Source: Escherichia virus TH57. From it: a stretch of DNA of 64,000 nt. The notes below the pieces were generated by a model. The model saw only the letters and a list, made by a program, of their open reading frames with translations. It did not search any database and was not told where the DNA came from. The DNA is taken from sequence record MT446422.1; one strand, written 5' to 3'. Shown piece by piece: positions 1-64,000 of the stretch (its first letter is position 1; each line of letters begins with the position of its first letter). Position numbers and translations under genes: made by a program.

Positions 1-164
1 AAATTGAAGTTGGCCGCCACAAAGGTCGTTTAATTGAACATTCACTTTACGAATTGTCGGATTCTCGTAAGTTACCCGATGAAGAATCTGCTTTAATTTT
101 TGCCGCGGCGGATTATATCCATTGGCTTGAAGCACAACTTCGCTTTTCTGATGAGGTCTTTTAA
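1..164 (+). CDS. 3' end of an ORF that starts upstream of the window (hypothetical protein)
   Basis: Frame open from the window edge (...IEVGRHKGRLIEHSLYELSDSRKLPDEESALIFAAADYIHWLEAQLRFSDEVF) to TAA 162-164, which overlaps the next ATG (TAATG coupling). Confidence 0.5.
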   Translation, partial: IEVGRHKGRLIEHSLYELSDSRKLPDEESALIFAAADYIHWLEAQLRFSDEVF

Positions 165-433
165 TGTTTTTAGAAATTGTTAATATTCATGCTGCTCAAT
201 CAGGTTTTATGAAAGAGCTTCAAGACGCAGGATTTAAAAATGGCGATGTTATCCAGGCGTTAAGACAACGTTTTGACCCTGATGTTGAATGTAATGTTTG
301 GGACGTTGTTGAAACAGATGAATACCTTTTTGATACCATAGAAATTGAAGGGTCATGGACTTGTATCACTGAGTATATGATAATTGATAATGGTAACGTT
401 GAATGCCATTATCCTTGTTTTAGGATTGTTTAA
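164..433 (+). CDS. hypothetical protein (89 aa)
   Basis: ORF track. Both ends are TAATG overlaps with neighbours, typical T4 early-gene packing. No motif recognised. Confidence 0.6.
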   Translation: MFLEIVNIHAAQSGFMKELQDAGFKNGDVIQALRQRFDPDVECNVWDVVETDEYLFDTIEIEGSWTCITEYMIIDNGNVECHYPCFRIV

Positions 434-609
434 TGAAAACTAAATTAGTCTATACTGAAAAGTTAAATGGTGCCAAGGTCTGGAAACTTCTTATCAAAGG
501 AAGTCCTACTGACCAGTTTATGGCCACCTGTGTGGGATTGTATACTCGCCCTACCAAAAAGATGATTCGTCAATTTAAACGGTTGCATCGCTCGTTCTAT
601 AATATTTAA
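433..609 (+). CDS. small hypothetical protein (58 aa) with basic RPTKK...HR tail
   Basis: Below the ORF-track cutoff. ATG 433 overlaps stop 431-433. MKTKLVYTEKLNGAKVWKLLIKGSPTDQFMATCVGLYTRPTKKMIRQFKRLHRSFYNI. The tail resembles ORF 24041..24262. Confidence 0.5.
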   Translation: MKTKLVYTEKLNGAKVWKLLIKGSPTDQFMATCVGLYTRPTKKMIRQFKRLHRSFYNI

Positions 610-644
610 TAAATACCCTTATCTAATAATGGTAAGGGTTTATT
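608..644 (+). promoter_or_regulatory. Gene 49 control region: late-like promoter AATAAATA plus a hairpin that sequesters the gene 49 SD
   Basis: AATAAATA 608-615. Stem ACCCTTA 615-621 / TAAGGGT 633-639, 11-nt loop, then TTATT. The SD AAGGG (634-638) is in the 3' arm, 6 nt before ATG 645. Confidence 0.55.
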
Positions 645-1118
645 ATGTTGTTGACTGGCAAATTATACAAAGAAGAAAAACAAAAACTTTATGATGCACA
701 AGCTGGTAAGTGTCCAATTTGCCACCGTGATTTGGACTCTGATGTTCAGGCCAACCATCTTGACCATGACCACGAATTGAACGGGCCAAAAGCCGGTAAG
801 GTTCGCGGGTTACTATGCAATCTGTGCAATGGAACAGAAGGGCAAATGAAGCATAAGTTCAGCCGTTCGGGTCTGAAAGGTCGTGATGTTGACTACCTGG
901 AATGGTTGGAGAGTTTGCTTGTCTATCTGAAATCTGATTATACCGAAAACAATATTCACCCCAATTTTGTAACAGACAAAGCCAAAGAGTTTGGCCGCCT
1001 GGGGAAAGAAGAAATGATTCGGGAAATGCTTTTGAATGGTATGACTTATAATGAATCTGACACCAAAACACAATTAATGGCTTCATTTAAGAAGCAGCTT
1101 AGAAAGAGTTTAAAATGA
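645..1118 (+). CDS. 49: Endonuclease VII (Holliday-junction resolvase), T4 gp49 homolog
   Basis: 157 aa, the T4 gp49 length. MLLTGKLYKEEKQK N-terminus, CPIC...HLDHDH...CNLCN zinc/HNH-like motifs and KKQLRKSLK C-terminus match my recollection of T4 EndoVII. nrdD follows, as in T4. Confidence 0.95.
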   Translation: MLLTGKLYKEEKQKLYDAQAGKCPICHRDLDSDVQANHLDHDHELNGPKAGKVRGLLCNLCNGTEGQMKHKFSRSGLKGRDVDYLEWLESLLVYLKSDYTENNIHPNFVTDKAKEFGRLGKEEMIREMLLNGMTYNESDTKTQLMASFKKQLRKSLK

Positions 1119-2932
1119 CAATTGAAAACGAAATTGAAGGATTGATTCATAAAACTAATAAAGACCTTTTAAACGAGAATGCTAATAAAGATTCTCGTGT
1201 TTTTCCAACTCAACGTGACCTTATGGCTGGTATTGTATCTAAACACATTGCCAAAAATATGGTCGCGTCTTTTATTATGAAAGCACATGAAAGCGGAATT
1301 ATTCATTTCCATGATATTGATTATTCCCCTGCTCTTCCATTTACTAATTGCTGTTTAGTAGATTTAAAAGGAATGCTTGAGAACGGATTTAAGCTTGGTA
1401 ACGCACAGATTGAAACTCCTAAATCAATTGGTGTTGCTACTGCAATTATGGCACAAATTACTGCACAGGTTGCTTCTCACCAATATGGTGGAACGACTTT
1501 TGCTAATGTAGACAAAGTATTTTCTCCTTATGTTAAACGTACATACGCAAAACATATTGAAGACGCAGAAAAATGGCAAATCACTGATGCATTGAATTAT
1601 GCCCAATCTAAAACAGAAAAAGACGTATACGATGCATTCCAAGCTTATGAATACGAAGTAAATACTCTCTTTAGTTCAAACGGACAAACGCCTTTTGTAA
1701 CCATTACATTTGGTACGGGAACTGACTGGACTGAACGAATGATTCAGAAAGCAATTCTGAAAAATCGTATCAAAGGTCTTGGTCGCGATGGGATAACTCC
1801 TATTTTCCCTAAACTTGTTATGTTCGTTGAAGAAGGTGTTAATCTTTATAAAGACGACCCGAACTATGATATTAAGCAGCTTGCTCTAGAGTGTGCAAGC
1901 AAAAGAATGTATCCTGATATTATTTCAGTTAAGAATAATAAAGCTATCACCGGTTCATCTATTCCTGTTTCTCCAATGGGTTGCCGTAGTTTCTTGAGCG
2001 TATGGAAAGATTCGACTGGTAATGAAATTCTTGATGGACGTAATAATCTTGGCGTTGTAACACTGAATCTTCCTCGTATTGCATTAGATTCTTATATTGG
2101 AACACAGTTCAATGAACAGAAATTTATCGAATTGTTTAATGAGCGAATGGATTTATGTTTTGAAGCATTGATGTGCAGAATTAGTTCCTTAAAAGGAATT
2201 AAAGCGACTGTTGCTCCTATTCTTTACCAAGAAGGTGCGTTCGGGGTTCGTCTTAAACCTGATGATGATATAATTGAGTTATTTAAAAACGGTAGAAGTT
2301 CAGTGTCTTTGGGATACATTGGTATTCACGAATTGAATATTCTTGTCGGTCGTGATATTGGGCAGGAAATTTTAACTAAAATGAATGCTCGTCTTAAGCA
2401 GTGGACCGAAAGAACCGGTTTTGCTTTTAGCTTGTATTCTACTCCCGCTGAAAACCTTTGTTATCGATTCTGTAAACTTGATACTGAAAAATATGGAAGT
2501 GTAAAAGATGTTACCGATAAAGGATGGTACACTAACAGTTTCCATGTTTCAGTAGAAGAAAATATTACTCCGTTTGAAAAGATTTCTCGCGAAGCACCAT
2601 ATCATTTCATTGCGACAGGTGGTCACATTTCTTATGTTGAACTTCCTGATATGAAAAATAACTTAAAAGGTCTTGAGGCTGTATGGGATTATGCTGCACA
2701 ACATTTAGATTATTTTGGTGTTAATATGCCAGTAGATAAATGTTTTACGTGTGGAAGTACCCATGAGATGACTCCTACTGAAAACGGATTTGTTTGTTCT
2801 ATTTGTGGAGAAACTGACCCTAAAAAGATGAACACAATAAGAAGAACATGCGGCTATCTTGGAAACCCGAACGAACGCGGATTTAATCTCGGCAAAAATA
2901 AAGAAATCATGCATAGGGTTAAACACCAATGA
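1115..2932 (+). CDS. nrdD: Anaerobic ribonucleoside-triphosphate reductase, large subunit
   Basis: 605 aa, as in T4 NrdD. C-terminal zinc ribbon CFTCGS...CSICG and glycyl-radical motif RRTCGYLG. Contiguous, with no intron. Confidence 0.95.
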   Translation: MTIENEIEGLIHKTNKDLLNENANKDSRVFPTQRDLMAGIVSKHIAKNMVASFIMKAHESGIIHFHDIDYSPALPFTNCCLVDLKGMLENGFKLGNAQIETPKSIGVATAIMAQITAQVASHQYGGTTFANVDKVFSPYVKRTYAKHIEDAEKWQITDALNYAQSKTEKDVYDAFQAYEYEVNTLFSSNGQTPFVTITFGTGTDWTERMIQKAILKNRIKGLGRDGITPIFPKLVMFVEEGVNLYKDDPNYDIKQLALECASKRMYPDIISVKNNKAITGSSIPVSPMGCRSFLSVWKDSTGNEILDGRNNLGVVTLNLPRIALDSYIGTQFNEQKFIELFNERMDLCFEALMCRISSLKGIKATVAPILYQEGAFGVRLKPDDDIIELFKNGRSSVSLGYIGIHELNILVGRDIGQEILTKMNARLKQWTERTGFAFSLYSTPAENLCYRFCKLDTEKYGSVKDVTDKGWYTNSFHVSVEENITPFEKISREAPYHFIATGGHISYVELPDMKNNLKGLEAVWDYAAQHLDYFGVNMPVDKCFTCGSTHEMTPTENGFVCSICGETDPKKMNTIRRTCGYLGNPNERGFNLGKNKEIMHRVKHQ

Positions 2933-3399
2933 ATTACGATAGAATATATCCTTGCGATTTTATTAATGGTCCTGGCTGCAGGGCCGTTCTTTTCGTTACA
3001 GGTTGTTTGCATAAATGCGAAGGGTGTTATAATAAATCAACATGGAATGCTAGAAATGGTGTTCCATTCACTGGTGAAACACTAGAACAATTAATTGAAT
3101 GTTTGAATAATGATTATATAGAAGGATTGACTATAACTGGAGGAGACCCTCTCTATCCCGATAACCGAGATGTTATTCACTCTGTGGTTCAAACTATTAA
3201 AAATCTTTATCCCAATAAAAGCATTTGGTTGTGGACCGGATATAAGTTTGAAGATATTAAACAACTAGAAATGCTTAAATATGTTGATGTTATTATTGAT
3301 GGGAAGTATGAGAAAAATCTTCCGACCAAAAAACTGTGGCGAGGGTCAGATAATCAGCGACTTTGGTCAAATACCGATGGGGTGTGGAAACATGATTAA
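2929..3399 (+). CDS. nrdG: Anaerobic ribonucleotide reductase activating protein (radical SAM)
   Basis: 156 aa. CLHKCEGC = CxxxCxxC radical-SAM cluster motif. ATGA overlap with nrdD. Confidence 0.9.
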   Translation: MNYDRIYPCDFINGPGCRAVLFVTGCLHKCEGCYNKSTWNARNGVPFTGETLEQLIECLNNDYIEGLTITGGDPLYPDNRDVIHSVVQTIKNLYPNKSIWLWTGYKFEDIKQLEMLKYVDVIIDGKYEKNLPTKKLWRGSDNQRLWSNTDGVWKHD

Positions 3400-3513
3400 A
3401 TTTAATTATATTATGGACACTATAAATGATATGATTTTTCATTTTGGTCCAGAATTTTATTCGCAGTATAGTTTAGTGTTTATCAATGCTTGGTTAATCA
3501 ATTAAGGGTAAAT

Positions 3514-3729
3514 ATGAATAAATTTCGTAATGCTACAGCAGATATTCTGGCAAACATAACGCTTGTGTTGTTCATCGTTTGTCTGCTTATTCTGGCTATC
3601 CCGTTTGGTTTACTGTTTGTTATCATCGGTTGGTTAAGCACCAATCCTGGCCTAGAAAGCTCTGAATTCAACAAACGAATCCAGGCTATTCATAGTACCA
3701 TTGCAAAAATGATGAAGGTGAAAGAATGA
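3514..3729 (+). CDS. small membrane protein (71 aa)
   Basis: ATG 3514 preceded by TAAGGG SD. Long hydrophobic stretch ANITLVLFIVCLLILAIPFGLLFVIIGWL. The ORF-track start 3490 is a non-ATG extension. Confidence 0.55.
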   Translation: MNKFRNATADILANITLVLFIVCLLILAIPFGLLFVIIGWLSTNPGLESSEFNKRIQAIHSTIAKMMKVKE

Positions 3730-4025
3730 AACGTTTTGAAGAATATGTAGCTACTAATTGGACCGCGTGGGACAAATTCGGTGATGAATGGTACTTCCAC
3801 GACTGTGACCTGGACCCGAAATTCTTTGCTGATAAAGAAGAAGACCTTAAAGATATCTATGCTCTATCTGAGATTCATGGAATCAAACCGACGGTTTATT
3901 TCTCTTTCAATGACACAGGTTTCCTTATTCAGGTTTATGTCCCGTATGCAACCGCCAGCGATGAAGAAGTTATTAAAACCTGGAACTACCAAGGAGTGAT
4001 TTCCTGTGGGCCAAAACTCGACTAA
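3726..4025 (+). CDS. hypothetical protein (99 aa)
   Basis: ORF track. ATGA overlap with upstream ORF. Confidence 0.6.
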   Translation: MKRFEEYVATNWTAWDKFGDEWYFHDCDLDPKFFADKEEDLKDIYALSEIHGIKPTVYFSFNDTGFLIQVYVPYATASDEEVIKTWNYQGVISCGPKLD

Positions 4026-4323
4026 GATTGAAATTTATGGTATCCCCGAAGAAGTCGGTCGATGCCCTGGTTGTATGCACGTAAGGAGCCTTCTGGGCTC
4101 CTTAAACCTTCCTTATACATTCTATTCAGTCCTTAACAAACAAGGCTCTGAAATCGCTTATGACAGGCCTTTAATCATGTCTTTGGCTAAGCGTGCTGGA
4201 TATCCTACCCTTAACATTCGTTACCCAGTGATTTTTGTCAATGATGAAAAAATGACAAATATTCCTGCCTTTAAAACAAAACTGATATCCCTGGGGTACG
4301 ACCAGGACTTAATTGAAGATTAA
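4006..4323 (+). CDS. glutaredoxin/thioredoxin-fold redoxin (NrdH/NrdC-like)
   Basis: IEIYG...CPGC active-site CxxC near the N-terminus and YPVIFVND (cis-Pro region). Size and position next to nrdG/nrdD as for T4 nrdH. GTG 4006 start behind AAGGAG (3990-3995). Confidence 0.6.
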   Translation: MGQNSTKIEIYGIPEEVGRCPGCMHVRSLLGSLNLPYTFYSVLNKQGSEIAYDRPLIMSLAKRAGYPTLNIRYPVIFVNDEKMTNIPAFKTKLISLGYDQDLIED

Positions 4324-4329
4324 AAAGGG

Positions 4330-4359
4330 GTGTACAAGCCCCTTTGAACGGTGTATCAT
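4330..4359 (+). promoter_or_regulatory. early (sigma-70 type) promoter
   Basis: -35 GTGTACA 4330-4336 (in the loop of the GGGG/CCCC hairpin 4327-4342), 17-nt spacer, -10 TATCAT 4354-4359. Leader CCATCAACTACTGATGAGGA. Confidence 0.6.
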
Positions 4360-4390
4360 TATCCCATCAACTACTGATGAGGAAAACAAA

Positions 4391-4573
4391 ATGGTTATTG
4401 AAGATAAAGAAATTAAACTTGACCATTATTATTCTGTAAATGGTTATCCTATACAAGTAACCAAAGTGACTGACCAAGATGTATGGTATCGTCCTTTGAA
4501 ATGGCCAGACGCTCCGTTGATGGTGTGCGACCGTAGCTTGTTCAATACAGTTGCGAAAGGACCTAAATTATGA
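4391..4573 (+). CDS. hypothetical protein (60 aa)
   Basis: ATG 4391 behind GAGGA of a conserved early leader (CCATCAACTACTGATGAGGA). The ORF-track start 4313 lies upstream of the promoter and is unlikely. Confidence 0.55.
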   Translation: MVIEDKEIKLDHYYSVNGYPIQVTKVTDQDVWYRPLKWPDAPLMVCDRSLFNTVAKGPKL

Positions 4574-4824
4574 GCCTGAAATTACACTCAATGAAAAATA
4601 TCATTACCCTTAATCTGGATGATGAGCGCCTGATTTTTCTCACCGTCACTGATAAGAATATTGAAATTGCAAATGGTCCTAAGACTTATTGTTGCCCAGT
4701 GAAGAATTGGAAACATGTAACCTTTTTGACCCTGGGTGAACGCCTGAAAGACCTTAAGTTGGATTTGGATGTCAAAGATATCCAGTACATTAAAAATCTT
4801 ATTGGATACAAACTGTTGAGGTAA
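4570..4824 (+). CDS. hypothetical protein (84 aa)
   Basis: ORF track. ATGA overlap. Confidence 0.55.
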   Translation: MSLKLHSMKNIITLNLDDERLIFLTVTDKNIEIANGPKTYCCPVKNWKHVTFLTLGERLKDLKLDLDVKDIQYIKNLIGYKLLR

Positions 4825-4826
4825 CT

Positions 4827-5120
4827 ATGGGTAAAACTATCCGTCGTAAAGAATTGTCTGTAAAAGATTTTTATTATTCCGGACGTCGTAAAGCACCAGA
4901 CGGTGTAAGTCAGGAACAAGTTGAAGAAAATATTTTCCGTTCAGACAAATGGAAGCGTATGCGTGGCGTTGATTCAGAAGTCAAGAATGAAATGAATCGT
5001 CAACTGCGCAAAGAAGTTCGCCAGTTGAAAAAAGATGTATACGTTGAGGATGATTTTGATTATAATACTTCTCACCGTGTTGCAAAGCGTAAATCAAATG
5101 AATGTTATCGTTACAGTTGA
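4827..5120 (+). CDS. hypothetical basic protein (97 aa)
   Basis: ORF track. GAGG SD 5 nt upstream. Lys/Arg rich. Confidence 0.55.
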   Translation: MGKTIRRKELSVKDFYYSGRRKAPDGVSQEQVEENIFRSDKWKRMRGVDSEVKNEMNRQLRKEVRQLKKDVYVEDDFDYNTSHRVAKRKSNECYRYS

Positions 5121-5127
5121 GGAAAAT

Positions 5128-5259
5128 ATGAATATCAAACGTATGCTTTTTAAACAAGGGTTATACACTTTAAATTCTGCTCCAAAAGGCGATACAACCA
5201 AGTGGTCAGTAAATGACTGGATTGAATTTATTGATGAAAACGGTAACTGGAAAATTTAA
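5128..5259 (+). CDS. small hypothetical protein (43 aa)
   Basis: ATG 5128 behind GAGGAAAAT. The longer track ORF (5035) overlaps the previous gene in another frame. Confidence 0.45.
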   Translation: MNIKRMLFKQGLYTLNSAPKGDTTKWSVNDWIEFIDENGNWKI

Positions 5260-5457
5260 ATGAACCCTGAATCTAAATTATCACAGCGAATTGCTGAAGC
5301 TCGTCGCCAGTTTTTTGAAAATATGATAGCTCAAGGTATCGATGACGAAGTTTTTCTAAACTGGTTTTGGAATCACAAGTATTCAAGTTGTTCAGGAGCG
5401 ATATTCATATCAGCCGCAATGATGTATGAAGGCTGGAAAGCGGCTAAAGCGCAATAA
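5260..5457 (+). CDS. hypothetical protein (65 aa)
   Basis: ORF track. Starts immediately after the upstream stop. Confidence 0.5.
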   Translation: MNPESKLSQRIAEARRQFFENMIAQGIDDEVFLNWFWNHKYSSCSGAIFISAAMMYEGWKAAKAQ

Positions 5458-5472
5458 AAACCAACGGGGTCA

Positions 5473-5481
5473 TGGTATAAT
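5473..5481 (+). promoter_or_regulatory. extended -10 promoter candidate
   Basis: TGgTATAAT inside the hairpin GGGTCAT/ATGACCC (5467-5486), upstream of ORF 5530. Confidence 0.4.
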
Positions 5482-5529
5482 GACCCTAGGATAATAAAAT
5501 TTTAATTTAATGAGACTGAGGAATATATC

Positions 5530-5856
5530 ATGACTGCATCTATCACTAACATCATCGCTAATTTCGCATTTACTAAAGTTAACACTCTGATGAAATCTGG
5601 TTTTGTTACTCCTGAGATTCTGGACCAGTGGGAAGGCGATGTACAGAAACTGATTATTGCAGAAGGTCAGACAATGGGTAAAGCGCGTATTCGTGAAAGC
5701 CTTGTCCAGTATATCCTGAATGAATTTGATGTAGTAGCGTTTGGTTTACCGCTTCTGCGTGAAAACAAAGAAGTTTCTGATAAAGCTATCAAGCGTATGA
5801 AGTCCCAACGCAAGAAGGGGTTTGTTGACCTGAAAATTGTTAAGGGTGCAAAATGA
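5530..5856 (+). CDS. hypothetical protein (108 aa)
   Basis: ORF track. GAGGAATATATC-ATG SD. Preceded by TGgTATAAT (5473-5481). Confidence 0.6.
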   Translation: MTASITNIIANFAFTKVNTLMKSGFVTPEILDQWEGDVQKLIIAEGQTMGKARIRESLVQYILNEFDVVAFGLPLLRENKEVSDKAIKRMKSQRKKGFVDLKIVKGAK

Positions 5857-6116
5857 TGTGCCCTGCTATTGAATTACCTGAAGGTGTTGCGGTAATAGTA
5901 TCCTACAAACATACGTATGCTAATGGAATTCGCCGAGCTCATAAAATTAGTCACGGTTACTATTTACAAAGGACTTTAAATTATTTCATTTCAATGGGAT
6001 ATGAATTCAGAATCTATCCTATGTGTACTAAAACCAAGTACACTAAAATCGATGCTTGGGAAGCTTGGGCGGAAGGCATGACATTAGACGAATTCCTGGA
6101 CTACTTAAATGATTAA
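5853..6116 (+). CDS. hypothetical protein (87 aa)
   Basis: ORF track. ATGA overlap. Confidence 0.55.
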   Translation: MMCPAIELPEGVAVIVSYKHTYANGIRRAHKISHGYYLQRTLNYFISMGYEFRIYPMCTKTKYTKIDAWEAWAEGMTLDEFLDYLND

Positions 6117-6375
6117 AATAAAACTCTCTAATTACGATAAAAACCTGGAAATGATTACTATGAAAGAAGAACTCCTGAATGATGTCCGCTTGACGGGTTA
6201 TGCAGTTCAATTTAATGATGTTGGTGTCCTCCAGATTGAAGGCGACCACTTTATTATTGAATATGAATTCCATCAGTATTGGTTGTATGCCAAAGATGAA
6301 GTAGGTGGGATTGATTATGTTGACCAGTTTGATAAGCTTGACGATGTTTTAGAAGCTGCCCAGATGGTTTACTGA
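6109..6375 (+). CDS. hypothetical protein (88 aa)
   Basis: ORF track. Overlaps the upstream stop. Confidence 0.5.
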   Translation: MIKIKLSNYDKNLEMITMKEELLNDVRLTGYAVQFNDVGVLQIEGDHFIIEYEFHQYWLYAKDEVGGIDYVDQFDKLDDVLEAAQMVY

Positions 6376-6641
6376 TGCACATCAATCATACAATGATATC
6401 CGTCCAGGACCTGGGAACGTTTTGGGTGGATGAATTTATGAAAATAACATTCTTCCCGCATGCAGAAGGGTATGGCTCTTGGGAGTCTCATATCGGTATG
6501 CTGAATGAAGGACAATACCGCAACGAGCATGACCGTTTGATGGAATTCATTAGCGATGCCGAGGTTATTCCTTATATTGACATCCATGAATTTAAGGCAA
6601 TTATGGAGAAGGTCTTTCAGGCTTACTGTTTACTTCGCTAA
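6375..6641 (+). CDS. hypothetical protein (88 aa)
   Basis: ORF track. TGATG overlap. Confidence 0.5.
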   Translation: MHINHTMISVQDLGTFWVDEFMKITFFPHAEGYGSWESHIGMLNEGQYRNEHDRLMEFISDAEVIPYIDIHEFKAIMEKVFQAYCLLR

Positions 6642-6666
6642 TGCTTTGTATTAAGGATGATATAAT
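6642..6666 (+). promoter_or_regulatory. MotA-dependent middle promoter candidate (gene 55)
   Basis: MotA-box-like TGCTTTG 6642-6648, 12-nt spacer, TATAAT 6661-6666. Confidence 0.55.
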
Positions 6667-6689
6667 ATTCATATACTAAGTGAGGCGAT

Positions 6690-7247
6690 ATGAACGAAAT
6701 TAAATTAACCAAGAATAACTATGTAAATAATAAAGAGCTTTTGAAAGCTATTTCGGAGTGGAAACAGAAGCTGAATGCGAACACCGACCCGAACAAAATT
6801 ATTCGCCAGAACGATGTTATTGGTCTGGCGATTATGCTTATAGCCGAAGGTCTTAGCAAACGTTTCAACTTCTCCGGATATACCCAATCCTGGAAGCAAG
6901 AAATGATAGCAGACGGAATTGAGGCCGCAATAAAAGGTCTTCATAACTTCGACGAAACAAAATACGATAATCCACATGCTTACATAACAATGGCTTGCTT
7001 CAATGCTTTCGTTCAGCGTATCAAAAAAGAACGTAAAGAAATGGCAAAGAAATATAGCTACTTCGTCCATAACGTATATGATTCACGTGACGACGATATG
7101 GTGGCTCTGGCTGATGAAACATTTATCCAGGACATCTACGACAAAATGACACAGTACGAATCCTCTTTAGTTAAAGCGCCAGGGTCTGATAAGAGCGCCA
7201 AAGATAAAGAAGGTGATTTGGATTTTTTATATGGAACATCAATTTGA
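6690..7247 (+). CDS. 55: Late-transcription sigma factor gp55
   Basis: 185 aa, the T4 gp55 length. C-terminal DLDFLYG matches the sliding-clamp-binding tail known for gp55. Position between the nrd genes and 47. Confidence 0.9.
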
Positions 7248-7464
7248 TATTACCGATTTTTTAGATAAAATCGAGGAAGACTTTACTGCGCTCCCATATT
7301 TCATTAAACTTTATCTGCGAGACATAAAAGGTCTTCCAATTGATATCGACCCTTTAAACGTCCGGAATCTGGAATTTACTTCACCGGATAATAACGTTGA
7401 TTACCGTTATCATGTGGATAATGCTAATCTATATTTTACAATTGAGTTAACTCCCAAGGATTAA
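7231..7464 (+). CDS. hypothetical protein (77 aa)
   Basis: First ATG (7231) of track ORF 7213..7464. Overlaps the end of gene 55. Confidence 0.45.
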
Positions 7465-7465
7465 T

Positions 7466-7777
7466 ATGCAAGCTCCAGATATTTCTCAACTGACCGATAA
7501 GCAGATTGAAGAAGCACAGGAACGTCTCGAAGAAGCGAACGCACTCGAAGCGCAGAGTCAAGCAGCAAAGATTCTGAAAAAGAATGCTCGTGAAATTGCA
7601 CGACTGAATAAGCATGCTCAAGGGGCAGTGCTGGAAAACAATTTTGAAGCATACAAATATGCTTTAGTTAAACTGCGTGGAATTTACCGCCAACCAGTTA
7701 CGGAAGACCTGATTAAGTTGATGTGGGAAACTACTCGCAAACAAATTTGGGAAATCGTAAATGGCATTAGTAAATAA
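7466..7777 (+). CDS. hypothetical coiled-coil protein (103 aa)
   Basis: ORF track. Glu/Ala/Lys-rich N-terminal half. Confidence 0.55.
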   Translation: MQAPDISQLTDKQIEEAQERLEEANALEAQSQAAKILKKNAREIARLNKHAQGAVLENNFEAYKYALVKLRGIYRQPVTEDLIKLMWETTRKQIWEIVNGISK

Positions 7778-7964
7778 ACCTTTTAAACGGCTTCTTGTTG
7801 GAGCCGCTTTCAGACTTCGCTCATACGGTAATATCTGTATCAAGCAGACCGAAACCGAATATAAAATGGTTGGTCAGTATTCTGATGGTATTTTTCAGAT
7901 TGAGCCTGTGGCCAAGGTTTGGGTGGATTCACACCAACTTAAGAAATGGTGGCAACGATGGTAG
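7761..7964 (+). CDS. questionable small ORF (67 aa)
   Basis: ORF track only. No SD, and a hairpin (CGGCT/AGCCG, about 7794-7814) lies inside its 5' part. Confidence 0.3.
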   Translation: MALVNKPFKRLLVGAAFRLRSYGNICIKQTETEYKMVGQYSDGIFQIEPVAKVWVDSHQLKKWWQRW

Positions 7965-8054
7965 GATTTTATGAAAGCGGATGTAACGAAGACGAACATC
8001 CGGATTTTTAAGCTTATGAACGACGAATAAGAAAAAGTTTAAGAGGTTTTATGA

Positions 8055-8228
8055 ATGACGAATTCGACGGATTTTGATAAGATTAAATCTGGCAAAAATG
8101 AGATGATACTTCAATTTGAAGCCGCTCGTATTAAAGCAGAAAATGAAGGCACTATTACCCATAAGAAAATCAAGTTCAAGTCTAATCGCGAACCTCTGTA
8201 TGGTGTATTAATTGGAAAGGAAGCCTAG
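8055..8228 (+). CDS. small hypothetical protein (57 aa)
   Basis: Below the track cutoff. AAGAGG 8 nt upstream. MTNSTDFDKIKSGKNEMILQFEAARIKAENEGTITHKKIKFKSNREPLYGVLIGKEA. A terminator follows. Confidence 0.45.
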   Translation: MTNSTDFDKIKSGKNEMILQFEAARIKAENEGTITHKKIKFKSNREPLYGVLIGKEA

Positions 8229-8240
8229 TGCTTCCTTTTT
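8219..8240 (+). terminator. rho-independent terminator
   Basis: GGAAGC 8219-8224 / GCTTCC 8230-8235, 5-nt loop, T5 run. Confidence 0.7.
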
Positions 8241-8264
8241 GCTTTATATTCGGGATGATAAAAT
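8240..8264 (+). promoter_or_regulatory. MotA-dependent middle promoter (gene 47 unit)
   Basis: TGCTTTA 8240-8246, 12-nt spacer, TAAAAT 8259-8264. Confidence 0.65.
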
Positions 8265-8284
8265 GAACCAACTGAGGAGAACAT

Positions 8285-8428
8285 ATGGAATTATTTTTAG
8301 GATATGTTGTGTTATTCATGGCATTCTACACATTCACACGAGCTTGTTGGATAGGATTCTTTTCTACTCCTGACGGGTTCATTTCAATAATTTTATTTTG
8401 CACTGCGATAACGGCGCTTGGCTTATGA
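8285..8428 (+). CDS. small membrane peptide (47 aa) coupled to gene 47
   Basis: Below the track cutoff. GAGGAGAACAT-ATG. MELFLGYVVLFMAFYTFTRACWIGFFSTPDGFISIILFCTAITALGL. Its stop overlaps the gene 47 ATG (ATGA). Confidence 0.5.
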   Translation: MELFLGYVVLFMAFYTFTRACWIGFFSTPDGFISIILFCTAITALGL

Positions 8429-9444
8429 AAATTTTAAATTTAGGTGATTGGCACTTGGGTGTCAAAGCTGACGACCCATGGGCTCAAAACATTCAACGTG
8501 ATGGTATTTTACAGGCGATTGCATATTCCAAAGCGAATGGAATTAAAGTTTGGATTCAATATGGTGATATTTTTGACGTCCGTAAGGCCGTAACGCATAA
8601 GACAATGGAATTCAGCCGCGAGATTATGGAACTCCTTCGTGAAGCAGGAATTACTATGCACACGATAGTCGGGAACCATGACATGAATCTGAAGAATAAG
8701 ATTCATCCTAATGCTATCACCGAACTCCTGAATAAGTATGACCATGTTAAAATCTACGACAAGCCAACGACTGTTGATTTTGACGGTTGTCAGATTGATA
8801 TGATTCCATGGATGTGTGACGAGAACGCGACTGACATTCATCAACACATCAAAACTTCTGGTGCCGAATATTGCATCGGTCACTGGGAATTAACCGGGTT
8901 TTATTTCTATAAAGGATTGAAATCCCACGGGCTTGAGCCTGATTTCCTTAAGAAGTACAAGCAAGTTTGGTCTGGGCACTTCCATACCATTTCAGAAGCT
9001 GCGAACGTTAAGTACATAGGAACGCCATGGACATTAACAGCAGGTGATGAGAATGACCCGCGCGGATTCTGGGAATTTGATACAGAAACCGAAGAGATGA
9101 AATTTATTCCGAATGAAACCACCTGGCATCGGAAGATTTTTTATCCAAACGAAACTATTAACTACGACGACTTCAAAGACTTATCAGTCCGTGTTATTGT
9201 AGAAAAAGTCGATAAAGACCTGACCAAGTTCGAATCTGAATTAGAAAAGCGTGTACATGAATTGCGTGTTGTCAATAAGGTTGATAACAGTGTTGATACG
9301 ACTGACTCCGAAGAAGAGTTAGACATAAAACGCTTAACTGATATGATGGCAGAATATATTGATGCATTACCTGACACCAATGAGAAAGAATCAAAAGCTC
9401 TTAAAGCATTGGCCAACAAATTATATCTTGAGGTGCAACCGTGA
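8425..9444 (+). CDS. 47: Recombination/repair nuclease subunit gp47 (Mre11-like)
   Basis: From MKILNLGDWHLG the product is 339 aa, as in T4 gp47. Phosphoesterase motifs GDWH, GDIFD, GNHD. The track start 8398 is an upstream extension. Confidence 0.93.
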   Translation: MKILNLGDWHLGVKADDPWAQNIQRDGILQAIAYSKANGIKVWIQYGDIFDVRKAVTHKTMEFSREIMELLREAGITMHTIVGNHDMNLKNKIHPNAITELLNKYDHVKIYDKPTTVDFDGCQIDMIPWMCDENATDIHQHIKTSGAEYCIGHWELTGFYFYKGLKSHGLEPDFLKKYKQVWSGHFHTISEAANVKYIGTPWTLTAGDENDPRGFWEFDTETEEMKFIPNETTWHRKIFYPNETINYDDFKDLSVRVIVEKVDKDLTKFESELEKRVHELRVVNKVDNSVDTTDSEEELDIKRLTDMMAEYIDALPDTNEKESKALKALANKLYLEVQP

Positions 9445-9704
9445 GACTTTATGATTTTAATGAAGCGGGGCTTGAACATATCCGCGAATGTGATGTGGTT
9501 GACGACGATAATCAACCGAATACTATTAAGTATTGGTTTGAAGCTATCACTGACCGGGAAACCGGTCAACTTATCAAAGTCTATGTAGTCACCGATTGGG
9601 CCGTAGAATTTAGTTTTAATGTAATGGAAGATGATACTCCAGAAACATTAATTCATATGGCTGAATCATGCATCAAGGATGCTTATAATGATGAAAATGT
9701 ATAA
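9441..9704 (+). CDS. hypothetical protein (87 aa), position of T4 46.2/46.1
   Basis: ORF track. GTGA overlap with the gene 47 stop. Confidence 0.5.
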   Translation: MRLYDFNEAGLEHIRECDVVDDDNQPNTIKYWFEAITDRETGQLIKVYVVTDWAVEFSFNVMEDDTPETLIHMAESCIKDAYNDENV

Positions 9705-9903
9705 ACATGATTTTCATATTGGCGATGGCTGGTTCGGTAATGTAGAATGGGACGTGGATGGTTCTTGGTATACCGGAACTATGTATGTCACTTCTGAATA
9801 TTCTGAAGGTGTTTCATGGGTCATGGAACTTGACGACGTGTTTGCTTCTTCCGAAGAAATGCTAGAATATGCTGAACAAACAATTCGTGAGAACAATACA
9901 TGA
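9679..9903 (+). CDS. hypothetical protein (about 70 aa), position of T4 46.1
   Basis: ORF track. Several possible ATGs (9679, 9688, 9691, 9697). ATGA overlap with gene 46. Confidence 0.5.
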   Translation: MLIMMKMYKHDFHIGDGWFGNVEWDVDGSWYTGTMYVTSEYSEGVSWVMELDDVFASSEEMLEYAEQTIRENNT

Positions 9904-11582
9904 AAACGTTTAAGCTTAAGAAAGTTATCTATAAAAATATTATGTCGGTTGGTGCTCAACCGATTACTGTTGAACTGGATAAAGTCCAGAAAACTCTTGT
10001 AACTGGCAAGAATGGCGCAGGGAAATCTACGTTCCTTGAAGCGGTTACCTTTGCTATGTTCGGTAAGCCTTTCCGTGATGTAAAGAAAGGTCAGCTGATT
10101 AACTCGAGCAACAAAAAAGATATGCTCGTTGAATTGTGGATGGAATATGATGGAAAAGAATACTATATCAAACGCGGGCAAAAACCCAATGTTTTTGAAA
10201 TCTCTTGTGGCGGTAAACGTCTTGATGAATCTGCCAGCAGTAAAGACTTCCAAGCGGAATTTGAACAGCTTATCGGAATGTCATACGCAAGCTTCAAACA
10301 AATTGTCGTACTCGGCACAGCTGGATATACCCCTTTTATGGGCCTATCCACTCCTGCCAGAAGAAAGCTTGTCGAAGACCTTTTAGAGGTTTCTGTACTG
10401 GCCGATATGGATAAGCTGAACAAATCTCTTATCCGCGAAGTCAATAGCCAAATCCAGGTGATGGATGTACAGCATGACGGTATCGTTCAACAGATTAAAA
10501 TCTATCAGGACAACGAAGACCGTCAAAGAAAATTGTCAGGCGATAATCTGTTGCGACTGCAAACGATGTATGATGAACTTGCCACAGAAGCACGTGGAAT
10601 CAAGGCAACTATCGAAGAAGCAACGACAAGACTGACCGAGATAATCTTGGGAGAAGACCCTGAGCACGAACTCACAAAGTTAAAGCAGGAATCATTCCTG
10701 ATTAAATCGAAGATTGACGATTATCGAAAGGTTGTTGGTCTGTACGAGAAAGGTGGTTGTTGTCAGACCTGTGCCAGTCAGTTGCATCCAGGAGACCCTA
10801 TTGTCGCCAGGATTGAGTCAAAGATTGAAGAATGTAATGCATCGGCTGATAAGCATAAAGCTCGCCAGAATGCTGTTCAGGAGCAATTTGATGCGTATAC
10901 CAAGGCAAGACAAAACCAGCGTACAATAGCTCAAGACATTCAAACTAAGAAACAAACCTTAGTCCAGACTGTCGAAAAAGCTAAAAAGGTTAAAGCATTA
11001 ATCGAGCAAGCCAAGTCAGAATTCATTGACCATGCAGCAGACATTAAAATGCTTCAAGACCAGCTTGATAAAATAGTCAAACAGAAATCTGACCTTGTGA
11101 TGGAAAAATATCAACGTGGTATCCTAACGGATATGTTGAAAGATTCTGGTATCAAGGGCGCGATTATTAAGAAATATATTCCTATCTTTAATAAGCAGAT
11201 AAACGCTTATCTTAAAGTTATGGAAGCTGATTATAGCTTTACGTTAGATGAAGAGTTCAACGAAACGATTAAATCTCGTGGACGTGAAGACTTTAGCTAT
11301 GCATCATTTAGCCAGGGTGAAAAAGCTCGTATAGATATTGCATTGCTGTTTACATGGCGCGATATTGCTGCGAAAGTATCTGGTGTTAATATTAACACAT
11401 TGATTCTGGATGAAGTTTTTGACTCGGCCACTGATGTAGAGGGTGTTAAAGCAATTGCTACCATCCTGAACAAATTGGAAGACACCAACATTTTTATTAT
11501 CAGTCACCGAGACCATGACCCGGAAGCATACGGGCAACATCTCCAGATGAAAAAAGTTGGTCGATTCACCGTTATGGAATAA
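9900..11582 (+). CDS. 46: Recombination/repair ATPase subunit gp46 (Rad50/SbcC-like)
   Basis: 560 aa, as in T4 gp46. Walker A GKNGAGKST, central coiled coil with a CCQTC zinc hook, signature SFSQGEKARIDIAL, Walker B LILDE. Confidence 0.95.
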   Translation: MKTFKLKKVIYKNIMSVGAQPITVELDKVQKTLVTGKNGAGKSTFLEAVTFAMFGKPFRDVKKGQLINSSNKKDMLVELWMEYDGKEYYIKRGQKPNVFEISCGGKRLDESASSKDFQAEFEQLIGMSYASFKQIVVLGTAGYTPFMGLSTPARRKLVEDLLEVSVLADMDKLNKSLIREVNSQIQVMDVQHDGIVQQIKIYQDNEDRQRKLSGDNLLRLQTMYDELATEARGIKATIEEATTRLTEIILGEDPEHELTKLKQESFLIKSKIDDYRKVVGLYEKGGCCQTCASQLHPGDPIVARIESKIEECNASADKHKARQNAVQEQFDAYTKARQNQRTIAQDIQTKKQTLVQTVEKAKKVKALIEQAKSEFIDHAADIKMLQDQLDKIVKQKSDLVMEKYQRGILTDMLKDSGIKGAIIKKYIPIFNKQINAYLKVMEADYSFTLDEEFNETIKSRGREDFSYASFSQGEKARIDIALLFTWRDIAAKVSGVNINTLILDEVFDSATDVEGVKAIATILNKLEDTNIFIISHRDHDPEAYGQHLQMKKVGRFTVME

Positions 11583-11606
11583 TGCTTTAAACAAGGATGT
11601 TATAAT
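11583..11606 (+). promoter_or_regulatory. MotA-dependent middle promoter
   Basis: TGCTTTA 11583-11589, 11-nt spacer, TATAAT 11601-11606. Confidence 0.6.
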
Positions 11607-11616
11607 AGAGGCTATT

Positions 11617-11808
11617 ATGGCTGACTTCTTAACCGGGCAGCATTTACTGGCTGTCCCTGAAATTAAACGGTATGTGTTAGTTAATACCTTTTCGAAAGAT
11701 GAACACCTTGTCACTGAACGTGACTTGCAAAACGCTTTCGGTGAAGAATATGTTAAAATAATCGCGAACAGACACAATGCCTGGTTCGCATATGAATACT
11801 TTGATTAA
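11617..11808 (+). CDS. small hypothetical protein (63 aa), position of T4 45.2
   Basis: First ATG downstream of middle promoter 11583-11606. The track ORF begins earlier, inside gene 46. Confidence 0.5.
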   Translation: MADFLTGQHLLAVPEIKRYVLVNTFSKDEHLVTERDLQNAFGEEYVKIIANRHNAWFAYEYFD

Positions 11809-11832
11809 TTGATAATGAATAGAGAGAATATT

Positions 11833-12240
11833 ATGAACAACGTAACTGCTAAAGATATCCAAGTTAAAACCATCCGCACTGACGCTAACCCGCATAACCA
11901 AAACCGTGTGCGCAAATCCTGGGTTCTGGCCTGTGATGAAGCATCTGCTACCCGTCTGCAGTCTCTGCCGCAAGAAATTAAATTCATGCTGTACGGTGTG
12001 ATTGATACTGATGTATCTGATAAGTGGATTGAACTGATGCGTAATCACTACAACGATTCACTGGCTGCTGGTGCTAAACTGGTTATCGACCGTGATGGTT
12101 CCGAACGTCTTGAAGATGATTATTGTGTTAACTCGGACGACCATCTGGTGCAAGCCGGTTCTATTATTGCTGCGCAACTTCCAGAGTATATTGAATCTCT
12201 TCCGGAAGCTATCCGCAAACAAATGGCAGTTGTTGCTTAA
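11833..12240 (+). CDS. rpbA: RNA-polymerase-binding protein RpbA candidate (by position)
   Basis: 135 aa ORF between 46 and 45, where T4 has rpbA (129 aa). No motif confirmed. Start chosen at the ATG behind AGAGAG. Confidence 0.4.
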   Translation: MNNVTAKDIQVKTIRTDANPHNQNRVRKSWVLACDEASATRLQSLPQEIKFMLYGVIDTDVSDKWIELMRNHYNDSLAAGAKLVIDRDGSERLEDDYCVNSDDHLVQAGSIIAAQLPEYIESLPEAIRKQMAVVA

Positions 12241-12270
12241 TTAATTTTGATTTGAATAAAAGGTAATTAA

Positions 12271-12966
12271 ATGAAATTCTCTAAAGACACTATCGCAGTT
12301 CTGAAAAACTTCACCTCCATCTACTCTGGCATTATGCTTAAGCCAGGTAATACCATCCTGACCCGTTCTGTAACTGGAGCGTCATATGGCGAAGCCGAAA
12401 TCAATGATACAATTGACTTTGAAGCTGCGATTTATGACCTGAACGGCTTCTTAAGTATCCTGGGCCTGGTAACTGACCAAGCTGAAGTATCTCTGGCTGA
12501 AGATGCATCGAATATCATTATCAAAGACCAACGTTCAACGATTCACTGGCCTGCAGCAGACCCGAGCACTATCGTGTTCCCTGCTAAGAAGATTCCTTTC
12601 CCGGTAGCTAAGGTTATCTTCGACCTGAAAGGCAGTGACCTGCAGCAGCTTCTGCGTGTGGCTGGTGGTTTGTCTCTGGATACTTTTGCAATCACCAACA
12701 AAGACGGTAAGATTGTTATCCATGGTTATAACCAGCTCGAAGATAAAGAATTAGCGCGTCCATTGTATTCCCTGGTGTGTGGTGATTACGAAGGTGATGC
12801 AGCGTTTAAATTTATCATTAACAAACTGAACATGAAAATGATTCCGGCTGATTACCGTGTTATGCTTTGGGCAAAAGATGATAAATTTGCTACGAAGTTT
12901 GAAGGTACACAAGCAAGCTATGTGATTGCAATGGAACAAGGCTCTAGCCACGAATTCCAAGATTAA
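12271..12966 (+). CDS. 45: DNA polymerase sliding clamp gp45
   Basis: 231 aa. MKFSKDTIAVLKNF..., AIYDLNGFL, WPAADPSTIVFP and LQQLLRV match recalled T4 gp45. Followed by 44/62. Confidence 0.95.
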   Translation: MKFSKDTIAVLKNFTSIYSGIMLKPGNTILTRSVTGASYGEAEINDTIDFEAAIYDLNGFLSILGLVTDQAEVSLAEDASNIIIKDQRSTIHWPAADPSTIVFPAKKIPFPVAKVIFDLKGSDLQQLLRVAGGLSLDTFAITNKDGKIVIHGYNQLEDKELARPLYSLVCGDYEGDAAFKFIINKLNMKMIPADYRVMLWAKDDKFATKFEGTQASYVIAMEQGSSHEFQD

Positions 12967-12971
12967 TAAAT

Positions 12972-12985
12972 GGGGCTTCGGCCCC
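12972..12985 (+). other. intercistronic GC hairpin between genes 45 and 44 (no U-run)
   Basis: GGGGC-TTCG-GCCCC. Followed by AUGAGGAAAAUAAUAAUG, the gene 44 initiation region, which is the RegA target region in T4. Confidence 0.5.
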
Positions 12986-13024
12986 ATGGAGTACAAAGTA
13001 GAAACTAATATGAGGAAAATAATA

Positions 13025-14002
13025 ATGGCAACAGTAATTAACGGTCTAACAGTCAACGAATCCGACTTCATGTGGGAACAAAAATACCGCCCAGGCACAT
13101 TATCAGAGTGTATTCTGCCGGCTCATGATAAAGAAACGTTAGAGGCGATTGTTAAAAAAGGTTTGATTCCTAACTTGATTCTGGTCAGTAGTTCCCCTGG
13201 CACCGGTAAGACAACAGTTGCGAAAGCTATGTGTGCGGATACGAATTCTGATATGTTGTTTGTTAACGGCTCCGATTGTCGAATTGACTTTGTGCGTAAT
13301 GAATTGACTCGCTTTGCATCATCCAAATCAATCGAAGGGCGCCGTAAGGTAATCGTTATCGATGAGTTTGACCGTGCAGGTCTGGCAGAATCCCAGCGAC
13401 ATCTTCGTAGTTTCATGGAAGCTTATTCGAGCAACTGTTCAATCATTATGACCGCGAACAACATCGATGGTATCATCACTCCATTGCAGTCCCGTTGCCG
13501 TGTGATTAAATTCGGTGAGTCAACCGATGAAGACCGTACCTCCATGCTTAAACAGATGATTCATCGTTCAGTGGCTATCTGTAAGAACGAAGGTGTTGAA
13601 ATCGAAGACCTGAAAGTTGTTGCTGCCCTGGTTAAGCATAACTTCCCGGACTTGCGTAAGACAATTAACGAGCTTGACCGTTACTCTGCGAAGGGTGTTA
13701 TCGATTCTGGTATCTTAAGTATCGTGACAAATAATCGCACTCCAATCGATGATGTGATTGATGCCCTTAAGGACCGTAACTTTAAAGTTCTCCGTGGCCT
13801 GGCACCGAAATTTGCAAATGATTATTCAAACTTCATTGCCAAGCTCGCTGATGAAATGTACGGCAAACTGACTGGTGCAAGCATCATCCGTATGTATGAG
13901 ATTGTGGGTGAGAACAATCAGTATCACGGGCTGGCAGCGAACACCGAAGTTCACTTGACTTATCTGTTTGCTCAACTGGCTGGGGAAATGAAATGGCTGT
14001 AA
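13025..14002 (+). CDS. 44: Clamp-loader large subunit gp44 (AAA+)
   Basis: ATG 13025 (MATVINGL...EQKYRPGTLSECILP) aligns with the T4 gp44 start. Walker A SPGTGKTT, VIDEFD, SRC motif (QSRCRV). The track start 12926 overlaps gene 45. Confidence 0.93.
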   Translation: MATVINGLTVNESDFMWEQKYRPGTLSECILPAHDKETLEAIVKKGLIPNLILVSSSPGTGKTTVAKAMCADTNSDMLFVNGSDCRIDFVRNELTRFASSKSIEGRRKVIVIDEFDRAGLAESQRHLRSFMEAYSSNCSIIMTANNIDGIITPLQSRCRVIKFGESTDEDRTSMLKQMIHRSVAICKNEGVEIEDLKVVAALVKHNFPDLRKTINELDRYSAKGVIDSGILSIVTNNRTPIDDVIDALKDRNFKVLRGLAPKFANDYSNFIAKLADEMYGKLTGASIIRMYEIVGENNQYHGLAANTEVHLTYLFAQLAGEMKWL

Positions 14003-14571
14003 GTCTCTTTGATGATGACGTTCAATTAAACGAACATGAGGTTGCGTGGAAATCACGTGACTTTAACAAAATTCAGGAATTGTCCGATTCATACAAAGAG
14101 AAAGCAGAAAATGAATTGTTCGCGATTCTTAATGACATAACCGTTAGCAAAAAACCACGGAACCTGATTCAATCGGAAAACTACAATAAATTCTGGTTGG
14201 AAAACGCATTGAGCCAACATGTCGATTGCATTATGCAGGTGAACGTGATGAACTTAATCGGTTCCGGGTTAACAGACCAACAGCATTATAATTATTTGCT
14301 GCATGCGGTTCCACAAGGCAAACGTTATGGTAAATGGGCAAAGGCTGAGCCGGATGCGGTCAACGTCCAGCTTGTGTTAAAGCTTTTAATGAAATATTAT
14401 ACAATTAATGCAGATGATGCTTTGATGTATATGGAAACATTGAAAGTCAAAGGTAGTCTTAAAGATGTTTTGAAAAAGACAAAAGGTCTGGTAACGGATG
14501 AATTCTTAAAGACCGTTACCAGTAATGTGAAAGAACAAAAAGAAATTAAAAAACAAATATTGGAATGGTAA
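13993..14571 (+). CDS. 62: Clamp-loader small subunit gp62
   Basis: 192 aa. SLFDDDVQLNEHEVAW, AVPQGKRYGKWAK and KNVKEQKEIKKQILEW match recalled T4 gp62. Overlaps the end of gene 44. Confidence 0.92.
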   Translation: MAVSLFDDDVQLNEHEVAWKSRDFNKIQELSDSYKEKAENELFAILNDITVSKKPRNLIQSENYNKFWLENALSQHVDCIMQVNVMNLIGSGLTDQQHYNYLLHAVPQGKRYGKWAKAEPDAVNVQLVLKLLMKYYTINADDALMYMETLKVKGSLKDVLKKTKGLVTDEFLKTVTSNVKEQKEIKKQILEW

Positions 14572-14572
14572 A

Positions 14573-14941
14573 ATGATTGAAATTACATTAAAGCAACCTG
14601 AAGACTTCCTGAAAGTTAAAGAAACTCTGACCCGTATGGGCATCGCAAATAATAAAGACCGTGTGCTGTACCAGAGCTGCCACATCCTCCAGAAGCAAGG
14701 TCGTTACTATATTGTTCACTTCAAAGAAATGCTGCGTATGGATGGTCGCCAGGTAGATATTGATGGTGAAGACTATCAGCGCCGTGATTCCATTGCTCAA
14801 CTGCTCGAAGACTGGGGCTTAATCACTATCAAAGAAGAAGAGCATAATGAATTGTTCGCAGTAACAAACAACTTCCGTGTTATCTCCTTTAAACAAAAAG
14901 ACGACTGGAAGCTCGTAGCCAAATATACAATTGGTAATTGA
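14573..14941 (+). CDS. regA: Translational repressor RegA
   Basis: 122 aa. MIEITLKQPEDFLKVKETLTRMGIANNKD...FKEMLRMDGRQV...KYTIGN is near-identical to recalled T4 RegA. Confidence 0.96.
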   Translation: MIEITLKQPEDFLKVKETLTRMGIANNKDRVLYQSCHILQKQGRYYIVHFKEMLRMDGRQVDIDGEDYQRRDSIAQLLEDWGLITIKEEEHNELFAVTNNFRVISFKQKDDWKLVAKYTIGN

Positions 14942-14942
14942 T

Positions 14943-15158
14943 ATGAAGCATGAAATTGAAACATGCGAACGCCTTAAAGAAATATATGGACTTTCCCCAA
15001 CTCAAACTATTTTTGACCTTTCCGAAGAACTTCAAATAGAATTTCAAAAGGAACTCAAGAAATTATTGCATCCTGGGCAGAGAGTCTTCCAGGCTATGGT
15101 TAGAACTAAAGATGAAAAGGGGAATCCGACCATCGAACGTCGTACAATAGAAATTTAA
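14943..15158 (+). CDS. hypothetical protein (71 aa), position of T4 43.1
   Basis: ATG 14943 two nt after the regA stop. A terminator follows. Confidence 0.5.
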   Translation: MKHEIETCERLKEIYGLSPTQTIFDLSEELQIEFQKELKKLLHPGQRVFQAMVRTKDEKGNPTIERRTIEI

Positions 15159-15164
15159 AGCAAA

Positions 15165-15182
15165 GGGACTTCGGTCCCTTTT
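15165..15182 (+). terminator. rho-independent terminator
   Basis: GGGAC-TTCG-GTCCC followed by TTTT. Confidence 0.7.
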
Positions 15183-15213
15183 GTAGTATAATAGCGTCAA
15201 GTCATAAAACAAA

Positions 15214-15243
15214 AGTCAATCACTCGACTATAAAGGAAACCAA
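15214..15243 (+). promoter_or_regulatory. gp43 autogenous translational operator candidate
   Basis: Hairpin AGTC 15214-15217 / GACT 15226-15229 with the 8-nt loop AATCACTC. The T4 operator loop recalled from the SELEX literature is AAUAACUC, so 7 of 8 match. Then AUAAAGGAAACCAA-AUG. Confidence 0.6.
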
Positions 15244-17958
15244 ATGCAAGAATTTTATTTAACTATCGAACAAATCGGTGACAATCTGCTTGAACGATAC
15301 ATTGACAAGAACGGTCATGAACGTGTTCGTGAAATCCCTTATGCTCCATGCTTGTTTATGCATGCCCGTGAAGACCAGGCTGCAAAGTATACAGACATCT
15401 ATAATAAAGGTTGTGTGAAAAAAGAATTCGATTCCATGCGTGATGCATCCCAGTGGATGAAGCGAATGAATGACATGGGTCTCGAAGCTATGGGTATGGA
15501 TGACTTTAAACTCGCATACTTGTCCGACCGTTACCCGCACGAAATCAAATACGATTCAAGTAAAATCCGTGTGGCTAACTTCGATATCGAGGTGACATCT
15601 CCTGATGGGTTCCCTGAGCCGTCTGAAGCACGTCACCCTATTGATGCCCTGACGCACTATGATTCGGTAGACGATAAATTCTATGTCTTTGACCTTTTGA
15701 GCTCACCATACGCCACTGTGGAGCAATGGTCTATCGATATTGCTGCTAAGCTGCAAGAAGATGGCGGCGATGAAGTCCCCGAAGAAATCCTGGAAAAAAT
15801 TGTTTATATGGCCTTCGATTCAGAAGAAGAAATGCTCCAGCAGTATTTGGTATTCTGGAACGAGAAAACTCCGGTTATGTTGACTGGTTGGAACATCGAG
15901 AAGTTTGATATTCCATATATCTACAACCGCCTTAAAAATGTGTTTGGTGAAGCTACGGCAAAACGTCTGAGTCCACATCGTCGTACAAAAGTTAAGGTCA
16001 TTAACAACGGATTCGGTGAAGAACAAGAAATCATTCAGATTCTGGGTATCTCTGTTCTGGATTATCTGGACCTGTATAAAAAGTTCAGCTTCACAAACCA
16101 ACCATCTTATTCGTTGGATTATGTTGCAGAATCTGAGCTGGGTGTTGGTAAACTCCCGTATGATGGTCCGATTTCTAAACTGCGTGAATCAAATCACCAA
16201 CGGTATATTTCTTATAACATCATCGACGTTTATCGTGTTGTGCAGATTGACCGTAAGCGACAGTTTATTAACCTAAGCCAGTCAATGGGTTATTATGCAA
16301 AAATGCAGATTCAGTCTGTATTCAGCCCAATCAAAACTTGGGATGCGATTATCTTTAACAGCCTGAAGACGCAAAACAAAGTCATTCCGGAAACCAAATC
16401 GCATGTTCGCCAATCGTTCCCTGGTGCATTTGTTAAGGAACCGATTCCGAACGCATACAAATACGTTATGAGCTGTGACTTAACATCTCTGTATCCGAGC
16501 ATCATCCGACAGATTAACATCAGTCCAGAAACGATTGCCGGGTCATTTGCACCTGCGCCGATGTACGAATACATTGCAGGAACTGCTGACCGTCCATCTG
16601 ATACATTTAGTTGTGCTCCAAACGGTATGATGTATTTTAAAGATGTTGCGGGTATTATTCCGACAGAAGTCACCAAGGTGTTTAATCAGCGTAAAGAACA
16701 CAAAGGCTATATGCTTGCGGCTCAACGTAATGGTGAACTGATTAAGGAAGCTCTGCGTAATCCAGGAACTGGTACAACCGAGCCTGAAGTTGATTATCGT
16801 TATGACTTTGATGACAATATGAAAACAACCTTGCATGGTCTGAATCAAACAGTCCTGAATGGTATGTTGTACAAAGCGCAGATGGAAGAAGTTGCTGGTA
16901 TGACCGCACAGATTAACCGTAAACTGCTTATCAACAGTTGTTATGGTGCTCTGGGTAATATCTGGTTCCGTTACTTTGACCTGCGAAATGCAACCGCGAT
17001 TACATCTTTCGGGCAACTTGCATTGCAGTGGATTGAGCGTAAAGTTAACGAATATTTTGATAGTGTTTGTGGTACAAGTGGTGAAACATATGTATTCTAT
17101 GGCGATACTGACTCCATTTATATCCAGTGCGATAACCTGATTAAAAAGGTTGGTGGCGAATCTAAATTCCGCGATACAAACCACCTGGTTGACTTCATGG
17201 ACAAGTTTGCGAAAGACCGTCTGGAACCAGCAATCGATAAAGCTTTCCGTGAACTAGCTGAATACATGAACAACAAACAGCACCTTATGTTTATGGACCG
17301 TGAAGCGATTGCATGTCCTCCACTTGGTTCTAAAGGTGTTGGTGGATTCTGGACGGCGAAGAAGCGTTATGCTCTGAACGTGTACGATATGGAAGGCACA
17401 CGATATGCTGTTCCGAAACTGAAAATCATGGGTCTGGAAACTCAAAAGTCGAGCACACCAAAAGCATGTCAGAAAGCTCTGAAAGAATGTATCCGCCGTA
17501 TGTTGCAAGAAGGTGAAGAATCTCTGCAGACGTACTTCAAGGAATTCAACAAGGAATTTAATGAGCTTAATTACATGACCATCGCAGGTGTATCATCGGT
17601 TAACAACATCCAGAAATATAATGAGGGTGGTTTCCCTGGATTTAAGTGTCCGGCTCATATCAAAGGCGTGCTTGCTTACATGCGTGCAACCAAAGGGCTG
17701 AAGACTGTTCCACAAATCATGGAAGGGGAAAAGGTGTATGTGCTTCCTCTTAAAGTTGGTAACCCGTTTGGCGAAACCGTGATTGCGTGGCCATCAGGGA
17801 TTGAACTCCCGATTGAAATTCGTGACCAAGTCTTGCAGTGGATGGACTACAACACACTGTTCCAGAAGACTTTTGTTAAGCCATTGACAGGGTTCTCTGA
17901 AGCAGCTAAGGTTGATTACGAGAAAAAAGCATCTCTTTTTGATATGTTTGACTTTTAA
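15244..17958 (+). CDS. 43: DNA polymerase gp43 (family B)
   Basis: 904 aa. Exo I FDIEV, DLTSLYPS, KKRY, YGDTDS. The clamp-binding C-terminus ASLFDMFDF is identical to recalled T4/RB69 sequence. Overall closer to my recollection of RB69 than of T4. Confidence 0.98.
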   Translation: MQEFYLTIEQIGDNLLERYIDKNGHERVREIPYAPCLFMHAREDQAAKYTDIYNKGCVKKEFDSMRDASQWMKRMNDMGLEAMGMDDFKLAYLSDRYPHEIKYDSSKIRVANFDIEVTSPDGFPEPSEARHPIDALTHYDSVDDKFYVFDLLSSPYATVEQWSIDIAAKLQEDGGDEVPEEILEKIVYMAFDSEEEMLQQYLVFWNEKTPVMLTGWNIEKFDIPYIYNRLKNVFGEATAKRLSPHRRTKVKVINNGFGEEQEIIQILGISVLDYLDLYKKFSFTNQPSYSLDYVAESELGVGKLPYDGPISKLRESNHQRYISYNIIDVYRVVQIDRKRQFINLSQSMGYYAKMQIQSVFSPIKTWDAIIFNSLKTQNKVIPETKSHVRQSFPGAFVKEPIPNAYKYVMSCDLTSLYPSIIRQINISPETIAGSFAPAPMYEYIAGTADRPSDTFSCAPNGMMYFKDVAGIIPTEVTKVFNQRKEHKGYMLAAQRNGELIKEALRNPGTGTTEPEVDYRYDFDDNMKTTLHGLNQTVLNGMLYKAQMEEVAGMTAQINRKLLINSCYGALGNIWFRYFDLRNATAITSFGQLALQWIERKVNEYFDSVCGTSGETYVFYGDTDSIYIQCDNLIKKVGGESKFRDTNHLVDFMDKFAKDRLEPAIDKAFRELAEYMNNKQHLMFMDREAIACPPLGSKGVGGFWTAKKRYALNVYDMEGTRYAVPKLKIMGLETQKSSTPKACQKALKECIRRMLQEGEESLQTYFKEFNKEFNELNYMTIAGVSSVNNIQKYNEGGFPGFKCPAHIKGVLAYMRATKGLKTVPQIMEGEKVYVLPLKVGNPFGETVIAWPSGIELPIEIRDQVLQWMDYNTLFQKTFVKPLTGFSEAAKVDYEKKASLFDMFDF

Positions 17959-17960
17959 GT

Positions 17961-17990
17961 GTTTACAACGGCAAAGGACTGCCGTATGAT
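17961..17990 (+). promoter_or_regulatory. early promoter (imm unit)
   Basis: GTTTACA 17961-17967, 17-nt spacer, TATGAT 17985-17990. Leader CCATCAACTGATGA is related to the conserved leader family. Confidence 0.55.
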
Positions 17991-18027
17991 TACTCCATCA
18001 ACTGATGAATAACTTAAGGATATTAAA

Positions 18028-18270
18028 ATGGAAACATTAATTGCGGGTACTGTTGTTCTGGGTGCTGGCTCTTTCTTCCTGGCTGCACTGGCATATTTTC
18101 TGCCGTGGATTATCGCACTACTGCGAGGAACCAAAAGTAATTGCGGAATCTTCTTTGTTAACCTCCTGTTAGGTTGGACAATGGTCGGATGGTTTATTGC
18201 ATTTATCTGGGCACTCGTTGCTGAGCGTAAATCAAACGCACAAGTAATTATCATCAAGGAAACCAAATGA
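18028..18270 (+). CDS. imm: Superinfection immunity protein Imm
   Basis: 80 aa, two TM segments. YFLPWIIALLRG...NLLLGWTMVGWFIAFIWAL fits the Imm_superinfect family signature. Directly downstream of 43, as T4 imm. Confidence 0.75.
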   Translation: METLIAGTVVLGAGSFFLAALAYFLPWIIALLRGTKSNCGIFFVNLLLGWTMVGWFIAFIWALVAERKSNAQVIIIKETK

Positions 18271-18410
18271 AGATAATTACAATTATTATACTGATTGCAT
18301 TTTTTAGTATGTCAATCTATTGGGCAATAATGACTCCGCATATGATTCCAACTTTAATTTTGGGTTGGGTATTTTTGGGGCTCCAAGCTCGCTATGAATG
18401 TTTTAATTGA
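18267..18410 (+). CDS. small membrane peptide (47 aa)
   Basis: Below the track cutoff. ATGA overlap with the imm stop. MKIITIIILIAFFSMSIYWAIMTPHMIPTLILGWVFLGLQARYECFN. Confidence 0.5.
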   Translation: MKIITIIILIAFFSMSIYWAIMTPHMIPTLILGWVFLGLQARYECFN

Positions 18411-18420
18411 GGAAAATACA

Positions 18421-18924
18421 ATGAAAAAGTTAGCTATCGCAGCTGTTATGCTGCTATCTGGTTGTGCTTACCAGGGCGATGTAGTTAATGTCAGTGAAAT
18501 TGGTAAAGCGCGAATTGCTGCAGACCGTCAGGTGCATAATGGTTCCTTTGATTTCAAAGGTGGTACTGGACTTATCTACAAACGCGACAACAATCAATGT
18601 GGAAACAACTGCGCAAAATATGCTCAACAAGAAATTGAGTACAAACGCGAGCAAGCTGCAAAGCATGACGAAATCATTGCCAAGCTGGAAGCAGAAACTA
18701 AGCGACAAAATGACTTGGATACTGTTAACCAGATTTCACAGGTCTGCATGTCATACATCAATATGCAGATAAACATCATGCGCGCGGAAGCTTATCAGGC
18801 AGCGGAGACGGGTTCTCCAAAAGCCAATGAGTATCGCGATATGTATCAGCGGTCTGCTCAAAATCGTCTGAGCTATATTAATAAATGTGTGGCTAAAGAG
18901 AAAGCCCGCCAAGGTATTAACTAA
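18421..18924 (+). CDS. predicted lipoprotein (167 aa)
   Basis: MKKLAIAAVMLLSGC has a signal peptide plus lipobox LSGC. GAGGAAAATACA-ATG. The track start 18394 is an extension. Occupies the slot of T4 42/beta-gt. Confidence 0.65.
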   Translation: MKKLAIAAVMLLSGCAYQGDVVNVSEIGKARIAADRQVHNGSFDFKGGTGLIYKRDNNQCGNNCAKYAQQEIEYKREQAAKHDEIIAKLEAETKRQNDLDTVNQISQVCMSYINMQINIMRAEAYQAAETGSPKANEYRDMYQRSAQNRLSYINKCVAKEKARQGIN

Positions 18925-18931
18925 CATTAAT

Positions 18932-18956
18932 TGCTCTAAAAATACAGTGATATAAT
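18932..18956 (+). promoter_or_regulatory. MotA-dependent middle promoter (uvsX)
   Basis: TGCTCTA 18932-18938, 12-nt spacer, TATAAT 18951-18956. T4 PuvsX is a classical middle promoter. Confidence 0.6.
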
Positions 18957-19009
18957 TATCCTATCTTAAACCTGTGAGAAAAATATAATGGTGCCTATGG
19001 AAAAAATGA

Positions 19010-20188
19010 ATGTCTATTGCAGATTTGAAATCCCGTTTGATTAAAGCTTCTACATCCAAAATGACTGCGACTCTTACTAAGTCCAAGTTTTTTAATGATA
19101 AAGATGTAGTTCGTACAAAAATCCCGATGCTGAACATTGCAATCAGCGGTGCACTAGATGGTGGTATGCAGTCAGGTTTGACTATTTTTGCTGGTCCGTC
19201 AAAACACTTTAAATCCAATATGGGTTTAACGATGGTCTCTGCATATATGAACAAATACCCCGAAGCAATCTGTTTGTTCTATGATTCAGAATTTGGTATC
19301 ACAGAAGCCTATCTGCGTGCAATGAAAGTAGACCCGGAGCGTGTTATCCACACACCAATCCAGTCGGTTGAACAATTGAAAGTTGATATGGTTAACCAGC
19401 TTGAAGCAATTGAGCGTGGTGAAAAAGTCATTATCTTTATTGACTCAATCGGTAACATGGCGTCAAAAAAAGAAACAGAAGATGCGATGAACGAAAAAGT
19501 CGTTGGCGATATGACTCGTGCTAAATCCCTGAAATCTCTGTTCCGTATTGTTACCCCATATTTTAGTATCAAGGATATTCCTTGTGTCGCGGTTAACCAT
19601 ACAATCGAGACGATTGAGATGTATAGCAAAACCGTTATGACCGGTGGTACAGGTGTTATGTATTCTGCGGACACCGTATTCATTATCGGCAAACGCCAGA
19701 TTAAAGAAACTGGTAAAGAACTTGAAGGTTTCCAATTTGTTCTGAATGCCGAAAAATCTCGTATGGTCAAAGAGAAAAGTAAATTCTTCATTGATGTAAA
19801 ATTCGATGGTGGTATTGACCCGTATTCTGGCCTGCTTGATATGGCAATGGAAATCGGATTTGTAGTGAAACCGAAAGTTGGTTGGTATAACCGTGAATAT
19901 CTTGATGTTGAGACCGGTGAAATGGTCCGCGAAGAAAAATCATGGCGTGCAAAAGATACTAACTGTACTGAATTCTGGGGCCCGTTGTTTAAGCACGAAC
20001 CTTTCCGTGACGCAATCAAACGCCATTACCAACTGGGTGCAATCGATAGCAATGCTGTTGTTGATGCCGAAGTTGATGCGCTTATTGCCTCCAAGGTTGA
20101 AAAATACTCTGCCCCTGAAGGTAAGGCAAAACCATCTGCGGCAGATATCGAAAACGATTTAGATATGATGGAAGACCTTGATGAATGA
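19010..20188 (+). CDS. uvsX: Recombinase UvsX (RecA-like)
   Basis: 392 aa. DLKSRLIKASTSK, Walker A GPSKHFKS, KSWRAKDTNCTEFWGPLFKH and an acidic C-terminus match recalled T4 UvsX. Confidence 0.97.
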   Translation: MSIADLKSRLIKASTSKMTATLTKSKFFNDKDVVRTKIPMLNIAISGALDGGMQSGLTIFAGPSKHFKSNMGLTMVSAYMNKYPEAICLFYDSEFGITEAYLRAMKVDPERVIHTPIQSVEQLKVDMVNQLEAIERGEKVIIFIDSIGNMASKKETEDAMNEKVVGDMTRAKSLKSLFRIVTPYFSIKDIPCVAVNHTIETIEMYSKTVMTGGTGVMYSADTVFIIGKRQIKETGKELEGFQFVLNAEKSRMVKEKSKFFIDVKFDGGIDPYSGLLDMAMEIGFVVKPKVGWYNREYLDVETGEMVREEKSWRAKDTNCTEFWGPLFKHEPFRDAIKRHYQLGAIDSNAVVDAEVDALIASKVEKYSAPEGKAKPSAADIENDLDMMEDLDE

Positions 20189-20522
20189 TATCGATTTATC
20201 TGATTTAGATAATTTCGAGAAAGATGCGGAGGGAGCTAAGGCTCCTTCTGTGCCTTACTACGAAAAAAGTTTGGAGATTATCCGGCAATCCATGGGAACC
20301 GTACGACAGGAAATTCTGTTATCACTCCCTGATGGGTCCAATCACATTGTGTACGTAACCGGAATTAAAATTGAACCATCTGGAAAAGTTTCCGTTGATT
20401 TCGGCACCCCTTCTGAAGACCGCAAAGCGGAGCTTGCAGTGCATGTAGAAAAGTGTGTTACAATGCAAATACAAGATGAAATTGATAAGATTAAAATGAA
20501 AAAGAGGTGGTGGAAGTGGTAG
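20181..20522 (+). CDS. 40: gp40-position protein (head vertex assembly chaperone in T4)
   Basis: 113 aa ORF between uvsX and 41, as T4 gene 40. Assignment is by position and size only. ATG 20181 (the track gives TTG 20178). Confidence 0.5.
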   Translation: MNDIDLSDLDNFEKDAEGAKAPSVPYYEKSLEIIRQSMGTVRQEILLSLPDGSNHIVYVTGIKIEPSGKVSVDFGTPSEDRKAELAVHVEKCVTMQIQDEIDKIKMKKRWWKW

Positions 20523-21946
20523 AAACTATTTTATCCCAGCTACTCTTTAACAAGGAATATTTTGTTAAAGTCTGGCCATATCTTAATAACACATATTTTG
20601 AAAAGGGTCCAGCAAAGACCCTTTTTAATACGATTAACGAACACGTAAAAGAATATCAAGCGGTACCAACTAAGACTGCACTTGATATCGCGCTCGACAG
20701 TTCTGACCTTTCTGAAGTCGAATATGAAGGCACAAAGAAACTCTTAGGAGTCCTGGCCGATACTCCAGAAGACCAGGAATGGTTGGTCAAAGAAACCGAG
20801 AAGTATGTACAGAAGTCTGCGATGTTCAATGCCACATCCAGGATTATCGAAATCCAGAGTAATGCCGAACTTCCAAAAGATAAACGTGATAAACGAATCC
20901 CAGATATTGGGGCTATCCCTGACATCATGCGCGATGCATTGTCCATCTGTTTTGACTCTGCTCTGGGGCATGACTGGTTAAACGATTACGAAGCTCGATT
21001 CCAGACTTATCTGAACAAATCGAAGAAGGTTCCGTTCCGTATTAACATCCTGAATAAAATCACGAAGGGTGGAGTTGAGTACGGCACAGAGAACGTTTTA
21101 CTGGCCGGGACAAACGTCGGCAAATCCCTTGGACTTTGTTCGTTAGCGGCTGACTATCTTCAGACTGGTCATAACGTGCTTTATATAAGCATGGAAATGG
21201 CTGAAGAAGTATGTGCCAAACGTATTGATGCCAACTTGTTGGATGTATCTCTGGATGATATTGATGAAGGTCATGTGTCATGGGCAGAATACAAAAGTAA
21301 GATGGAAAAATGGCGTGCTTCCGGGACTCTCGGGACTCTGAAGATAAAACAATATCCAACTGGGGGCGCGCATGCGGATACCTTCCGTGCATTACTGAAC
21401 GAGTACAAACTGAAGCAAGGATTTGTACCGGATGTGATTATTGTTGACTACCTGGCAATCTGCGCAAGCTCAAGACTGAAAACGTTTACCGAAAACAGTT
21501 ACGGCCTGATTAAGATGGTTGCAGAAGAACTTCGTGGTCTGGCGGTCGAGAAAAATGTGGTCCTGTGGACTGCAGCACAGACAACCAGGGGCGCAAACGT
21601 TGCAGCTGAGATTGACATGGCTGACATCGCAGAATCCTTTGGTATTGCTCACACGGCTGACTTTATGTTGGGTGTTGTTGAGACCGAAGAATTCGCTCAA
21701 ATGGGACTGCAGTTAATCAAACAGCTTAAGTCTCGTTATGGCGATAAGAACTACTATAATAAATTCAAGATGGGTGTTAAGAAAGGTAATCAACGCTGGT
21801 ATGAGGTTGATGATGATTCAGCTCCTAAACAAGGCCCTACGGTGAAAGAAGCCACTGGTGAGATGAATCGTCAGGCTGAAATGAATAGACAAACCAGGGT
21901 CAACAGGAGCGACCTGGATGACCTTGCCGCTCAAATGAAATTTTAA
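20507..21946 (+). CDS. 41: Replicative DNA helicase gp41 (DnaB-like)
   Basis: About 476-479 aa. ILSQLLFNKEYFVKVWPY, Walker A GTNVGKS, YISMEMAEEVCAKRIDAN, SRYGDKN. GTG start (20507, or 20516 which aligns with T4 MVEIILSH). Confidence 0.95.
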   Translation: MVEVVETILSQLLFNKEYFVKVWPYLNNTYFEKGPAKTLFNTINEHVKEYQAVPTKTALDIALDSSDLSEVEYEGTKKLLGVLADTPEDQEWLVKETEKYVQKSAMFNATSRIIEIQSNAELPKDKRDKRIPDIGAIPDIMRDALSICFDSALGHDWLNDYEARFQTYLNKSKKVPFRINILNKITKGGVEYGTENVLLAGTNVGKSLGLCSLAADYLQTGHNVLYISMEMAEEVCAKRIDANLLDVSLDDIDEGHVSWAEYKSKMEKWRASGTLGTLKIKQYPTGGAHADTFRALLNEYKLKQGFVPDVIIVDYLAICASSRLKTFTENSYGLIKMVAEELRGLAVEKNVVLWTAAQTTRGANVAAEIDMADIAESFGIAHTADFMLGVVETEEFAQMGLQLIKQLKSRYGDKNYYNKFKMGVKKGNQRWYEVDDDSAPKQGPTVKEATGEMNRQAEMNRQTRVNRSDLDDLAAQMKF

Positions 21947-21958
21947 AATATTTTAAAA

Positions 21959-21978
21959 GGGGCTTACAGCCCCTTTTT
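21959..21978 (+). terminator. rho-independent terminator after gene 41
   Basis: GGGGC-TTACA-GCCCC plus T5. Confidence 0.75.
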
Positions 21979-21991
21979 CTTATGTTATAAT
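21962..21991 (+). promoter_or_regulatory. early promoter overlapping the terminator (PeSL-like)
   Basis: -35 GCTTACA is the terminator loop, 17-nt spacer, TATAAT 21986-21991. Leader CCTATCAACTACTGGAGAATAAA-ATG. Confidence 0.65.
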
Positions 21992-22017
21992 GACCCTATC
22001 AACTACTGGAGAATAAA

Positions 22018-22335
22018 ATGAAAACTATTGATTGCAAAGCGGAATACAAAGTTTATTATCATGGCTCAAGCTCTAATGCTGGAATCCAAAATATGCTTTG
22101 CCCTCCTGATGCAACTGGTGTTCTGTCAGAAGTTGGGCGCAAGAAAAATTTAGGGCGTGTGTTTTTTACTGAAGATATTGGTTTGGCCCGTATCTATGCA
22201 GGAAGAGCAGCTCGCTCGTATGGAGGAGAACCCCGTCTTTATCGTGTGATTGCACCTGTTGACGTGGTTTGTTTAAATGATACTAAAGGTGCTACAGTTT
22301 ATCACGCTGACTGGGCCTTCTGTGAGGAAATCTAA
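22018..22335 (+). CDS. truncated ADP-ribosyltransferase-fold protein (Mod/Arr-like mini-ART)
   Basis: 105 aa. YYHGS...(29 aa)...GRVFFTEDIGLARIYAG parallels LYRGV...(22 aa)...GRITSFTEDYGIARDFAA of the Mod-type ART at 29063 in this window, with Arg->His and Ser->Phe at motif positions. Ends before the ExE region. Has its own early promoter. Confidence 0.45.
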   Translation: MKTIDCKAEYKVYYHGSSSNAGIQNMLCPPDATGVLSEVGRKKNLGRVFFTEDIGLARIYAGRAARSYGGEPRLYRVIAPVDVVCLNDTKGATVYHADWAFCEEI

Positions 22336-22548
22336 ATGTATAAATTAGAGAACGTAGTGTTTATTGGTTGGTTTGAAAATGGTAATATGTTTACCAAAGA
22401 AACTGCACTAGATGTTAGCGACCAAAATATGATTGAATGGGTCACAGTGCAGTATGCAGAAGTGAATAATGCGCTGGTGAAAGCCTTTGTTAATGACAAT
22501 AAAGTTTTTGAATATGATTATCGTATCCACTTATCTGAGGAAATCTAA
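22336..22548 (+). CDS. dmd: Dmd (discriminator of mRNA degradation; antitoxin against RnlA/LsoA)
   Basis: 70 aa. VVFIGWFENGNMFTKE...YAEVNNALVKAFVNDNKV matches recalled T4 Dmd (VVFMGWFKNESMFTKE...YAEVNKALVKAFIDDKKV). Adjacent to 41, as T4 61.5. Confidence 0.8.
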   Translation: MYKLENVVFIGWFENGNMFTKETALDVSDQNMIEWVTVQYAEVNNALVKAFVNDNKVFEYDYRIHLSEEI

Positions 22549-22890
22549 ATGGCTTTTAATCCAGAAGACCGCGTAAAAGTAACAATCAAAGTGAGTGCTG
22601 TTGGTGTACCATCTTTTGAACGTTCTAGCATGTTCCACCCAGCAGGTATTCACTGGTATGTCCAGAAGACTGCTGATAACTATAATGCACTGGTTGAAGC
22701 TTTTGTTGATGACAAGCTAATTCATAAAGTAGACATGCGTAAGGGTACTGCATTGCGTAATCTGATTTTGACCGTTGAAGCTCAACTGGTAAATGAAGAA
22801 ATCTGCCTTACTGATATTGAAGCAGCTCTTCATATTGCGCGTGCTGAATATTACAACTTGACTGGTTTTTCAGTTGAAGGCGAAAAATAA
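22549..22890 (+). CDS. Dmd-like paralog (113 aa), position of T4 61.4
   Basis: ADNYNALVEAFVDDKLIHKVDMR parallels AEVNNALVKAFVNDNKVFEYDYR of the preceding gene. The identical 16-nt junction TGAGGAAATCTAAATG precedes both genes. Confidence 0.55.
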   Translation: MAFNPEDRVKVTIKVSAVGVPSFERSSMFHPAGIHWYVQKTADNYNALVEAFVDDKLIHKVDMRKGTALRNLILTVEAQLVNEEICLTDIEAALHIARAEYYNLTGFSVEGEK

Positions 22891-22920
22891 GTGTACAACA
22901 AAGGGATAATGCTGTATATT
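22891..22920 (+). promoter_or_regulatory. early promoter (sp unit)
   Basis: GTGTACA 22891-22897, 17-nt spacer, TATATT 22915-22920. Hairpin GGGATAAT/ATTATCCC 22903-22925 spans the -10. Confidence 0.6.
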
Positions 22921-22948
22921 ATCCCTATCAACTACTGAGGAGATTGAA

Positions 22949-23242
22949 ATGAAAAAGTTATTAATTGCAGCAATTCTTACCGTAGCATCATGTGGTACAG
23001 CTCCAGTTACTGCTGGGCTTGATAAAGACCTTTGTGAGTGGTCTATGACCGCTGACCAGACTGATGTTGAACATCAGATTTATGCTGATATCATGAACAT
23101 AACTAAACGTGACCGTCCTGATATGGTTAAAGAAGTGTCTGACCAACTGGCTTCTGGTGACGTTATGCAGTATAACTATGTTCTGTATTGCGATGCTTCA
23201 TTCGACAACAGCAAAATTGTTCAATGGGTTACAGGTGAATAA
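22949..23242 (+). CDS. sp: Spackle (periplasmic inhibitor of gp5 lysozyme; superinfection exclusion)
   Basis: 97 aa, as in T4 Sp. Signal peptide. DKDLCEWSMTADQTDVE...VMQYNYVLYCD matches recalled T4 61.3. Confidence 0.8.
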   Translation: MKKLLIAAILTVASCGTAPVTAGLDKDLCEWSMTADQTDVEHQIYADIMNITKRDRPDMVKEVSDQLASGDVMQYNYVLYCDASFDNSKIVQWVTGE

Positions 23243-23243
23243 A

Positions 23244-23681
23244 ATGATTAACAGAAATTTGGTTATCAAAAAACTTCGCTGTAAAAATCCAAATGCGCAA
23301 GCATACAGAGTGTTTTGGAGCGACGAGATTCAATATCTGGGTTATTTTCTTGTTGACAGTGATAATAGAATTACGTTTGCTCATAAGCTTCTTAACAAAG
23401 AATTAAACCATTGGCAAGAACTTATTGCAGTCAAGTCTAAATTATTTTCATGCAATGCAATGCACCAATTGGTTTATTTTTTCGCTGATGGTATTCCTGA
23501 CAAGGTTGAGTTTGAAGGGTTTGAATTTAAAGACATCAATCCAGACAATGAATTGAATAATGATGTTGTTAATATGGGTATCCCTGGTAAGTACATCAAA
23601 AACAGTCTTTTGAAAATTCTGGAAAATCCTGTTTATTCAGTTGACGACCAAATTTTTAATGCCTTTATGAAGCGAGATTAA
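23244..23681 (+). CDS. hypothetical protein (145 aa) with DDQIFNAFMKR tail
   Basis: ATG 23244 just after the sp stop (the track ORF extends back over sp). The C-terminal 12 aa are shared with the next ORF. Position of T4 61.2/61.1. Confidence 0.6.
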   Translation: MINRNLVIKKLRCKNPNAQAYRVFWSDEIQYLGYFLVDSDNRITFAHKLLNKELNHWQELIAVKSKLFSCNAMHQLVYFFADGIPDKVEFEGFEFKDINPDNELNNDVVNMGIPGKYIKNSLLKILENPVYSVDDQIFNAFMKRD

Positions 23682-23682
23682 T

Positions 23683-24039
23683 ATGAGTTATTATAATTTT
23701 CTGAATTTTGAACTGGCCAGCAATAATGATGGTAATGCTCGTTATGAATTTCGTGAGCCTCGGTTTAATCAGGCGATTGGTTATATTATCGTTAAAGATG
23801 ATGTTATCATAAAGGCTCGCTCATTTATGGTAATGGATGGACCTTATGAAGATACTCGTGGATACCCATTTGATAAAAAGAATGTGCGCGATTGCGCAAT
23901 CTGGATAACTGGGAACCCTGAAATTGGGGTCATGATATCTACTGAAGCGAATGACATTCTGGAAGGGGTAGCCAAAGCTCAAGAACCGCCTACTGATATT
24001 GATGACCAGATTTTTAATGCCTTCATGAAGCGAGGTTAA
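23683..24039 (+). CDS. hypothetical protein (118 aa) with DDQIFNAFMKR tail
   Basis: ORF track. C-terminus IDDQIFNAFMKRG versus VDDQIFNAFMKRD in the upstream ORF. The 43-nt junctions are about 88 percent identical. Confidence 0.6.
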   Translation: MSYYNFLNFELASNNDGNARYEFREPRFNQAIGYIIVKDDVIIKARSFMVMDGPYEDTRGYPFDKKNVRDCAIWITGNPEIGVMISTEANDILEGVAKAQEPPTDIDDQIFNAFMKRG

Positions 24040-24040
24040 T

Positions 24041-24262
24041 ATGTTTGTTTTGACCCAATTCTCTAAAGCAATATATAGTTACTCTTGCCAGTGGGAAGTC
24101 TTTATTGATACTCCTTCGCCTAAGTATGGTGTTTTTGGACGAGTAACTACTCAAGCTTATGTTGCACGACCGACTAAACGTCAGATTCGTAAACTTAAAA
24201 AGGCACATCGTCAATTGATTAAAAGAAGGGAACAATATGAGTGCAATGTGTACGGGCTCTAA
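24041..24262 (+). CDS. hypothetical basic protein (73 aa), RPTK-tail family
   Basis: ORF track. YVARPTKRQIRKLKKAHRQ resembles YTRPTKKMIRQFKRLHR of ORF 433..609. Confidence 0.55.
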   Translation: MFVLTQFSKAIYSYSCQWEVFIDTPSPKYGVFGRVTTQAYVARPTKRQIRKLKKAHRQLIKRREQYECNVYGL

Positions 24263-24428
24263 GATTTCGGTCTTCCAGATTTTTGAAGAATATGAAATCG
24301 TGTCGCAAGACCAAGAAGCAATCCATGTTATCGCTGATGATGGTGTTACCTGGATTATTCCGTTGTATCATGAAGACACTTATGAAGTGACTGATGCAAA
24401 TGGTGATAAAGCTATCTTCGTTGTATAA
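24237..24428 (+). CDS. hypothetical acidic protein (63 aa)
   Basis: ORF track. AAGGGAACAAT-ATG. Confidence 0.5.
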   Translation: MSAMCTGSKISVFQIFEEYEIVSQDQEAIHVIADDGVTWIIPLYHEDTYEVTDANGDKAIFVV

Positions 24429-24431
24429 ATA
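24424..24431 (+). promoter_or_regulatory. late promoter
   Basis: Perfect TATAAATA, 16 nt before ATG 24448. Confidence 0.7.
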
Positions 24432-24447
24432 GCGGAAAGGGGGTGTT

Positions 24448-24615
24448 ATGAAAACATTCAAAGATTTTATAAACGAAGATATGGTTGCCGGTGATGCAGG
24501 TGGAAACCCAACTAATATCGCAACAGGTACCACTTCCGGGGCAGTTGTCAATAAAGGCCCTGAACAAATCCCATCAAAAAAGCGTAAGAACAAAGACGAT
24601 AAACCTACAGTATAA
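24448..24615 (+). CDS. small late protein (55 aa) with internal-protein-type capsid targeting sequence
   Basis: Below the track cutoff. Perfect late promoter TATAAATA 24424-24431, SD AAAGGGGG. MKTFKDFINE-DMVAGDAGGNPTNIATGTTSGAVVNKGPEQIPSKKRKNKDDKPTV. The first 10 aa parallel the T4 IPIII CTS MKTYQEFIAE. Confidence 0.6.
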   Translation: MKTFKDFINEDMVAGDAGGNPTNIATGTTSGAVVNKGPEQIPSKKRKNKDDKPTV

Positions 24616-24632
24616 TGGTCCCCCGGGACCAT
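24615..24632 (+). other. GC-rich hairpin just upstream of the gene 61 SD
   Basis: ATGGTCCC-CC-GGGACCAT (contains CCCGGG). No U-run. SD GAGGAAA follows at about 24639. Confidence 0.45.
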
Positions 24633-24647
24633 TGAAATGAGGAAACT

Positions 24648-25676
24648 ATGTCATATATTGATAAAGAATTTGCGGTCAGAGCTTTATCGTATCAACCACG
24701 TTATAGAGAAGTCACCGGGAGCACATTTAAAGCAAACTGTCGTTGTAAGGTTTGCGGGGACTCCCAGAAAGATTCACATAAGGCTCGATTCTGGGCGTAT
24801 ACCAATCCGTCTGATGGTGCGGTTTACGTGAAATGTTTTAACTGTGACTACTCCACGCATATAAGCAAATACATAAAAGAGTTTGAGCCGGATTTGCACC
24901 GGGAATATATGGTTGAGAAGTACAAGGAAAATGCCTTCGGTCGACAACGTAATGAAGTTGCAGAAACTCCGAAAGAACCAGAAAAAACTCCGGTTATTGA
25001 AGAGCTTGCTTTTTGCGAAAGAATCGATACTTTACCAGAAGCACATCCGATAGTTAAGTATGTGAAAAGTCGGTGTATTCCGAGCAATGTTTGGAACCGG
25101 TTATGGTTTACAAACAAATGGCCTGCATTAGTTAACTCCGTTAATCCTGGGACGTATAAGAATGAAACGAATGAACCACGCTTGGTTATTCCTATCTTCA
25201 ACGGCAAAAAAGAAATCGAATCTTTCCAAGGACGAGCTCTTCGCAAAGATGCACCACAAAAATATATCACAATCAAAGCTCACCCAGAAGCTTCCAAAGT
25301 CTATGGCGTAGACAAGATTGATGAGCGCAAGCGCGTGTGGGTAATGGAAGGTCCGATTGATAGTTTGTTTATCCCTAACAGCATTGCGATAACCGGTGGA
25401 ACATTAGCATTGGAAGCCGTTCCTTATGCTGAAACCCGAGTATGGGTAATGGACAACGAGCCAAGACATCCGGATACGATTAAACGTATGAAGAAACTCG
25501 TTGAAGCTGGCGAAGCTGTTATGTTCTGGGACAATGCACCATGGCATACGAAAGACATAAATGAGATGGTTAAATCGGAGGGTGCAACCCCTGAACAAAT
25601 CGAATCATATATGGCCGATAACGTTGCTCAAGGGCTGATGGCGAGAATGCGACTTTCGAAGTACGCAAAAGTTTAG
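24648..25676 (+). CDS. 61: DNA primase gp61
   Basis: 342 aa, as in T4. Zinc ribbon CRCKVCGDS...CFNC. EPRLVIPIFN, TOPRIM EGPIDSLF, DNEPRHPDTIKRM, MRLSKYAK. Confidence 0.96.
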   Translation: MSYIDKEFAVRALSYQPRYREVTGSTFKANCRCKVCGDSQKDSHKARFWAYTNPSDGAVYVKCFNCDYSTHISKYIKEFEPDLHREYMVEKYKENAFGRQRNEVAETPKEPEKTPVIEELAFCERIDTLPEAHPIVKYVKSRCIPSNVWNRLWFTNKWPALVNSVNPGTYKNETNEPRLVIPIFNGKKEIESFQGRALRKDAPQKYITIKAHPEASKVYGVDKIDERKRVWVMEGPIDSLFIPNSIAITGGTLALEAVPYAETRVWVMDNEPRHPDTIKRMKKLVEAGEAVMFWDNAPWHTKDINEMVKSEGATPEQIESYMADNVAQGLMARMRLSKYAKV

Positions 25677-25784
25677 GAAGGGATTCCGGTAAAGTAACCG
25701 ATGATGGAATGGATATGTTCCATTGTGACCTGAGGTAAGTGTACCCCTTGTGATGCAGCGATAGGCATAACCAGTAAGTTCTAC

Positions 25785-25982
25785 CTATATAAGGCCGATT
25801 AATGCCAGTGAAACATCTACAACTGATTCGAGTGCGATGACTGGCAATATAACGCCATGTGCCAATGCAACAGGGGCAACAATGAAATTCCAGAGTAGAA
25901 CTAAACAGAGTATCGAAAGGACTAGAATCGTTCGCTTACGACTGCCTTTGATGGCTTGAATTAGACTAGATAGTTTTAGCAT
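25785..25982 (-). CDS. small membrane protein (65 aa) on the opposite strand
   Basis: ATG at 25982 behind AAAGGAGGATAT. MLKLSSLIQAIKGSRKRTILVLSILCLVLLWNFIVAPVALAHGVILPVIALESVVDVSLALIGLI (basic N-terminus, two hydrophobic helices). CATAAATA late-like promoter 16 nt upstream. Confidence 0.55.
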   Translation of the reverse strand: MLKLSSLIQAIKGSRKRTILVLSILCLVLLWNFIVAPVALAHGVILPVIALESVVDVSLALIGLI

Positions 25983-25998
25983 ATATCCTCCTTTCTTG

Positions 25999-26006
25999 TA
26001 TTTATG
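25999..26006 (-). promoter_or_regulatory. late-like promoter (7/8) for the reverse-strand ORF
   Basis: The reverse complement reads CATAAATA, 16 nt before ATG 25982. It abuts the MotA box of the divergent gene 56 promoter, the same layout as 61723-61738. Confidence 0.45.
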
Positions 26007-26028
26007 CTTCAAACCAATATGATATAAT
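26005..26028 (+). promoter_or_regulatory. MotA-dependent middle promoter (gene 56)
   Basis: TGCTTCA 26005-26011, 11-nt spacer, TATAAT 26023-26028. Confidence 0.65.
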
Positions 26029-26066
26029 TAACATACAAACAACATGAATTGATAAGGAAAAATATA

Positions 26067-26585
26067 ATGGCTCATTTTAATGAATGTTCACAACTGATTG
26101 CTGGTGTTGACAAAGCTGAAGAAGCTTATGACAATGCAATTATCGAAGGCACTGACCCGCTGCAGATTATGCTTGATATGCAGAAATCATTGCAGGTCCG
26201 TTTGGCTACTGAAAAACCAGAATACAACTCACATCCAGACGAATTGGCTACCGCCGGCGATGTTGTTGCATGGCTTCGTAACCAGAAAGATTATGTTGAT
26301 GATGAATTCCGTGAACTTCTAACTTCTCTCGGTGGTATGTCTAATGGCGAGAAAGCTGCATCTAGTGTATGGAAGCCTTGGAAAGCCCAACATGCTGAAT
26401 TCCGTAATCGTCGTATTGATGAGTTGTCTCCTGAAGACCAGCTCGAAATTAAATTTGAGATGATTGACATCCTGCACTTTGTTCTGAACATGTTCCATGG
26501 TCTTGGCCTGTCGGCAGAAGAAATCTTTAAATTGTATTACCTGAAAAATGCTGAAAACTTTGCTCGTCAAGACCGAGGTTATTAA
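26067..26585 (+). CDS. 56: dCTP/dCDP pyrophosphatase gp56 (MazG-like)
   Basis: MAHFNECSQLIAGVDKA..., ELATAGDVVAWLRNQKDYVDDEFRELLTSLG and IFKLYYLKNAENFARQDRGY match recalled T4 gp56. The track start 26049 is an extension. Confidence 0.93.
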   Translation: MAHFNECSQLIAGVDKAEEAYDNAIIEGTDPLQIMLDMQKSLQVRLATEKPEYNSHPDELATAGDVVAWLRNQKDYVDDEFRELLTSLGGMSNGEKAASSVWKPWKAQHAEFRNRRIDELSPEDQLEIKFEMIDILHFVLNMFHGLGLSAEEIFKLYYLKNAENFARQDRGY

Positions 26586-26866
26586 TGGCTCGTTTAAATA
26601 AACGACAGCTTAAGAAAGCTCGTAAGAAGCATATTAATGATATAATTGAAAACGCTAATGTTGAAATCTTTGTAGAACTTTTAGCCAATCAACTAAAAAA
26701 TTTATCTAAACAAGAAATTGCTATGAATACTGAAAATGCTAAAAATGTAATCGAAACTCATAATGTTTTTGCCCAAGCTACTGCTGAATACATTGCTAAT
26801 CCTACTGCTGAAAATCTAGCTAAAATGACCGAAGCCAATAAAGCAGTCCAAGCCGCCAAATTGTAA
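26585..26866 (+). CDS. hypothetical protein (93 aa)
   Basis: ORF track. TAATG overlap with 56. Basic N-terminus RLNKRQLKKARKKH. Confidence 0.55.
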   Translation: MARLNKRQLKKARKKHINDIIENANVEIFVELLANQLKNLSKQEIAMNTENAKNVIETHNVFAQATAEYIANPTAENLAKMTEANKAVQAAKL

Positions 26867-26868
26867 GT

Positions 26869-26876
26869 TATAAATA
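26869..26876 (+). promoter_or_regulatory. late promoter (soc)
   Basis: Perfect TATAAATA, 31 nt before the soc ATG. Confidence 0.8.
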
Positions 26877-26907
26877 CACCTGTAATTAAACATCAAAGGA
26901 GTTTATT

Positions 26908-27141
26908 ATGGGTGGTTTCGTTAATATCAAAACCTTCACGCATGCAGCTGGTGAAGGTAAAGAAGTTAAAGGTACTGAGGTTTCAGTTCCATTTGAAATC
27001 TATTCTGATGCGCATCGTATTGCTAATGCTCATTATCAGACTTTCCCTTCGGCCGTTGCAGCCTATTCTACCGTAGTGACTGATGCTGCTGACTGGAAGA
27101 CCAAGAACGAGGCAATGTTTACGCCGACCGATATTGTTTAA
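26908..27141 (+). CDS. soc: Small outer capsid protein Soc
   Basis: 77 aa. FVNIKTF...GTEVSVPFEIYSDAHRIANAHYQTFPSAVAAYSTV matches recalled T4 Soc. A perfect late promoter lies upstream. Confidence 0.9.
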   Translation: MGGFVNIKTFTHAAGEGKEVKGTEVSVPFEIYSDAHRIANAHYQTFPSAVAAYSTVVTDAADWKTKNEAMFTPTDIV

Positions 27142-27146
27142 TTATA

Positions 27147-27169
27147 GGGAACCTTCGGGTTCCCTTTTT
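27147..27169 (+). terminator. rho-independent terminator after soc
   Basis: GGGAACC-TTCG-GGTTCCC plus T5. Confidence 0.8.
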
Positions 27170-27192
27170 GCTTTTAATAGAAGCGGTATAAT
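27169..27192 (+). promoter_or_regulatory. MotA-dependent middle promoter candidate
   Basis: TGCTTTT(A) 27169-27176, about 11-nt spacer, TATAAT 27187-27192. Confidence 0.55.
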
Positions 27193-27217
27193 TATTTCAA
27201 TTACAGAGGAGAATACT

Positions 27218-27415
27218 ATGTTAAACCGTTGGATTAAACCAAATAAAGCTTTAGATGAAATTATTGCTCATGATGTCCATTTTAAGTACGGATTGGGTGT
27301 GTTTGATGAGGTTATCGTACATTCATTCATGATGCATGACGATGACTCTTTAGAATTCAATATTGAAATCCGTTATGATGATGGTCAAGTTGAATTTAAA
27401 CGAGGTTTCCTATGA
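27218..27415 (+). CDS. hypothetical protein (65 aa)
   Basis: ATG behind GAGGAGAATACT, downstream of the middle promoter. The track ORF start 27083 lies inside soc. Confidence 0.5.
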   Translation: MLNRWIKPNKALDEIIAHDVHFKYGLGVFDEVIVHSFMMHDDDSLEFNIEIRYDDGQVEFKRGFL

Positions 27416-27771
27416 TTAGTTGGCTCAAGAATTTGTTCAAGACCAAACCAAACGAGGGTGTGGTTCCGGTTAGCCTGCCGGATGTTAAGCTAAGAGAATA
27501 TGTTTACATGGGTGACGGCATGATGGAAGAAGTTCGTCGACGTCCAGAAAAAGCCGGTAATGTCGGGCCAGGTGCATTACCATTGAATTCGAAAAAGTTA
27601 AAAGAGCATCTGGATTCAAGACGTCCTGCAAACCATATTAATACCACTCCAGTTATCGATACTACTTCGATTGTGGTTACGGCCGCTGCAGTCAGTTCCT
27701 GGACCGGTGATTCGTCTTATTCCTCCTATGATTCGGGAAGCTGTGATTCGTCTTCCAGCTCGTGTGATTAA
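27412..27771 (+). CDS. hypothetical protein (119 aa) with Ser/Tyr/Cys-rich acidic tail
   Basis: ORF track. ATGA overlap. Tail WTGDSSYSSYDSGSCDSSSSSCD. Confidence 0.55.
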   Translation: MISWLKNLFKTKPNEGVVPVSLPDVKLREYVYMGDGMMEEVRRRPEKAGNVGPGALPLNSKKLKEHLDSRRPANHINTTPVIDTTSIVVTAAAVSSWTGDSSYSSYDSGSCDSSSSSCD

Positions 27772-27966
27772 ATGAGAATTACAAGTTGGCTTAAAGATTG
27801 GTTGGTTACTCCAGGGATTGATGATTCCTGGGTGGCCAGAGCCGAGGAAGAAATGCAACGCGAAGCCGAAGAATGGGCTGTTAACGGGCTTAAAGCCATG
27901 CAGGAAAAGAAGACTGAACGAGCAGCGCTTAAACTGATGCGTGATATCTACGGAGATAAATCATGA
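27772..27966 (+). CDS. hypothetical protein (64 aa)
   Basis: ORF track. Starts directly after the upstream stop. Confidence 0.5.
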
Positions 27967-28112
27967 CACAAGAAGATGCTGAACGCCGAGCAAAAGAAGC
28001 ACTGGATTTGCTTTTGAAAATTGGCAGTAAAATGATGGAAGAAAACGAAAAGTACATCAAGGAAAATAAAGTTCCTGATGGTCCATTAGTCGGTAAGAGG
28101 AAAACATTATGA
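27963..28112 (+). CDS. small hypothetical protein (49 aa)
   Basis: Below the track cutoff. ATGA overlaps at both ends. [49 protein letters not shown]. Confidence 0.45.
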
Positions 28113-28597
28113 AAGTATATGAATTAGAATTCTATGTCCGTGATTCGGCAGGTCAAACACGACCTTACGATGCTACCGCATGCCTTATCATGGTTTACAA
28201 TGGCATGGATTCGGTTACTGAGTTAGAAACAAAATTAATGAACCTGACGATGCCAGAAAATGTCATGATGAAGGTATTTCATAACAAAAACGTTAATGTG
28301 GCTGAAGGGTGTCCGTTTACTGTTTCTGAAGCTCTGCACATCAAAGGCTATCGTCACCCGGACCCTTATGCAGAAGGTACTGCGGATATTTTCTATAAAG
28401 ATACCGATAGAATTTCAGAAGAACGCCTTAAAGGTCGCACATATCTGATTTCCACTACCGACGACCTTGCTGAAGTTGAACGTCAGATTTGGAAGCACTT
28501 TGATATTGGCTTACGCTTTACTTTAACAGAAGAAGCTATTCAAGATACTAAAATGCGTGCTCATATGTATGGTTACGGTCCGATTGGTGGTTACTAA
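28109..28597 (+). CDS. hypothetical protein (162 aa); positional and size candidate for T4 mrh
   Basis: ORF track. Lies between soc and the mod genes, where T4 has mrh (about 161 aa). No sequence confirmation. Confidence 0.55.
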
Positions 28598-28776
28598 TGG
28601 ATTTATTTGAACTTTTTGAAGAGCCTAAAGCTCATACGGAAGCCCGTGTGGACCTAGTTGACGAACTTGATGCGATTATACAGAAGCACGGTTTTAGTCT
28701 CCCAATGGAAGTTCTACGCGACCTGGCCTCATATTACGACGACCCACCTCCATGGGCACCATGGGTGAAACAATGA
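28597..28776 (+). CDS. small acidic hypothetical protein (59 aa)
   Basis: Below the track cutoff. TAATG and ATGA overlaps. [59 protein letters not shown]. Confidence 0.45.
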   Translation: MDLFELFEEPKAHTEARVDLVDELDAIIQKHGFSLPMEVLRDLASYYDDPPPWAPWVKQ

Positions 28777-29006
28777 ACTGGTTAACAAATATCCCCACAT
28801 CGGCACTGGATATCGACCGTAAACATGCTCATAAGGAAATTGAGCAACAAAAAATTAATCGTTTACAAAGGCTTAAGACTGAATCCGAGACAATTAAAGT
28901 CAAACGCCCGACAGAATCGAAAAGTTCTTACTCATCATATCAATCTCCGATTGGCATGGCCGTAGACATTGCAGTCTTTGGCACCCCACTTGGAGTATTT
29001 AAGTAG
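28773..29006 (+). CDS. hypothetical protein (77 aa) with SSYSSY motif and hydrophobic C-terminus
   Basis: ATG 28773 (ATGA overlap). ...TESKSSYSSYQSPIGMAVDIAVFGTPLGVFK. Confidence 0.5.
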   Translation: MNWLTNIPTSALDIDRKHAHKEIEQQKINRLQRLKTESETIKVKRPTESKSSYSSYQSPIGMAVDIAVFGTPLGVFK

Positions 29007-29035
29007 TTTACTTACTCCCCTCCTAATGACATAAT
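29006..29035 (+). promoter_or_regulatory. early promoter (modB unit)
   Basis: GTTTACT 29006-29012, 17-nt spacer, CATAAT 29030-29035. Confidence 0.5.
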
Positions 29036-29062
29036 GGTCTTTCTTACAACAGAGAGGCCATT

Positions 29063-29623
29063 ATGAACATCATCAAATCTGATACCGAACCCAACCAGTT
29101 AAAATTTAGTGAAATGGAGATAGCTTCATTATTTGAGTGCCGTACAGCAAAGGTTGATAAGACCTTGCATTCAAATGTCAACTCAATCATCAAGTCAAGG
29201 TTATCTATACCCGATACAGTCTTGTATCGTGGGGTAACCCAGCAAGAGATTGATTTATTAGATGAAGCAAAAGAATCAATGCAACCTTTTGAATTTGGAA
29301 GGATAACCTCCTTTACAGAAGACTATGGTATTGCCAGGGATTTTGCTGCAATGGAATATGTATCAAGGACTATCATCAGATTGAATCATACAAAAGCTTT
29401 TTGTTACCATGATGCGATGCGCAAAATTGCGCTTGATGTTCCACTGGAATTCTTCAATACTGCTTCTGGTTCCGAACAGGCGGCAACGTTAAGACGTGAA
29501 GAATATATGGACATGATTGATTCTGAGCTTGAATGGTTTGTTCCAGCTGACCAGAAATTCGTGATAGTTGATGCTGGATTTGTTGGTGATTATTATGTTC
29601 TTGACTGTGTACAAGAGCAATAA
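29063..29623 (+). CDS. modB: ADP-ribosyltransferase, Mod family (T4 modB position)
   Basis: 186 aa. R-S-E triad context: LYRGV, ITSFTEDYGIARDFA, SELEWFVP. First of a tandem pair upstream of srd, as T4 modB-modA. Confidence 0.7.
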   Translation: MNIIKSDTEPNQLKFSEMEIASLFECRTAKVDKTLHSNVNSIIKSRLSIPDTVLYRGVTQQEIDLLDEAKESMQPFEFGRITSFTEDYGIARDFAAMEYVSRTIIRLNHTKAFCYHDAMRKIALDVPLEFFNTASGSEQAATLRREEYMDMIDSELEWFVPADQKFVIVDAGFVGDYYVLDCVQEQ

Positions 29624-29636
29624 GACACGTTAATAT
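29607..29636 (+). promoter_or_regulatory. early promoter inside the 3' end of the first mod gene
   Basis: GTGTACA 29607-29613, 17-nt spacer, TAATAT 29631-29636. Leader CCTATCAACTACTGATGAGGA. Confidence 0.55.
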
Positions 29637-29667
29637 GTTCCTATCAACTACTGATGAGGATAATAAA

Positions 29668-30282
29668 ATGCTGTACACTGATGATGTTTTGAATGGAATT
29701 ATTGACACTGCTGCTTCTAGTGAGTCTTTTCGTGACCAATGTCAAGCGGAGATTGATGCTCTTTATACAGATGAAGAGCAATCGGTACTCTGGCAGTGTA
29801 TGGAAAATAAACCCGACTTGATTCAAGAAGACTTAACCAGGATTATCCGCAACAATCTGAATACTGCACCGCCTGCGGCATTGTTCCGTGGTATATCAAA
29901 GAAAACTATGGAATACCTGGAAGATTTAAGATATGTTGGTGCGACAATTGAGTTCAACCGTGTAATGAGTTTTTCCAGGGACTGGCAGGTTGCAAGAAAT
30001 TTTGCATCATACAGTTTCTATGGCACAAGGAACATTTTCTGTATAAACAATGCACCATATGCGTATAACTATCAGGAAGCAATCTTCAAAATGATTTGCG
30101 GTGCTCCTCCTGAAGAGTTCAATGGTGCATATCCAGAAGCAACCAGGAAGTCAAACTTGCACCTGGTTAATGATGAAGATGAGTTTATGTTTCCCGCTGG
30201 GACTACGCTCCGCGTAGACTTGATTGAAACACACCCATTGAATAACCTGTATACTGTTTGGCATTTAACTGTTTTGAACTAA
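29668..30282 (+). CDS. modA: ADP-ribosyltransferase, Mod family (T4 modA position)
   Basis: 204 aa from ATG 29668 (behind the conserved leader GATGAGGATAATAAA). LFRGIS, VMSFSRDWQVARNFA, EDEFMFPAG (ExE). Confidence 0.7.
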   Translation: MLYTDDVLNGIIDTAASSESFRDQCQAEIDALYTDEEQSVLWQCMENKPDLIQEDLTRIIRNNLNTAPPAALFRGISKKTMEYLEDLRYVGATIEFNRVMSFSRDWQVARNFASYSFYGTRNIFCINNAPYAYNYQEAIFKMICGAPPEEFNGAYPEATRKSNLHLVNDEDEFMFPAGTTLRVDLIETHPLNNLYTVWHLTVLN

Positions 30283-30341
30283 CCAAAGACCTTAGAACCA
30301 TTATACACAGTAAAAATAAAAGCGTTAAAGGTGAAAAAGTA

Positions 30342-30370
30342 GTGTACATAAAAGATGAATAGTATATAAT
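30342..30370 (+). promoter_or_regulatory. early promoter (srd unit)
   Basis: GTGTACA 30342-30348, 16-nt spacer, TATAAT 30365-30370. Leader GATTCCGTACTGAGTTA. Confidence 0.6.
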
Positions 30371-30415
30371 GATTCCGTACTGAGTTATTCACGTCCGTAA
30401 GATGAGAAAAATATC

Positions 30416-31162
30416 ATGACTTTATCAAAAACCAAAACACTGAAAGTTAAACGTCGTCTGGAACACACTCAAGCTTCTGCTAAACGTCGTGGTAAGGACT
30501 TTAACCTGGATTTCAATTACCTGGTTAACATTCTTGACCAAAAAGTTTGTGCTTATTCTGGTGAAGCATTTAATAACTCTGTTGAAGACGAGAAGTTATC
30601 ATTAGAACGTTTTAACAATGATATTGGTTATATCAAGGGTAATGTTATTCCTGTTAAAAAGAAATACAACACCATGCGTTCTGATTGGTCCCTGGATGAG
30701 CTTAAACAACGTCGTGATGATGTTGCTGTAAAAATTGCTCGCCCGTCCGCCAAGAAGATTGAAAAGTTAAATCTGACTTCAGAGAAATGGGAACAGATTA
30801 AAAAGGCATATAACCATATAAAGAACATTCAGCACAAACGTGAGAATCGCGTTAAGCATTATGCTCAAATGAGTAAATCAGAACAGTCCAAAGAAAACCA
30901 ATTAAAAATGGTTGCTTTGAAGGCTCGCATTGATGGTTCCCGTGTTGCGGAAGGTCATGAGCTTACTAAATTGAATGTTTTGCTCAAAGGCAATGACTGG
31001 AAAGTTACCAAGAAATTAACTGATGCTGAAACGCTTTTTGATTGCTATGATAAAATCATTCAAGGTCTTGAGCGTTTTGAGAAGATTGGTTTTATTGGTA
31101 AATTAAAACTGAAACGTGGTTTGCCTTTGAACGCGTCAATTTTTAAACTGATTAGAGGTTAA
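30416..31162 (+). CDS. srd: Srd-position protein (248 aa)
   Basis: Position between mod and dda and a size like T4 srd. The N-terminal part looks HNH/EndoVII-like (CAYSG...ERFNNDIGYIKGNVIPV). Assignment mainly positional. Confidence 0.5.
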   Translation: MTLSKTKTLKVKRRLEHTQASAKRRGKDFNLDFNYLVNILDQKVCAYSGEAFNNSVEDEKLSLERFNNDIGYIKGNVIPVKKKYNTMRSDWSLDELKQRRDDVAVKIARPSAKKIEKLNLTSEKWEQIKKAYNHIKNIQHKRENRVKHYAQMSKSEQSKENQLKMVALKARIDGSRVAEGHELTKLNVLLKGNDWKVTKKLTDAETLFDCYDKIIQGLERFEKIGFIGKLKLKRGLPLNASIFKLIRG

Positions 31163-31166
31163 TGTG

Positions 31167-31463
31167 ATGTACTACGCATATGTGCTGGTCCACAAAGATA
31201 AAGATGGTTTTGAACACCCATTGGAGTATGATGGAAAGGTGACCTTATACACCACAAAAGCTGGCGCAGATTATGAACTTGCCAACTATTCATATACTAC
31301 AAACCGCTATTTACGCATGGGACGTATTGAAACACGGTATATTCCCAGGAAGTGGTGGTTTGATAAGCGTGAAACAAAAACTGTTTTTCCTACTGAAGAA
31401 CGCGCACGAGAATTGAAATTAGTTTTAGATACTTTATATGTTAAGCGAGTAAAATTGGCATGA
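31167..31463 (+). CDS. hypothetical protein (98 aa), position of T4 dda.1
   Basis: ATG 31167 behind AGAGG (the track gives GTG 31164). ATGA overlap with dda. Confidence 0.55.
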   Translation: MYYAYVLVHKDKDGFEHPLEYDGKVTLYTTKAGADYELANYSYTTNRYLRMGRIETRYIPRKWWFDKRETKTVFPTEERARELKLVLDTLYVKRVKLA

Positions 31464-32788
31464 TTAAATTTGAAGACTTGAACACAGGACAAAAAGAAGC
31501 TTTTGATTATATCACTGAAGCTATTCAGCGACGTTCAGGGGAATGTATCACTCTGAATGGCCCAGCTGGCACAGGTAAGACCACTCTGACAAAATTTGTC
31601 ATTGACCACTTAGTGCGTAATGGAGTTATGGGAATTGTGCTCGCTGCACCAACTCACCAGGCGAAAAAAGTTTTATCTAAATTGTCTGGTCAAACAGCGA
31701 ATACAATCCATAGTATCCTGAAGATTAACCCGACCACATATGAAGACCAAAACGTTTTTGAACAGCGCGAAATGCCTGACATGTCAAAATGTAATGTTCT
31801 GGTTTGTGATGAAGCAAGTATGTATGACGGGTCTCTGTTTAAGATTATTCTTAACTCTGTTCCCGAATGGTGTACTATTCTTGGGATTGGTGATATGCAC
31901 CAGCTGCAGCCAGTTGACCCAGGAAGCACACAACAAAAGATAAGCCCATTCTTTACGCATCCTAAGTTCAAACAGATTCATCTGACTGAGGTCATGCGAA
32001 GTAATGCTCCTATCATTGAAGTGGCGACAGAAATTCGCAATGGTGGTTGGTTCCGTGACTGCATGTATGAAGGCCATGGCGTGCAAGGTTTCACCTCACA
32101 AACCGCTTTAAAGGATTTCATGATAAACTATTTCAGTATTGTAAAAGATGCTGATATGTTGATGGAAAACAGGATGTATGCATACACGAATAAATCAGTT
32201 GAAAAACTGAACAATATTATTCGTCGCAAGCTATATGAAACGGACAAAGCATTTTTACCGTATGAAGTCCTGGTTATGCAAGAGCCACACATGAAAGAGC
32301 TGGAATTTGAAGGTAAGAAATTCAGCGAAATTATTTTTAACAATGGTCAGTTAGTTCGCATCAAGGATTGCAAATACACTTCCACCATTCTCCGCTGTAA
32401 AGGCGAATCGCACCAGTTAGTGATTAATTACTGGGACCTGGAAGTTGAGTCAATTGATGAAGATGAAGAATATCAGGTTGACCGCATTAAAGTTTTACCA
32501 GAAGACCAGCAACCAAAATTCCAGGCATATCTGGCGAAAGTTGCTGACACATACAAACAGATGAAAGCCGCTGGTAAACGTCCAGAGTGGAAAGACTTCT
32601 GGAAAGCGCGCAGGACCTTCTTGAAAGTTCGTGCTCTTCCGGTCAGTACAATCCATAAGGCACAGGGCGTTTCAGTGGACAAAGCATTCATCTATACTCC
32701 ATGCATCCATATGGCCGAAGCTTCATTAGCGAGCCAGTTGGCTTATGTAGGAATCACACGAGCGAGGTACGACGCATATTATGTATAA
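31460..32788 (+). CDS. dda: Dda DNA helicase (SF1B)
   Basis: 442 aa. Walker A GPAGTGKTT, VCDEASM, TIHKAQG, YVGITRAR. Confidence 0.95.
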   Translation: MIKFEDLNTGQKEAFDYITEAIQRRSGECITLNGPAGTGKTTLTKFVIDHLVRNGVMGIVLAAPTHQAKKVLSKLSGQTANTIHSILKINPTTYEDQNVFEQREMPDMSKCNVLVCDEASMYDGSLFKIILNSVPEWCTILGIGDMHQLQPVDPGSTQQKISPFFTHPKFKQIHLTEVMRSNAPIIEVATEIRNGGWFRDCMYEGHGVQGFTSQTALKDFMINYFSIVKDADMLMENRMYAYTNKSVEKLNNIIRRKLYETDKAFLPYEVLVMQEPHMKELEFEGKKFSEIIFNNGQLVRIKDCKYTSTILRCKGESHQLVINYWDLEVESIDEDEEYQVDRIKVLPEDQQPKFQAYLAKVADTYKQMKAAGKRPEWKDFWKARRTFLKVRALPVSTIHKAQGVSVDKAFIYTPCIHMAEASLASQLAYVGITRARYDAYYV

Positions 32789-33026
32789 GGTACATAAAGA
32801 AGATTTAGATAATCTTATCTATGGTATTCAGGACGCGGTTGAATTTTTCGAAGATAATCCAACTATCGTCGTGCAGGGTAATTACGTTTTGCTGGAACTG
32901 AATCTTATTCGGAAACGTATGGCCGCGATTGAATATTTTAACAATGAAGAGCCAGGGATTTTTATCTCCGACTATGTTGCTGGTGAAATTCAGAAATTAA
33001 AAGAGATGTGCGATGGTTGCTGGTGA
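32781..33026 (+). CDS. hypothetical protein (81 aa); C-terminus altered by a 40-bp tandem duplication
   Basis: ORF track. Overlaps the dda stop. The last residues ...EMCDGCW read into duplicate copy 2. Confidence 0.55.
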   Translation: MYKVHKEDLDNLIYGIQDAVEFFEDNPTIVVQGNYVLLELNLIRKRMAAIEYFNNEEPGIFISDYVAGEIQKLKEMCDGCW

Positions 33027-33055
33027 AATTCAAAAATTAAAAGAGATGTGCGATG
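32976..33055 (+). repeat. 40-bp tandem direct duplication (2 copies, 1 mismatch) spanning the dexA translation start
   Basis: GTTGCTGGTGAAATTCAGAAATTAAAAGAGATGTGCGATG at 32976-33015 and again at 33016-33055 (G 32993 versus A 33033). Confidence 0.95.
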
Positions 33056-33736
33056 ATTGATGCTATTATTGACTTTGAAACTCTAGGAAACGGCTCGAAG
33101 GGAGCCGTTATTGACCTGGCTCTGATTACATTCGAATCTGACCCTGCTATTGTGGAATCATTCGAAACTCTGGTTAATCGCGGCAAACGTATTAAGTTCA
33201 GCCTCGAATACCAAAAAGGTAAGCGGTTGTTCGACACAACAACCATGGGTTGGTGGAAAAAACAATCACCAGAAGCTCGTGTTAACCTGACTCCTTCTGC
33301 GCATGATGTTGATACTCTGACCGGTATCCAACAGGCGATTGACTATCTGAATGGCAATGGAATTAACAAATACGAAAGCCTTATGTGGTGCCGTGGAATG
33401 TCTTTTGACTTCCCGTTGTTTGTCGACCTTATCCGCGACCTACAGCGCAATGAGGGGATTCCTGAGCGTGAATTGAATACCTACGGTCTGGAGCCGGTTG
33501 TATTCTGGAATCAGCGAGATATCAGGACAGCCATCGAAGCCTTATCACTCGTCCGTAAGATGTGTGAAACCCCATTACCGAAAGGGACTTTAGATGGATT
33601 TGTGGCGCACGATTCGGTACATGACTGCGCGAAAGATATTTTGATGTTGAAGTACGCCCAACGCTATGCTCTTGGTTTGGATGAAGTTCCTTCCGAAGAA
33701 GATGCAGACCCGTTATCTTTACCGAAAAAACGATAA
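33053..33736 (+). CDS. dexA: Exonuclease A (DexA, DEDD 3'-5' exonuclease)
   Basis: 227 aa, as in T4 DexA. MIDAIIDFETLG (Exo I), HDSVHDCAKD (Exo III). Confidence 0.9.
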   Translation: MIDAIIDFETLGNGSKGAVIDLALITFESDPAIVESFETLVNRGKRIKFSLEYQKGKRLFDTTTMGWWKKQSPEARVNLTPSAHDVDTLTGIQQAIDYLNGNGINKYESLMWCRGMSFDFPLFVDLIRDLQRNEGIPERELNTYGLEPVVFWNQRDIRTAIEALSLVRKMCETPLPKGTLDGFVAHDSVHDCAKDILMLKYAQRYALGLDEVPSEEDADPLSLPKKR

Positions 33737-33742
33737 AAAGTA

Positions 33743-33772
33743 GTGTACAAGGCCAATAGAAAGAGACATAAT
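33743..33772 (+). promoter_or_regulatory. early promoter
   Basis: GTGTACA 33743-33749, 17-nt spacer, CATAAT 33767-33772. Leader CTCATCAACTACTGATGAGGA. Confidence 0.6.
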
Positions 33773-33803
33773 CATCTCATCAACTACTGATGAGGATAAC
33801 AAA

Positions 33804-34061
33804 ATGATTACTTCTTTTGAAATTGGCCAACAATATGAAATGTCTGCTCTTCAAGCTGCTGAAGCAGGTCTGACTAAAGCGTTTGAATGTGCATTTGCAA
33901 ATATTCGTGGTAAAATCTTTACTGTCAATAAAATTGCGGTATATGATAAAGAAACAGACATGAACAAAGGCATCTACCTGAACGTGTCAAATGCAAAAGG
34001 CCGTCGTGAAATTATGGTTGTACAACCTAATCAACTGGCGATGTTCAATAAGGTTGCATAA
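33804..34061 (+). CDS. hypothetical protein (85 aa), one copy of an ~80-aa repeat module
   Basis: ORF track. FEIGQQYEM...GKIFTVNK...EIMVVQPNQL parallels two modules in the next ORF. Confidence 0.55.
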   Translation: MITSFEIGQQYEMSALQAAEAGLTKAFECAFANIRGKIFTVNKIAVYDKETDMNKGIYLNVSNAKGRREIMVVQPNQLAMFNKVA

Positions 34062-34816
34062 TGAAACCAGAATTTATTGACTTTGATGTTGTAAGCACTT
34101 ATGTGTGTCCAATTAAACCATTAAAACTTGAGAAACAAAATATGACTATTGAAATTAACAAAACTTATCAACTGATTGAACCTATTATTCAAAACGCAGC
34201 TATGATTTCTGGGTATAATACTTTGACTGATGCTTTAGGTGAAGGTGAATTTGTTGTTGAAACTTTTGTAAAAAGTAACTGGTTTGATAAAGCATATATT
34301 TTGCATGCCCGTCGTCTGGATACTAATGAAGTGGAAAAAATTATGGTTTATGAAGCTGAGATTGAACTTTTCAAAGAAGTTGAAGAAACTCCTATCAAAG
34401 TTGGTAAAACATATCAGCTTATTGAAGATGGTAGTCAGTTTGATAATGCTATCGCACTGCATGCAGGCTGGCGTGTGCTGAAAGGTATTTTTGGCTTTGC
34501 TCCATTTACCGTTGAAACAGTTAAGTACCACAATCACTTAAATATCTTTGAATTTACTGCAATTAATGAATCAGGTGACAATCTTGAAGCTATCCTTTAT
34601 CCGCGTGAATCTGTACTGTTGGAAGAAGTTAACGAACTGGGTGACCCTATTGACTTGTTATGTAAACCAGTTCAAATCAAACGCCCATTTAACAGTTCCA
34701 TTTGTGGTTGGGTAACAGACCAGTGGATTGAAGATGGGGTTGAACTCCTGAACGTCGTCCATGCTGGTGAATTTACTGTTGTCCCACGTTCCATGGTTGT
34801 TCAAATTTTTAATTAA
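34061..34816 (+). CDS. hypothetical protein (251 aa): two repeat modules plus a MotB-like C-terminal domain
   Basis: INKTYQLIEP...FVVETF... and VGKTYQLIED...FTVETV... are internal repeats. C-terminal GWVTDQWIEDGVELLNVVHAGEFTVVPRS matches GYITDQWVEEGVKLYNIVFLGTFKVVPES of ORF 34894. Confidence 0.6.
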   Translation: MKPEFIDFDVVSTYVCPIKPLKLEKQNMTIEINKTYQLIEPIIQNAAMISGYNTLTDALGEGEFVVETFVKSNWFDKAYILHARRLDTNEVEKIMVYEAEIELFKEVEETPIKVGKTYQLIEDGSQFDNAIALHAGWRVLKGIFGFAPFTVETVKYHNHLNIFEFTAINESGDNLEAILYPRESVLLEEVNELGDPIDLLCKPVQIKRPFNSSICGWVTDQWIEDGVELLNVVHAGEFTVVPRSMVVQIFN

Positions 34817-34821
34817 GTTTA

Positions 34822-34851
34822 GTGTACAAACTCTTGGGGTCGGAGTATAAT
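34822..34851 (+). promoter_or_regulatory. early promoter (motB-like unit)
   Basis: GTGTACA 34822-34828, 17-nt spacer, TATAAT 34846-34851 inside the hairpin GGGGTC/GACCCC 34836-34857. Confidence 0.6.
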
Positions 34852-34893
34852 GACCCCACTGGAGAATAAACTTATTAACCAAGAGAGAAAATT

Positions 34894-35385
34894 ATGAAAG
34901 TTGAAGCTGGTGATATTGTACGTGTTTCTAAAGAATCTCGTTCCAAAGCTGCTGGTCGTTTTGTTGAGGTTGTGGGTCTTCGCACTAATTTAGCAGGTGG
35001 AATTAAAGAAGTTAAAGTGCGCATCATTCCTAAAAATGGTCAGACTGAAACTCAATTGGCTTATGTGCATCCTAAATTCCTGGAATCAACCGAATTTACT
35101 GGGTACATCGCTCCTGTGGCCGAAGAAGTTGAAACTATTGACCAGTCTCATGTTGGGGTTGATTTTAAATGGAAATTGGGCAAAGGTGTCTTTTTTGTTT
35201 CACCTAAACCGTTTGAATATAATTGTCAGTATGGTCCGACTTATGAAACCACTAGCATGTCTGGTTATATCACAGACCAATGGGTTGAAGAAGGTGTCAA
35301 ACTGTATAATATCGTGTTCCTTGGAACCTTTAAGGTTGTTCCTGAGAGCTTTATTGTCGAGTATGCTGATATTCATTTTGCCTAA
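34894..35385 (+). CDS. motB: MotB-like DNA-binding protein candidate
   Basis: 163 aa (T4 MotB is 162 aa). KOW-like N-terminus GDIVRVSKESRSKAAGRFVEVVG. Position downstream of dexA, as in T4. Confidence 0.5.
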   Translation: MKVEAGDIVRVSKESRSKAAGRFVEVVGLRTNLAGGIKEVKVRIIPKNGQTETQLAYVHPKFLESTEFTGYIAPVAEEVETIDQSHVGVDFKWKLGKGVFFVSPKPFEYNCQYGPTYETTSMSGYITDQWVEEGVKLYNIVFLGTFKVVPESFIVEYADIHFA

Positions 35386-35432
35386 ATTATAAAAATGATA
35401 GGGTAATTTGCCCTATCAATGAGGAGAATATT

Positions 35433-35657
35433 ATGTTTAATGAAGATTGTGTGACCACTTCCCTGACTGCTGAAGAGTTTTGGGATACTGCTGAAAGTGA
35501 TAAAGTGATTGTGAAGAAAAACATCAATGAATTTCTTTGCACCACTGATATCATTTATGTGTATGCAGACAAAGACGCAGAACTACCTAGCTATGCGTTG
35601 TTCCGTGAAGAATCAGAAGATGGTACAGATTTTTGGAAGGAGATTTATAATGTCTAA
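35433..35657 (+). CDS. hypothetical acidic protein (74 aa)
   Basis: ORF track. GAGGAGAATATT-ATG. Confidence 0.55.
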   Translation: MFNEDCVTTSLTAEEFWDTAESDKVIVKKNINEFLCTTDIIYVYADKDAELPSYALFREESEDGTDFWKEIYNV

Positions 35658-36009
35658 ATTTGAAACTGATAAGTGGTATTATTTTAAAGATAATGTTGCT
35701 GAAAGCAGATTCCGTTTGTTATGCACAGATAATGATAATATAGCCAATGCTATAATCAATGGCGAGGGATTTAGACCAGTCAGAATTGAAGATGGTGATG
35801 TGTGTAAAATGGAATTATCAACTGGTGAATTTGTGAGCCTATTCATAAAGGAAGATGAATTCCGTTTCTTTGAAGAAGAAAAAGATGACGGCGATGAAGA
35901 AACTGAAGCTCCAGAAATCACTGCATTCCCATTGACTAAAATCACCATTAGTAATAATGAAGAAGCCTGGTCAGTTTTCCAGATGTTGAAAGCACACTTT
36001 AAGGAATAA
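35650..36009 (+). CDS. hypothetical acidic protein (119 aa)
   Basis: ATG 35650 overlapping the upstream stop. The track ORF start 35527 overlaps the previous gene. Confidence 0.5.
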   Translation: MSKFETDKWYYFKDNVAESRFRLLCTDNDNIANAIINGEGFRPVRIEDGDVCKMELSTGEFVSLFIKEDEFRFFEEEKDDGDEETEAPEITAFPLTKITISNNEEAWSVFQMLKAHFKE

Positions 36010-36016
36010 TTTAGAG

Positions 36017-36190
36017 ATGCCACTTTATGATTACAAATGCCAATCTGAAGACTGCGCAAAAGAATACGAAAAAATCAAGAAAATCTCTGAAAGAGATAAT
36101 GATGTTTGTCCTGATTGTCATCGGCTGGCTGTTCGGCTAGTCTCGGCCCCCAAACATGTTAATGGTGGGGTTTACGACCTGCTTAAATGA
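36017..36190 (+). CDS. FmdB-type zinc-ribbon protein (57 aa)
   Basis: Below the track cutoff. MPLYDYKCQSEDCAKEYE...CPDCH fits the MPxYxYxC...CPxC pattern of the CxxC_CxxC_SSSS family. Confidence 0.55.
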   Translation: MPLYDYKCQSEDCAKEYEKIKKISERDNDVCPDCHRLAVRLVSAPKHVNGGVYDLLK

Positions 36191-36196
36191 GGAAAT

Positions 36197-36457
36197 ATGA
36201 AATATATTAATCGTTCTATTGCCGCGCTGGTTTTGGCAGTTTCATTGACTGGTTGTACTGATGCAGATAATGCTGTTCGCGTATTAGATGCAAACGGCTA
36301 TGAGCAAATCCAAATCACCGGATATAACTGGTTTGGATGCTCTAAAGATGATTTCCAGCATACTGGTTTTACAGCAGTGGGTTCAACTGGTAAGAAAGTT
36401 GAAGGAACTGTTTGTTCTGGATTGTTGTTCAAGAATTCAACCATCCGATTTGAATAA
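36197..36457 (+). CDS. predicted lipoprotein (86 aa)
   Basis: MKYINRSIAALVLAVSLTGC has a signal peptide plus lipobox LTGC. A terminator follows. Confidence 0.65.
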   Translation: MKYINRSIAALVLAVSLTGCTDADNAVRVLDANGYEQIQITGYNWFGCSKDDFQHTGFTAVGSTGKKVEGTVCSGLLFKNSTIRFE

Positions 36458-36475
36458 GGCCTTCGGGCCTTTTTG
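36457..36475 (+). terminator. rho-independent terminator
   Basis: AGGCC-TTCG-GGCCT plus T-run. Confidence 0.75.
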
Positions 36476-36498
36476 CTTTAAAATATGTGACTTATAAT
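36474..36498 (+). promoter_or_regulatory. MotA-dependent middle promoter (gene 39)
   Basis: TGCTTTA 36474-36480, 12-nt spacer, TATAAT 36493-36498. Confidence 0.7.
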
Positions 36499-36520
36499 AC
36501 CTCCATACACAAGAGGAAAG

Positions 36521-38353
36521 ATGATGATTAATAATGAAATTAAAGTACTCTCGGACGTCGAGCATATCAAAAAACGTTCCGGGATGTATATTGGTTCCAG
36601 TTCAAATGAAGCGCATGAGCGATTCTTGTTTGGTGAATATAAGTCCGTAAGCTATGTTCCTGGTATTGTAAAACTGATTGATGAAATTATTGATAACTCT
36701 GTTGATGAAGCAATTCGCACCAGTTTTAAATTTGCCAATAAAATTGATGTCCAAATTAAAGATAATCAGATTTCGGTTTCTGATAATGGCCGTGGTATTC
36801 CACAGGCAATGGTTACAGACCAAAACGGTGAACAAATCCCTGGCCCTGTTGCAGCATGGACTATTCCAAAAGCAGGTGGCAACTTCGGCGATGATGCTGA
36901 ACGTAAAACTGGCGGGATGAATGGCGTCGGGTCTTCTCTGACCAATATTTTCTCCGTATTGTTCACCGGGATTACCGCTGATGGGGCGAACGAAATTACT
37001 GTTAACTGCTCCAACGGTATGGAAAACAAATGTTGGTCGACTAAGAAATCAAAGGGTAAAGGTACGACTGTTATATTTATTCCAGATTTTAGTCACTTTG
37101 AAGAAAATAGTCTGTCCCAGATTTATCTGGATATTACATTGGACCGTCTGCAGACTCTTGCTGTTGTTTATCCGGATATTCAGTTCACCTTTAATGGTAA
37201 AAAGGTTGATGGCAACTTCAAGAAGTTCTCCAAGCAATTCGGAACCGAAGTTGTTATTCAGGAAACTGATACAGTATCGATGGCCTTTACGACCAGCCCA
37301 GACGGTTTCCGTCAGTTGACTTATGTCAACAACATTCATACAAAGAATGGCGGACACCACGTTGAATGTGTTATGGATGATATCTGTGAACACCTTCAGC
37401 CGGCGATTAAGCGCAAATATAAAGGCATTGAGGTGACCAAGGCACGAGTTAAAGAATGTCTCACCATGCTTATGTTCATCCGCGATATGAGCAACATGCG
37501 ATTTGATTCCCAAACCAAGGAGCGATTGACTTCTCCGGCTGGTGAAATCCGAAATCACATTAAGATTGATGCTAAGAAAATCGCGCAAGCTATTCTGAAA
37601 AATGAACCGCTGATTATGCCGATTGTTGAAGCTGCATTAGCCCGTAAATTGGCTGCAGAGAAAGCAGCAGAGACTAAGGCAAATAAGAAAGCTTCAAAGG
37701 CCAAGGTACAAAAGCATATCAAGGCCAACGAATGGGGCAATGATAAGTTGGAAACGACTCTATTCCTGACCGAAGGGGATTCTGCAACTGGCCCATTTAT
37801 CAAGGTTCGCGACCGTGAATTGCAGGGTGCTTATCCATTACGGGGCAAGTTTAAAAACACATGGGGCCTGAAAGCTATTGACGTTATGAAGAACGCTGAA
37901 GCCTTTGATGTGTGTGCAATTACTGGATTAACGATTGGACAACCGGCCGAGAATATGAATTACCGAAACATTGCTATCATGACAGATGCGGATGTGGATG
38001 GTGTCGGTAGTATCTATCCATCGTTATTGGCGTTTTTCAGTAACTGGCCAGAGCTGTTCCATGAAGGACGAATTCGCTTTGTGAAAACTCCTGTTATTAT
38101 TGCGCAGCTCAAAGATAAACAAGAATGGTTCTATTCTCTTCCTGACTATGAAGAAGCTAAGGATAAACTTCCGAAGCACACCATCCGATACATCAAGGGA
38201 CTTGGTTCTCTGGAAGATGCCGAGTACAAACGCGTATTGCTCGAACCGGTATTCGAAGTTGTTCAATTGCCTGACAACTGGAAAGAACTGTTTGAAATGT
38301 TATTCGGTAAAGATTCCCAGCAGCGCAAAGATTGGATGAATGCGACGCTATAA
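36521..38353 (+). CDS. 39: DNA topoisomerase II large subunit, unsplit gp39 (39+60 fused)
   Basis: 610 aa. GHKL ATPase motifs (DNSVDE, DNGRGIP, GGMNGVGSS) plus TOPRIM (EGDSA, DADVDG) in one frame, so no gene 60 split or bypass. Confidence 0.95.
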   Translation: MMINNEIKVLSDVEHIKKRSGMYIGSSSNEAHERFLFGEYKSVSYVPGIVKLIDEIIDNSVDEAIRTSFKFANKIDVQIKDNQISVSDNGRGIPQAMVTDQNGEQIPGPVAAWTIPKAGGNFGDDAERKTGGMNGVGSSLTNIFSVLFTGITADGANEITVNCSNGMENKCWSTKKSKGKGTTVIFIPDFSHFEENSLSQIYLDITLDRLQTLAVVYPDIQFTFNGKKVDGNFKKFSKQFGTEVVIQETDTVSMAFTTSPDGFRQLTYVNNIHTKNGGHHVECVMDDICEHLQPAIKRKYKGIEVTKARVKECLTMLMFIRDMSNMRFDSQTKERLTSPAGEIRNHIKIDAKKIAQAILKNEPLIMPIVEAALARKLAAEKAAETKANKKASKAKVQKHIKANEWGNDKLETTLFLTEGDSATGPFIKVRDRELQGAYPLRGKFKNTWGLKAIDVMKNAEAFDVCAITGLTIGQPAENMNYRNIAIMTDADVDGVGSIYPSLLAFFSNWPELFHEGRIRFVKTPVIIAQLKDKQEWFYSLPDYEEAKDKLPKHTIRYIKGLGSLEDAEYKRVLLEPVFEVVQLPDNWKELFEMLFGKDSQQRKDWMNATL

Positions 38354-38356
38354 ATA
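38349..38356 (+). promoter_or_regulatory. late promoter candidate overlapping the gene 39 stop codon
   Basis: Perfect TATAAATA. Followed by the 16-nt perfect palindrome GGGAGAATATTCTCCC (38362-38377) and ORF 38394. Confidence 0.5.
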
Positions 38357-38393
38357 GATGTGGGAGAATATTCTCCCGCTACTAGGAGACAAT

Positions 38394-38546
38394 ATGACTA
38401 AATACTGGATTACACTCGCTACCGGTGAATATGGTTTTCTCTGGGCAGAGAAAAAGCCTTTGTTTGCAGAATTTGTAACAATCACGTGCGAAACCTGGGA
38501 AGGTGAAACTTTCATGGCGTATGGTCAAGTCTATAAAGTAGAATAA
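38394..38546 (+). CDS. small hypothetical protein (50 aa)
   Basis: ATG 38394 behind TAGGAGACAAT. TATAAATA at 38349-38356 upstream. A terminator follows. Confidence 0.45.
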   Translation: MTKYWITLATGEYGFLWAEKKPLFAEFVTITCETWEGETFMAYGQVYKVE

Positions 38547-38551
38547 AATTT

Positions 38552-38575
38552 GGTCTCCTTCGGGAGACCTTTTTA
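38552..38575 (+). terminator. rho-independent terminator
   Basis: GGTCTCC-TTCG-GGAGACC plus T5. Confidence 0.8.
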
Positions 38576-38577
38576 TT

Positions 38578-38607
38578 ATGTACAAGCCACAAAAATTGTG
38601 TTAAGAT
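38578..38607 (+). promoter_or_regulatory. early promoter (rIIA unit)
   Basis: ATGTACA 38578-38584, 17-nt spacer, TAAGAT 38602-38607. Confidence 0.5.
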
Positions 38608-38624
38608 GTCTTTGAGGTGAAAAT

Positions 38625-38909
38625 ATGATTATGTCTGACGGAAGTTTAGTTAATCTGCAAAATGTTGCACGGTGTATTATGGAAGCAGGTCTAAGGAAGG
38701 TGCAGGGGCTCCCAGATAACGACAGGAAGCGAAGTTACTTGTTAGCTGTAAGAACAACAGCCATGAGCATTAAGGCTGGCCAGAAGGTCCCTGAGGAGCG
38801 AATTGAAGCACTCCTTGCATTGATATACCATGACCAAGAACATAAAGCTACCATGCGTAGTATGAGAAAAATATTACAGGAGATTGGAAATGACGAACTT
38901 CAAAGTTAA
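38625..38909 (+). CDS. hypothetical protein (94 aa)
   Basis: ORF track. GAGGTGAAAAT-ATG. Downstream of early promoter 38578-38607. Confidence 0.55.
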   Translation: MIMSDGSLVNLQNVARCIMEAGLRKVQGLPDNDRKRSYLLAVRTTAMSIKAGQKVPEERIEALLALIYHDQEHKATMRSMRKILQEIGNDELQS

Positions 38910-39093
38910 TATGGAACTGTTTGATAAGGCTATCCATAAAGAGTACCGTGTTATCCAACGATTTTTTGATATAAGAGAAGCTGAAGAGTTTAAAGAACGC
39001 TTCAAAGAAATCCGTATTAAAATAGCTTCTGACGCCGCAACAAAGGATGAACTTCTTGAAGTTGCAGAATTAATCAAACGTAACATAAAGTGA
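38890..39093 (+). CDS. hypothetical protein (67 aa), position of T4 rIIA.1
   Basis: ATG 38890 behind GGAG (the track gives TTG 38884). Confidence 0.5.
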   Translation: MTNFKVNMELFDKAIHKEYRVIQRFFDIREAEEFKERFKEIRIKIASDAATKDELLEVAELIKRNIK

Positions 39094-39100
39094 GAAAAAC

Positions 39101-41335
39101 ATGATTTTAGAAACTGAAAAGGAAACAATCCTTGGTAATGGTGCCAAGGCATCAGCATTCACAATCCAGGCATCTCCAAAGGTGTTTAAGATTCTGACCA
39201 GCGACCTTTATACAAACAAGGTGCGCGCGGTTGTTCGTGAGCTGATTACCAATATGATTGATGCTCATATGCTCAATGGTTGTCAGGATAAATTCATTGT
39301 GCAAGCTCCTGGTGAACTGGACCCACGTTTTGTATGTCGTGACTTTGGTCCGGGTATGAGTGATTTCCAGATTCGTGGTGATGAAAATACTCCAGGTCTG
39401 TATAACAGTTTCTTTGCATCATCCAAGGCTGAATCCAACGATTTTATTGGTGGCTTTGGCCTGGGTTCTAAATCTCCGTTCAGTTATACCGAGACGTTTA
39501 GCCTGATTTCATATCATGATGGTCAAGTTAACGGTTATGTCGCTTATATGGATGGCGATGGCCCACAGATTAAGCCAACCTTTAGCGAACCAATGAAACC
39601 TGGTGACCGCACAGGGATTGAAGTTGTTGTCCCGGTTGATAGTAATGATTTTGGTAAGTTCCGCTACGAGATTGCGTATATCATGCGTCCATTTGCTGGA
39701 CTGGCTGAAGTGCAAGGCGTAGGCGAAATTAATTACTTCCCAGAATTTGATGATTATTATGCTCCAGCGCGTATTGATTATAGCAGCCCAGAACGTTATG
39801 GACTTTATGCAATTTACGGCGGTATTGTTTATCCGATTGGTGACGGTTATACAAAGAAAACCTGGATGACTGCCAAAAATGATGTTGTCTTTATTAAGTT
39901 CCCGATGGGTTCGTTGGATATTGCACCTTCTCGCGAAGCATTATCACTGGACAAACGTACGGTCGCAAATATCGTTGAACGTATTGAATCGCTTGATAAG
40001 AAGGTCATGGAAGATGATTGTAAGAAATGGCAGGAATCAGAATGTATCCGCCATACGTATCGCGAATTGCAGAGTCTGAGTTATGAAGCTCGTAATTTTC
40101 TGAAAGCTCGTAATGCTGAAACGAAATTTACAAAATCACAATTGACTTTTAACCAGATGTACGAAATGTTCGAGCTGGACAAAGACCTTATTAATGCCGG
40201 GGTTGTCTATGATATCTATAGCACCACCCGTCTGAAACGTCTGCGTAACTCAAGCTCGAACACGAATACTGCAAGCCTGACAAGCATGTTTGGTATTCAT
40301 AATGATACCTTGAATATTGTTATTGACGATGCTAAAGGGCGAATTGCGATGATTCGTGGTATCAGTTCAATGCTGTATGACACCAGCGCGAAAGCCAAAA
40401 AGCTCAAAGCATCTGGTAAAGTTCCGACTGTGCAGGGTAGTAGTCTATTGTTCGTTGACCCAACCAGCGAAATTCAAACACGTCTGATGGTTCAACTTCA
40501 AGAACGATTTAAAGGCGATACAGTTAATATCTATCGTACGTCTGAACTGACCGCCCTTGTAAAAGACTGGATTCCGGTTGCGGACCCGAAAGAGCGTGTT
40601 AAGTCAAAGACTCCATCGGTGATTCGTTGGACTAAAACCAATGGTCGATGGCAGGCTGTTGAAGAATTTACATGCGCTGCTGATGCAGAGGAAATCGATG
40701 GTTATGCTGTATTCATTAACCGTAGCAACATTTCCCCGTTGAATCAGGATTATGGCGTCACGAACTTCGGGACCCAGACATTGTGCAAACTGGCAAACCT
40801 GTTGGAAATCAATGAATTCTGTGTTATTCGTCCACAGCTTCAGAAAAAGGTTACCAAGCTGGCGCAGTGTGATTGTCTGATTGAAGCTGCAGTCAATCGT
40901 TATGTGGAATTGATTGATTCAGTTGATGCGGACCAGTACATTGCCGCTTCAAGCCGTTCGCGTTATTATATTCCTATCCTGTCTGAATATGCAGAACTGA
41001 ATTTTATGTTCAAGTATTTTTATGCAAAAGATGTTCAGAAAGATGTGAACACTGACTATGCCGAACTAATGCAGTTCAATAAGTTCTTTGCTTATAACGC
41101 ATATAACAGTGGAACAGTTGATAAGACCATGCAGGAAACTCTGGTCCTTTGTAATAAGATTTATGACGACCTGACCAAAAACGCTTCGGTAACAAGCGAT
41201 AAAATGGTTTTTGAATTTGAAAAGAATCACCCGATTGTTTCACACTTTTTATATAACCGTAACGCCATGTCAACTGAACAAGTACAGAACGTTGCTCAAA
41301 TCATGAAGGCCGTGGAAGCGGCCAATAAGGAATAA
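39101..41335 (+). CDS. rIIA: rIIA protein (protector from prophage-induced early lysis)
   Basis: 744 aa (T4 725 aa). N-terminal GHKL-like VRELITNMIDAH...GLGSKSPF. Follows gene 39 and precedes rIIB, as in T4. Confidence 0.9.
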   Translation: MILETEKETILGNGAKASAFTIQASPKVFKILTSDLYTNKVRAVVRELITNMIDAHMLNGCQDKFIVQAPGELDPRFVCRDFGPGMSDFQIRGDENTPGLYNSFFASSKAESNDFIGGFGLGSKSPFSYTETFSLISYHDGQVNGYVAYMDGDGPQIKPTFSEPMKPGDRTGIEVVVPVDSNDFGKFRYEIAYIMRPFAGLAEVQGVGEINYFPEFDDYYAPARIDYSSPERYGLYAIYGGIVYPIGDGYTKKTWMTAKNDVVFIKFPMGSLDIAPSREALSLDKRTVANIVERIESLDKKVMEDDCKKWQESECIRHTYRELQSLSYEARNFLKARNAETKFTKSQLTFNQMYEMFELDKDLINAGVVYDIYSTTRLKRLRNSSSNTNTASLTSMFGIHNDTLNIVIDDAKGRIAMIRGISSMLYDTSAKAKKLKASGKVPTVQGSSLLFVDPTSEIQTRLMVQLQERFKGDTVNIYRTSELTALVKDWIPVADPKERVKSKTPSVIRWTKTNGRWQAVEEFTCAADAEEIDGYAVFINRSNISPLNQDYGVTNFGTQTLCKLANLLEINEFCVIRPQLQKKVTKLAQCDCLIEAAVNRYVELIDSVDADQYIAASSRSRYYIPILSEYAELNFMFKYFYAKDVQKDVNTDYAELMQFNKFFAYNAYNSGTVDKTMQETLVLCNKIYDDLTKNASVTSDKMVFEFEKNHPIVSHFLYNRNAMSTEQVQNVAQIMKAVEAANKE

Positions 41336-41336
41336 T

Positions 41337-42311
41337 ATGTTTAATATTAAAGCTTTATCCAAATTTGACCAAAACCAGGTAGTTTCTCTTTATAAAACTG
41401 GTAATTATACCCAACAGGAACTAGCAGATAATTTCGGTGTATCGGTTGACACCATTCGCCGTGTTTTGAAAAATGATAAAGAATCAAAATTATCTAAAAC
41501 CATTTCTGCATCACTGAAAGCAGCTGTTGGTGTGGCGATTAATGCTCCGGTGACAGTAACGGTTGAAGTCCCGGTTGTTGAAGATACAATCGGCGGGAGC
41601 CGCCCGGAAATCGTATGGAATGCATCAAGCAAATTCGTTTCCATCACCGAAGGTCGTACGGTCTGGAACGCAACAAAAGACCATAAACACTTTAATGATA
41701 TTATTCAGGCATTGATTGAATCTCGTTTTGATGATGCTATCGAGTTTATCTCAATCAAAGCTGCAGTACAAAAATATGTGAAAGGCGATGTGCGTATTGA
41801 AGGTGGTAGTTTGTTCTATCAGGGAATTGAACTGCGCTCTGGCCTGGTTACTCGTATCATTGATTCAATGCAAAATGGCGAAGACTTTGAATTCTATCTG
41901 CCGTTCCTTGAGAATCTCCTTGAGAACCCGAGTGAGAAAGCTGTACAGCGTTTGTTTGACTTCCTGGTTGCAAACGATATCGAAATCACCGAAGATGGCC
42001 ATTTCATCGCCTGGAAAATGGTTCGTTCAACCTACAAAGATTGCCACTCAAACACATTCGACAACAGCCCTGGCCAATATGTTAAAATGCCGCGCTCTCG
42101 TGTGAATGACAATGACGAACAGACCTGTTCAACTGGGCTGCACGTTTGTTCTAAAGGTTATATCGGAAGTGGCTTTGGTCATGGTGATGGGCGCATCGTA
42201 TCCTGTAAAGTTCACCCGCGCGATGTTGTAAGCATCCCGGTGGATTATAATGATTCCAAAATGAGGGTATGTGGTTATCTGGTCCTTGATGATGTAACTG
42301 AACAATTCTAA
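41337..42311 (+). CDS. rIIB: rIIB protein
   Basis: 324 aa (T4 312 aa), immediately after rIIA. Assignment by synteny and size. Confidence 0.8.
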   Translation: MFNIKALSKFDQNQVVSLYKTGNYTQQELADNFGVSVDTIRRVLKNDKESKLSKTISASLKAAVGVAINAPVTVTVEVPVVEDTIGGSRPEIVWNASSKFVSITEGRTVWNATKDHKHFNDIIQALIESRFDDAIEFISIKAAVQKYVKGDVRIEGGSLFYQGIELRSGLVTRIIDSMQNGEDFEFYLPFLENLLENPSEKAVQRLFDFLVANDIEITEDGHFIAWKMVRSTYKDCHSNTFDNSPGQYVKMPRSRVNDNDEQTCSTGLHVCSKGYIGSGFGHGDGRIVSCKVHPRDVVSIPVDYNDSKMRVCGYLVLDDVTEQF

Positions 42312-42318
42312 ATGAATC

Positions 42319-42332
42319 GGGGCTTCGGCCCC
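42319..42332 (+). other. GC hairpin after rIIB (no U-run)
   Basis: GGGGC-TTCG-GCCCC. Confidence 0.5.
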
Positions 42333-42344
42333 TAATGAGGCTTT

Positions 42345-42542
42345 ATGTTAGGTTTCCAAGCACGTGTAGTTGAAGAATATGACCAGCTGGTTTTGAAAAT
42401 CAATGCTCTTGAAGAATTTATTAAGGGCGGTGTTTTTGAAACTCTCGATGCTCGTCAACAAGGTCTTTTGATTGCCCAGTTAGATGCAATGGGTGCTTAT
42501 GCTCATGTACTGGCAATTCGTATCTCTTATTTTGGTGAATAA
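42345..42542 (+). CDS. hypothetical protein (65 aa)
   Basis: ORF track. GAGG SD. Confidence 0.55.
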   Translation: MLGFQARVVEEYDQLVLKINALEEFIKGGVFETLDARQQGLLIAQLDAMGAYAHVLAIRISYFGE

Positions 42543-42545
42543 ATT

Positions 42546-42815
42546 ATGATTAAGCATTTCAATGTGTCAGACCGTGACATCAAAGTTTCAAATCTCCGGG
42601 GTCACCATTACGCAGGAATAGTTTACTGTGGCAAGCTCATCAAGCATGAAGGTGATGTTCACTATGGCTGGTTGGAATGTGATGAAGTAGTTGTTGGGGA
42701 ATTCCCTGACCCGGATTCTGATACATTTGATGCTAATGACCGTTTGTATTATGGCGAGCTTCATATCCGGGGAATCGTCGGTATCGATGAGGTAAAAGAT
42801 GATTCAGAAGAGTAA
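42546..42815 (+). CDS. hypothetical protein (89 aa)
   Basis: ORF track. Confidence 0.5.
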   Translation: MIKHFNVSDRDIKVSNLRGHHYAGIVYCGKLIKHEGDVHYGWLECDEVVVGEFPDPDSDTFDANDRLYYGELHIRGIVGIDEVKDDSEE

Positions 42816-43392
42816 AACATGGGAGCATCTGAAAAAGATGCCCTCCTTTCTTTATACAAAGGAAGACTTAACACCTGAATCCCTACAAAAGATTGTAGAC
42901 ACGGCCAGGTATTCATTGCGTAAAGACCCAGGTCAAGACCGTGAGCAAGTCATGCAAAGATGTATGGTGGCTACAATGGCAGAACAAGCTATTGCTAAAT
43001 GGACCTCCGGCTTTTTATGCGGCGGTGATGAAGATTACGATAATCCTTATTCCTTTGCATTTGATGTAGTTTCGAAGGAAGGGGTAAGAATCGAAGTCAA
43101 GACCCACCAGTCTGGTTCCAAATGGATATCCGTGCATACTGGTAGTCAGGGCGATTATCCACATGGTTACGGGATTAATCTTGGTCCTTTTATGCAACAC
43201 AAGCTTGCTGACCTTATGATTATGTTTAATGTAAAAGAGACTATCAAAGGTTATAGATTTAAACCAAAATTCCTTGCTGGGCCTGGGGCTTTTGTTCCTG
43301 AGTCCGGTCTTGTGCAGAAGTCACAAGGGGATGGCTGGTACCTCCGTTCTTGTTCAGAAGAAAAATTCCCCTATCACCGGTTTACAAGCTGA
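42799..43392 (+). CDS. denB: PD-(D/E)xK-like nuclease candidate; positional equivalent of denB (endonuclease IV)
   Basis: 197 aa (T4 DenB 185 aa) between rIIB and ndd. FAFDVVSKEGVRIEVKT looks like a D...ExK nuclease motif. Not confirmed by alignment. Confidence 0.4.
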   Translation: MIQKSKTWEHLKKMPSFLYTKEDLTPESLQKIVDTARYSLRKDPGQDREQVMQRCMVATMAEQAIAKWTSGFLCGGDEDYDNPYSFAFDVVSKEGVRIEVKTHQSGSKWISVHTGSQGDYPHGYGINLGPFMQHKLADLMIMFNVKETIKGYRFKPKFLAGPGAFVPESGLVQKSQGDGWYLRSCSEEKFPYHRFTS

Positions 43393-43404
43393 ACCAACCA
43401 TGTA

Positions 43405-43438
43405 ATAATGTCCTCACACCAACAAATGAGGACATTAT
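43405..43438 (+). promoter_or_regulatory. 12-bp hairpin sequestering the SD of ORF 43440
   Basis: ATAATGTCCTCA 43405-43416 pairs perfectly with TGAGGACATTAT 43427-43438, 10-nt loop. SD GAGGA 43428-43432. ATG 43440. Confidence 0.65.
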
Positions 43439-43439
43439 C

Positions 43440-43715
43440 ATGGACCACGTTACTACTCACAACATTAAACAAATTCTTATTCAAGCACTCAAAAACAACA
43501 ACATCAATTTTCCAACCCATGAAATTTTTGATGTGGTATTCAACGAAGTCCAGGGTCAAGTTGCATATTATGACGTTATCGTTTATCTTTCAGAATTTGA
43601 AGTCTACCACCTGACTGAAATCGCTTTCTATCTCTATCGTGGAACAGCAGATTTTACTGGTGTCGTGAATGCAGTTGGCGCATATAAAGAAGTTAAAGAA
43701 CAAATGCACAATTAA
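43440..43715 (+). CDS. hypothetical protein (91 aa) with hairpin-sequestered SD
   Basis: ATG 43440. Its SD GAGGA (43428-43432) lies in the 3' arm of a 12-bp hairpin. Confidence 0.5.
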   Translation: MDHVTTHNIKQILIQALKNNNINFPTHEIFDVVFNEVQGQVAYYDVIVYLSEFEVYHLTEIAFYLYRGTADFTGVVNAVGAYKEVKEQMHN

Positions 43716-43725
43716 TTAAAAAGTA

Positions 43726-43755
43726 GTGTACATCAGTATGGAGTCTATGTATAAT
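43726..43755 (+). promoter_or_regulatory. early promoter
   Basis: GTGTACA 43726-43732, 17-nt spacer, TATAAT 43750-43755. Leader GATTCCATACTGAGTTA. Confidence 0.65.
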
Positions 43756-43789
43756 GATTCCATACTGAGTTACCAAACTGGAGAATAAA

Positions 43790-43945
43790 ATGAAACCTGC
43801 TCAATATGCAATGACTTTATACCTTGAAGTTAATGGCGATATTACTGAATTTTTTAAATTAATGCAACAGCGTGGAAAAAGTTTTGCAGTTACTGAGCGT
43901 CAATTTTACGCTTGCCGTAAAAATACATACAATCGTTATGCATGA
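43790..43945 (+). CDS. small hypothetical protein (51 aa)
   Basis: Below the track cutoff. GGAGAATAAA-ATG conserved leader. MKPAQYAMTLYLEVNGDITEFFKLMQQRGKSFAVTERQFYACRKNTYNRYA. Confidence 0.5.
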   Translation: MKPAQYAMTLYLEVNGDITEFFKLMQQRGKSFAVTERQFYACRKNTYNRYA

Positions 43946-43955
43946 GGAAAATAAA

Positions 43956-44222
43956 ATGGATATTAAATTATACTACGCCAAACACAAAGTTACAGGTATG
44001 GTTGTTGCCGCTATGTATGATGCGTCAGGTGATGGTGATGATGTTACCACAGAATTGTCTCTTTCTGATTGTAAATTTCTTCGTCCATTGATTGCATCAA
44101 AGGAAGATTTGGAAAAGCTTATTGATGGAAAACTGGATAATGTTGATGGCATAGATATTCTTTATGACCTTCGCACCGCATTGCACAGGGGTCTGATTGA
44201 AATAAAAGAGGTGATATTTTGA
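43956..44222 (+). CDS. hypothetical protein (88 aa)
   Basis: ATG 43956 behind GAGGAAAATAAA. The track start 43872 overlaps the previous ORF. Confidence 0.5.
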   Translation: MDIKLYYAKHKVTGMVVAAMYDASGDGDDVTTELSLSDCKFLRPLIASKEDLEKLIDGKLDNVDGIDILYDLRTALHRGLIEIKEVIF

Positions 44223-44312
44223 GCAGCAAAACCTGGTGTCTTATCTGGATGCTGTGTATCCCAGTAATTTGCGTTTGTTTTAGTTTATTATTAATGAAAC
44301 TTGCATAAAAGA

Positions 44313-44341
44313 GTGTACATCTCCGGTGGTTGTAGTATAAT
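44313..44341 (+). promoter_or_regulatory. early promoter
   Basis: GTGTACA 44313-44319, 16-nt spacer, TATAAT 44336-44341. Leader CCTATCAACTACTGGAG. Confidence 0.6.
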
Positions 44342-44367
44342 GAACCTATCAACTACTGGAGATGATT

Positions 44368-44484
44368 ATGAAAAAGTTACTTAAAGCCATTTGGAACATG
44401 TTTGTATTGTTTGTTGTCCTGAGCATTTTCCCAATTGTTTTTATGATTGACCATGTGCGCGTTTACTTTAACTATTTCTTTTGA
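44368..44484 (+). CDS. small membrane peptide (38 aa)
   Basis: Below the track cutoff. Conserved leader ...ACTACTGGAGATGATT-ATG. MKKLLKAIWNMFVLFVVLSIFPIVFMIDHVRVYFNYFF. Confidence 0.45.
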   Translation: MKKLLKAIWNMFVLFVVLSIFPIVFMIDHVRVYFNYFF

Positions 44485-44494
44485 GGATAATATT

Positions 44495-44701
44495 ATGAAT
44501 TACAATTCACAATTTCAGAAATCCAATCGTCGCTTTGACTTTATGTTCAAGTTTATTGTGGCGATGATTATCCTGATTTTCATTGGTGCCATTGCAATGA
44601 TTAGTTTCCAGCTCTGGATTGCTGCTGAAGTGTTCACACAAATCCAGGATAATGGTTTGAAGTCTGTTGTTGATGTAATTTGGAATGGAGCTAAGCAATG
44701 A
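44495..44701 (+). CDS. small membrane protein (68 aa)
   Basis: ATG 44495 behind GAGGATAATATT. TM segment FKFIVAMIILIFIGAIAMISFQLWIAA. Confidence 0.5.
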   Translation: MNYNSQFQKSNRRFDFMFKFIVAMIILIFIGAIAMISFQLWIAAEVFTQIQDNGLKSVVDVIWNGAKQ

Positions 44702-44943
44702 AACTTTTTAAAGACATTGCAGTTGGTGAAAAATTTGTCCTGGGTAATGGTCAACAACTGATTCGCATTTCGCCTTTAATGGATAACAGCGAGCGCCCCG
44801 TGCGCACTGAAAACTGTTTGGATTATCCTTTTTATCAGAAGCGTTTTGCAATTGAAAATAATACTGAGTGCTTCACAGTTGATGAACTGATGGAATCATC
44901 AGAAGAAGTTGACTTGTGGGATGGCGCAGTAGACCCTGAATAA
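44698..44943 (+). CDS. hypothetical protein (81 aa)
   Basis: ORF track. ATGA overlap. Confidence 0.5.
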   Translation: MKLFKDIAVGEKFVLGNGQQLIRISPLMDNSERPVRTENCLDYPFYQKRFAIENNTECFTVDELMESSEEVDLWDGAVDPE

Positions 44944-44958
44944 ATTGAGGAAATCATT

Positions 44959-45300
44959 ATGTCTAAATTATTTTTTGGTAATGCCAATGTTATGTTCTTT
45001 AAGAACCTTAGTCTCCAAGATGCAGCTTTATGTAATCAAGGGCAGATTCCAGGGTTACATTTAAAAACTGTAATGAGCACAGATTTTGTTTTTGTTCAAG
45101 ACCCTGATACAGGTTTTTACAGATTTATTAAATTCCGTATGTGCATGGACCCCGACTATCGCAATGCTTACTATGTAAGTTATGAAAATGTTATTAAAGA
45201 ATTACGTAATACCTATGGATATGCTTTGATAAACCTGAATAAGGTGTATAACGCTACTTGTTACACCCCCGAATTTATTTTAGAACAACTTCAAAAATAG
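44959..45300 (+). CDS. hypothetical protein (113 aa)
   Basis: ORF track. GAGGAAATCATT-ATG. Confidence 0.55.
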   Translation: MSKLFFGNANVMFFKNLSLQDAALCNQGQIPGLHLKTVMSTDFVFVQDPDTGFYRFIKFRMCMDPDYRNAYYVSYENVIKELRNTYGYALINLNKVYNATCYTPEFILEQLQK

Positions 45301-45329
45301 TGTACAAACTCATGGGGTCAGAGTATAAT
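45300..45329 (+). promoter_or_regulatory. early promoter (ndd unit)
   Basis: GTGTACA 45300-45306, 17-nt spacer, TATAAT 45324-45329 inside the hairpin GGGGTC/GACCCC 45314-45335. Confidence 0.65.
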
Positions 45330-45373
45330 GACCCCACTGGAGCACAAAACTTTAACTTACTGAGGAAATTAAT

Positions 45374-45823
45374 ATGACTACTTACATGACCCGTCGTGAC
45401 GTACTGAATGCTGGCGCTACCACTGTTGCTCACATCCATAATGGCAATTATGTTGTAGGGCGTCCAACTAAAGAAGCTATCACCCAACCAGGTTTTTATT
45501 TCGTGGTTAAAGGTGAAGGCGAATCACGTATTGTTGCTGCACGTTTTTACGTTGGTAACCAACGTTCACAACAAGGGTTTGACACTGTATTAAGTCACAT
45601 CCGCAAACAGCGTTCACAACTGTCGCGCACAATGGCGAACAATGGTGTTATCTATGAAGTCCTGTTTGTTCCAGTTTCTAAAATGAAACCTTTGACAACT
45701 GGTTATGGTAAAGGTCAAATTGCGATGGCGTTCACACGCTCACATAGTTCTGATTGTCAGACCCTTTCAGAAATGAATCGCATGCTTGCTGATAACTTTA
45801 AATTCATTTTGCAGAGCTATTAA
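45374..45823 (+). CDS. ndd: Nucleoid disruption protein Ndd
   Basis: 149 aa. [31 protein letters not shown]...[20 protein letters not shown]...[16 protein letters not shown] matches recalled T4 Ndd. Confidence 0.88.
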
Positions 45824-45824
45824 T

Positions 45825-45905
45825 ATGAGTAATTTCCATAATGAACATGTGATGCAATGGCATCGTCATAATCTGAAATTAACCGGCGTCTTTGGGCGCC
45901 CTTGA
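45825..45905 (+). CDS. stp: Stp peptide (26 aa; suppressor of T4 polynucleotide kinase/ligase mutants, activator of the PrrC anticodon nuclease)
   Basis: Below the track cutoff. [26 protein letters not shown] versus recalled T4 Stp [26 protein letters not shown]. Directly after ndd, as in T4. Confidence 0.85.
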
Positions 45906-45912
45906 GGAAAAT

Positions 45913-46068
45913 ATGAATAAATTTGTTTATAGTGTAGCTTTTTTCTGTTGGTCATTTGTATTTGTTGGAACATTATTAACTGGAGAAACTTCAGTATTTT
46001 CACAGGCGATTGCTCAAGGTACCGTAGCGGTTTTATCACTATTTAAATTATTGGATAAAAATGATTAA
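45913..46068 (+). CDS. ac: Ac-position small membrane protein (51 aa, acridine sensitivity locus in T4)
   Basis: Below the track cutoff. GAGGAAAAT-ATG. MNKFVYSVAFFCWSFVFVGTLLTGETSVFSQAIAQGTVAVLSLFKLLDKND. Size and position between stp and 52 as for T4 ac. Confidence 0.55.
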   Translation: MNKFVYSVAFFCWSFVFVGTLLTGETSVFSQAIAQGTVAVLSLFKLLDKND

Positions 46069-46201
46069 GAAAATCTTGGGCTACTCATTAGCCCTTGCTA
46101 CCTTATTGGTGGCGCTGTATTATGGAGTTGTATTTGCATTAGTGCAGGTTGTGCTTTTTATTTCTGATGCTATAATGGCAGTACATTCGTTAATCTGGTA
46201 A
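46061..46201 (+). CDS. small membrane peptide (46 aa)
   Basis: Below the track cutoff. Overlaps the end of ac. MIKKILGYSLALATLLVALYYGVVFALVQVVLFISDAIMAVHSLIW. Confidence 0.45.
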   Translation: MIKKILGYSLALATLLVALYYGVVFALVQVVLFISDAIMAVHSLIW

Positions 46202-46209
46202 GGTGATAT

Positions 46210-47589
46210 ATGTCTGACGTTTTAAGTATGATGTCCAAACAGTTCAGTGATTCCATGGGGTCCCTTAACCCACGCAGTCTAAAAGACATTATTGATGTGG
46301 AAGCATTGTCATATGCTATCTACACTGTGGAAGGTCGTGCCATCCCAAACATGATTGATGGTTTTAAACCAGTTCACAGATTTGTTATGGCGAGAGCATT
46401 AGACCTGGCTCGTGGCGATAAGAATAAATTCCATAAGGTTGCCTCCATTGCAGGTGGCGTAGCTGATTATGGTTATCACCATGGCGAAGCATCAGCGGAA
46501 GAAGCAACTTCTGGTCTGGTCGCAACATATAAAAATGAATACCCCATGTTTGATGGGCAAGGCAACTTTGGTTCCAGAATGGTGCCAGAAGCATCATCAG
46601 CTCGTTATGTATTCGCAAGGGTTTCAAAGAACTTTTATAACTTGTTTAAGGATACAGAATATGCTCCGGTCCATCCTGATGAAGAACATAAGCCTCCTGC
46701 TTTTTATCTTCCTGTTATTCCTACTGTATTACTTAACGCCACTTCTGGGATTGCTGTTGGCTTCGCTACTGATATTCTTCCTCATTCGTTCCAGGACGTC
46801 AAGGAAGCTGTTAAAGCTATCGTGGAAGGTCGTGAGCCGGTTGCTCCGAAAGTAAAATATCCAGAATTCCGTGGTGAAGTTGTTGAGCTGGAAGAGCCTG
46901 GTAAGTATGAGCTTCATGGCACGTACAAAATGACTTCCAGGACTCAAATGGAAATTACTGAAATCCCGGTCCAATGGAACCTGGAAAAGTATACAAGTAA
47001 AATCCTGGACCCACTGGAAGAGAAAGGTTTTATCACCTGGAAAGATAACTGTGGCGAGCATGGTTTTGGGTTTAAGATTAAATTCCGTAAGGAATACAAG
47101 CTGGATGGCACTGAAGAAGAAAATCATGAGAAAATCATGAAAGACTTTGGTCTGATTGAGAAGCTCTCCCAGAACTTAACTGTACTTAATCACAAAGGCA
47201 AATTGGCTGAATACACCAACACGCTTGACCTGATTCGCGATTTCGTTGATGTCCGTAAGACTTATGTCCAAGTGCGAATTGACAGTAAGATTAAAGAAAC
47301 TGAAGCCGCGTTTAAACTGGCCCGAGCAAAAGTCTTCTTTATTAAAGAAGTGATTGATGGTAAGGTTGTTATCCAGGGGAAACCTCGTAAGAAGTTGATT
47401 GAGGAGCTCCAGGCGAGTGAAATATATGGCGATTATGCAGAGAAGTTAGTGGCGATGAACATCTACCATATGACCTCTGATGAAGCCAAGAAGCTTGCAG
47501 ACGAAGCAAAGGCTAAGAAAGCCGAGCATGAGTACTGGAAGACAACTGATGTTAAAACTGAATACCTTAATGATTTGGAGGCTCTATGA
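46210..47589 (+). CDS. 52: DNA topoisomerase II medium subunit gp52
   Basis: 459 aa. GyrA/ParC-like N-terminus (RAIPNMIDGFKPVHRF, HHGE, ARY active-site Tyr context). Confidence 0.93.
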   Translation: MSDVLSMMSKQFSDSMGSLNPRSLKDIIDVEALSYAIYTVEGRAIPNMIDGFKPVHRFVMARALDLARGDKNKFHKVASIAGGVADYGYHHGEASAEEATSGLVATYKNEYPMFDGQGNFGSRMVPEASSARYVFARVSKNFYNLFKDTEYAPVHPDEEHKPPAFYLPVIPTVLLNATSGIAVGFATDILPHSFQDVKEAVKAIVEGREPVAPKVKYPEFRGEVVELEEPGKYELHGTYKMTSRTQMEITEIPVQWNLEKYTSKILDPLEEKGFITWKDNCGEHGFGFKIKFRKEYKLDGTEEENHEKIMKDFGLIEKLSQNLTVLNHKGKLAEYTNTLDLIRDFVDVRKTYVQVRIDSKIKETEAAFKLARAKVFFIKEVIDGKVVIQGKPRKKLIEELQASEIYGDYAEKLVAMNIYHMTSDEAKKLADEAKAKKAEHEYWKTTDVKTEYLNDLEAL

Positions 47590-47684
47590 GTTTTGGAGTT
47601 GAGTTTGCATTGCTTTGTATTTTCGCGGCAATCGCGGGTGTGATTGTTGGTATGTTTATTGGTAATAAGATAGATAAAGACTAG
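47586..47684 (+). CDS. small membrane peptide (32 aa)
   Basis: Below the track cutoff. ATGA overlap with the gene 52 stop. MSFGVEFALLCIFAAIAGVIVGMFIGNKIDKD. A terminator follows. Confidence 0.4.
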   Translation: MSFGVEFALLCIFAAIAGVIVGMFIGNKIDKD

Positions 47685-47706
47685 GGCCCTTCGGGGTCCT
47701 TTTTTA
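47683..47706 (+). terminator. rho-independent terminator after the gene 52 unit
   Basis: AGGGCCC-TTCG-GGGTCCT (one G-U pair) plus T6. Confidence 0.75.
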
Positions 47707-47718
47707 TTTTAAAAAGTA

Positions 47719-47748
47719 GTGTACAAGTCCCTTGACCCGATGCATAAT
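47719..47748 (+). promoter_or_regulatory. early promoter (motA unit)
   Basis: GTGTACA 47719-47725, 17-nt spacer, CATAAT 47743-47748. Leader GATTCCATACTGAGTTA. Confidence 0.6.
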
Positions 47749-47797
47749 GATTCCATACTGAGTTACACACTGAATCATAAAAATTTTGGAGAATAAA

Positions 47798-48013
47798 ATG
47801 TTTACTGCACAACAGAATGAAGGTCAAGAATACATCAACGCCAAATTCAAATCTAACAAAGAAGCTTGTTATTACTACTTTGACATGTTCAAACTGGCAA
47901 ACTCTAAAGAAGAACGTAAACAAGCGATTGATGTTATTGTTTCTACTTCCCATATGAAACGTACTGTGGTACAATCATATGCATCAAATTATATGAAATC
48001 TATTAAGGGATAA
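47798..48013 (+). CDS. hypothetical protein (71 aa), position of T4 motA.1
   Basis: ATG behind the GGAGAATAAA leader of early promoter 47719-47748. Confidence 0.55.
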   Translation: MFTAQQNEGQEYINAKFKSNKEACYYYFDMFKLANSKEERKQAIDVIVSTSHMKRTVVQSYASNYMKSIKG

Positions 48014-48015
48014 TT

Positions 48016-48624
48016 GTGAACAAGTTAAATTATATCGTTAAATGCTCCCAGAACGCCTTACATGAGACTGATGTCAATGCCCTGGTGTTTGTATACAAAA
48101 ACAACTTTGTGCGTCCAGAGGTTGTTTTAAACCAGCAGAACACATCAATTGATAGTGTGCAGACATTGTTGAATAACAACTATGTTGAAGCTTCTGGTGA
48201 TGGTTTGATGGTTACAGAAAAAGGTGTTGACCTTATTCTGGATGCAGCTGAACTTTGGGCAAATGAAAATAATCCTGACCTTCTGGAAGTGAAGAAGACA
48301 AGAACAAAACGCGGTGTGACTGATGAAATGGAAGCGACTGCAGAATATATCAAAGAGCAATTGTTGTCTATTGGTATTGACTTTAAGAGCATTTCAGAAG
48401 ACCGCAGCAATCTGATTGTGAAGTTCAAGCGTGTCAAGACATTAAAACAGATTGATGTACGTCGTGATGGTCAGATTCGCGTGCATGCGTATAATACTGA
48501 ACAAAAGATAGTAAAACAGTTTACAGACGTGGGATTTAGCGTTAAAGTGGGTGGATTAAATACCTACATTGACAACGTTATGTCAACTGAAAACATTCAA
48601 CATGTTATTAACATCTTAAAGTGA
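48016..48624 (+). CDS. motA: Middle-transcription activator MotA
   Basis: 202 aa, GTG start. YIVKCSQNAL..., SGDGLMVTEKG, ...HVINILK parallel recalled T4 MotA (YIIKASNDVL, SGDGLIITGE). Next to 52, as in T4. Confidence 0.85.
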   Translation: MNKLNYIVKCSQNALHETDVNALVFVYKNNFVRPEVVLNQQNTSIDSVQTLLNNNYVEASGDGLMVTEKGVDLILDAAELWANENNPDLLEVKKTRTKRGVTDEMEATAEYIKEQLLSIGIDFKSISEDRSNLIVKFKRVKTLKQIDVRRDGQIRVHAYNTEQKIVKQFTDVGFSVKVGGLNTYIDNVMSTENIQHVINILK

Positions 48625-48634
48625 GGAAATTGTT

Positions 48635-48811
48635 ATGAACATCTATCTGATTAAGTACCTAAAAGATGGTAAAGAACGTGATTACCAAATCCCCGCAAAA
48701 AATGAATATGATGCGTGTGTTCGCCTTGGTCAGATTCATGGTGATGACCGTGAATATCGCAATGATGTTGAAATTGAAATCCAATCTGTAACTTTGAAAG
48801 TGAGAGGCTAA
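48635..48811 (+). CDS. small hypothetical protein (58 aa)
   Basis: Below the track cutoff. GAGGAAATTGTT-ATG. MNIYLIKYLKDGKERDYQIPAKNEYDACVRLGQIHGDDREYRNDVEIEIQSVTLKVRG. Confidence 0.5.
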   Translation: MNIYLIKYLKDGKERDYQIPAKNEYDACVRLGQIHGDDREYRNDVEIEIQSVTLKVRG

Positions 48812-48813
48812 TC

Positions 48814-49146
48814 ATGAATAAGCTGAATATTGTTAATGAATTGCGTGCTTGCGTAGAACCTACTCAAGAGGGTTGGGATGTTTGGTATCATGGCGCTTAC
48901 CTTGGGACTATTGTCAAGGTCAAAGCTGGTCAGTATCTTATTCACCGCCAGGATGATGCAACAGCACCGTTTGGCGTCCGCAAGAACTTCATGGCAGCGA
49001 TTGGCGCCTTTGTTCCAGCAGCATATGAAGTCTATAAAGCTGACTATAAGGAATACCAGGAATCACAACCAGTTATTCGCTCAATTGGTGTCAATAAAGC
49101 TCAACAGAAAAGTCTGTGGCAACGTGTTAAAGGTTGGTTCAAATGA
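48814..49146 (+). CDS. hypothetical protein (110 aa)
   Basis: ORF track. GAGAGG SD. Confidence 0.55.
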   Translation: MNKLNIVNELRACVEPTQEGWDVWYHGAYLGTIVKVKAGQYLIHRQDDATAPFGVRKNFMAAIGAFVPAAYEVYKADYKEYQESQPVIRSIGVNKAQQKSLWQRVKGWFK

Positions 49147-49481
49147 TTCCTATGGAGCTAAATTGGGATGGCGAAGGTCATTCCCTTAAATTGATTGAAG
49201 AGCAACGTAACGCTTGGGATGAGCGTTGTGCCCTGGTGAATGGTATTAAGGTAATTTATAACCTTCATCTCCAAATTGATAATATTCCTCTTGAGTTTGG
49301 TATGCAGTTATCACGTTTTCTTGAGATTATTACTATAGAAAAAGTATCCATAACTTCATTTGGTGTATGTCAAACAGTTGATATCAAATTGGCTTCTTCT
49401 GATAAAGGCGAGTTGATTGGTATTGGTGATAAAATTCATGAATTCGTGAAATATAATGGTTATAAGGTGATTATCAAATGA
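49143..49481 (+). CDS. hypothetical protein (112 aa)
   Basis: ATG 49143 (ATGA overlap). The track start is 49134. Confidence 0.5.
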
Positions 49482-49966
49482 ATCCATTAAAAGGTAAAGA
49501 ATTATCTTTTAAAGACCGTATGGCTTTATTGGATAAAGCTCTTTCTCGTGAGACACCTGAAAGTCTAGCGGCTAAATTACAGGCATCCGGTGACTATACA
49601 GAATATACAGAAGAAGATGTTTTAGAAGAAGTCCCAGAAATCTGTTGGCAGATTGCTCATTGGAACAACAATGAAAAATATCAGCGACGAATTGTATGCG
49701 CTGCCAACCGCTTTAGATTAAAAGATGGCGGGACTTTGGTTATTCCTGGCGCCAGACATTATTCAAAAGATATGGCAGAAGTGCTTGACCAGGTAAGTGA
49801 TAAACTTGTATCAGACCATGTTTGTGGTGATAATCAAGGATTCATTGACCAATACAGCAATTACTGGACCCGTGAAGAAGCAATGATTATTGCGACTTAT
49901 GCAAATCAAGTGCGTATTGAACGTGGTGGTAGTGAAAAAGAACTTTACTCTGAGGACCTTTACTAA
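49478..49966 (+). CDS. hypothetical protein (162 aa)
   Basis: ORF track. ATGA overlap. Confidence 0.6.
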
Positions 49967-50247
49967 TGAATCTTAAACAACTCCAGATTGATGCAATCGA
50001 AGCCCATATTAACCATATTAAACGTCTGAATGTTATGCTGGAAGACAACTGGGGAACTTATGTCAACCAACCGGCCTGGGATGCATTAGACCATGAATAT
50101 ATAAAGAATATTAGTTCCAAGACAATTCATGGAAATATGGAAGGCCTAAAGCCATTCTTGCGTGATATGTATATTGCTACTAATAAAGAAATTATTGGCT
50201 CTTTGGAATATCAATTAAGGAAATTGCATGAACAATCTGGTAGCTAA
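49966..50247 (+). CDS. hypothetical protein (93 aa)
   Basis: ORF track. TAATG overlap. Confidence 0.55.
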   Translation: MNLKQLQIDAIEAHINHIKRLNVMLEDNWGTYVNQPAWDALDHEYIKNISSKTIHGNMEGLKPFLRDMYIATNKEIIGSLEYQLRKLHEQSGS

Positions 50248-50347
50248 ACACGATTTCAATAAGGCATCTGTCCATAAGGACAAGAAGAAAAATTTTAAAG
50301 AGTCCAATCGCAAACAGAAACATAAGGGTAAAGGCTATGATTACTAA
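50228..50347 (+). CDS. small very basic peptide (39 aa)
   Basis: Below the track cutoff. MNNLVAKHDFNKASVHKDKKKNFKESNRKQKHKGKGYDY. Overlaps both neighbours. Confidence 0.35.
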   Translation: MNNLVAKHDFNKASVHKDKKKNFKESNRKQKHKGKGYDY

Positions 50348-50627
50348 ACTCCATACATATCAAGCAACTGAATTGGTTATTCTTATTGATGAGCTTTTTA
50401 AAATCCATGCTTCAGTTCCAGCCGAAATCTATGCAGAAATTCTTTGTGATTTGGATAGCAGCTTTGGCTATATTCAACCGGAATATACAATTAGATTCTC
50501 TAGTGAACGACCTGGCTACGCTAAAGTGGTTTTTGGTCCTGGATTAGATGAAGAACAAGTATTAAGAGAAATTCAAGAAGAAATTGATGATTTTGGTTTA
50601 GAAGATTACATCGAGGAATCACTATGA
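50337..50627 (+). CDS. arn: acidic protein (96 aa); positional candidate for Arn (anti-McrBC DNA mimic)
   Basis: Strongly acidic (EEQVLREIQEEIDDFGLEDYIEESL). Size near T4 Arn (92 aa) and located between motA and asiA. Sequence identity not verified. Confidence 0.4.
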   Translation: MITKLHTYQATELVILIDELFKIHASVPAEIYAEILCDLDSSFGYIQPEYTIRFSSERPGYAKVVFGPGLDEEQVLREIQEEIDDFGLEDYIEESL

Positions 50628-50788
50628 GTCATAACTTAGAGAACACCATCACTGGCCAACGTACACACGAATCGACTTGCTTTGATGAATTCCTGGGAGC
50701 CGATTTTAAGTTCCAGGAACCAGTTGAACAGATGTATCAGGAATATGTTGTACAGATGGAAAATCATGTGTACAACCCAGAGGAATAA
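50624..50788 (+). CDS. small hypothetical protein (54 aa), position of T4 asiA.1
   Basis: Below the track cutoff. ATGA overlap. MSHNLENTITGQRTHESTCFDEFLGADFKFQEPVEQMYQEYVVQMENHVYNPEE. Confidence 0.45.
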   Translation: MSHNLENTITGQRTHESTCFDEFLGADFKFQEPVEQMYQEYVVQMENHVYNPEE

Positions 50789-50797
50789 TAGTACAAT
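50768..50797 (+). promoter_or_regulatory. early promoter (asiA)
   Basis: GTGTACA 50768-50774, 17-nt spacer, TACAAT 50792-50797. Confidence 0.5.
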
Positions 50798-50846
50798 ATC
50801 CTTACTGAATAATTGAATGTCTTATTGAATACTTGAGTAAATTAAA

Positions 50847-51122
50847 ATGACTAAATTTGAAATTGTTTCTGAAATTGTTACTATAACTTCAATTTTGATT
50901 AAAACCGACCGGGAAGATATTACGATGAAGCGTGATGTGTTTATCGCGTTTTTGAATGAGTTGGGATTAAGGAATGAGAATGGTAATGAGTTAAACAATG
51001 TATCGTTTAACAAGTTGTTTAAAAGTTTATCTGAAGATGAAATTGAACAAATCATTGAACAATTTAACGAAGGATTCGAAGATATACACCGATATCTGAT
51101 GATGTATACCTCCGGATTCTAA
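50847..51122 (+). CDS. asiA: Anti-sigma-70 factor AsiA
   Basis: 91 aa. EIVTITSILIKTDREDI...FIAFLNELG...IIEQFNEGFEDIHRYLMMYT parallels recalled T4 AsiA (EIITVASILIKFSREDI...FIAFLNEIG...LIDEFNEGFEGVYRYLEMYT). Confidence 0.92.
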   Translation: MTKFEIVSEIVTITSILIKTDREDITMKRDVFIAFLNELGLRNENGNELNNVSFNKLFKSLSEDEIEQIIEQFNEGFEDIHRYLMMYTSGF

Positions 51123-51772
51123 CGTGTACGCCCGAGCGTACGACCTGCTTGCCCACACATAGCAGAAAGCCTATCAAAACTAAGGTCGGGTTTTTGCTTA
51201 TACCAGTACAGCGAGACTGTACCTGCATAAACGTTTTCCAAATTAAAGAATGGGCAGCTGAACATATATTCGAAGCTGCTTTTTTTCTTTGTTGGTAAGA
51301 ATACAGATTCCGTGCCGGATTCAAAATAATTACCATTAACCCCCGCCAAATATTCCGCTGAAGTTTTATCTATTGGAAACCCACCCAAGTTTTTTTCGTC
51401 GACTGTATCAGGTAATATCCCCTCATAACCCACCATATCCACGAAGTAGTTAAGGTTAGTTGGTCTAAAAGAATATATTGCTGTAAAGTCTGCCCCACTT
51501 GATGAGTGAACTATCTGGATTTGCTCGATAGCTGCAATTTTAAATCTGTTATCCTGGTCTTGCCTTATCATTTCTGTGTACGAGGCATATGAAGCATCCC
51601 TATACGCATCTAAAATTGCATCACCTTTATACCAGATTACCGCCATTAAAAATAATAGAACAATAACTAGTACCCGGGAAAAAACAACTTTCCCGGTTGC
51701 ATTATCTTTAAAAATTCTATCAAGAAGTCCAAAAAGTAGGTCGGGTATTGAGATTCCTACTTTTGGTTCCAT
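51119..51772 (-). CDS. t: Holin T
   Basis: 217 aa. DLLFGLLDRIFKDNATGKV, one TM segment, YSFRPTNLNYFVD, YMFSCPFFNLENVYAGT match recalled T4 holin. TATAAATA lies 18 nt upstream. Confidence 0.95.
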   Translation of the reverse strand: MEPKVGISIPDLLFGLLDRIFKDNATGKVVFSRVLVIVLLFLMAVIWYKGDAILDAYRDASYASYTEMIRQDQDNRFKIAAIEQIQIVHSSSGADFTAIYSFRPTNLNYFVDMVGYEGILPDTVDEKNLGGFPIDKTSAEYLAGVNGNYFESGTESVFLPTKKKSSFEYMFSCPFFNLENVYAGTVSLYWYKQKPDLSFDRLSAMCGQAGRTLGRTR

Positions 51773-51790
51773 ACTTTTCTCCTTTAAAGA

Positions 51791-51798
51791 TATTTATA
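51791..51798 (-). promoter_or_regulatory. late promoter (holin t)
   Basis: The + strand reads TATTTATA, so TATAAATA on the - strand, 18 nt before the t start. Confidence 0.75.
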
Positions 51799-51812
51799 AT
51801 GCTTTTGCGTTA

Positions 51813-52358
51813 TTATTTTTTAAACAATCCTTTGAAGAATGATTTTTTCTCTTTCTCTGGCCAAGCCGGGAATTCACCACCAAGGTGTTCGTGTTTTTCT
51901 AAAAGAGCAAAGAAACGTTTAAGATTCTGGTGATAGAATTTTTCTTTCTTATCGGCGACTGAGGCTTCAACCATATTACTTAATACCTGGAATTCTTTAT
52001 ACAAATCGTCAATTTTTCGATTACGAATTAAAACGCGTTTATAGGTTTCGTCTTCTTTCCAGCCATCGTCGGTCCACACATCAAATTCACCAGGCTCGTC
52101 AAAAGATATACCGACTGGGCTTCCTATGTCATTTATTAAGATTTCTTCTTTATTAAAAGTCCATGCACGTTTGCCTCGATGGTCTTCTTCATAAATCCAA
52201 TCTTGAACGCGTTCATCAAATACAACGGCGAAACCTTCTTTAGGTTCCAATGGTTCCTTTGTGGTTGAGTGAGCCGGGAGACCAAGACCTTTAATGGGTT
52301 TATAATTTTCTTCTTTGTAAAATTCTTTTGTGTCAAAATAAAAATGATAAATTTTCAT
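51813..52358 (-). CDS. 38: Tail-fibre assembly chaperone gp38 (T4 type)
   Basis: MKIYHFYFDTKEFYKEENYKPIKGLGLPAHST... is near-identical to recalled T4 gp38 (183 aa). ATG at 52358 (the track adds 2 codons from a TTG). Confidence 0.93.
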   Translation of the reverse strand: MKIYHFYFDTKEFYKEENYKPIKGLGLPAHSTTKEPLEPKEGFAVVFDERVQDWIYEEDHRGKRAWTFNKEEILINDIGSPVGISFDEPGEFDVWTDDGWKEDETYKRVLIRNRKIDDLYKEFQVLSNMVEASVADKKEKFYHQNLKRFFALLEKHEHLGGEFPAWPEKEKKSFFKGLFKK

Positions 52359-52362
52359 ATTC

Positions 52363-52380
52363 AAAAGGGGCCGAAGCCCC
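52363..52380 (-). terminator. hairpin/attenuator between genes 37 and 38
   Basis: On the - strand: GGGGC-TTCG-GCCCC then TTTT, 4 nt before the gene 38 ATG. Confidence 0.5.
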
Positions 52381-52386
52381 CTCTCC

Positions 52387-55300
52387 TTATGCTAAACGAA
52401 CGATATAGTTAAAAGCAATGTTTTTAACCGTGTTTTCTGTATTACCTGTACTATTTACAGTGATAGTATGACCGTGCGAACCAATTGCTACCGAGTGGGT
52501 ATGAGCACCAATACCTACAGTATGTGTATGGGCACCAATACCTACAGTATGCGCGTGGTTACCTGTGGTACTTGTGGTTCCTGACCAAGAGTGGGTATGA
52601 GCACCATCATTTGATGTTTTACCAATAGAGCTACTAATACCGATAACACTGGTTGAATTAAATCCAGTCATACCAGACGAGGCAGATACTGAATTAACAC
52701 CGTCTGGAAATAACCCGTTTGGATTATTTCCACTCGAATATCTAGGACCTGAACGAGCGTGCTGGTGAGCACCGGCTGAACTGGTAGTACCACTTACTGT
52801 ATGGTTATGGTTGCCAGTAGTATTACTGGTTTTAGTACCATAGTCAAAACTTGAAGAGGTCTTAGTGCCATAATCAAAGCTTGATGTAGTTTTAGTACCT
52901 AAATCAGTATTAGATGCTGAAGCACTATGGTTATGAGCCTTAACACCATCAGCTTCGGCACTCAACACCGCACGTCCACTTGGTTTACCTTTAATAGTCT
53001 GCCCGCGCATATCCGGAATAGTACCTGTAGGATATGCAACAGCAAGCTTAGGATAAGCACCTGTATCAAAGGTCTGACCTTCCATCAAAGCAAATCCAGC
53101 AGGAACTGAATCACTTGGCCACGGAATCGGAGCGCCAACAGGATAAGGTATCTGAGCATCGGAGTACATCATATACACTTGTCCACGCAGATGACCGGTA
53201 GGTAATTCTGTCACAGGTGTTTGATATCCACCATTAAGTCCAATTACCGAAATATAACGGGTATTTTCCGTGGCGTCATATTCAACTATAAGTTTGTCTG
53301 CATAAGTCCCGGCATACAGATAAACATCATAATCATCACCGGAGGTATTAATTGTTGCTATATTAGTAAATCCATTACCCGTGCGCCCCCATAAGGTAGC
53401 GTTAATACCTTTAGGATTGTCATTACTGGTACGAAGAACTACTTCAGTAATTGTAGCCTGTTCCGGTGAATTTACATTGTATCCATTACCACCTATAATC
53501 TTAAATTGAGCAGTTGATACCGACTGTGGCATAGTTACAGTAGCAAATTTATACCAACCTGCAGTTGAACTACCAGACCAAGTGCCAACATTAACTTTAC
53601 GGTCTAAAGTAGTGTTCAGGTTTTTAAAGTTTTCTAATGCAGTGCTGCCTGTAATATTACCGTCAGGACCAATACGAACATCGGAACCAATTTTAAGTGC
53701 CTTGGTTATATCAACAGTATCAGAGTTTAATGCAATACCATGGGAGTAGGTATAGTTATGTAAACGAACAACGTTGCCGCCGTCGCCGATACCGAGATAC
53801 CATTTTGTAACATCTGCTTTACGACCCTGGATAAAGTTGGATGACGCCTGAGAAGAAGCATTTACCACAATGGCGTCGGAATCCATATTAACACGCAATC
53901 TACAGTCGGTCTGAACAAATTTACTTACGTTGTCTACTGTAAAAAGTGGACCGCCTGTAGAAGTTTTATTACCCATTATAACCGTGCCATTAGCCAAATT
54001 AATGGAAAGCGGGCGAAGGTCGCTTATTCCACCGTTTTCACCGGCATTCTGAAGAGTAGGAATAAGATGGAATGAAGCAGAAGAACCTGTTTCTGAACGA
54101 CGGAAAATCATACCATATTCAGCGTTCCAAATTCTTAATGCATCTGCGGTACCGCCCATTTTAACTTGGCCGTTAATTGAGGCCCCACCTTGGACAAACA
54201 AACCGTTAGACATAGTAACATTGCCACCAAAAGAACCCTTACCTGAAGCGGTAATATCACCAAGACCAACGATATGACCTGTTTCAACAGTTCCATTAAA
54301 CTTAAAGTTGACAGGGCCAACACCATCTGCAACGGCAGGGTTTGTACGTTGGGCATAAAAATAATAACCTTGTGAATCTGAAACTTCCCATACTGTTTCA
54401 CGATTACCTTTTTCGGCGTTAAATGAGTTACCCCATGCCTTAATTGTAACTGTATTTTTGTTCTGGCCATTTCGGGTACCAGCGTCCCAGTTAATTGTTT
54501 TAGTACCATCTACACCGGAAGGAGCTTTAAATGATAATGCATTGGTATTGTCATCACCGTTTAAAAATAAACCAGTACGCATAGAAATGCGATTGGTAGA
54601 GTCAAATGTACCATCTGCTCTAATAGCAACTCTATTGGACCCGGTTTTAACATCTAAAATACCTGGCTCAACAAGAAGCCCGTCGCCCATACTAACAGAC
54701 ATACGACCTTGGCCACGGAAATAGTGATACATCTTTGCATTGCTGCTATAACCGATATGAGTCTGACCATCACCATTATTATTACCGTCGACATCAGTGC
54801 GCGCGGTAAACATTGCCTGATTGCTATTAGGGAAATCCCATGTAGTACCAGAATCACGGCTATAACCAACCATCAATTTCTTAGTGCTGTTAATACCGTT
54901 GTTCAAAACGGTAGCAGATGAAATACCGTTGGCCATCAGGTCATAAACGCCATCACGAACCCATTTAATACCGGTGTCATTATCACCAATTGCAATACCG
55001 ATAGAAATGGCAGAATCTAAAGGATAGCGTCCATTTGTACCATTATCCGGAAGACCTACAGAAATTGATTTACCCGCAGTAATACGTCCGGAGTTATCAA
55101 ACGCCCATTGGAAAGATGAAGGACCCACACCAGTCCACCAAGAAATTTCTTGTGGTTTACCTTTGCGACAATCAGCAATTTCATGGAAAATACTTGATGC
55201 ACTTGATGCACGCAATTTACGCAAATAGTTTAAACCATTAGTAGTATCATCAGAACCATCGGCAGGCGGGTTATAAACCCAAGTAGGTAAAGAAACCCAG

Positions 55301-55947
55301 TCGTATCCTATATTTGCATTAGCTACAAATGATTTTGTACTGAAATTAATATTTTTGGTAACAATTTCAGGACCGGTGATAATACCATTAGCCGAATTTA
55401 TGTTGCCTGATGCAGAAATATTACCTGCTGATACCATTAAACTACCGGTATCAACTTGAAAATTACCATTACGATTAAAGGTCCAATATTTTGAATCACC
55501 AGCTTCATTAATATAGTGGAATTTAAAACTACCTTCCGAAACTAATGTGCCTGCTGAAAATGTTCCATCTTTAAAGCGTTGTTTAATCAGTGGGTTGTAT
55601 TCTGAAGTAGATGCAGCCGCACTTAAATCAGCAAAAATAGGAGCTTTGGCACTGTGCTGGCCTGCCCAAGAGCCACTACCTGTCGTACGATAGTTAAATT
55701 CTATATAACCACCAGAGGCAACAATTTCAGGACCGTTTAAATTCAGGGTCCCGTTAATAGTTACATTTCCATCAACCTGTCCACCCTTTGCAAAGCCTAA
55801 ATCAATAATCTGTCCTTGGTCTGACTTAGTAAAAATGGTACGGTCACGCAAGTTAATAGCCAGTTCACCTTCATCTAACTGGGCTGCAGTAGGCTTGGCT
55901 CCTGCTATTTTACTTCTTTTAAATTGTATCGATTTTAAAGTAGCCAT
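52387..55947 (-). CDS. 37: Long tail fibre distal subunit gp37 (receptor-recognising)
   Basis: 1186 aa. N-terminus [17 protein letters not shown]-terminal HxH iron-binding repeats ([36 protein letters not shown]) and [16 protein letters not shown] end, as recalled for T4 gp37 (1026 aa). Confidence 0.96.
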
Positions 55948-55955
55948 AATGCCTC

Positions 55956-56615
55956 TTAATAATATCCAAAATCTTCAGATGTGCCTCTAAGAACAACCTG
56001 GTCGATACGAGGAACGTGTTCGTTCAATGTACCTGGGTTCCTAGATATGAAATTCGGGGCTGAAAGAACGCCAGCCATAGATTGTATGCTACTATTATTT
56101 ATTTGGACCTGTTTTGCGTTATCCACATCACTTAATCCAACTTGTGCTTTTGACGGAGTATTCCCTGGAGAAAACACTCGACCTGATTCGTCTTTAATTT
56201 GACGACCAAGGATATCACCCATTACAGTAAGACGGTTTGCACCTACAACAGTAGTCGGGTCGAAAATTACAAACGGTGTTCCATCCGATGTCTCAAGACC
56301 CAGACCTTTGCTCATTCTAAATGAGAAAGAATATGTAGCAGACATTGGGGATGTATTGGTTTTTCTACCCAATTTAACCCAATACCCATCGGAATCTTTA
56401 AATTGTAAGTCTTTATCAAAGTTTACTGTACTTAAATAATTCCCACCATTAGCTTTAGAAACAAAGTCGTTATCTGCTGCTTGCGGTTTATTGAATTCTG
56501 TATATACTTTATATGTTTTGTAAAATAAATCATTGCTTACTGGCGTCAACGGAAAGTTGCCCTGGTGCCAGATAACTGAGCCCCCAGTCGTTGAGCCTAC
56601 TCTTAAATCGGCCAT
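55956..56615 (-). CDS. 36: Long tail fibre distal connector gp36
   Basis: 219 aa. [23 protein letters not shown]...DFGYY matches recalled T4 gp36 termini. Confidence 0.93.
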
Positions 56616-56640
56616 AATATTCCCCTTTATTAGATAAGAG

Positions 56641-56648
56641 TATTTATA
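56641..56648 (-). promoter_or_regulatory. late promoter (genes 36-37-38)
   Basis: TATAAATA on the - strand, 25 nt before the gene 36 start. Confidence 0.8.
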
Positions 56649-56651
56649 ATG

Positions 56652-56671
56652 AAAAAAGGACCCGAAGGTCC
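56652..56671 (-). terminator. rho-independent terminator after gene 35
   Basis: On the - strand: GGACC-TTCG-GGTCC plus T6. Confidence 0.75.
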
Positions 56672-57808
56672 TTATTCTTTTTCACGGAATTCTGCAGCAA
56701 ATACAAATCCAGATTGACTGGACCTTGTTGCATTTTTATCATTCAATTGTGCAATGACATTACCAAGATTTCCCGGTTCTCCAGCTACAACCATTCTTAT
56801 GCCGTTGACACCGATTTCTGCAGATTTAGCTTGTGTTTCTTGTCGAGCGATTTCTGTAAAGAAAATATTCCTTACTCCACCTTGCCCTGCAGCAGCGGTC
56901 TTCCTTGCGTACAGTGTAAATCCATCGGCATTCGGTGGAACAACTACATAACGTTCAAACGTCATCCATGCACCAGCCGGTGGGCTTGCTTGACCCGTAG
57001 CAGGAATATCATAATCGTTTGACTGAATCATAGTCTGTCCATTAAAGAATCGAACAGACATCTGAGTTGTTCCAAGGTCTTTAAGTGCCTGGTCATATGT
57101 CAGTTGAAACTTCAGGTAAAAAGTATCACCCGGAGCCATATTATAATCGGCCGCAGGAGTGATGGGAGAGTCTGTGGGGAAACGTTTTATTTCTTGTGTA
57201 CTATTACTGTAATATGTGTTTTCGTCTTCCACGACGCGCAGAGGGAATCCTGTGCCGCCCACATCAGCAAAGTCGTCATACACCATTTCCAATGGAGTCA
57301 ATACATCCTCAACAGTTACCCCGTCATTATACAACACATGCTCTTTAACGATTGCATTTCGACCAGTTATATAAAAAGCCGAATACGAAGTATCAACTTG
57401 GTCAATCAACCACTTATCCGGAAATGCAGTCGAGCCGTGTGTTCTGAACCAATCAATTAAAGTTTGAGAAGCATTCAATTTCCCCTGTGATATCAAACAA
57501 ACAATCCTACCCGCTGGAATGGAATTAATATAAGTCACAAATGCCTGTGAAATGACATCATAGTCTTTTGTGAAGCCATAGTTTTTAGTTGCAGTGATTG
57601 TATTTGTTACTGGGTCAATCTCAATAAGGTTTAATCCATTTTGGAAGTTCTGAGGCCCGAAGGCCTCATCTTGAAACTTAACGTAGGGATAGTTTGGCGA
57701 TTTGGTACAAGTCCCTGCAATCGACAATTTATATCTTACTGCGTTATTTTCAGAAAGCACGGGAACTTGGACATATCCCTGTCCAAATTCTGCCATCAAT
57801 CTTTCCAT
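56672..57808 (-). CDS. 35: Long tail fibre hinge protein gp35
   Basis: 378 aa. MERLMAEFGQGYVQ... and GVNGIR... match recalled T4 gp35. Confidence 0.92.
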   Translation of the reverse strand: MERLMAEFGQGYVQVPVLSENNAVRYKLSIAGTCTKSPNYPYVKFQDEAFGPQNFQNGLNLIEIDPVTNTITATKNYGFTKDYDVISQAFVTYINSIPAGRIVCLISQGKLNASQTLIDWFRTHGSTAFPDKWLIDQVDTSYSAFYITGRNAIVKEHVLYNDGVTVEDVLTPLEMVYDDFADVGGTGFPLRVVEDENTYYSNSTQEIKRFPTDSPITPAADYNMAPGDTFYLKFQLTYDQALKDLGTTQMSVRFFNGQTMIQSNDYDIPATGQASPPAGAWMTFERYVVVPPNADGFTLYARKTAAAGQGGVRNIFFTEIARQETQAKSAEIGVNGIRMVVAGEPGNLGNVIAQLNDKNATRSSQSGFVFAAEFREKE

Positions 57809-57816
57809 AATACCTC

Positions 57817-60800
57817 TTATGGTGTATCAATCCATTCGAATTTAACGGATTTGGTTACTGGGTCCGGAACAATACGTACATTACCGATTCTTAACCAATC
57901 TCTGATAGTCAGGTTACTCATCGATGCATTATCAGAAGGCAATGCACCGATATCCGAAGGCTGAGGAGGGTTACCACCATCAAATACCTGAACAAAACCT
58001 GACCATGCGTTTTTGTTCTGCTGCCATGTACGAGTCCAGCGAGTAGTGCTTCCATCTGCTGTGTTTGGATAGGTAATCCAATCCTGGTAAAGTGAATTCA
58101 GCGTGTTACCAAACTGGGTCAAAGTACCCGGAGACTTAACTTCTTCACCACGAACCAGATAAGGCAGACCAGTTACTTCGTTGGTCTTTTCAACCATTTT
58201 GAAATAACCTGGGAACTGATTATATGTGGCTGAATCGTTAATGTCGATAGACCAAAAACCTGCATTATCCATTGTAGGTTTTCTGCTATAGATGTCAGAA
58301 GTCTTATCTCCTGTAACCCTTGCATATTTCTGAACAGCTAAGCCGTTGTTAAGTGTAGCTTTGTTGCTTACCGTAAGGAAGTTGTTAATAGTAACAGCGC
58401 CTTCGAATCTAGATTCACTATTAGCAACTAGCCCTGTGGTTGTGATACCAGAAGCTTTAGTAACACTAAGACCGCCGTTAATTATAGCAGACCCATTACC
58501 AAGAACAAAATTACCTGCAGTTATTTCTAAATCACCATTCCGTCTAAAGGTCCATTTGCGCTGGGGTTTTACCGAATCTATATAATGAAGAATAAAAGCA
58601 CCTTCATCATTTGAGGTGGGTTCATTTATCAATGTGCCAAAGGTAAATGTCCCATCTTTATAACGTTGCTTAATTAAAGGAACGTATCTAGATGAGCCAG
58701 ACGGAGTAGTTATATTTAAAAATACAGGAGCTTTAACATTACTATCGTGTTGAGAGTTCCAAGTACCCGAGCCTTGAGATTCTGAAGTGAACTCAATGTA
58801 ATTCAGAGCACCTACTGTAGAATTGCTATTGATTGTAGTAGCACCAGTTAATGTGGTATTATTTGAAGTAACAGAACCACTCAAATTAACTACGCCAGTA
58901 ACTGTCAAAGTACTTTCAATTCTTACAGGCTGTTTAAATGTCATAGTAGCGTTAATATCCTGGGCTACATCACGACGAATAAACTGGGTTGAATCCAGGT
59001 TGTCCAATTTATCAGAGTCTACCGCTTTAGCCAAACGCGGCAGGAAGTTACCAAGGGTTTTGTTTAACTCATACGGAGAGATAGCATAGCTATTTTTCTC
59101 GTACAGGTCAAGAGCCTGAGTAGAACCTGCAGTTGCATTACCGACAAAAGTAATTGCGCCTTCAGACATCTTAGCAAAGCCGCGGGTCGTCGTGGTTGCT
59201 GCCCATGTTGGTTCGGACTGCGCAATCCATTTCAGACTAACAGGAGAAACAGCCAGAACAGAACTTGTTCCTGCGATAGTTTCTGCACGAGTAGCGATGC
59301 GAACAATACCTTCGGTGTCTTCTGTAGCTTTTTTCGACATCAACTTAAGCGGAGTAACGATAGTTTTATCATCAGTACCCGTGTTTACTTCCAACTGAGT
59401 AGCCAGTCTTGCGGTGCCACGTTGAGTCTCATTTGCTTCAAGAATATTCAGCGTATAATGGTCCCAGAGCGTCCCTGTTTCTACTAAACCACTTGCTGCA
59501 ATAACAGAAGTACGAGCAGTATTATTAAATCTAGTTTTAATTTTTAATGGCGTTGCAATACGAGTATCATCTGTACCAGTATCAAATTCTGATTGCGTAG
59601 CAATCTCGGCTATGCCGGATAATGATTCTGTTGCTTTACGGTCATTCAACGTTTTAGGAGTTACAGCTCTGGTATAATCAGTACCGGCATTAGTTTCAAC
59701 CTGAGTTGCAATCTCGATTAAACCGTGGTTTGAATCTGTTGCTCTGCGGGCACCTAATGTTTCAGGAGTCACGACCGAGTTACTGAATCCTATATTTGTT
59801 GCACCAGCGTTAACTTCTGACTGAGTTGCTAGATATACAGCACCTTGGTTATTCTGGTCAGCTTTATATTGGTCTAAAGCTTTAGGAGAAATAACTAAAT
59901 TAGTTGTATTTTTGTTATAAACGTTGGTACCAACAGTTATACGGCTTGCCGCTGGAGTAGTCCCGGTAGTAGGAACATACTTAACGATACCAGATAGGCT
60001 TTCTGAGCCCTGACGAGCTTGTAGCTTACGCGGAGTGATGATGGTAGTATCATCAGTGCCTGCATCAGTTTCTTGTTGTGTGGCGATTTCTGCAAGCCCA
60101 CGTCTTGTTTCTGTGGCTGTACGTTCGTTTAACTTTTTCGGAGAGACGATGATGTCGTCCTGGAAAGCAAAAGTCGTATCCTGATTCACCTGGGCAGTGT
60201 TAGCAATTCGCGCAATACCACGACGTGATTCAGTGGCCACACGGTTAGCTAAAGTCTGCGGGGTAATCGCTAATTCTTTTTCAGGGTTATTTTCATGGTC
60301 AACGTTAGCCTGAGCCTGGTTGGCCAGTGCAATAACACCCAAACGAGCACGAGTCAAATCATCTTTCGAGTCAACACGTTCAACAGTCGGAACGTTCTGA
60401 GCAACAACCCAGTAGTTAATGTTATTATCTGTATCTTCAAGATAACTTAATTCGATAACCGGAGTATAGCTTATATTGCCATTGAAAGTCAGAGAGTCAA
60501 CCAGTACCCATTCAGTATCAGGTGGATATTCCGAACGTTTCGGGAACTGAAGCAGTTGAACAGAAGACGCGATTTTATCAGTAGCCGAAGCTTTAATATT
60601 AACAGTCTGTGCCTTGCGAAGATAGTTCAGAGCAATCTTAACTACGTCCCCAGAACGAACCCCCGTCGGAAGGTCGATGTTAATTGTCTGTGAAGTGTTG
60701 TTATCATTACCAAACACGATGATACTTTCATTTGGCAGCAATTTCACACTGTCACGAATTACGCGCAAGCGAGTTTTATTATCACCGTCCCAGGGTACCC

Positions 60801-61692
60801 ACAGTTTTTCAGTGGCATTATAAACGAAGAAACCATCACCAGTAGTACGGAATTCCATACTGTGCTGGCCCTGTTTACCCAGAGAGCTTGACTCGTCAAA
60901 CGTTTCAACATCCAGGTGGTATAATGGCCCTAATCCATCTATATCTACTGATTTGACAATATCGCCTTGGTTAGCATACTTAGGAAGAATAAATGTAATT
61001 TTTTCTGCAGTCGTATAATGACGCATAATAAAATCTGATGCTTGAGTTCGATATTTACCAGAGCTTGGTTCAATTCTTATTCCGCGTTCTTCGTTACCTG
61101 CTTCCCAGAACTGCCATAAACGGTTAGAGAAAATAAGCATATTATAAGAGAACGGCTTACTGATTAATACTTCAGTAAATTGGTTACCGAAACGGACAAT
61201 CTTTTGGTTACCTTGACCAGGCACATTGCTCGATTGAACTTTGATTTCATTATAACCGGTATTACCGCCGATATCTTTAATAACGATGGTATCACCATCA
61301 GTCGGGTTCGGAGGCAATGTAAATGTGGTAAAGCTTGCAGCTGAGTCGACTGCGATAAATTCCCCGGAGCGAAGCTGACGAGTTGGTGATGCAACAGTTT
61401 CCCATTTCGGGTCAGTACGGGTTGCGGTCCAATATTGCTGAACAAACGGGCCAGCTGGTTCTGCGATTTCACGTTGGGAAACCCAAATACGGTTATCATA
61501 GATAACTGCAAAATCTTTCTTATATCCGCGTGTTGCATCATATTGTTGAATTGTGTTTTCTTCTATAAAGAAGTCTACGTTTACGCCGTCTGACAAAACT
61601 GAGAAATCAGCTTTCGCGACATTAATGACTTTCTCACCAGCAGCATCGAGACCGGATGTTGCTCTGAATGCTGGTTTTAAAATATCGGCCAT
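57817..61692 (-). CDS. 34: Long tail fibre proximal subunit gp34
   Basis: 1291 aa (T4 1289 aa). Repeated ~40-aa motif ATExxxG(I/L)xxxATxxExxxGTDDxxxxTPxxL. TATAAATA upstream. Confidence 0.95.
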   Translation of the reverse strand: MADILKPAFRATSGLDAAGEKVINVAKADFSVLSDGVNVDFFIEENTIQQYDATRGYKKDFAVIYDNRIWVSQREIAEPAGPFVQQYWTATRTDPKWETVASPTRQLRSGEFIAVDSAASFTTFTLPPNPTDGDTIVIKDIGGNTGYNEIKVQSSNVPGQGNQKIVRFGNQFTEVLISKPFSYNMLIFSNRLWQFWEAGNEERGIRIEPSSGKYRTQASDFIMRHYTTAEKITFILPKYANQGDIVKSVDIDGLGPLYHLDVETFDESSSLGKQGQHSMEFRTTGDGFFVYNATEKLWVPWDGDNKTRLRVIRDSVKLLPNESIIVFGNDNNTSQTINIDLPTGVRSGDVVKIALNYLRKAQTVNIKASATDKIASSVQLLQFPKRSEYPPDTEWVLVDSLTFNGNISYTPVIELSYLEDTDNNINYWVVAQNVPTVERVDSKDDLTRARLGVIALANQAQANVDHENNPEKELAITPQTLANRVATESRRGIARIANTAQVNQDTTFAFQDDIIVSPKKLNERTATETRRGLAEIATQQETDAGTDDTTIITPRKLQARQGSESLSGIVKYVPTTGTTPAASRITVGTNVYNKNTTNLVISPKALDQYKADQNNQGAVYLATQSEVNAGATNIGFSNSVVTPETLGARRATDSNHGLIEIATQVETNAGTDYTRAVTPKTLNDRKATESLSGIAEIATQSEFDTGTDDTRIATPLKIKTRFNNTARTSVIAASGLVETGTLWDHYTLNILEANETQRGTARLATQLEVNTGTDDKTIVTPLKLMSKKATEDTEGIVRIATRAETIAGTSSVLAVSPVSLKWIAQSEPTWAATTTTRGFAKMSEGAITFVGNATAGSTQALDLYEKNSYAISPYELNKTLGNFLPRLAKAVDSDKLDNLDSTQFIRRDVAQDINATMTFKQPVRIESTLTVTGVVNLSGSVTSNNTTLTGATTINSNSTVGALNYIEFTSESQGSGTWNSQHDSNVKAPVFLNITTPSGSSRYVPLIKQRYKDGTFTFGTLINEPTSNDEGAFILHYIDSVKPQRKWTFRRNGDLEITAGNFVLGNGSAIINGGLSVTKASGITTTGLVANSESRFEGAVTINNFLTVSNKATLNNGLAVQKYARVTGDKTSDIYSRKPTMDNAGFWSIDINDSATYNQFPGYFKMVEKTNEVTGLPYLVRGEEVKSPGTLTQFGNTLNSLYQDWITYPNTADGSTTRWTRTWQQNKNAWSGFVQVFDGGNPPQPSDIGALPSDNASMSNLTIRDWLRIGNVRIVPDPVTKSVKFEWIDTP

Positions 61693-61722
61693 GTGCTTTA
61701 TCCTTATTGATTGGTATACGTG

Positions 61723-61730
61723 TATTTATA
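61723..61730 (-). promoter_or_regulatory. late promoter (gene 34)
   Basis: TATAAATA on the - strand, 30 nt before the gene 34 start. Confidence 0.8.
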
Positions 61731-61731
61731 T

Positions 61732-61756
61732 TGCTTTAAAAATTTTATGCTAATAT
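61732..61756 (+). promoter_or_regulatory. MotA-dependent middle promoter (rnh)
   Basis: TGCTTTA 61732-61738, 12-nt spacer, TAATAT 61751-61756. Back to back with the gene 34 late promoter. Confidence 0.6.
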
Positions 61757-61787
61757 AATCGAGTCAACTAATTGAACAGAGGTTCAT

Positions 61788-62732
61788 ATGAATTTAGATT
61801 TTTTACTCCCTGAAGAAGACCGTCAAAAAGATGGTTTTCTGTTACTCGATTTTAGCCAGCTTATCATGGCAGCAGCCTTCCAGGAATTCGGTAAAGACGC
61901 AGGCTTCCCTAAGGTGACAACCGCAATGACCAGACATCTGGTTCTGAACTCTATCAGAAAAAACATTGTACAGTTTAAAAAGCTCGGTTATACAATCCCA
62001 ATTATTTGTGTTGATAATTCAAAGAATGGTTATTGGCGCCGCACGAAATCTTATTATTATAAGAAAAACCGTGCAAAAGCCCGTGAAGAGTCACAATTTG
62101 ATTGGGAAGGCCTACATGCTGCCATGCACATCATCATTGATGAAATGGAAAAACACATGCCTTACATCGTGATGAATATGGATAAAATTGAGGCTGATGA
62201 CCATATTGCGGTATTAACGAAGTTGCTCACCGGTCTCGGGCATCCGGTTATGATTGTTTCTTCGGATGGTGACTTTACCCAGCTGCATAAATTCCCTGGG
62301 GTAAAACAATGGTCTCCGATGCAGAAAAAATATGTCAAAACCAAATCAGGCGATGCCCTTATGGATTGCGTGACCAAGGTTGTTAAAGGTGACAAAAAAG
62401 ATAACGTGTCGAGCATCAAAGTTCGTGGTGATTTTTATTACACTCATGAAGAAGGTGAACGTACTCCACCGACCCGCGCAGCTGAACTTGAACAAATTGC
62501 ACTCAACTATTACGACCATGACGTTTTGAAAACGCTTTTAACAGAAGAGCAATATAATAGATTCTGTGAAAACCAATTGTTGATTGATATGGACTTTATT
62601 CCAACGGAAATATCCGCTTCAATCTTAGAACGATATAATAACTACACTATCCCAGCCAAAAGTAAAGTTTATCCTTACTTTGTTAAGTCTGGTCTGTCTA
62701 AACTAACTGCAAATATTGCTGAATTTTATTAA
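61788..62732 (+). CDS. rnh: RNase H (5'-3' exonuclease / flap endonuclease)
   Basis: 314 aa. YWRR..YYYKKNR.KAREES.FDWEG, EADDHIAVL, SSDGDFTQLHK and GDKKDNV match recalled T4 RNase H. Confidence 0.95.
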   Translation: MNLDFLLPEEDRQKDGFLLLDFSQLIMAAAFQEFGKDAGFPKVTTAMTRHLVLNSIRKNIVQFKKLGYTIPIICVDNSKNGYWRRTKSYYYKKNRAKAREESQFDWEGLHAAMHIIIDEMEKHMPYIVMNMDKIEADDHIAVLTKLLTGLGHPVMIVSSDGDFTQLHKFPGVKQWSPMQKKYVKTKSGDALMDCVTKVVKGDKKDNVSSIKVRGDFYYTHEEGERTPPTRAAELEQIALNYYDHDVLKTLLTEEQYNRFCENQLLIDMDFIPTEISASILERYNNYTIPAKSKVYPYFVKSGLSKLTANIAEFY

Positions 62733-62740
62733 GGTATATT

Positions 62741-63010
62741 ATGAAAGAGAAAAAAGTGAAAGTTGAATTTTGTCCTGATACTCATGGCGCTGAACTGGCC
62801 AAGCTGATTAAAGCTGCTTCCGATACCAAATTAAAAATGGAAGCATATGCAGACGAAATTAAAGACCTTAAAGATAAGGCAAAAACTGAATTAGGCGTTG
62901 ACGGTAAGATGTTCAATACACAGCTCGGCCTGTATCATAAAGGCACTCGTGAACGTTTTGAAGATGAAAAAACCGAAGCTGTGGAGCTCTATGATGTCCT
63001 CTTTAGTTAA
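62741..63010 (+). CDS. dsbA: Double-stranded DNA-binding protein DsbA
   Basis: 89 aa, as in T4. ELGVDGKMFN...LYHK...VELYD matches recalled T4 DsbA. Confidence 0.88.
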   Translation: MKEKKVKVEFCPDTHGAELAKLIKAASDTKLKMEAYADEIKDLKDKAKTELGVDGKMFNTQLGLYHKGTRERFEDEKTEAVELYDVLFS

Positions 63011-63284
63011 TTTCGATACACAGAAAACTGAATCGCCTTCCGGGGCGATTAGTAAGCAGCAAAACGGGCTTGATATTGAAGCCATGGTTGAGTCAACTGA
63101 AATGTCTTATCTGGAAGCTGCGACTGCCTGGTTGGAAGAACGTGGAATTCCTGAAGGTAATTTTGCGCGATACATTCCTGCGGGAATCATTGATAAGATT
63201 ATGAACGAAGCCTATGATGATAACCTGCTTCGTCCGAGTATGTCTCGTACACAGAAAACTAATACGCTGGACTTTTTGTTATGA
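62991..63284 (+). CDS. 33: Late-transcription co-activator gp33
   Basis: MSYLEAATAWLEE...IPEG.FA.YIP.GII.KI...NLLRPS...KTNTLDFLL (clamp-binding tail) matches recalled T4 gp33. Start uncertain: ATG 62991 behind GGAG, with alternatives 62964 and 62898. Confidence 0.85.
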   Translation: MMSSLVNFDTQKTESPSGAISKQQNGLDIEAMVESTEMSYLEAATAWLEERGIPEGNFARYIPAGIIDKIMNEAYDDNLLRPSMSRTQKTNTLDFLL

Positions 63285-63948
63285 TTACGATTCGCATGCC
63301 TCCAAATAACAACCGATACATAAATGGTAAATCAGTATATCAACTGTACTTATCCATCAAACAGCATTTTTCGGGTCGTTATGATATTATCAAATATAAC
63401 TGGACCATGCGAATCTCCGATAGTGCTTATCAAAAACGTCGTGATAAGTATTTTTTCGAAAAGCTTAGTGATAAGTACACTCTCAAAGAATTAACGTTAA
63501 TATTCATGTCAAACCTGGTCGCGAACCAGGATGCATGGATAGGCGATATAAGTGATGCCGATGCTCTGATATTTTATAGGGAATACATCGGCAGACTTAA
63601 AAGAATTAGACAAGTATACGAAGATGATATAAAGAATATCTATTACTTCAGTAAGAAAGTCGAAGTCAAATCGCTTCAAGAGATTTTCGAGATAATACTA
63701 AAGTGAATACAAGTTATATTTTCAAACTTCTCCAATCGAATGTTATCTCATTTGAAACGTTTTGTTTGCTTGATTCATTTTTAGATATTATAAATAAACA
63801 TGATGAACAGACTAACGACTTGGTTTGGGAAAAGTATTCAACCAAACTAAATGCCTATAAGAAAATCTTAAATATCGATTCTCTTGAAGCTCGTAAATTG
63901 TTCATCGAGACCGTTAAAAACTGTCAAATAACGCTTCAAGCACTTTGA
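63281..63948 (+). pseudogene. 59: Helicase-loading protein gp59, reading frame interrupted by an apparent 1-nt deletion near 63692
   Basis: ORF 63281..63706 matches recalled T4 gp59 residues 1 to about 139 (IRMP...YINGKSVYQLYL...NLVANQDAWIGDISDADAL.FYREYIGRLK...YYFSKKVEV). It then ends EIFEIILK*. ORF 63703..63948, in another frame, continues with SYIFKLLQSNVISFETF...DKHDEQT. Inserting one T after GAG (63689-63691) restores EIFEYNTKVNTSYIF. Confidence 0.8.
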
Positions 63949-64000
63949 AGTATAATTAATACGTAATCAAAACAACTGCTAAAAATCAAATAATCTAAGG

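Follow-up and report, generated by a model that had tools for sequence, protein, structure and literature searches.

Fifteen repeats resembling T4 immediate-early promoters and PeSL elements in a Gaprivervirus genome

The window, which is the whole 64,000-nt stretch analyzed here (Escherichia virus TH57, MT446422.1), comes from a Gaprivervirus, a T4-like coliphage near SP18, VR20 and TH54. The window's + strand corresponds to the early-transcription strand of T4. Its early region carries fifteen promoter-like cassettes, which form the largest dispersed direct-repeat families of that region. A preliminary description had listed the fifteen sites, and all were recovered at their coordinates with the -35, spacer and -10 assigned to them. 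It had also placed the cassettes beside most non-core ORFs, which is an overstatement: the + strand has about 102 genes but 15 cassettes, and 1 to 27 genes (median 4) lie between neighboring cassettes. The cassettes and one candidate are as follows (A, B and C are leader families; bits are matrix scores).

Cassette 1, 4324..4393 (+): 5' of a 55.6-like ORF, ATG 4391; 35.0 bits; hairpin AAAGGGG-TGTACAAG-CCCCTTT at 4324-4345, its loop holding the -35 (4330-4336); -10 at 4354-4359, predicted +1 A4366; family A
Cassette 2, 17961..18030 (+): between gp43 and imm, ATG 18028; 23.7 bits; -35 GTTTACA, CGGCA/TGCCG stem within the spacer, -10 TATGAT; degenerate family A leader (ATCAACTGATGA); T4 counterpart 27080
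Cassette 3, 21955..22020 (+): 3' of gp41, ATG 22018; recombination hotspot; bidirectional terminator-like hairpin AAAAGGGGC-TTACA-GCCCCTTTT at 21955-21977 enclosing the -35, z -2.7; -10 at 21986-21991; family A; RegB-type site GGAGAATAAAA at 22008-22018
Cassette 4, 22891..22951 (+): 5' of sp (spackle), ATG 22949; stem GGGATAAT/ATTATCCC at 22903-22925 bracketing the -10; family A with GAGGAG; T4 counterpart, sp promoter 20109 with identical AACTACTGAGGAGATT leader
Cassette 5, 29006..29065 (+): 5' of modB, ATG 29063; 24.2 bits; -35 GTTTACT within a GGAGTA...TACTCC stem (about 28992-29018), -10 CATAAT; leader outside all families; T4 counterpart 13186
Cassette 6, 29607..29670 (+): 5' of modA, ATG 29668; 20.5 bits; -35 in the final modB codons; family A; RegB-type site GGATAATAAAA at 29658-29668; a T4 counterpart was sought and not found
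Cassette 7, 30342..30418 (+): 5' of srd, ATG 30416; 35.5 bits; family B (GATTCCGTACTGAGTTA); T4 counterpart, srd promoter 11851, with the 3' part of the leader in common
Cassette 8, 33743..33806 (+): 3' of dexA, ATG 33804; 33.2 bits; family A; 5'-terminal leader hairpin CUCAUCA-acuac-UGAUGAG; RegB-type site GGATAACAAAA at 33794-33804; T4 counterpart 8218
Cassette 9, 34822..34896 (+): 5' of motB, ATG 34894; family C; stem GGGGTC/GACCCC bracketing the -10, an extension pairing CUCU with leader GGAG; GGAGAATAAAC at 34861, RegB consensus minus one position and not the SD
Cassette 10 (weak), 38552..38627 (+): intrinsic terminator GGTCTCCTTCGGGAGACC-TTTTT at 38552-38569, 5' of promoter ATGTACA...TAAGAT at 38578-38607; ATG 38625; kept in relatives
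Cassette 11, 43726..43792 (+): two genes past denB, ATG 43790; 13-bp stem at 43733-43768 pairing spacer with leader B and bracketing the -10, z -4.8; RegB-type site GGAGAATAAAA at 43780-43790; indel breakpoint at the ATG
Cassette 12, 44313..44370 (+): 5' of an ndd.4-like ORF, ATG 44368; 16-bp stem at 44320-44362 pairing spacer with the entire family A leader, its GGAG SD included, z -4.25; T4 ortholog 166807
Cassette 13, 45300..45376 (+): 5' of ndd, ATG 45374; family C with GGAGCACAAAA; stem GGGGTC/GACCCC bracketing the -10, z -4.2; 92% identity to cassette 9 over 51 nt
Cassette 14, 47683..47800 (+): 5' of a motA.1-like ORF and motA, ATG 47798; 41.1 bits; intrinsic terminator 47683-47700, then promoter 47719-47748; family B; RegB-type site GGAGAATAAAA at 47788-47798; T4 counterpart, motA promoter 163673, with a family A leader
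Cassette 15, 50768..50849 (+): 5' of asiA, ATG 50847; 17.6 bits, z -2.7; -35 inside the 3' end of the ORF before it, -10 TACAAT; leader begins ACTGAATAA; T4 counterpart 161211
Candidate cassette 16, 43380..43442 (+): GTTTACA-N17-AATAAT, leader ACACCAACAAATGAGGA, ATG 43440; conserved in TH54

Promoter sites and leader families

The relaxed pattern [AG][TC][GT]TAC[AT]-N15-18-TANNNT matched 17 times on the + strand and twice on the - strand, against about 4.8 matches per strand in Markov simulations. A position weight matrix trained solely on 24 TH54 promoters outside the window-homologous region gave the first 14 ranks of the + strand to 14 of the 15 sites (17.6-41.1 bits), and the remaining positions on both strands scored 14.7 bits or less. 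All 14 lie on the + strand and at gene junctions. The other site, 38578, scored low and is only a weak promoter candidate. The site at 43380 (14.7 bits) is a possible additional promoter that the preliminary description had missed. The discriminator and start (GAYCCCAT) are informative across all 39 TH54 promoters.

Six copies of the family A leader, ATCAACTACTG, are exact, and all lie 6 to 8 nt past the -10; with one mismatch allowed there are 7 matches against 1.07 expected. Family B (GATTCCRTACTGAGTTA) has three copies in the window and family C (GACCCCACTGGAG) two. Mean pairwise identity is 0.44 in the first 17 nt past the -10 and 0.30 in the -35/-10 spacer. The leader similarity thus persists with hexamers and SD masked and is not merely their effect. 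The families had been regarded as specific to this genome, which is largely true of B alone: B has 11 to 14 copies per genome and is mostly confined to the genus. Family A is found across Tevenvirinae, including T4, where it (ACAACTATCAACTACTGATAC...) precedes imm.1, ndd.6, motA and trna.4 and, shortened, sp; the homologue of family C is the promoter region of T4 motB. Leaders A and B each have a conserved 5' block. An ending in GGAGAATAAA-ATG, attributed to many leaders, is present in three cassettes, with GGATAAYAAAATG in two more.

The leader ends GGAGAATAAAA and GGATAAYAAAA fit the published RegB/S1 cleavage consensus, given in its strong form as GG*AGRAYARAA, GGAG or GGAU (Durand et al. 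2006, as reviewed in PMC3014915). Exact GGAKRAYARAA occurs 7 times in the window against 0.77 expected; all seven are on the + strand and five are within cassette leaders. A RegB homologue is encoded in the genome of the closest relative (60% identity, E = 1e-53). About half of the units have GGAG or GGAU with an A-rich run behind it around the SD, which would be a target of the RegB endoribonuclease acting with ribosomal protein S1.

Conservation and gene exchange

All 15 cassettes are in orthologous position across 10 relatives. Identity in place is 0.82-1.0 for nearly all of them, the exception being 21962, which in TH54 has an identity of 0.76 and a divergent promoter half; a few in-place lookups failed where the downstream gene differs. 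At 12 of the 15 junctions, among them those of imm, sp, modB, srd, motB, motA and asiA, T4 has an early-promoter-like site (GTTTAC-type) with a homologous leader. It is exceedingly improbable that the repeats reflect chance, or generic hexamer and SD constraint alone. A generic sigma-70 scan of the window gave no enrichment, and with terminator patterns included enrichment was absent or weak, as such a reading would have it. However, it is refuted by six exact 11-mers at a constant distance from the -10, where about one is expected even with a mismatch, by the strict strand bias, by the separation of sites from background with an independently trained matrix, and by conservation across genera; leader identity above spacer identity also speaks against it. 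From their sequence and position, the 15 repeats are very probably immediate-early promoters with short mRNA leaders of the T4 early-promoter or "PeSL" type. Their anatomy fits the published PeSL definition, as had been proposed: an A-rich upstream tract and sigma-70-type -35 and -10 boxes are combined with a stem-loop that overlaps either box, lies between the two or is just upstream, and SD and ATG follow (PMC2839356; PMC4122927). The cassettes are a further case of this already known element class.

The shuffling model that the preliminary description took up would make the cassettes mobile PeSL modules, similar mainly through ORF-shuffling recombination and the chief cause of gene-content change. 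We consider this unlikely as a general mechanism, and it is supported at one place. The post-gp41 junction (21946-21993) has at least five alleles among relatives, assembled from 0, 1 or 2 additional cassette-plus-ORF units. MN01 has an extra ORF there between two homologous hairpin cassettes with the -35 in the loop, and the crossover maps to the hairpin arm; the window looks like the result of a deletion that crossed over within the AAAGGGG arm. In TH54, homology restarts inside this cassette, at 21980. Breakpoints also occur at two other cassettes, 6 to 10 nt 5' of the -35 for 22891 and at the ATG for 43726. Chimeric leaders (e.g. GATTCC-ATCAACTACTG in TH54), the difference in leader type at the orthologous motA promoter (family A in T4, family B in the window), the occurrence of leader A in Jiaodavirus and Muldoonvirus in front of genes that are not orthologous, and the rank of the cassettes as the largest dispersed repeats also favor exchange. 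Nevertheless, breakpoints show no excess at cassettes: against 13 relatives, they occur at 3 of the 15 cassette junctions and at 34 of the 86 others (odds ratio 0.38, p = 0.24), and 5 of 66 fall within cassette intervals (binomial p = 0.09). Most single-gene indels instead use microhomologies of 6-9 nt in ordinary ribosome-binding-site/ATG regions or are insertions of homing endonucleases. The retained orthologous positions, 12 of them shared with T4, also count against shuffling, and the spacers of same-family copies are unrelated, so these copies are not recent duplicates. The cassettes are mostly inherited in place and are not the main shuffling sites; the post-gp41 junction is the single true cassette-bounded hotspot.

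Stem-loops and early expression

The four hairpins named earlier are present, and two more were found at 43733-43768 (z about -4.8) and 44320-44362 (z about -4.3); a search at 29607, 30342 and 33743 gave no convincing stem. Canonical terminators are present at 21955, 38552 and 47683. An inverted repeat brackets the -10 in about 40% of the lineage's early promoters, with at least 10 distinct stem sequences. Pairing of each spacer with its own discriminator averages -7.0 kcal/mol, compared with -4.5 for mismatched pairs, and 0 of 5000 permutations reached it. Since the stem sequences vary among promoters, this indicates covariation. The own-pair excess is also found in T4 (18 of 10000 permutations) and in another T4-like lineage, whose set includes redundant loci. 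The motB stem is GGGGTC/GACCCC in the window and GGGACC/GGTCCC at T4 7215, a compensatory difference. Folding is stronger in sense than in antisense (26 vs 14, p = 0.012), which points to RNA-level pairing with G-U pairs. The -10-bracketing stems lack U-tracts, and a terminator role for them is therefore doubtful.

Unmodified host sigma-70 RNA polymerase would read the cassettes in the first minutes after infection. Its recognition of them is proposed by analogy with T4, since the -35 (GTGTACA) is far from TTGACA; we infer promoter activity and start sites from this architecture. Each unit has an A-rich UP-like tract (AAAAAGTA), a -35 G(T/G)(T/G)TAC(A/T) separated by 16 to 17 bp from a -10 (T/C)ATAAT, and a discriminator rich in pyrimidines (GAYCCC). 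The start is predicted at an A, and a leader of 11 to 43 nt closes with SD and ATG of a gene for host takeover (imm, sp, modB, modA, srd, motB, ndd, motA, asiA and others). The stem-loops fall into two kinds. Intrinsic terminators enclosing the -35 or just 5' of it would stop transcription arriving from upstream. Inverted repeats around the -10 would insulate the unit, and a few would also cover the SD or RegB site; they can fold solely in upstream read-through RNA because transcription starts 3' of their 5' arm. The sequence families would reflect common descent together with selection on promoter strength, initially transcribed sequence and RegB sensitivity, with exchange between cassettes as an occasional contributor.

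Another reading gives the -10-bracketing stems mainly the role of a start-site-dependent switch, as in T4 e, soc, 49 and I-TevI: RNA started upstream would fold and hide the SD, the RegB site or both, while RNA from the embedded promoter, without the 5' arm, would stay open. The T4 precedent is documented (PMC3014915), and secondary structure blocks RegB according to that review. The 16-bp stem at 44313 takes in the entire leader with its GGAG SD, similar arrangements occur at T4 8218 (TCCTC...GAGGA) and L012 6949 (13 perfect base pairs), and the extended stems at 34822 and 45300 cover the leader GGAG. Covariation and sense-strand bias are also in keeping with a switch, although strand composition could partly account for the sense/antisense difference. 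In most stem-bearing cassettes, however, the 3' arm stops 8 to 15 nt short of the SD (22891, 43726 and most in TH54), so the SD is not occluded. A switch as the main role is rather unlikely.

Relation to known early elements

T4 early promoters have the same architecture, with a GTTTAC -35, host sigma-70 and an A-rich upstream tract, and some likewise carry -10-bracketing stems (ipI, motB and downstream of gene 41). Most -35 elements in the window read GTGTACA, compared with GTTTACA/T in T4; leader B is a feature largely of the window's genus, modA has an additional promoter, and at the post-gp41 junction the two differ in the promoter half. The PeSLs of RB49/phi1, PST/T4 and nt-1/KVP40 (Arbiol et al. 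2010, PMC2839356; Comeau et al. 2014, PMC4122927) share the composite structure, the positional subclasses of stem-loop (on the -35 or the -10, between these two, or upstream) and G-rich/C-rich stems with G-T pairs. Terminator function is putative in the window. The window's lineage likewise has one cassette-bounded indel hotspot with crossover within a stem arm, but indel breakpoints are not enriched overall at cassettes in its genus, and its cassettes mostly head conserved early genes rather than ORFans. The RB49 promoter consensus, TTGACA, also differs from that of the window.

The predicted RegB/S1 sites resemble those of T4 early mRNAs, as five cassette leaders fit 11 of 11 positions and two more miss one. 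They too are in translation-initiation regions of early genes, in a lineage with a regB homologue; family C differs in that its GGAG is 5'-terminal in the leader and is not the SD. At T4 e, soc, 49 and I-TevI, the promoter likewise lies inside or beside the 5' arm, and only upstream-started transcripts form the stem. The embedded promoter is late there and early in the window, where most stems stop short of the SD, whereas the 44313 stem covers it as in those T4 genes.

Promoter sites and their inheritance

The 15 cassettes, each an early promoter with a leader that often carries a stem-loop, were all found with the position and sequence that the preliminary description had given them. Every one is a sigma-70-type -35/-10 site with a spacer of about 17 bp, placed on the + strand at a gene junction and co-oriented with the downstream gene. 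A relaxed -35/-10 pattern matches the window 17 times on the + strand and twice on the - strand, against about 4.8 matches expected per strand. GTGTACA alone is weakly over-represented (13 occurrences, 6.7 expected), and it is the combined motif that stands out. Scans of the window for generic sigma-70 promoters and terminators were uninformative for the cassette family. We assembled the whole genome of TH54, the closest relative, listed 39 intergenic early-promoter-like sites in it, and built a weight matrix from only the 24 that lie outside the region homologous to the window. The best 14 window matches to this matrix (17.6-41.1 bits) are 14 of the 15 proposed sites. The next scores belong to 43380 (14.7 bits) and to 5037 (14.3 bits, within a gene), and the best - strand match reaches 12.3. 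Site 38578 is weak by the matrix, yet it is conserved and preceded by a terminator. In the window and TH54 sets, an A-rich tract of AAAAAGTA type precedes the promoter, with information peaks at -7 to -3 relative to the -35. A Shine-Dalgarno (SD) sequence and start codon stand at the 3' end of the cassettes, as in the promoter-early stem-loop (PeSL) elements of T4-type phages. The cassettes form the largest dispersed repeat families of the early region. The earlier statement that they flank most non-core ORFs was too broad: there are 15 cassettes for about 102 genes, and 1 to 27 genes (median 4) lie between neighbouring cassettes.

The window has a G+C content of 39.9% and is 92-98% identical to the Gaprivervirus genomes TH54, SP18, VR20, VR7, MN01 and P8. 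Its + strand runs from nrdD through gp46, gp45, gp44, gp62, regA, gp43, imm, uvsX, gp40, gp41, dmd, sp, gp61, gp56, soc, modB, modA, srd, dda, dexA, motB, gp39, rIIA, rIIB, denB, ndd, gp52, motA and asiA; the late genes t, 38, 37, 36, 35 and 34 come next, on the - strand. Because of this gene order, with the late genes on the - strand, the + strand is the T4 early-transcription strand. About 50 kb of T4 was scanned on its early strand for GTTTAC-N16-18-TAnnnT with an AT-rich tract upstream and an SD and ATG downstream. The orthologous T4 junction holds such an early-promoter-like site for 12 of the 15 cassettes.

Cassettes of the window, named by the first coordinate of the -35 (all on the + strand), with the stem-loop position and the T4 site at the orthologous junction
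4330: stem over the -35
17961: stem in the spacer; T4 27080, imm.1
21962: stem over the -35; T4 20612, after gene 41
22891: stem over the -10; T4 20109, sp
29006: stem over the -35; T4 13186, modB
29607: early promoter and leader
30342: T4 11851, srd
33743: T4 8218, after dexA
34822: stem over the -10; T4 7215, motB
38578: stem upstream of the promoter; T4 2458, rIIA.1
43726: stem over the -10; T4 167086
44313: stem over the -10; T4 166807, ndd.4
45300: stem over the -10
47719: stem upstream of the promoter; T4 163673, motA
50768: stem over the -10; T4 161211, asiA

Genes headed by the cassettes are imm, sp, modB, modA, srd, motB, ndd, motA and asiA. The cassettes occupy the same junctions in all 10 full-length relatives of the genus, with identities of 0.82-1.0 in nearly all cases. 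IMG/VR searches with gp61 and rIIB supplied three close relatives (VR20, VR25 and VR26), and the rest came from a phage collection. Because the same junctions are occupied in the 10 relatives and, for 12 of the 15, in T4, the cassettes are, as judged from sequence, old and vertically inherited immediate-early promoters heading host-takeover genes. By analogy with T4, they are predicted to be transcribed by the unmodified host RNA polymerase right after infection.

Several other features of the region were recorded. The rIIB protein (41337-42311) is 100% identical to that of VR20, and the gp43-gp41 block, at about 96% DNA identity to VR20, is nearest to TH54; the genome is a mosaic within its genus. 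The large topoisomerase subunit (36521-38353) is a single ORF of 610 aa in which gp39 and gp60 are fused, and it has neither the split nor the bypass region of T4 gene 60. A 40-nt tandem duplication in perfect register (32976-33055, 98% identical) covers the end of an upstream ORF together with the ribosome-binding site and start of dexA. The gp61-gp56 gap (25677-26066, about 390 nt) is without a + strand gene, and small - strand ORFs are annotated there in relatives. It also contains an 89-nt indel and, in P8, a homing-endonuclease insertion; the matching T4 interval contains dam and oriA.

Leader families and RegB-type sites

The sequences that follow the -10 fall into three families. Family A (ATCAACTACTG) has six exact copies in the window, or seven with one mismatch allowed against 1.07 expected, family B (GATTCCRTACTGAGTTA) has three copies, and family C (GACCCCACTGGAG) has two. 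The leader similarity does not vanish when promoter and SD constraints are masked: mean identity between copies is 44% over the first 17 nt after the -10 and 30% in the -35/-10 spacer. Two details of the preliminary description need correction. Leaders ending in GGAGAATAAAATG-ATG, said to be many, number three, with two more ending in GGATAAYAAAATG. The families were also thought peculiar to this genome, and A occurs across the Tevenvirinae, including T4, while C is homologous to the promoter region of T4 motB. A 41-nt family A query matches 716 phage records; the element stands before trna.4 in T4 and RB51, before cef in Klebsiella phage KpV477, and after denB in Serratia phage PS2. T4 also has it before imm.1, ndd.6 and motA, and in a shortened form before sp. 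Gaprivervirus genomes carry about 10 copies each, whereas 1 to 3 are detectable by BLAST in T-evens. Each Gaprivervirus genome contains 11 to 14 copies of family B, which is sporadic elsewhere, for example in Morganella phage MP1, where the authors of that genome annotated the copy as a promoter. Family C has 2 or 3 copies per genome. An Rfam search of the window gave no match, and a literature search with the leader sequence returned no relevant paper.

RegB is a phage endoribonuclease that acts with ribosomal protein S1. Its strong sites have the consensus GG*AGRAYARAA, with GGAG or GGAU, and lie in early translation-initiation regions (PMC3014915). RegB/S1 targets carry a single-stranded 11-nt GGA(G/U)RAYARAA, and this sequence recurs in the cassette leaders. 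GGAKRAYARAA has seven exact matches in the window against 0.77 expected, all seven on the + strand, and cassette leaders contain five of these (22008, 29658, 33794, 43780 and 47788). Family C leaders contain one-mismatch versions at 34861 and 45339, distinct from the SD. Outside the region that corresponds to the window, TH54 has a gene for a RegB homologue (60% identity, E = 1e-53). We infer that RegB would cleave the leader sites between G and A.

The cassettes share an order of elements after the -10: two bases, a pyrimidine run (consensus GAYCCC), an A at position 7 that is the predicted start, and often then ACTGR. The discriminator and first transcribed bases presumably resemble those of phage T5 PN25 and rrnB P1. 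A likely MotA-dependent middle promoter of uvsX at 18931-18956 (TTGCTCTAA, 12 nt, TATAAT) has the discriminator TATCCTATC of the early promoters, which suggests that the consensus after the -10 is a polymerase-related feature and not merely a relic of the cassette. A half cassette at 5455-5499 is without a GTGTACA-type -35. Its hairpin, GGGTCA-tggTATAA-TGACCC, is family C-like and has TATAAT in and around the loop; downstream comes GGATAATAAAA (5489-5499), a RegB-type sequence. The unit may have decayed from a promoter or may belong to another promoter class.

Stem-loops around the -10

A stem-loop check of the 15 cassettes found none in three. Some hairpins are predicted canonical terminators, followed by a T-run:

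21955-21977: bidirectional hairpin with the -35 in its loop
38552-38569: terminator
47683-47700: terminator
4324-4345: possible terminator

The stems around the -10 are without a T-run or U-tract. They join the 3' end of the spacer to the discriminator and the first bases of the transcript. Their 5' arm lies upstream of the predicted start, and they would therefore form in read-through RNA only. They are strong in the window at 22891, 34822, 43726, 44313 and 45300, with z down to -4.8, and at about 15 of the 39 TH54 promoters. Across those 39, the mean pairing energy of a spacer is -7.0 kcal/mol with the downstream segment of its own promoter and -4.5 with the segments of other promoters, and 0 of 5000 permutations reached the matched-pair mean. 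Matched pairing is likewise favoured in T4 (18 of 10000 permutations), where a 10-bp stem surrounds the -10 of ipI, and in another T4-like lineage in which some loci are redundant. The stem sequences differ between promoters (GGGATA/TATCCC, GGGACC/GGTCCC, GGGAAC/GTTCCC, GTAGG/CCTAC, GGTACAGGT/ACCTGTACC and others). The orthologous motB promoters have the stem GGGGTC/GACCCC in the window and GGGACC/GGTCCC in T4, a difference of two compensatory double changes. Folds are more stable on the sense than on the antisense strand (26 vs 14, p = 0.012), and this excess fits RNA pairing with G-U. In most cassettes the stem ends short of the SD. The 44313 stem covers the entire leader including the GGAG SD, as do those at T4 8218 and at 6949 of a locus from another T4-like lineage; these three are akin to what has been documented for T4 at genes e, soc, 49 and I-TevI.

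The variation of stem sequence between promoters led us to reject an operator for a dimeric protein around the -10. DNA cruciforms are thought unlikely given the short stems, the loops of 10-14 nt and the sense-strand G-U bias, which points to RNA. RNase III sites were also rejected, because that enzyme needs longer stems than the 6 to 16 bp seen here. A tentative reading, which we consider rather improbable, makes the covarying inverted repeat around the -10 a conserved Tevenvirinae RNA device that ties the fate of early messages to the point at which transcription starts. It would cover the window, T4, Morganella phage MP1 and another T4-like lineage. Read-through RNA would fold and be insulated from RegB, ribosomes or 5'-end-dependent decay, while RNA initiated at the early promoter inside the element would stay open, be translated and be sensitive to RegB. 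The three conserved leader blocks (A, B and C) would be the 3' arms of such stems, or their remnants.

Gene exchange and comparison with T4-type systems

The window was aligned to 13 relatives, of which 10 span it from about 3.3 to 51.5 kb and three are partial. The alignment contains about 40 indel or replacement clusters with 66 distinct breakpoint positions, 52 of them at gene junctions. The cassettes had been expected to mediate shuffling, and breakpoints show no excess there: 3 of 15 cassette junctions have one compared with 34 of 86 other junctions (odds ratio 0.38, p = 0.24). Cassette intervals, which make up 3.6% of the sequence, contain 5 of the 66 breakpoints (p = 0.09). Typical single-gene indels join microhomologies of 6-9 nt at ribosome-binding-site/ATG regions. 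Two events are homing-endonuclease insertions: a 773-bp gene after gp46 (11580-11626) in PSD2001, MN01 and P8, and a 741-bp gene after gp61 (25670) in P8, both missing from the window.

The junction after gp41 is where the shuffling proposal holds. Relatives have 0, 1 or 2 additional units of cassette plus ORF there, and MN01 has an extra ORF between two cassettes of the AAAGGGG(T/C)(G/T)TACA(A)GCCCCTT type. The window would correspond to the deletion form relative to MN01, with a crossover in the AAAGGGG arm. TH54 has a different promoter half, and its homology restarts at 21980, within the cassette. Breakpoints were also found 6 to 10 nt before the -35 of 22891, and the 43726 cassette has one at its ATG. 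In this genome, then, the PeSL mechanism is real but local. Gene-sized insertions in relatives were also found at two promoterless stem-loops, one of about 395 bp at 36446-36471 (AAGGCCTTCGGGCCTT, ahead of gp39, where the junction carries a 14-nt repeat) and one of about 492 bp at 42315-42345 (GGGGCTTCGGCCCC, after rIIB). Because of these insertions, terminator hairpins without a promoter may also be exchange points.

In summary, the analysis gives a predicted transcription-unit map of the Gaprivervirus early region, with 15 or 16 early promoters, three or four terminators and probable RegB sites, for a genus that is poorly annotated and is used in phage-therapy collections. It also puts the PeSL model to the test in a further T4-like lineage, the fourth: at one clear hotspot the cassettes can mediate indels, but genes are mostly gained and lost at ordinary junctions, through microhomology or homing endonucleases. 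Since leader A and the -10-bracketing stems occur in T4 itself, T4 genetics could be used directly to find their function.

The assignment to a PeSL-like class stands for structure (promoter, A-rich tract, stem-loop, SD/ATG), including a stable stem-loop in one of five promoter-relative positions. It does not extend to indel association: PeSLs are preferentially linked to insertions, deletions and replacements between close relatives, and the cassettes overall are not. The terminator or attenuator role, in vivo promoter strength and circle formation of PeSLs would apply to the cassettes only by likeness. Like T4 early promoters, the cassettes combine a G(T)TTAC-type -35, an upstream A-tract and a TATAAT-like -10 on the early strand before immediate-early genes. 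On sequence grounds, we class them as T4-type early promoters of PeSL architecture.

Follow-up and report, generated by a model that had tools for sequence, protein, structure and literature searches.

A conserved imm gene neighbourhood bordering an empty cytosine-modification slot in a Gaprivervirus coliphage

The window analyzed here is a 64,000-nucleotide (64-kb) stretch of DNA from Escherichia virus TH57 (MT446422.1), about 38% of the genome. Its identity is 99.8% with TH54 and 94–97% with further phages, SP18 and VR7 among them. All of these are Gaprivervirus, and the phage belongs to this genus, within the VR7/SP18/TH54 group of T4-like coliphages. The ends of the window are 97–98% identical to TH54, and the whole-genome screens reported below cover the relatives TH54 and VR7. 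Three small genes lie between those for the DNA polymerase and the UvsX recombinase:

15244–17958, + strand: gene 43, DNA polymerase; 904-aa ORF, left flank, so named in the annotations of EAWsc9 and VR7
17962–17990, + strand: promoter-like site of sigma-70/T4-early type upstream of imm (TTTACA, 17 nt, TATGAT)
18028–18270, + strand: imm, superinfection immunity inner-membrane protein, 80 aa (PF14373, phrog_1039)
18267–18410, + strand: 47-aa hydrophobic micro-protein, annotated "gp42.1" in VR7 (RB69 ORF054c family)
18421–18924, + strand: predicted Imm.1-family lipoprotein, 167 aa, lipobox LLSG/C (phrog_1754)
18925–19009, + strand: lipoprotein-uvsX junction, 85 bp, the empty cassette slot (read from sequence)
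18932–18938 (TGCTCTA), 12 nt, 18951–18956 (TATAAT), + strand: middle-promoter-like element of uvsX (read from sequence)
19010–20188, + strand: uvsX recombinase; 392-aa ORF, right flank, annotated in relatives

On re-reading, the ORFs of the trio and their coordinates, the gp43 and uvsX flanks, the LLGWTxxGW signature, the ATGA overlap and the lipobox proved correct as given in the first-pass annotation, which was also right about the envelope nature of the three products. Of the flanking proteins, gp43 shares 60% identity with T4 and 78% with Dhakavirus, and UvsX shares 79% with T4. The trio matches phrog_1039 (E = 2e-30), phrog_3610 (E = 2e-26) and phrog_1754 (E = 1e-46). These matches, annotation in relatives and homologs found by tblastn indicate that the three are real genes rather than chance ORFs. 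With annotation in relatives and all three families present in T4, the gene trio is in itself ordinary.

The product of the first gene matches the Imm profile PF14373 at E = 1e-17 (64.2 bits vs a cut-off of 27.9) and phrog_1039 at E = 1.8e-30, and its full length aligns with T4 Imm at 52% identity; identity to the Dhakavirus protein is 67.5%, and tblastn found Imm in 1248 phage records. Plasmid-borne T4 Imm on its own excludes phage T4, and T4 Imm binds gp29; its activity requires R33, within the helical core, and W50, in a loop contacting the tape-measure protein (bioRxiv 10.64898/2026.03.06.709160). Both residues are kept in the window Imm, as read directly off the sequence (LLRGTKS for R33, LLGWTMVGW for W50). 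The window protein is very probably a genuine superinfection-immunity protein that, by analogy with T4, blocks genome entry: at the inner membrane it would bind a superinfecting phage's tape-measure protein and so keep the incoming genome from crossing that membrane, steps shown for T4 and extended here by homology. The promoter-like site upstream of imm was identified by a consensus scan (10/12 matches) and is a candidate defined by its consensus match only.

The start codon of the 47-aa ORF overlaps the imm TGA in an ATGA at 18267–18270, an overlap of imm stop and peptide start also present in T4 and JS98. The peptide matches phrog_3610 over its full length (E = 1.6e-26), has homologs in 480 phage records by tblastn, and carries a conserved P-x-MIPT-x-I-x-GW ... 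Y-E/N-C-F/I-N motif, which we aligned with the T4 and JS98 copies and read by eye in the PhAPEC2 DNA. Its T4 homolog, a 49-aa ORF between imm and 42 that lacks annotation in RefSeq, shows 57% identity across 30 aa. The Mosigvirus peptide gene overlaps, by the same ATGA, a different upstream gene, that for arabinose-5-phosphate isomerase; imm lies about 10 kb away and no lipoprotein gene is adjacent. The 47-aa ORF encodes a widely conserved hydrophobic micro-protein, always coupled translationally through ATGA to whichever gene precedes it.

The lipoprotein gene is preceded by GAGGA 7 nt upstream of its ATG, and its product contains four Cys beyond the lipobox. This protein and T4 Imm.1 match the same family, phrog_1754 (E = 1.4e-46 and 6.1e-43, respectively); C15, C60, C109 and C156, together with L-x-G-C, are invariant across the lipoprotein alignment; and the gene adjoins imm in T4, JS98, VR7 and the window. 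Pfam DUF5481 (PF17578) matches T4 Imm.1 at 5e-72 and does not match the window protein at E ≤ 1, and this model covers the T4-type branch of Imm.1 only. Since DUF5481 misses the window protein, its identification from sequence as the ortholog of T4 Imm.1 draws on the shared PHROG, the arrangement of cysteines and synteny. Homologs are found in 120 phage records by tblastn. A deep homology search yielded only 25 clusters among 1.84 billion representatives, and seven of the eight homologs inspected are small lipoproteins of 138–192 aa; a 1550-aa repeat protein that shares only a GGTGLxY..C motif was judged a motif-level coincidence and set aside.

Ala at +2 of the lipobox suggests that the lipoprotein is probably anchored in the outer membrane and faces the periplasm. 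An AF2 model (mean pLDDT 68) contains a confident helical hairpin at residues ~100–163; searched with this model, Foldseek returned only generic helical hairpins from the PDB (best E = 1.5); profile searches of PDB sequences, NCBIfam and Pfam gave nothing meaningful. The protein is probably an outer-membrane-anchored, disulfide-containing, helical periplasmic protein. The superinfection-exclusion lipoproteins T5 Llp and Cor of phi80 and N15 are likewise small, phage-encoded and expressed so as to change the envelope. The parallel is one of function alone: sequence similarity to Llp or Cor does not extend past the signal peptide (phrog_1119, the Cor family, at E = 0.024 over residues 1–17), and T-even receptors are not FhuA. 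T4 Spackle (gp61.3) is an early periplasmic inhibitor of the gp5 lysozyme that acts in exclusion alongside Imm (PMC7677548), and both VR7 and EAWsc9 have an annotated sp homolog. Unrelated to the window lipoprotein and encoded at a different locus, Spackle is a precedent only for a periplasmic exclusion layer. We speculate that the lipoprotein, too, could plausibly act early in envelope remodelling or exclusion.

Comparison with related phages places the trio in context. The T4 order is 43, imm.1, imm, the 49-aa ORF, 42, b-gt, segA, uvsX; the order cited for T4 in the first-pass annotation (43, imm, 42, beta-gt, uvsX) is accurate as far as it goes and omits imm.1, the 49-aa ORF and segA. As in the window, all three families are found in T4 just after gene 43, including an Imm.1 with a lipobox and the conserved Cys pattern. 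Unlike in the window, the T4 lipoprotein gene lies upstream of imm and encodes a shorter product (125 aa; DUF5481), and 42, beta-gt and segA intervene before uvsX, which in the window follows directly. JS98 has the order 43, imm, peptide, lipoprotein, five cassette genes, small peptide, uvsX. Its orf45 (imm)-orf44-orf43 are arranged identically to the window trio, with identities of 67%, 53% and 52%, and the uvsX promoter/leader is conserved. The difference lies between the lipoprotein gene and uvsX, where JS98 carries ~4.4 kb with five modification genes and a small TM-peptide gene and the window carries 85 bp. JS98 orf42 to orf38 constitute a 5-hydroxycytosine/arabinosylation cassette with an RB69 gp48-type synthase (NAR 2026 PMC13326640). 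Cassettes of this type combine a flavin-dependent 5hodCMP synthase homologous to TS with genes for NDP-arabinose and for arabinosyltransferase. In PhAPEC2 the order is 43, isomerase, peptide, cassette.

These arrangements contradict the proposal that the trio stands in place of gene 42 and beta-gt, since T4 has all three genes beside gene 42 and Dhakavirus JS98 carries the same trio, then the five-gene cytosine-modification cassette, then uvsX. We consider it likely that the trio is the ordinary, conserved early imm neighbourhood of T-even-type phages, here found in Gaprivervirus, that nothing has been replaced, and that the modification slot next to it is empty. A single three-part superinfection-exclusion module of Imm, peptide and lipoprotein, installed where gene 42 and beta-gt would otherwise lie, is by comparison improbable. 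Such a module would fit three adjacent, co-oriented genes that encode envelope proteins and are probably co-transcribed from one early promoter, the imm-peptide coupling kept in T4, JS98 and the window, and the adjacency of the Imm and Imm.1-type lipoprotein genes in Tequatro-, Dhaka- and Gaprivervirus. The coexistence of these genes with modification genes in T4 and JS98 nevertheless means that nothing was replaced; the Mosigvirus peptide is coupled to an isomerase gene far from imm, Imm alone suffices to exclude T4, and the resemblance of the lipoprotein to Llp and Cor is confined to the signal peptide.

The interval between the imm neighbourhood and uvsX acts as a swappable slot for cytosine-modification cassettes in Tevenvirinae. 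It holds 42 and beta-gt in T4, 5-hydroxy-dCMP synthase and arabinosylation genes in Dhakavirus and Mosigvirus, and no cassette in Gaprivervirus. The uvsX leader (~70 bp) is conserved with JS98, where it comes after the five-gene cassette. VR7 has a 156-bp insertion in the junction, encoding a 42-aa TM peptide. No gene 42 remnant was found in the 85-bp junction by tblastn.

The absence of gene 42, beta-gt and alpha-gt from the window, noted in the first-pass annotation, was confirmed by tblastn, and only homologs of a-gt.2 to a-gt.5 occupy the interval 47–55 (the a-gt slot). Beyond the window, tblastn with T4 gp42, alpha-gt and beta-gt and with JS98 orf38-42 gave no match at E < 0.01 in the window, the whole of VR7 or the rest of TH54. 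Among all 99 ORFs of 140–420 aa in the TH54-type genome, the only PF00303 member is the thymidylate synthase (TS) td; as positive controls, T4 gp42 and JS98 orf39 both match this family. A reverse screen likewise found 42, a-gt, b-gt, dam and the five Dhakavirus cassette genes missing from Gaprivervirus. Taken together, tblastn, Pfam and the reverse screen detected no 5-hydroxy-dCMP synthase, glucosyl- or arabinosyl-transfer gene or dam in the Gaprivervirus genomes VR7 and TH54, an absence that refers to recognizable homologs only.

Relocation of gene 42 and the sugar-transfer genes to another part of the genome was plausible a priori only, given the share of it that the window covers, and is now effectively refuted. 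VR7 and TH54 are negative in genome-wide tblastn and Pfam screens whose positive controls worked, and two comparative studies, from 2021 and 2025, state that modification genes are absent throughout the genus (PMC8056088, PMC12115623). The expectation that these genes must lie elsewhere fails for TH54 and VR7, the closest complete genomes. A genus with no known cytosine-modification gene is an oddity already published.

Several candidates for an unconventional modifier were examined and discarded. A search with phmmer and a small HMM (gp42, orf39, td) for a hidden TS-fold enzyme barely detected td from gp42 (E = 2.3), too weak for a TS-fold test, and was therefore replaced by the Pfam screen. 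VR7 td retains Asn177 and Leu143, which marks it as an ordinary dUMP enzyme and rules it out as a dCMP methylase. VR7ORF147c, for which the depositors noted similarity to "cytidine/deoxycytidylate deaminase," has no Pfam match and neither an H/C-x-E nor a PCxxC motif, and VR7ORF006c and ORF135c are both HNH homing endonucleases. VR7ORF134c, whose HxD...H pattern raised the idea of a 2OG-Fe(II) oxygenase, belongs to a PhyH-like family with 1287 homologs at E ≤ 0.001, spread over many genera of T4-like phages; with so wide a distribution, it does not follow the lack of gene 42. A forward screen for genus-specific ORFs (tblastn E < 1e-3, ORFs ≥70 aa), which a repurposed homolog of a shared gene would escape, returned small proteins only, mostly internal-head-protein-like or without a family match.

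The supporting genes of the T4-type hydroxymethylcytosine pathway are retained. Profile matches verified the gp56-type dCTPase, DenB-like nuclease and Ndd reported in the first-pass annotation:

26067–26582, + strand: gp56-type dCTPase/dUTPase (PF08761, phrog_173)
42799–43389, + strand: DenB-like endonuclease IV (phrog_1360, E = 2.4e-80)
45374–45820, + strand: Ndd nucleoid disruption protein (phrog_1102, E = 5e-60)

In the genome-wide Pfam screen, one ORF out of the 99 hit the Ndd family PF06591. The arn-like protein is a weaker case, with only 36 aa (50508–50615) matching the C terminus of T4 Arn at E = 0.006. The supporting genes kept in Gaprivervirus comprise gp56, the dNMP kinase gp1, DenB, Alc, DenA and Ndd. 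The window gp56 is 91% identical to the Dhakavirus protein and 69% to T4; gp1 is ~47% identical to both the T4 and Dhakavirus enzymes, with neighbouring core genes at 70–80% to Dhakavirus. T4 can survive with cytosine in its DNA only if all three of 56, denB and alc have been inactivated. In Gaprivervirus the slot is empty and no TS-family dCMP modifier or DNA sugar transferase is recognizable elsewhere in the genome, yet dCTPase, DenA, DenB, Alc and Ndd are still kept.

Whether the modification differs in kind is a question already raised (PMC8056088, PMC12115623). Restriction analysis of VR7 reported modified, unglycosylated cytosines in a BREX-sensitive phage (PMC6326788 supplementary Fig. 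S4, 2019). Separately, the 64-kb window contains no GATC site. Restriction-site avoidance was considered as a proxy for unmodified DNA and abandoned, as it gave no general signal beyond that of T4; GATC alone stands out.

Two explanations of the cytosine paradox deserve weighing. We give nearly even weight to the possibility that Gaprivervirus modifies cytosine through an enzyme unrelated to thymidylate synthase, whether that enzyme has a new fold, is a small protein or comes from a shared gene put to new use. Modification of this kind would explain how dCTPase, DenB and Alc are tolerated, and it agrees with the VR7 restriction analysis, the intact DenB, Alc, DenA and Ndd, the strong constraint implied by gp56 conservation, and a divergent gp1, which is compatible with a third substrate. 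It is weakened by the want of a candidate, the genus-specific ORFs being ≤174 aa and mostly internal-head-like or familyless, or else homing endonucleases, by the distribution of the ORF134c dioxygenase, which is independent of gene 42 absence, and by the literature searched, in which no chemical nature of the VR7 modification is reported.

We find it unlikely that the DNA contains ordinary cytosine and that the gp56, DenB and Alc homologs have shifted in specificity, or are controlled, so as to spare it. The lack of a modification gene of any known kind, dam included, speaks for such an arrangement, as do the full BREX sensitivity of VR7, which resembles that of unmodified VpaE1, and the genome-wide purging of GATC, a feature of phages whose DNA host GATC-directed enzymes can reach. 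It conflicts, however, with the published conclusion that VR7 cytosines are modified, with the high conservation of gp56 and with the triple inactivation needed in T4, and palindrome avoidance does not exceed that of T4. Our proposal, a tentative one, is that gapriverviruses either replace or modify cytosine by a route without a TS-family enzyme or possess a dCTPase/DenB/Alc host-shutoff set re-tuned to unmodified DNA.

The imm neighbourhood joins Imm, whose mechanism is now understood, to partners in Imm.1 and the 42.1-type micro-protein. Next to it, Gaprivervirus lacks the known modification genes yet keeps the enzymes that make unmodified cytosine lethal in T4, a paradox that bears on restriction evasion, transduction risk and the choice of phages for therapy. 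If either part of our proposal is true, it would represent a new T-even solution to the problem of distinguishing self from non-self DNA, and the empty cassette slot beside the imm cluster would be its genomic signature.

Over window bases 17000-20000, TH54 is 99.8% identical to the window, and SP18, VR7, VR20, EAWsc9, and others are 94–97% identical; we assign the phage to the genus Gaprivervirus of the Tevenvirinae. The counterpart of the window in TH54 is the reverse complement of ~36.1-101.0 kb, with 97–98% identity at the window ends. The open reading frames (ORFs) placed between gene 43 and uvsX by the first-pass annotation were exactly borne out by ORFs and coordinates read from the sequence:

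15244-17958, gp43, DNA polymerase
18028-18270, Imm, 80 aa
18267-18410, 47-aa ORF, its ATG overlapping the imm TGA (ATGA)
18421-18924, lipoprotein, 167 aa, lipobox LLSG|C, GAGGA 7 nt upstream
18925-19009, junction between the lipoprotein gene and uvsX, 85 bp
19010-20188, uvsX, recombinase

An early-type promoter-like site (consensus match) lies upstream of imm, and a MotA-box/-10 pair can be read upstream of uvsX. Imm matches PF14373 (E=1e-17) and phrog_1039 (E=2e-30), the 47-aa peptide phrog_3610 (E=2e-26), and the lipoprotein phrog_1754 (E=1.4e-46), with tblastn matches in 1248, 480, and 120 phage records, respectively. We regard all three members of this trio as real, conserved genes.

The trio had been proposed to replace gene 42 and beta-gt, a comparison that used a simplified T4 map. 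The RefSeq order in T4 is 43, imm.1, imm, 42, b-gt, segA, uvsX. Imm.1, a lipoprotein of 125 aa (LAG|C), falls in the PHROG of the window lipoprotein (E=6e-43), and C15, C60, C109, and C156 are invariant and common to both in the alignment; the Pfam DUF5481 model, which derives from the T4 branch, fails to match the window protein. The 153-bp "gap" between imm and 42 in T4 contains an unannotated 49-aa ORF, MKSKIIAALLLILMIIISIYYSVTVPLMIPTIILGWSLLLLQVKYECIN, homologous to the window peptide (57% over 30 aa, E=1e-9), whose ATG overlaps the imm stop (ATGA) exactly as in the window. This hydrophobic ORF lies on the minus strand at L003 ~6231-6377 (L numbers denote retrieved stretches with local coordinates), equivalent to NC_000866 ~26230-26376, and is absent from the RefSeq annotation; among the peptide matches listed, most Tequatrovirus records likewise have no annotation beneath them. 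T4 thus carries the whole trio alongside gene 42, the sole difference being that imm.1 precedes imm, whereas the window lipoprotein gene follows imm and the peptide gene.

Dhakavirus JS98 has 43, then imm and the genes for the peptide and for the lipoprotein (52% identical to that of the window), followed by five genes, a small transmembrane (TM)-peptide gene, and uvsX. The five encode an NTP-transferase/kinase fusion, an isomerase, a kinase-like protein, a thymidylate-synthase homolog, and orf38. These are the RB69-type genes, which have been assigned to 5-hydroxy-dCMP synthesis and arabinosylation; many Straboviridae, including Dhakavirus, carry them in the interval from the polymerase gene to rIIA (2026 NAR, PMC13326640). 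JS98 and the window share a conserved uvsX leader. Because JS98 carries this modification cassette between the trio and that leader, the cassette is cleanly absent from the window. With T4 having the trio plus 42, and JS98 the trio plus the cassette, the replacement reading is not supported; the trio adjoins an empty slot rather than filling it. VR7 has a 156-bp insertion between the lipoprotein gene and uvsX, flanked by TTAATT, that carries a small TM-peptide gene; the window (18925-19009), TH54, and EAWsc9 are without it. The encoded 42-aa peptide is MIGMLLISLWLLSAFGIGFMYWWDKRQTRKIVERAINRGFNR (L002 ~4935-5095), and in JS98 the end of a homologous ORF immediately precedes the uvsX promoter (L005 ~10790-10860).

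A plasmid-borne T4 Imm alone suffices for exclusion; it binds the helical-bundle domain of the gp29 tape-measure protein and blocks genome translocation, and R33 and W50 are required (bioRxiv 10.64898/2026.03.06.709160). Since both residues are retained in the window Imm, a T4-type block of translocation via gp29 is the best inference for its mode of action. VR7 gp29 is 70.5% identical to Dhakavirus gp29 and only 34% to that of T4. The 47-aa peptide has two hydrophobic stretches, and its gene is predicted to be translationally coupled to the upstream gene in every case. The deposited start of JS98 orf44 (5883, 36 aa) is probably too far downstream, as homology continues back to the ATG at 5856, which overlaps the stop codon of imm (L005 5856-5993). 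In Mosigvirus PhAPEC2, the slot has a different start, the order being 43, arabinose-5-phosphate isomerase, the peptide gene (again ATGA-joined), and then the cassette, and in HY126 ~10 kb separates imm from the peptide gene. Because the isomerase gene precedes the peptide gene in Mosigvirus and imm lies ~10 kb away, the peptide is no obligate partner of Imm. The suggestion of a three-part exclusion module is weakened by this synteny and by the finding that Imm alone suffices. The lipid-modified Cys of the lipoprotein is followed by Ala at +2, which suggests that the protein is moved to the outer membrane. Its AF2 model is confident for a C-terminal helical hairpin (residues ~100-163, part of a helical region predicted at 63-163); the N-terminal part, which carries a conserved GGTGLxY...NQCGNNC motif, is poorly defined. 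Fold and sequence searches returned no relative of known function; by context only, the lipoprotein may plausibly act in exclusion or protection at the envelope.

The modification genes had been expected either to sit elsewhere in the genome or to be different in kind. T4 gp42, alpha-gt, and beta-gt and JS98 orf38-42 gave no tblastn match at E<0.01 in the window, whole VR7, or the rest of TH54. Pairwise comparison is not sensitive enough for the thymidylate-synthase fold, phmmer with gp42 barely detecting td; we therefore scanned the TH54-type genome against Pfam, covering every ORF of 140-420 aa (99 in total). PF00303 had exactly one member, td, which keeps the Asn and Leu specifying dUMP and methyl transfer. 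T4 gp42 (3e-16) and JS98 orf39 (4e-13) both match PF00303, and the test is therefore valid. In a reverse screen, the T4 genes of at least 110 aa absent from Gaprivervirus were 42, beta-gt, alpha-gt, dam, homing endonucleases, internal-head-protein-like ORFs, and a few others; the absent Dhakavirus genes were the five cassette genes and a few others. Together, these searches refute the first option for TH54 and VR7. Present are gp56 (91% identical to Dhakavirus gp56), DenB, Ndd, Alc, DenA, cd, and gp1.

Several side observations concern base composition and gene content. The window (1-64000) contains 0 GATC sites versus 228 ± 13 expected, GATC is absent from the composite 170-kb TH54-type genome, and VR7 has 5 versus ~579 expected (z=-24); counts are 32 in Dhakavirus CLBP2 and 190 in T4. 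GATC is the sole strongly avoided 4-6-mer. No T4 Dam homolog was found in Gaprivervirus or Dhakavirus. The window resembles T4 Arn (anti-McrBC) only in a 36-aa C-terminal match in the asiA-motA interval (50508-50615; 36% identity, E=0.006), and full-length arn appears to be missing; the VR7 annotation has arn.1 to arn.4 only. In EAWsc9, nrdD and nrdG (anaerobic ribonucleotide reductase and activase) directly follow gene 49 (L001 4097-6381). Neither is annotated there in VR7 (L008 39532-40005), and gene content therefore varies within Gaprivervirus.

The paradox is already in the literature: Gaprivervirus is without known non-canonical-base enzymes but encodes homologs of DenB, Alc, DenA, and dCTPase, for which an unknown protein was proposed as explanation (PMC8056088, 2021). 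A 2025 paper likewise describes this absence (PMC12115623). VR7 DNA "has modified cytosines" that are unglycosylated, and VR7 is fully BREX-sensitive, unlike glycosylated VR5 (Gordeeva et al., PMC6326788). None of the literature searched resolves the chemistry. The proposal that the pathway differs in kind stands as an already-known question, with no candidate enzyme found. Among the VR7-specific ORFs examined, ORF006c and ORF135c were rejected, both being HNH homing endonucleases, and ORF147c, 149c, 239c, and others have no family match. The depositors' similarity note of "cytidine/deoxycytidylate deaminase" for ORF147c is unsupported by Pfam or motifs; the corresponding TH54 region (L010 28599-30004, outside the window) encodes two genus-specific paralogous small proteins sharing a C-terminal domain, ...AARRA-IDxxV....K.-VQSYASNFRK. 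ORF134c (VR7 L004 16938-17624, outside the window; 228 aa, HxD...H...R pattern, no Pfam match) was rejected as a replacement 2OG-Fe(II) oxygenase, as this PhyH-like family spans many T4-like genera and does not track gene 42 loss. The best 120 of its 1287 homologs are 67–90% identical and come from T4-like phages of Escherichia, Citrobacter, Serratia, Erwinia, and Aeromonas, with some Klebsiella records; the UniRef name in one Aeromonas phage is phytanoyl-CoA dioxygenase family protein. A forward screen, with a minimum length of 70 aa, sought ORFs that are conserved in both TH54 and VR7 but absent from Dhakavirus and T4; it yielded nothing larger than small proteins (at most 174 aa), several of which carry the signature seen at the N terminus of internal head proteins in T-even phages.

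One weak hint of a replacement pathway remains, in two genes outside the window. The dNMP kinase gp1 (VR7 L004 27191-27868) is ~47% identical to both the T4 and Dhakavirus kinases, other core genes being 70–80% identical to those of Dhakavirus; the dCMP deaminase cd (VR7 L006 37800-38381) is 86% identical to that of T4 versus 66% for Dhakavirus, the reverse of the genome-wide trend. This pattern may stem from recombination or from substrate-related constraint.
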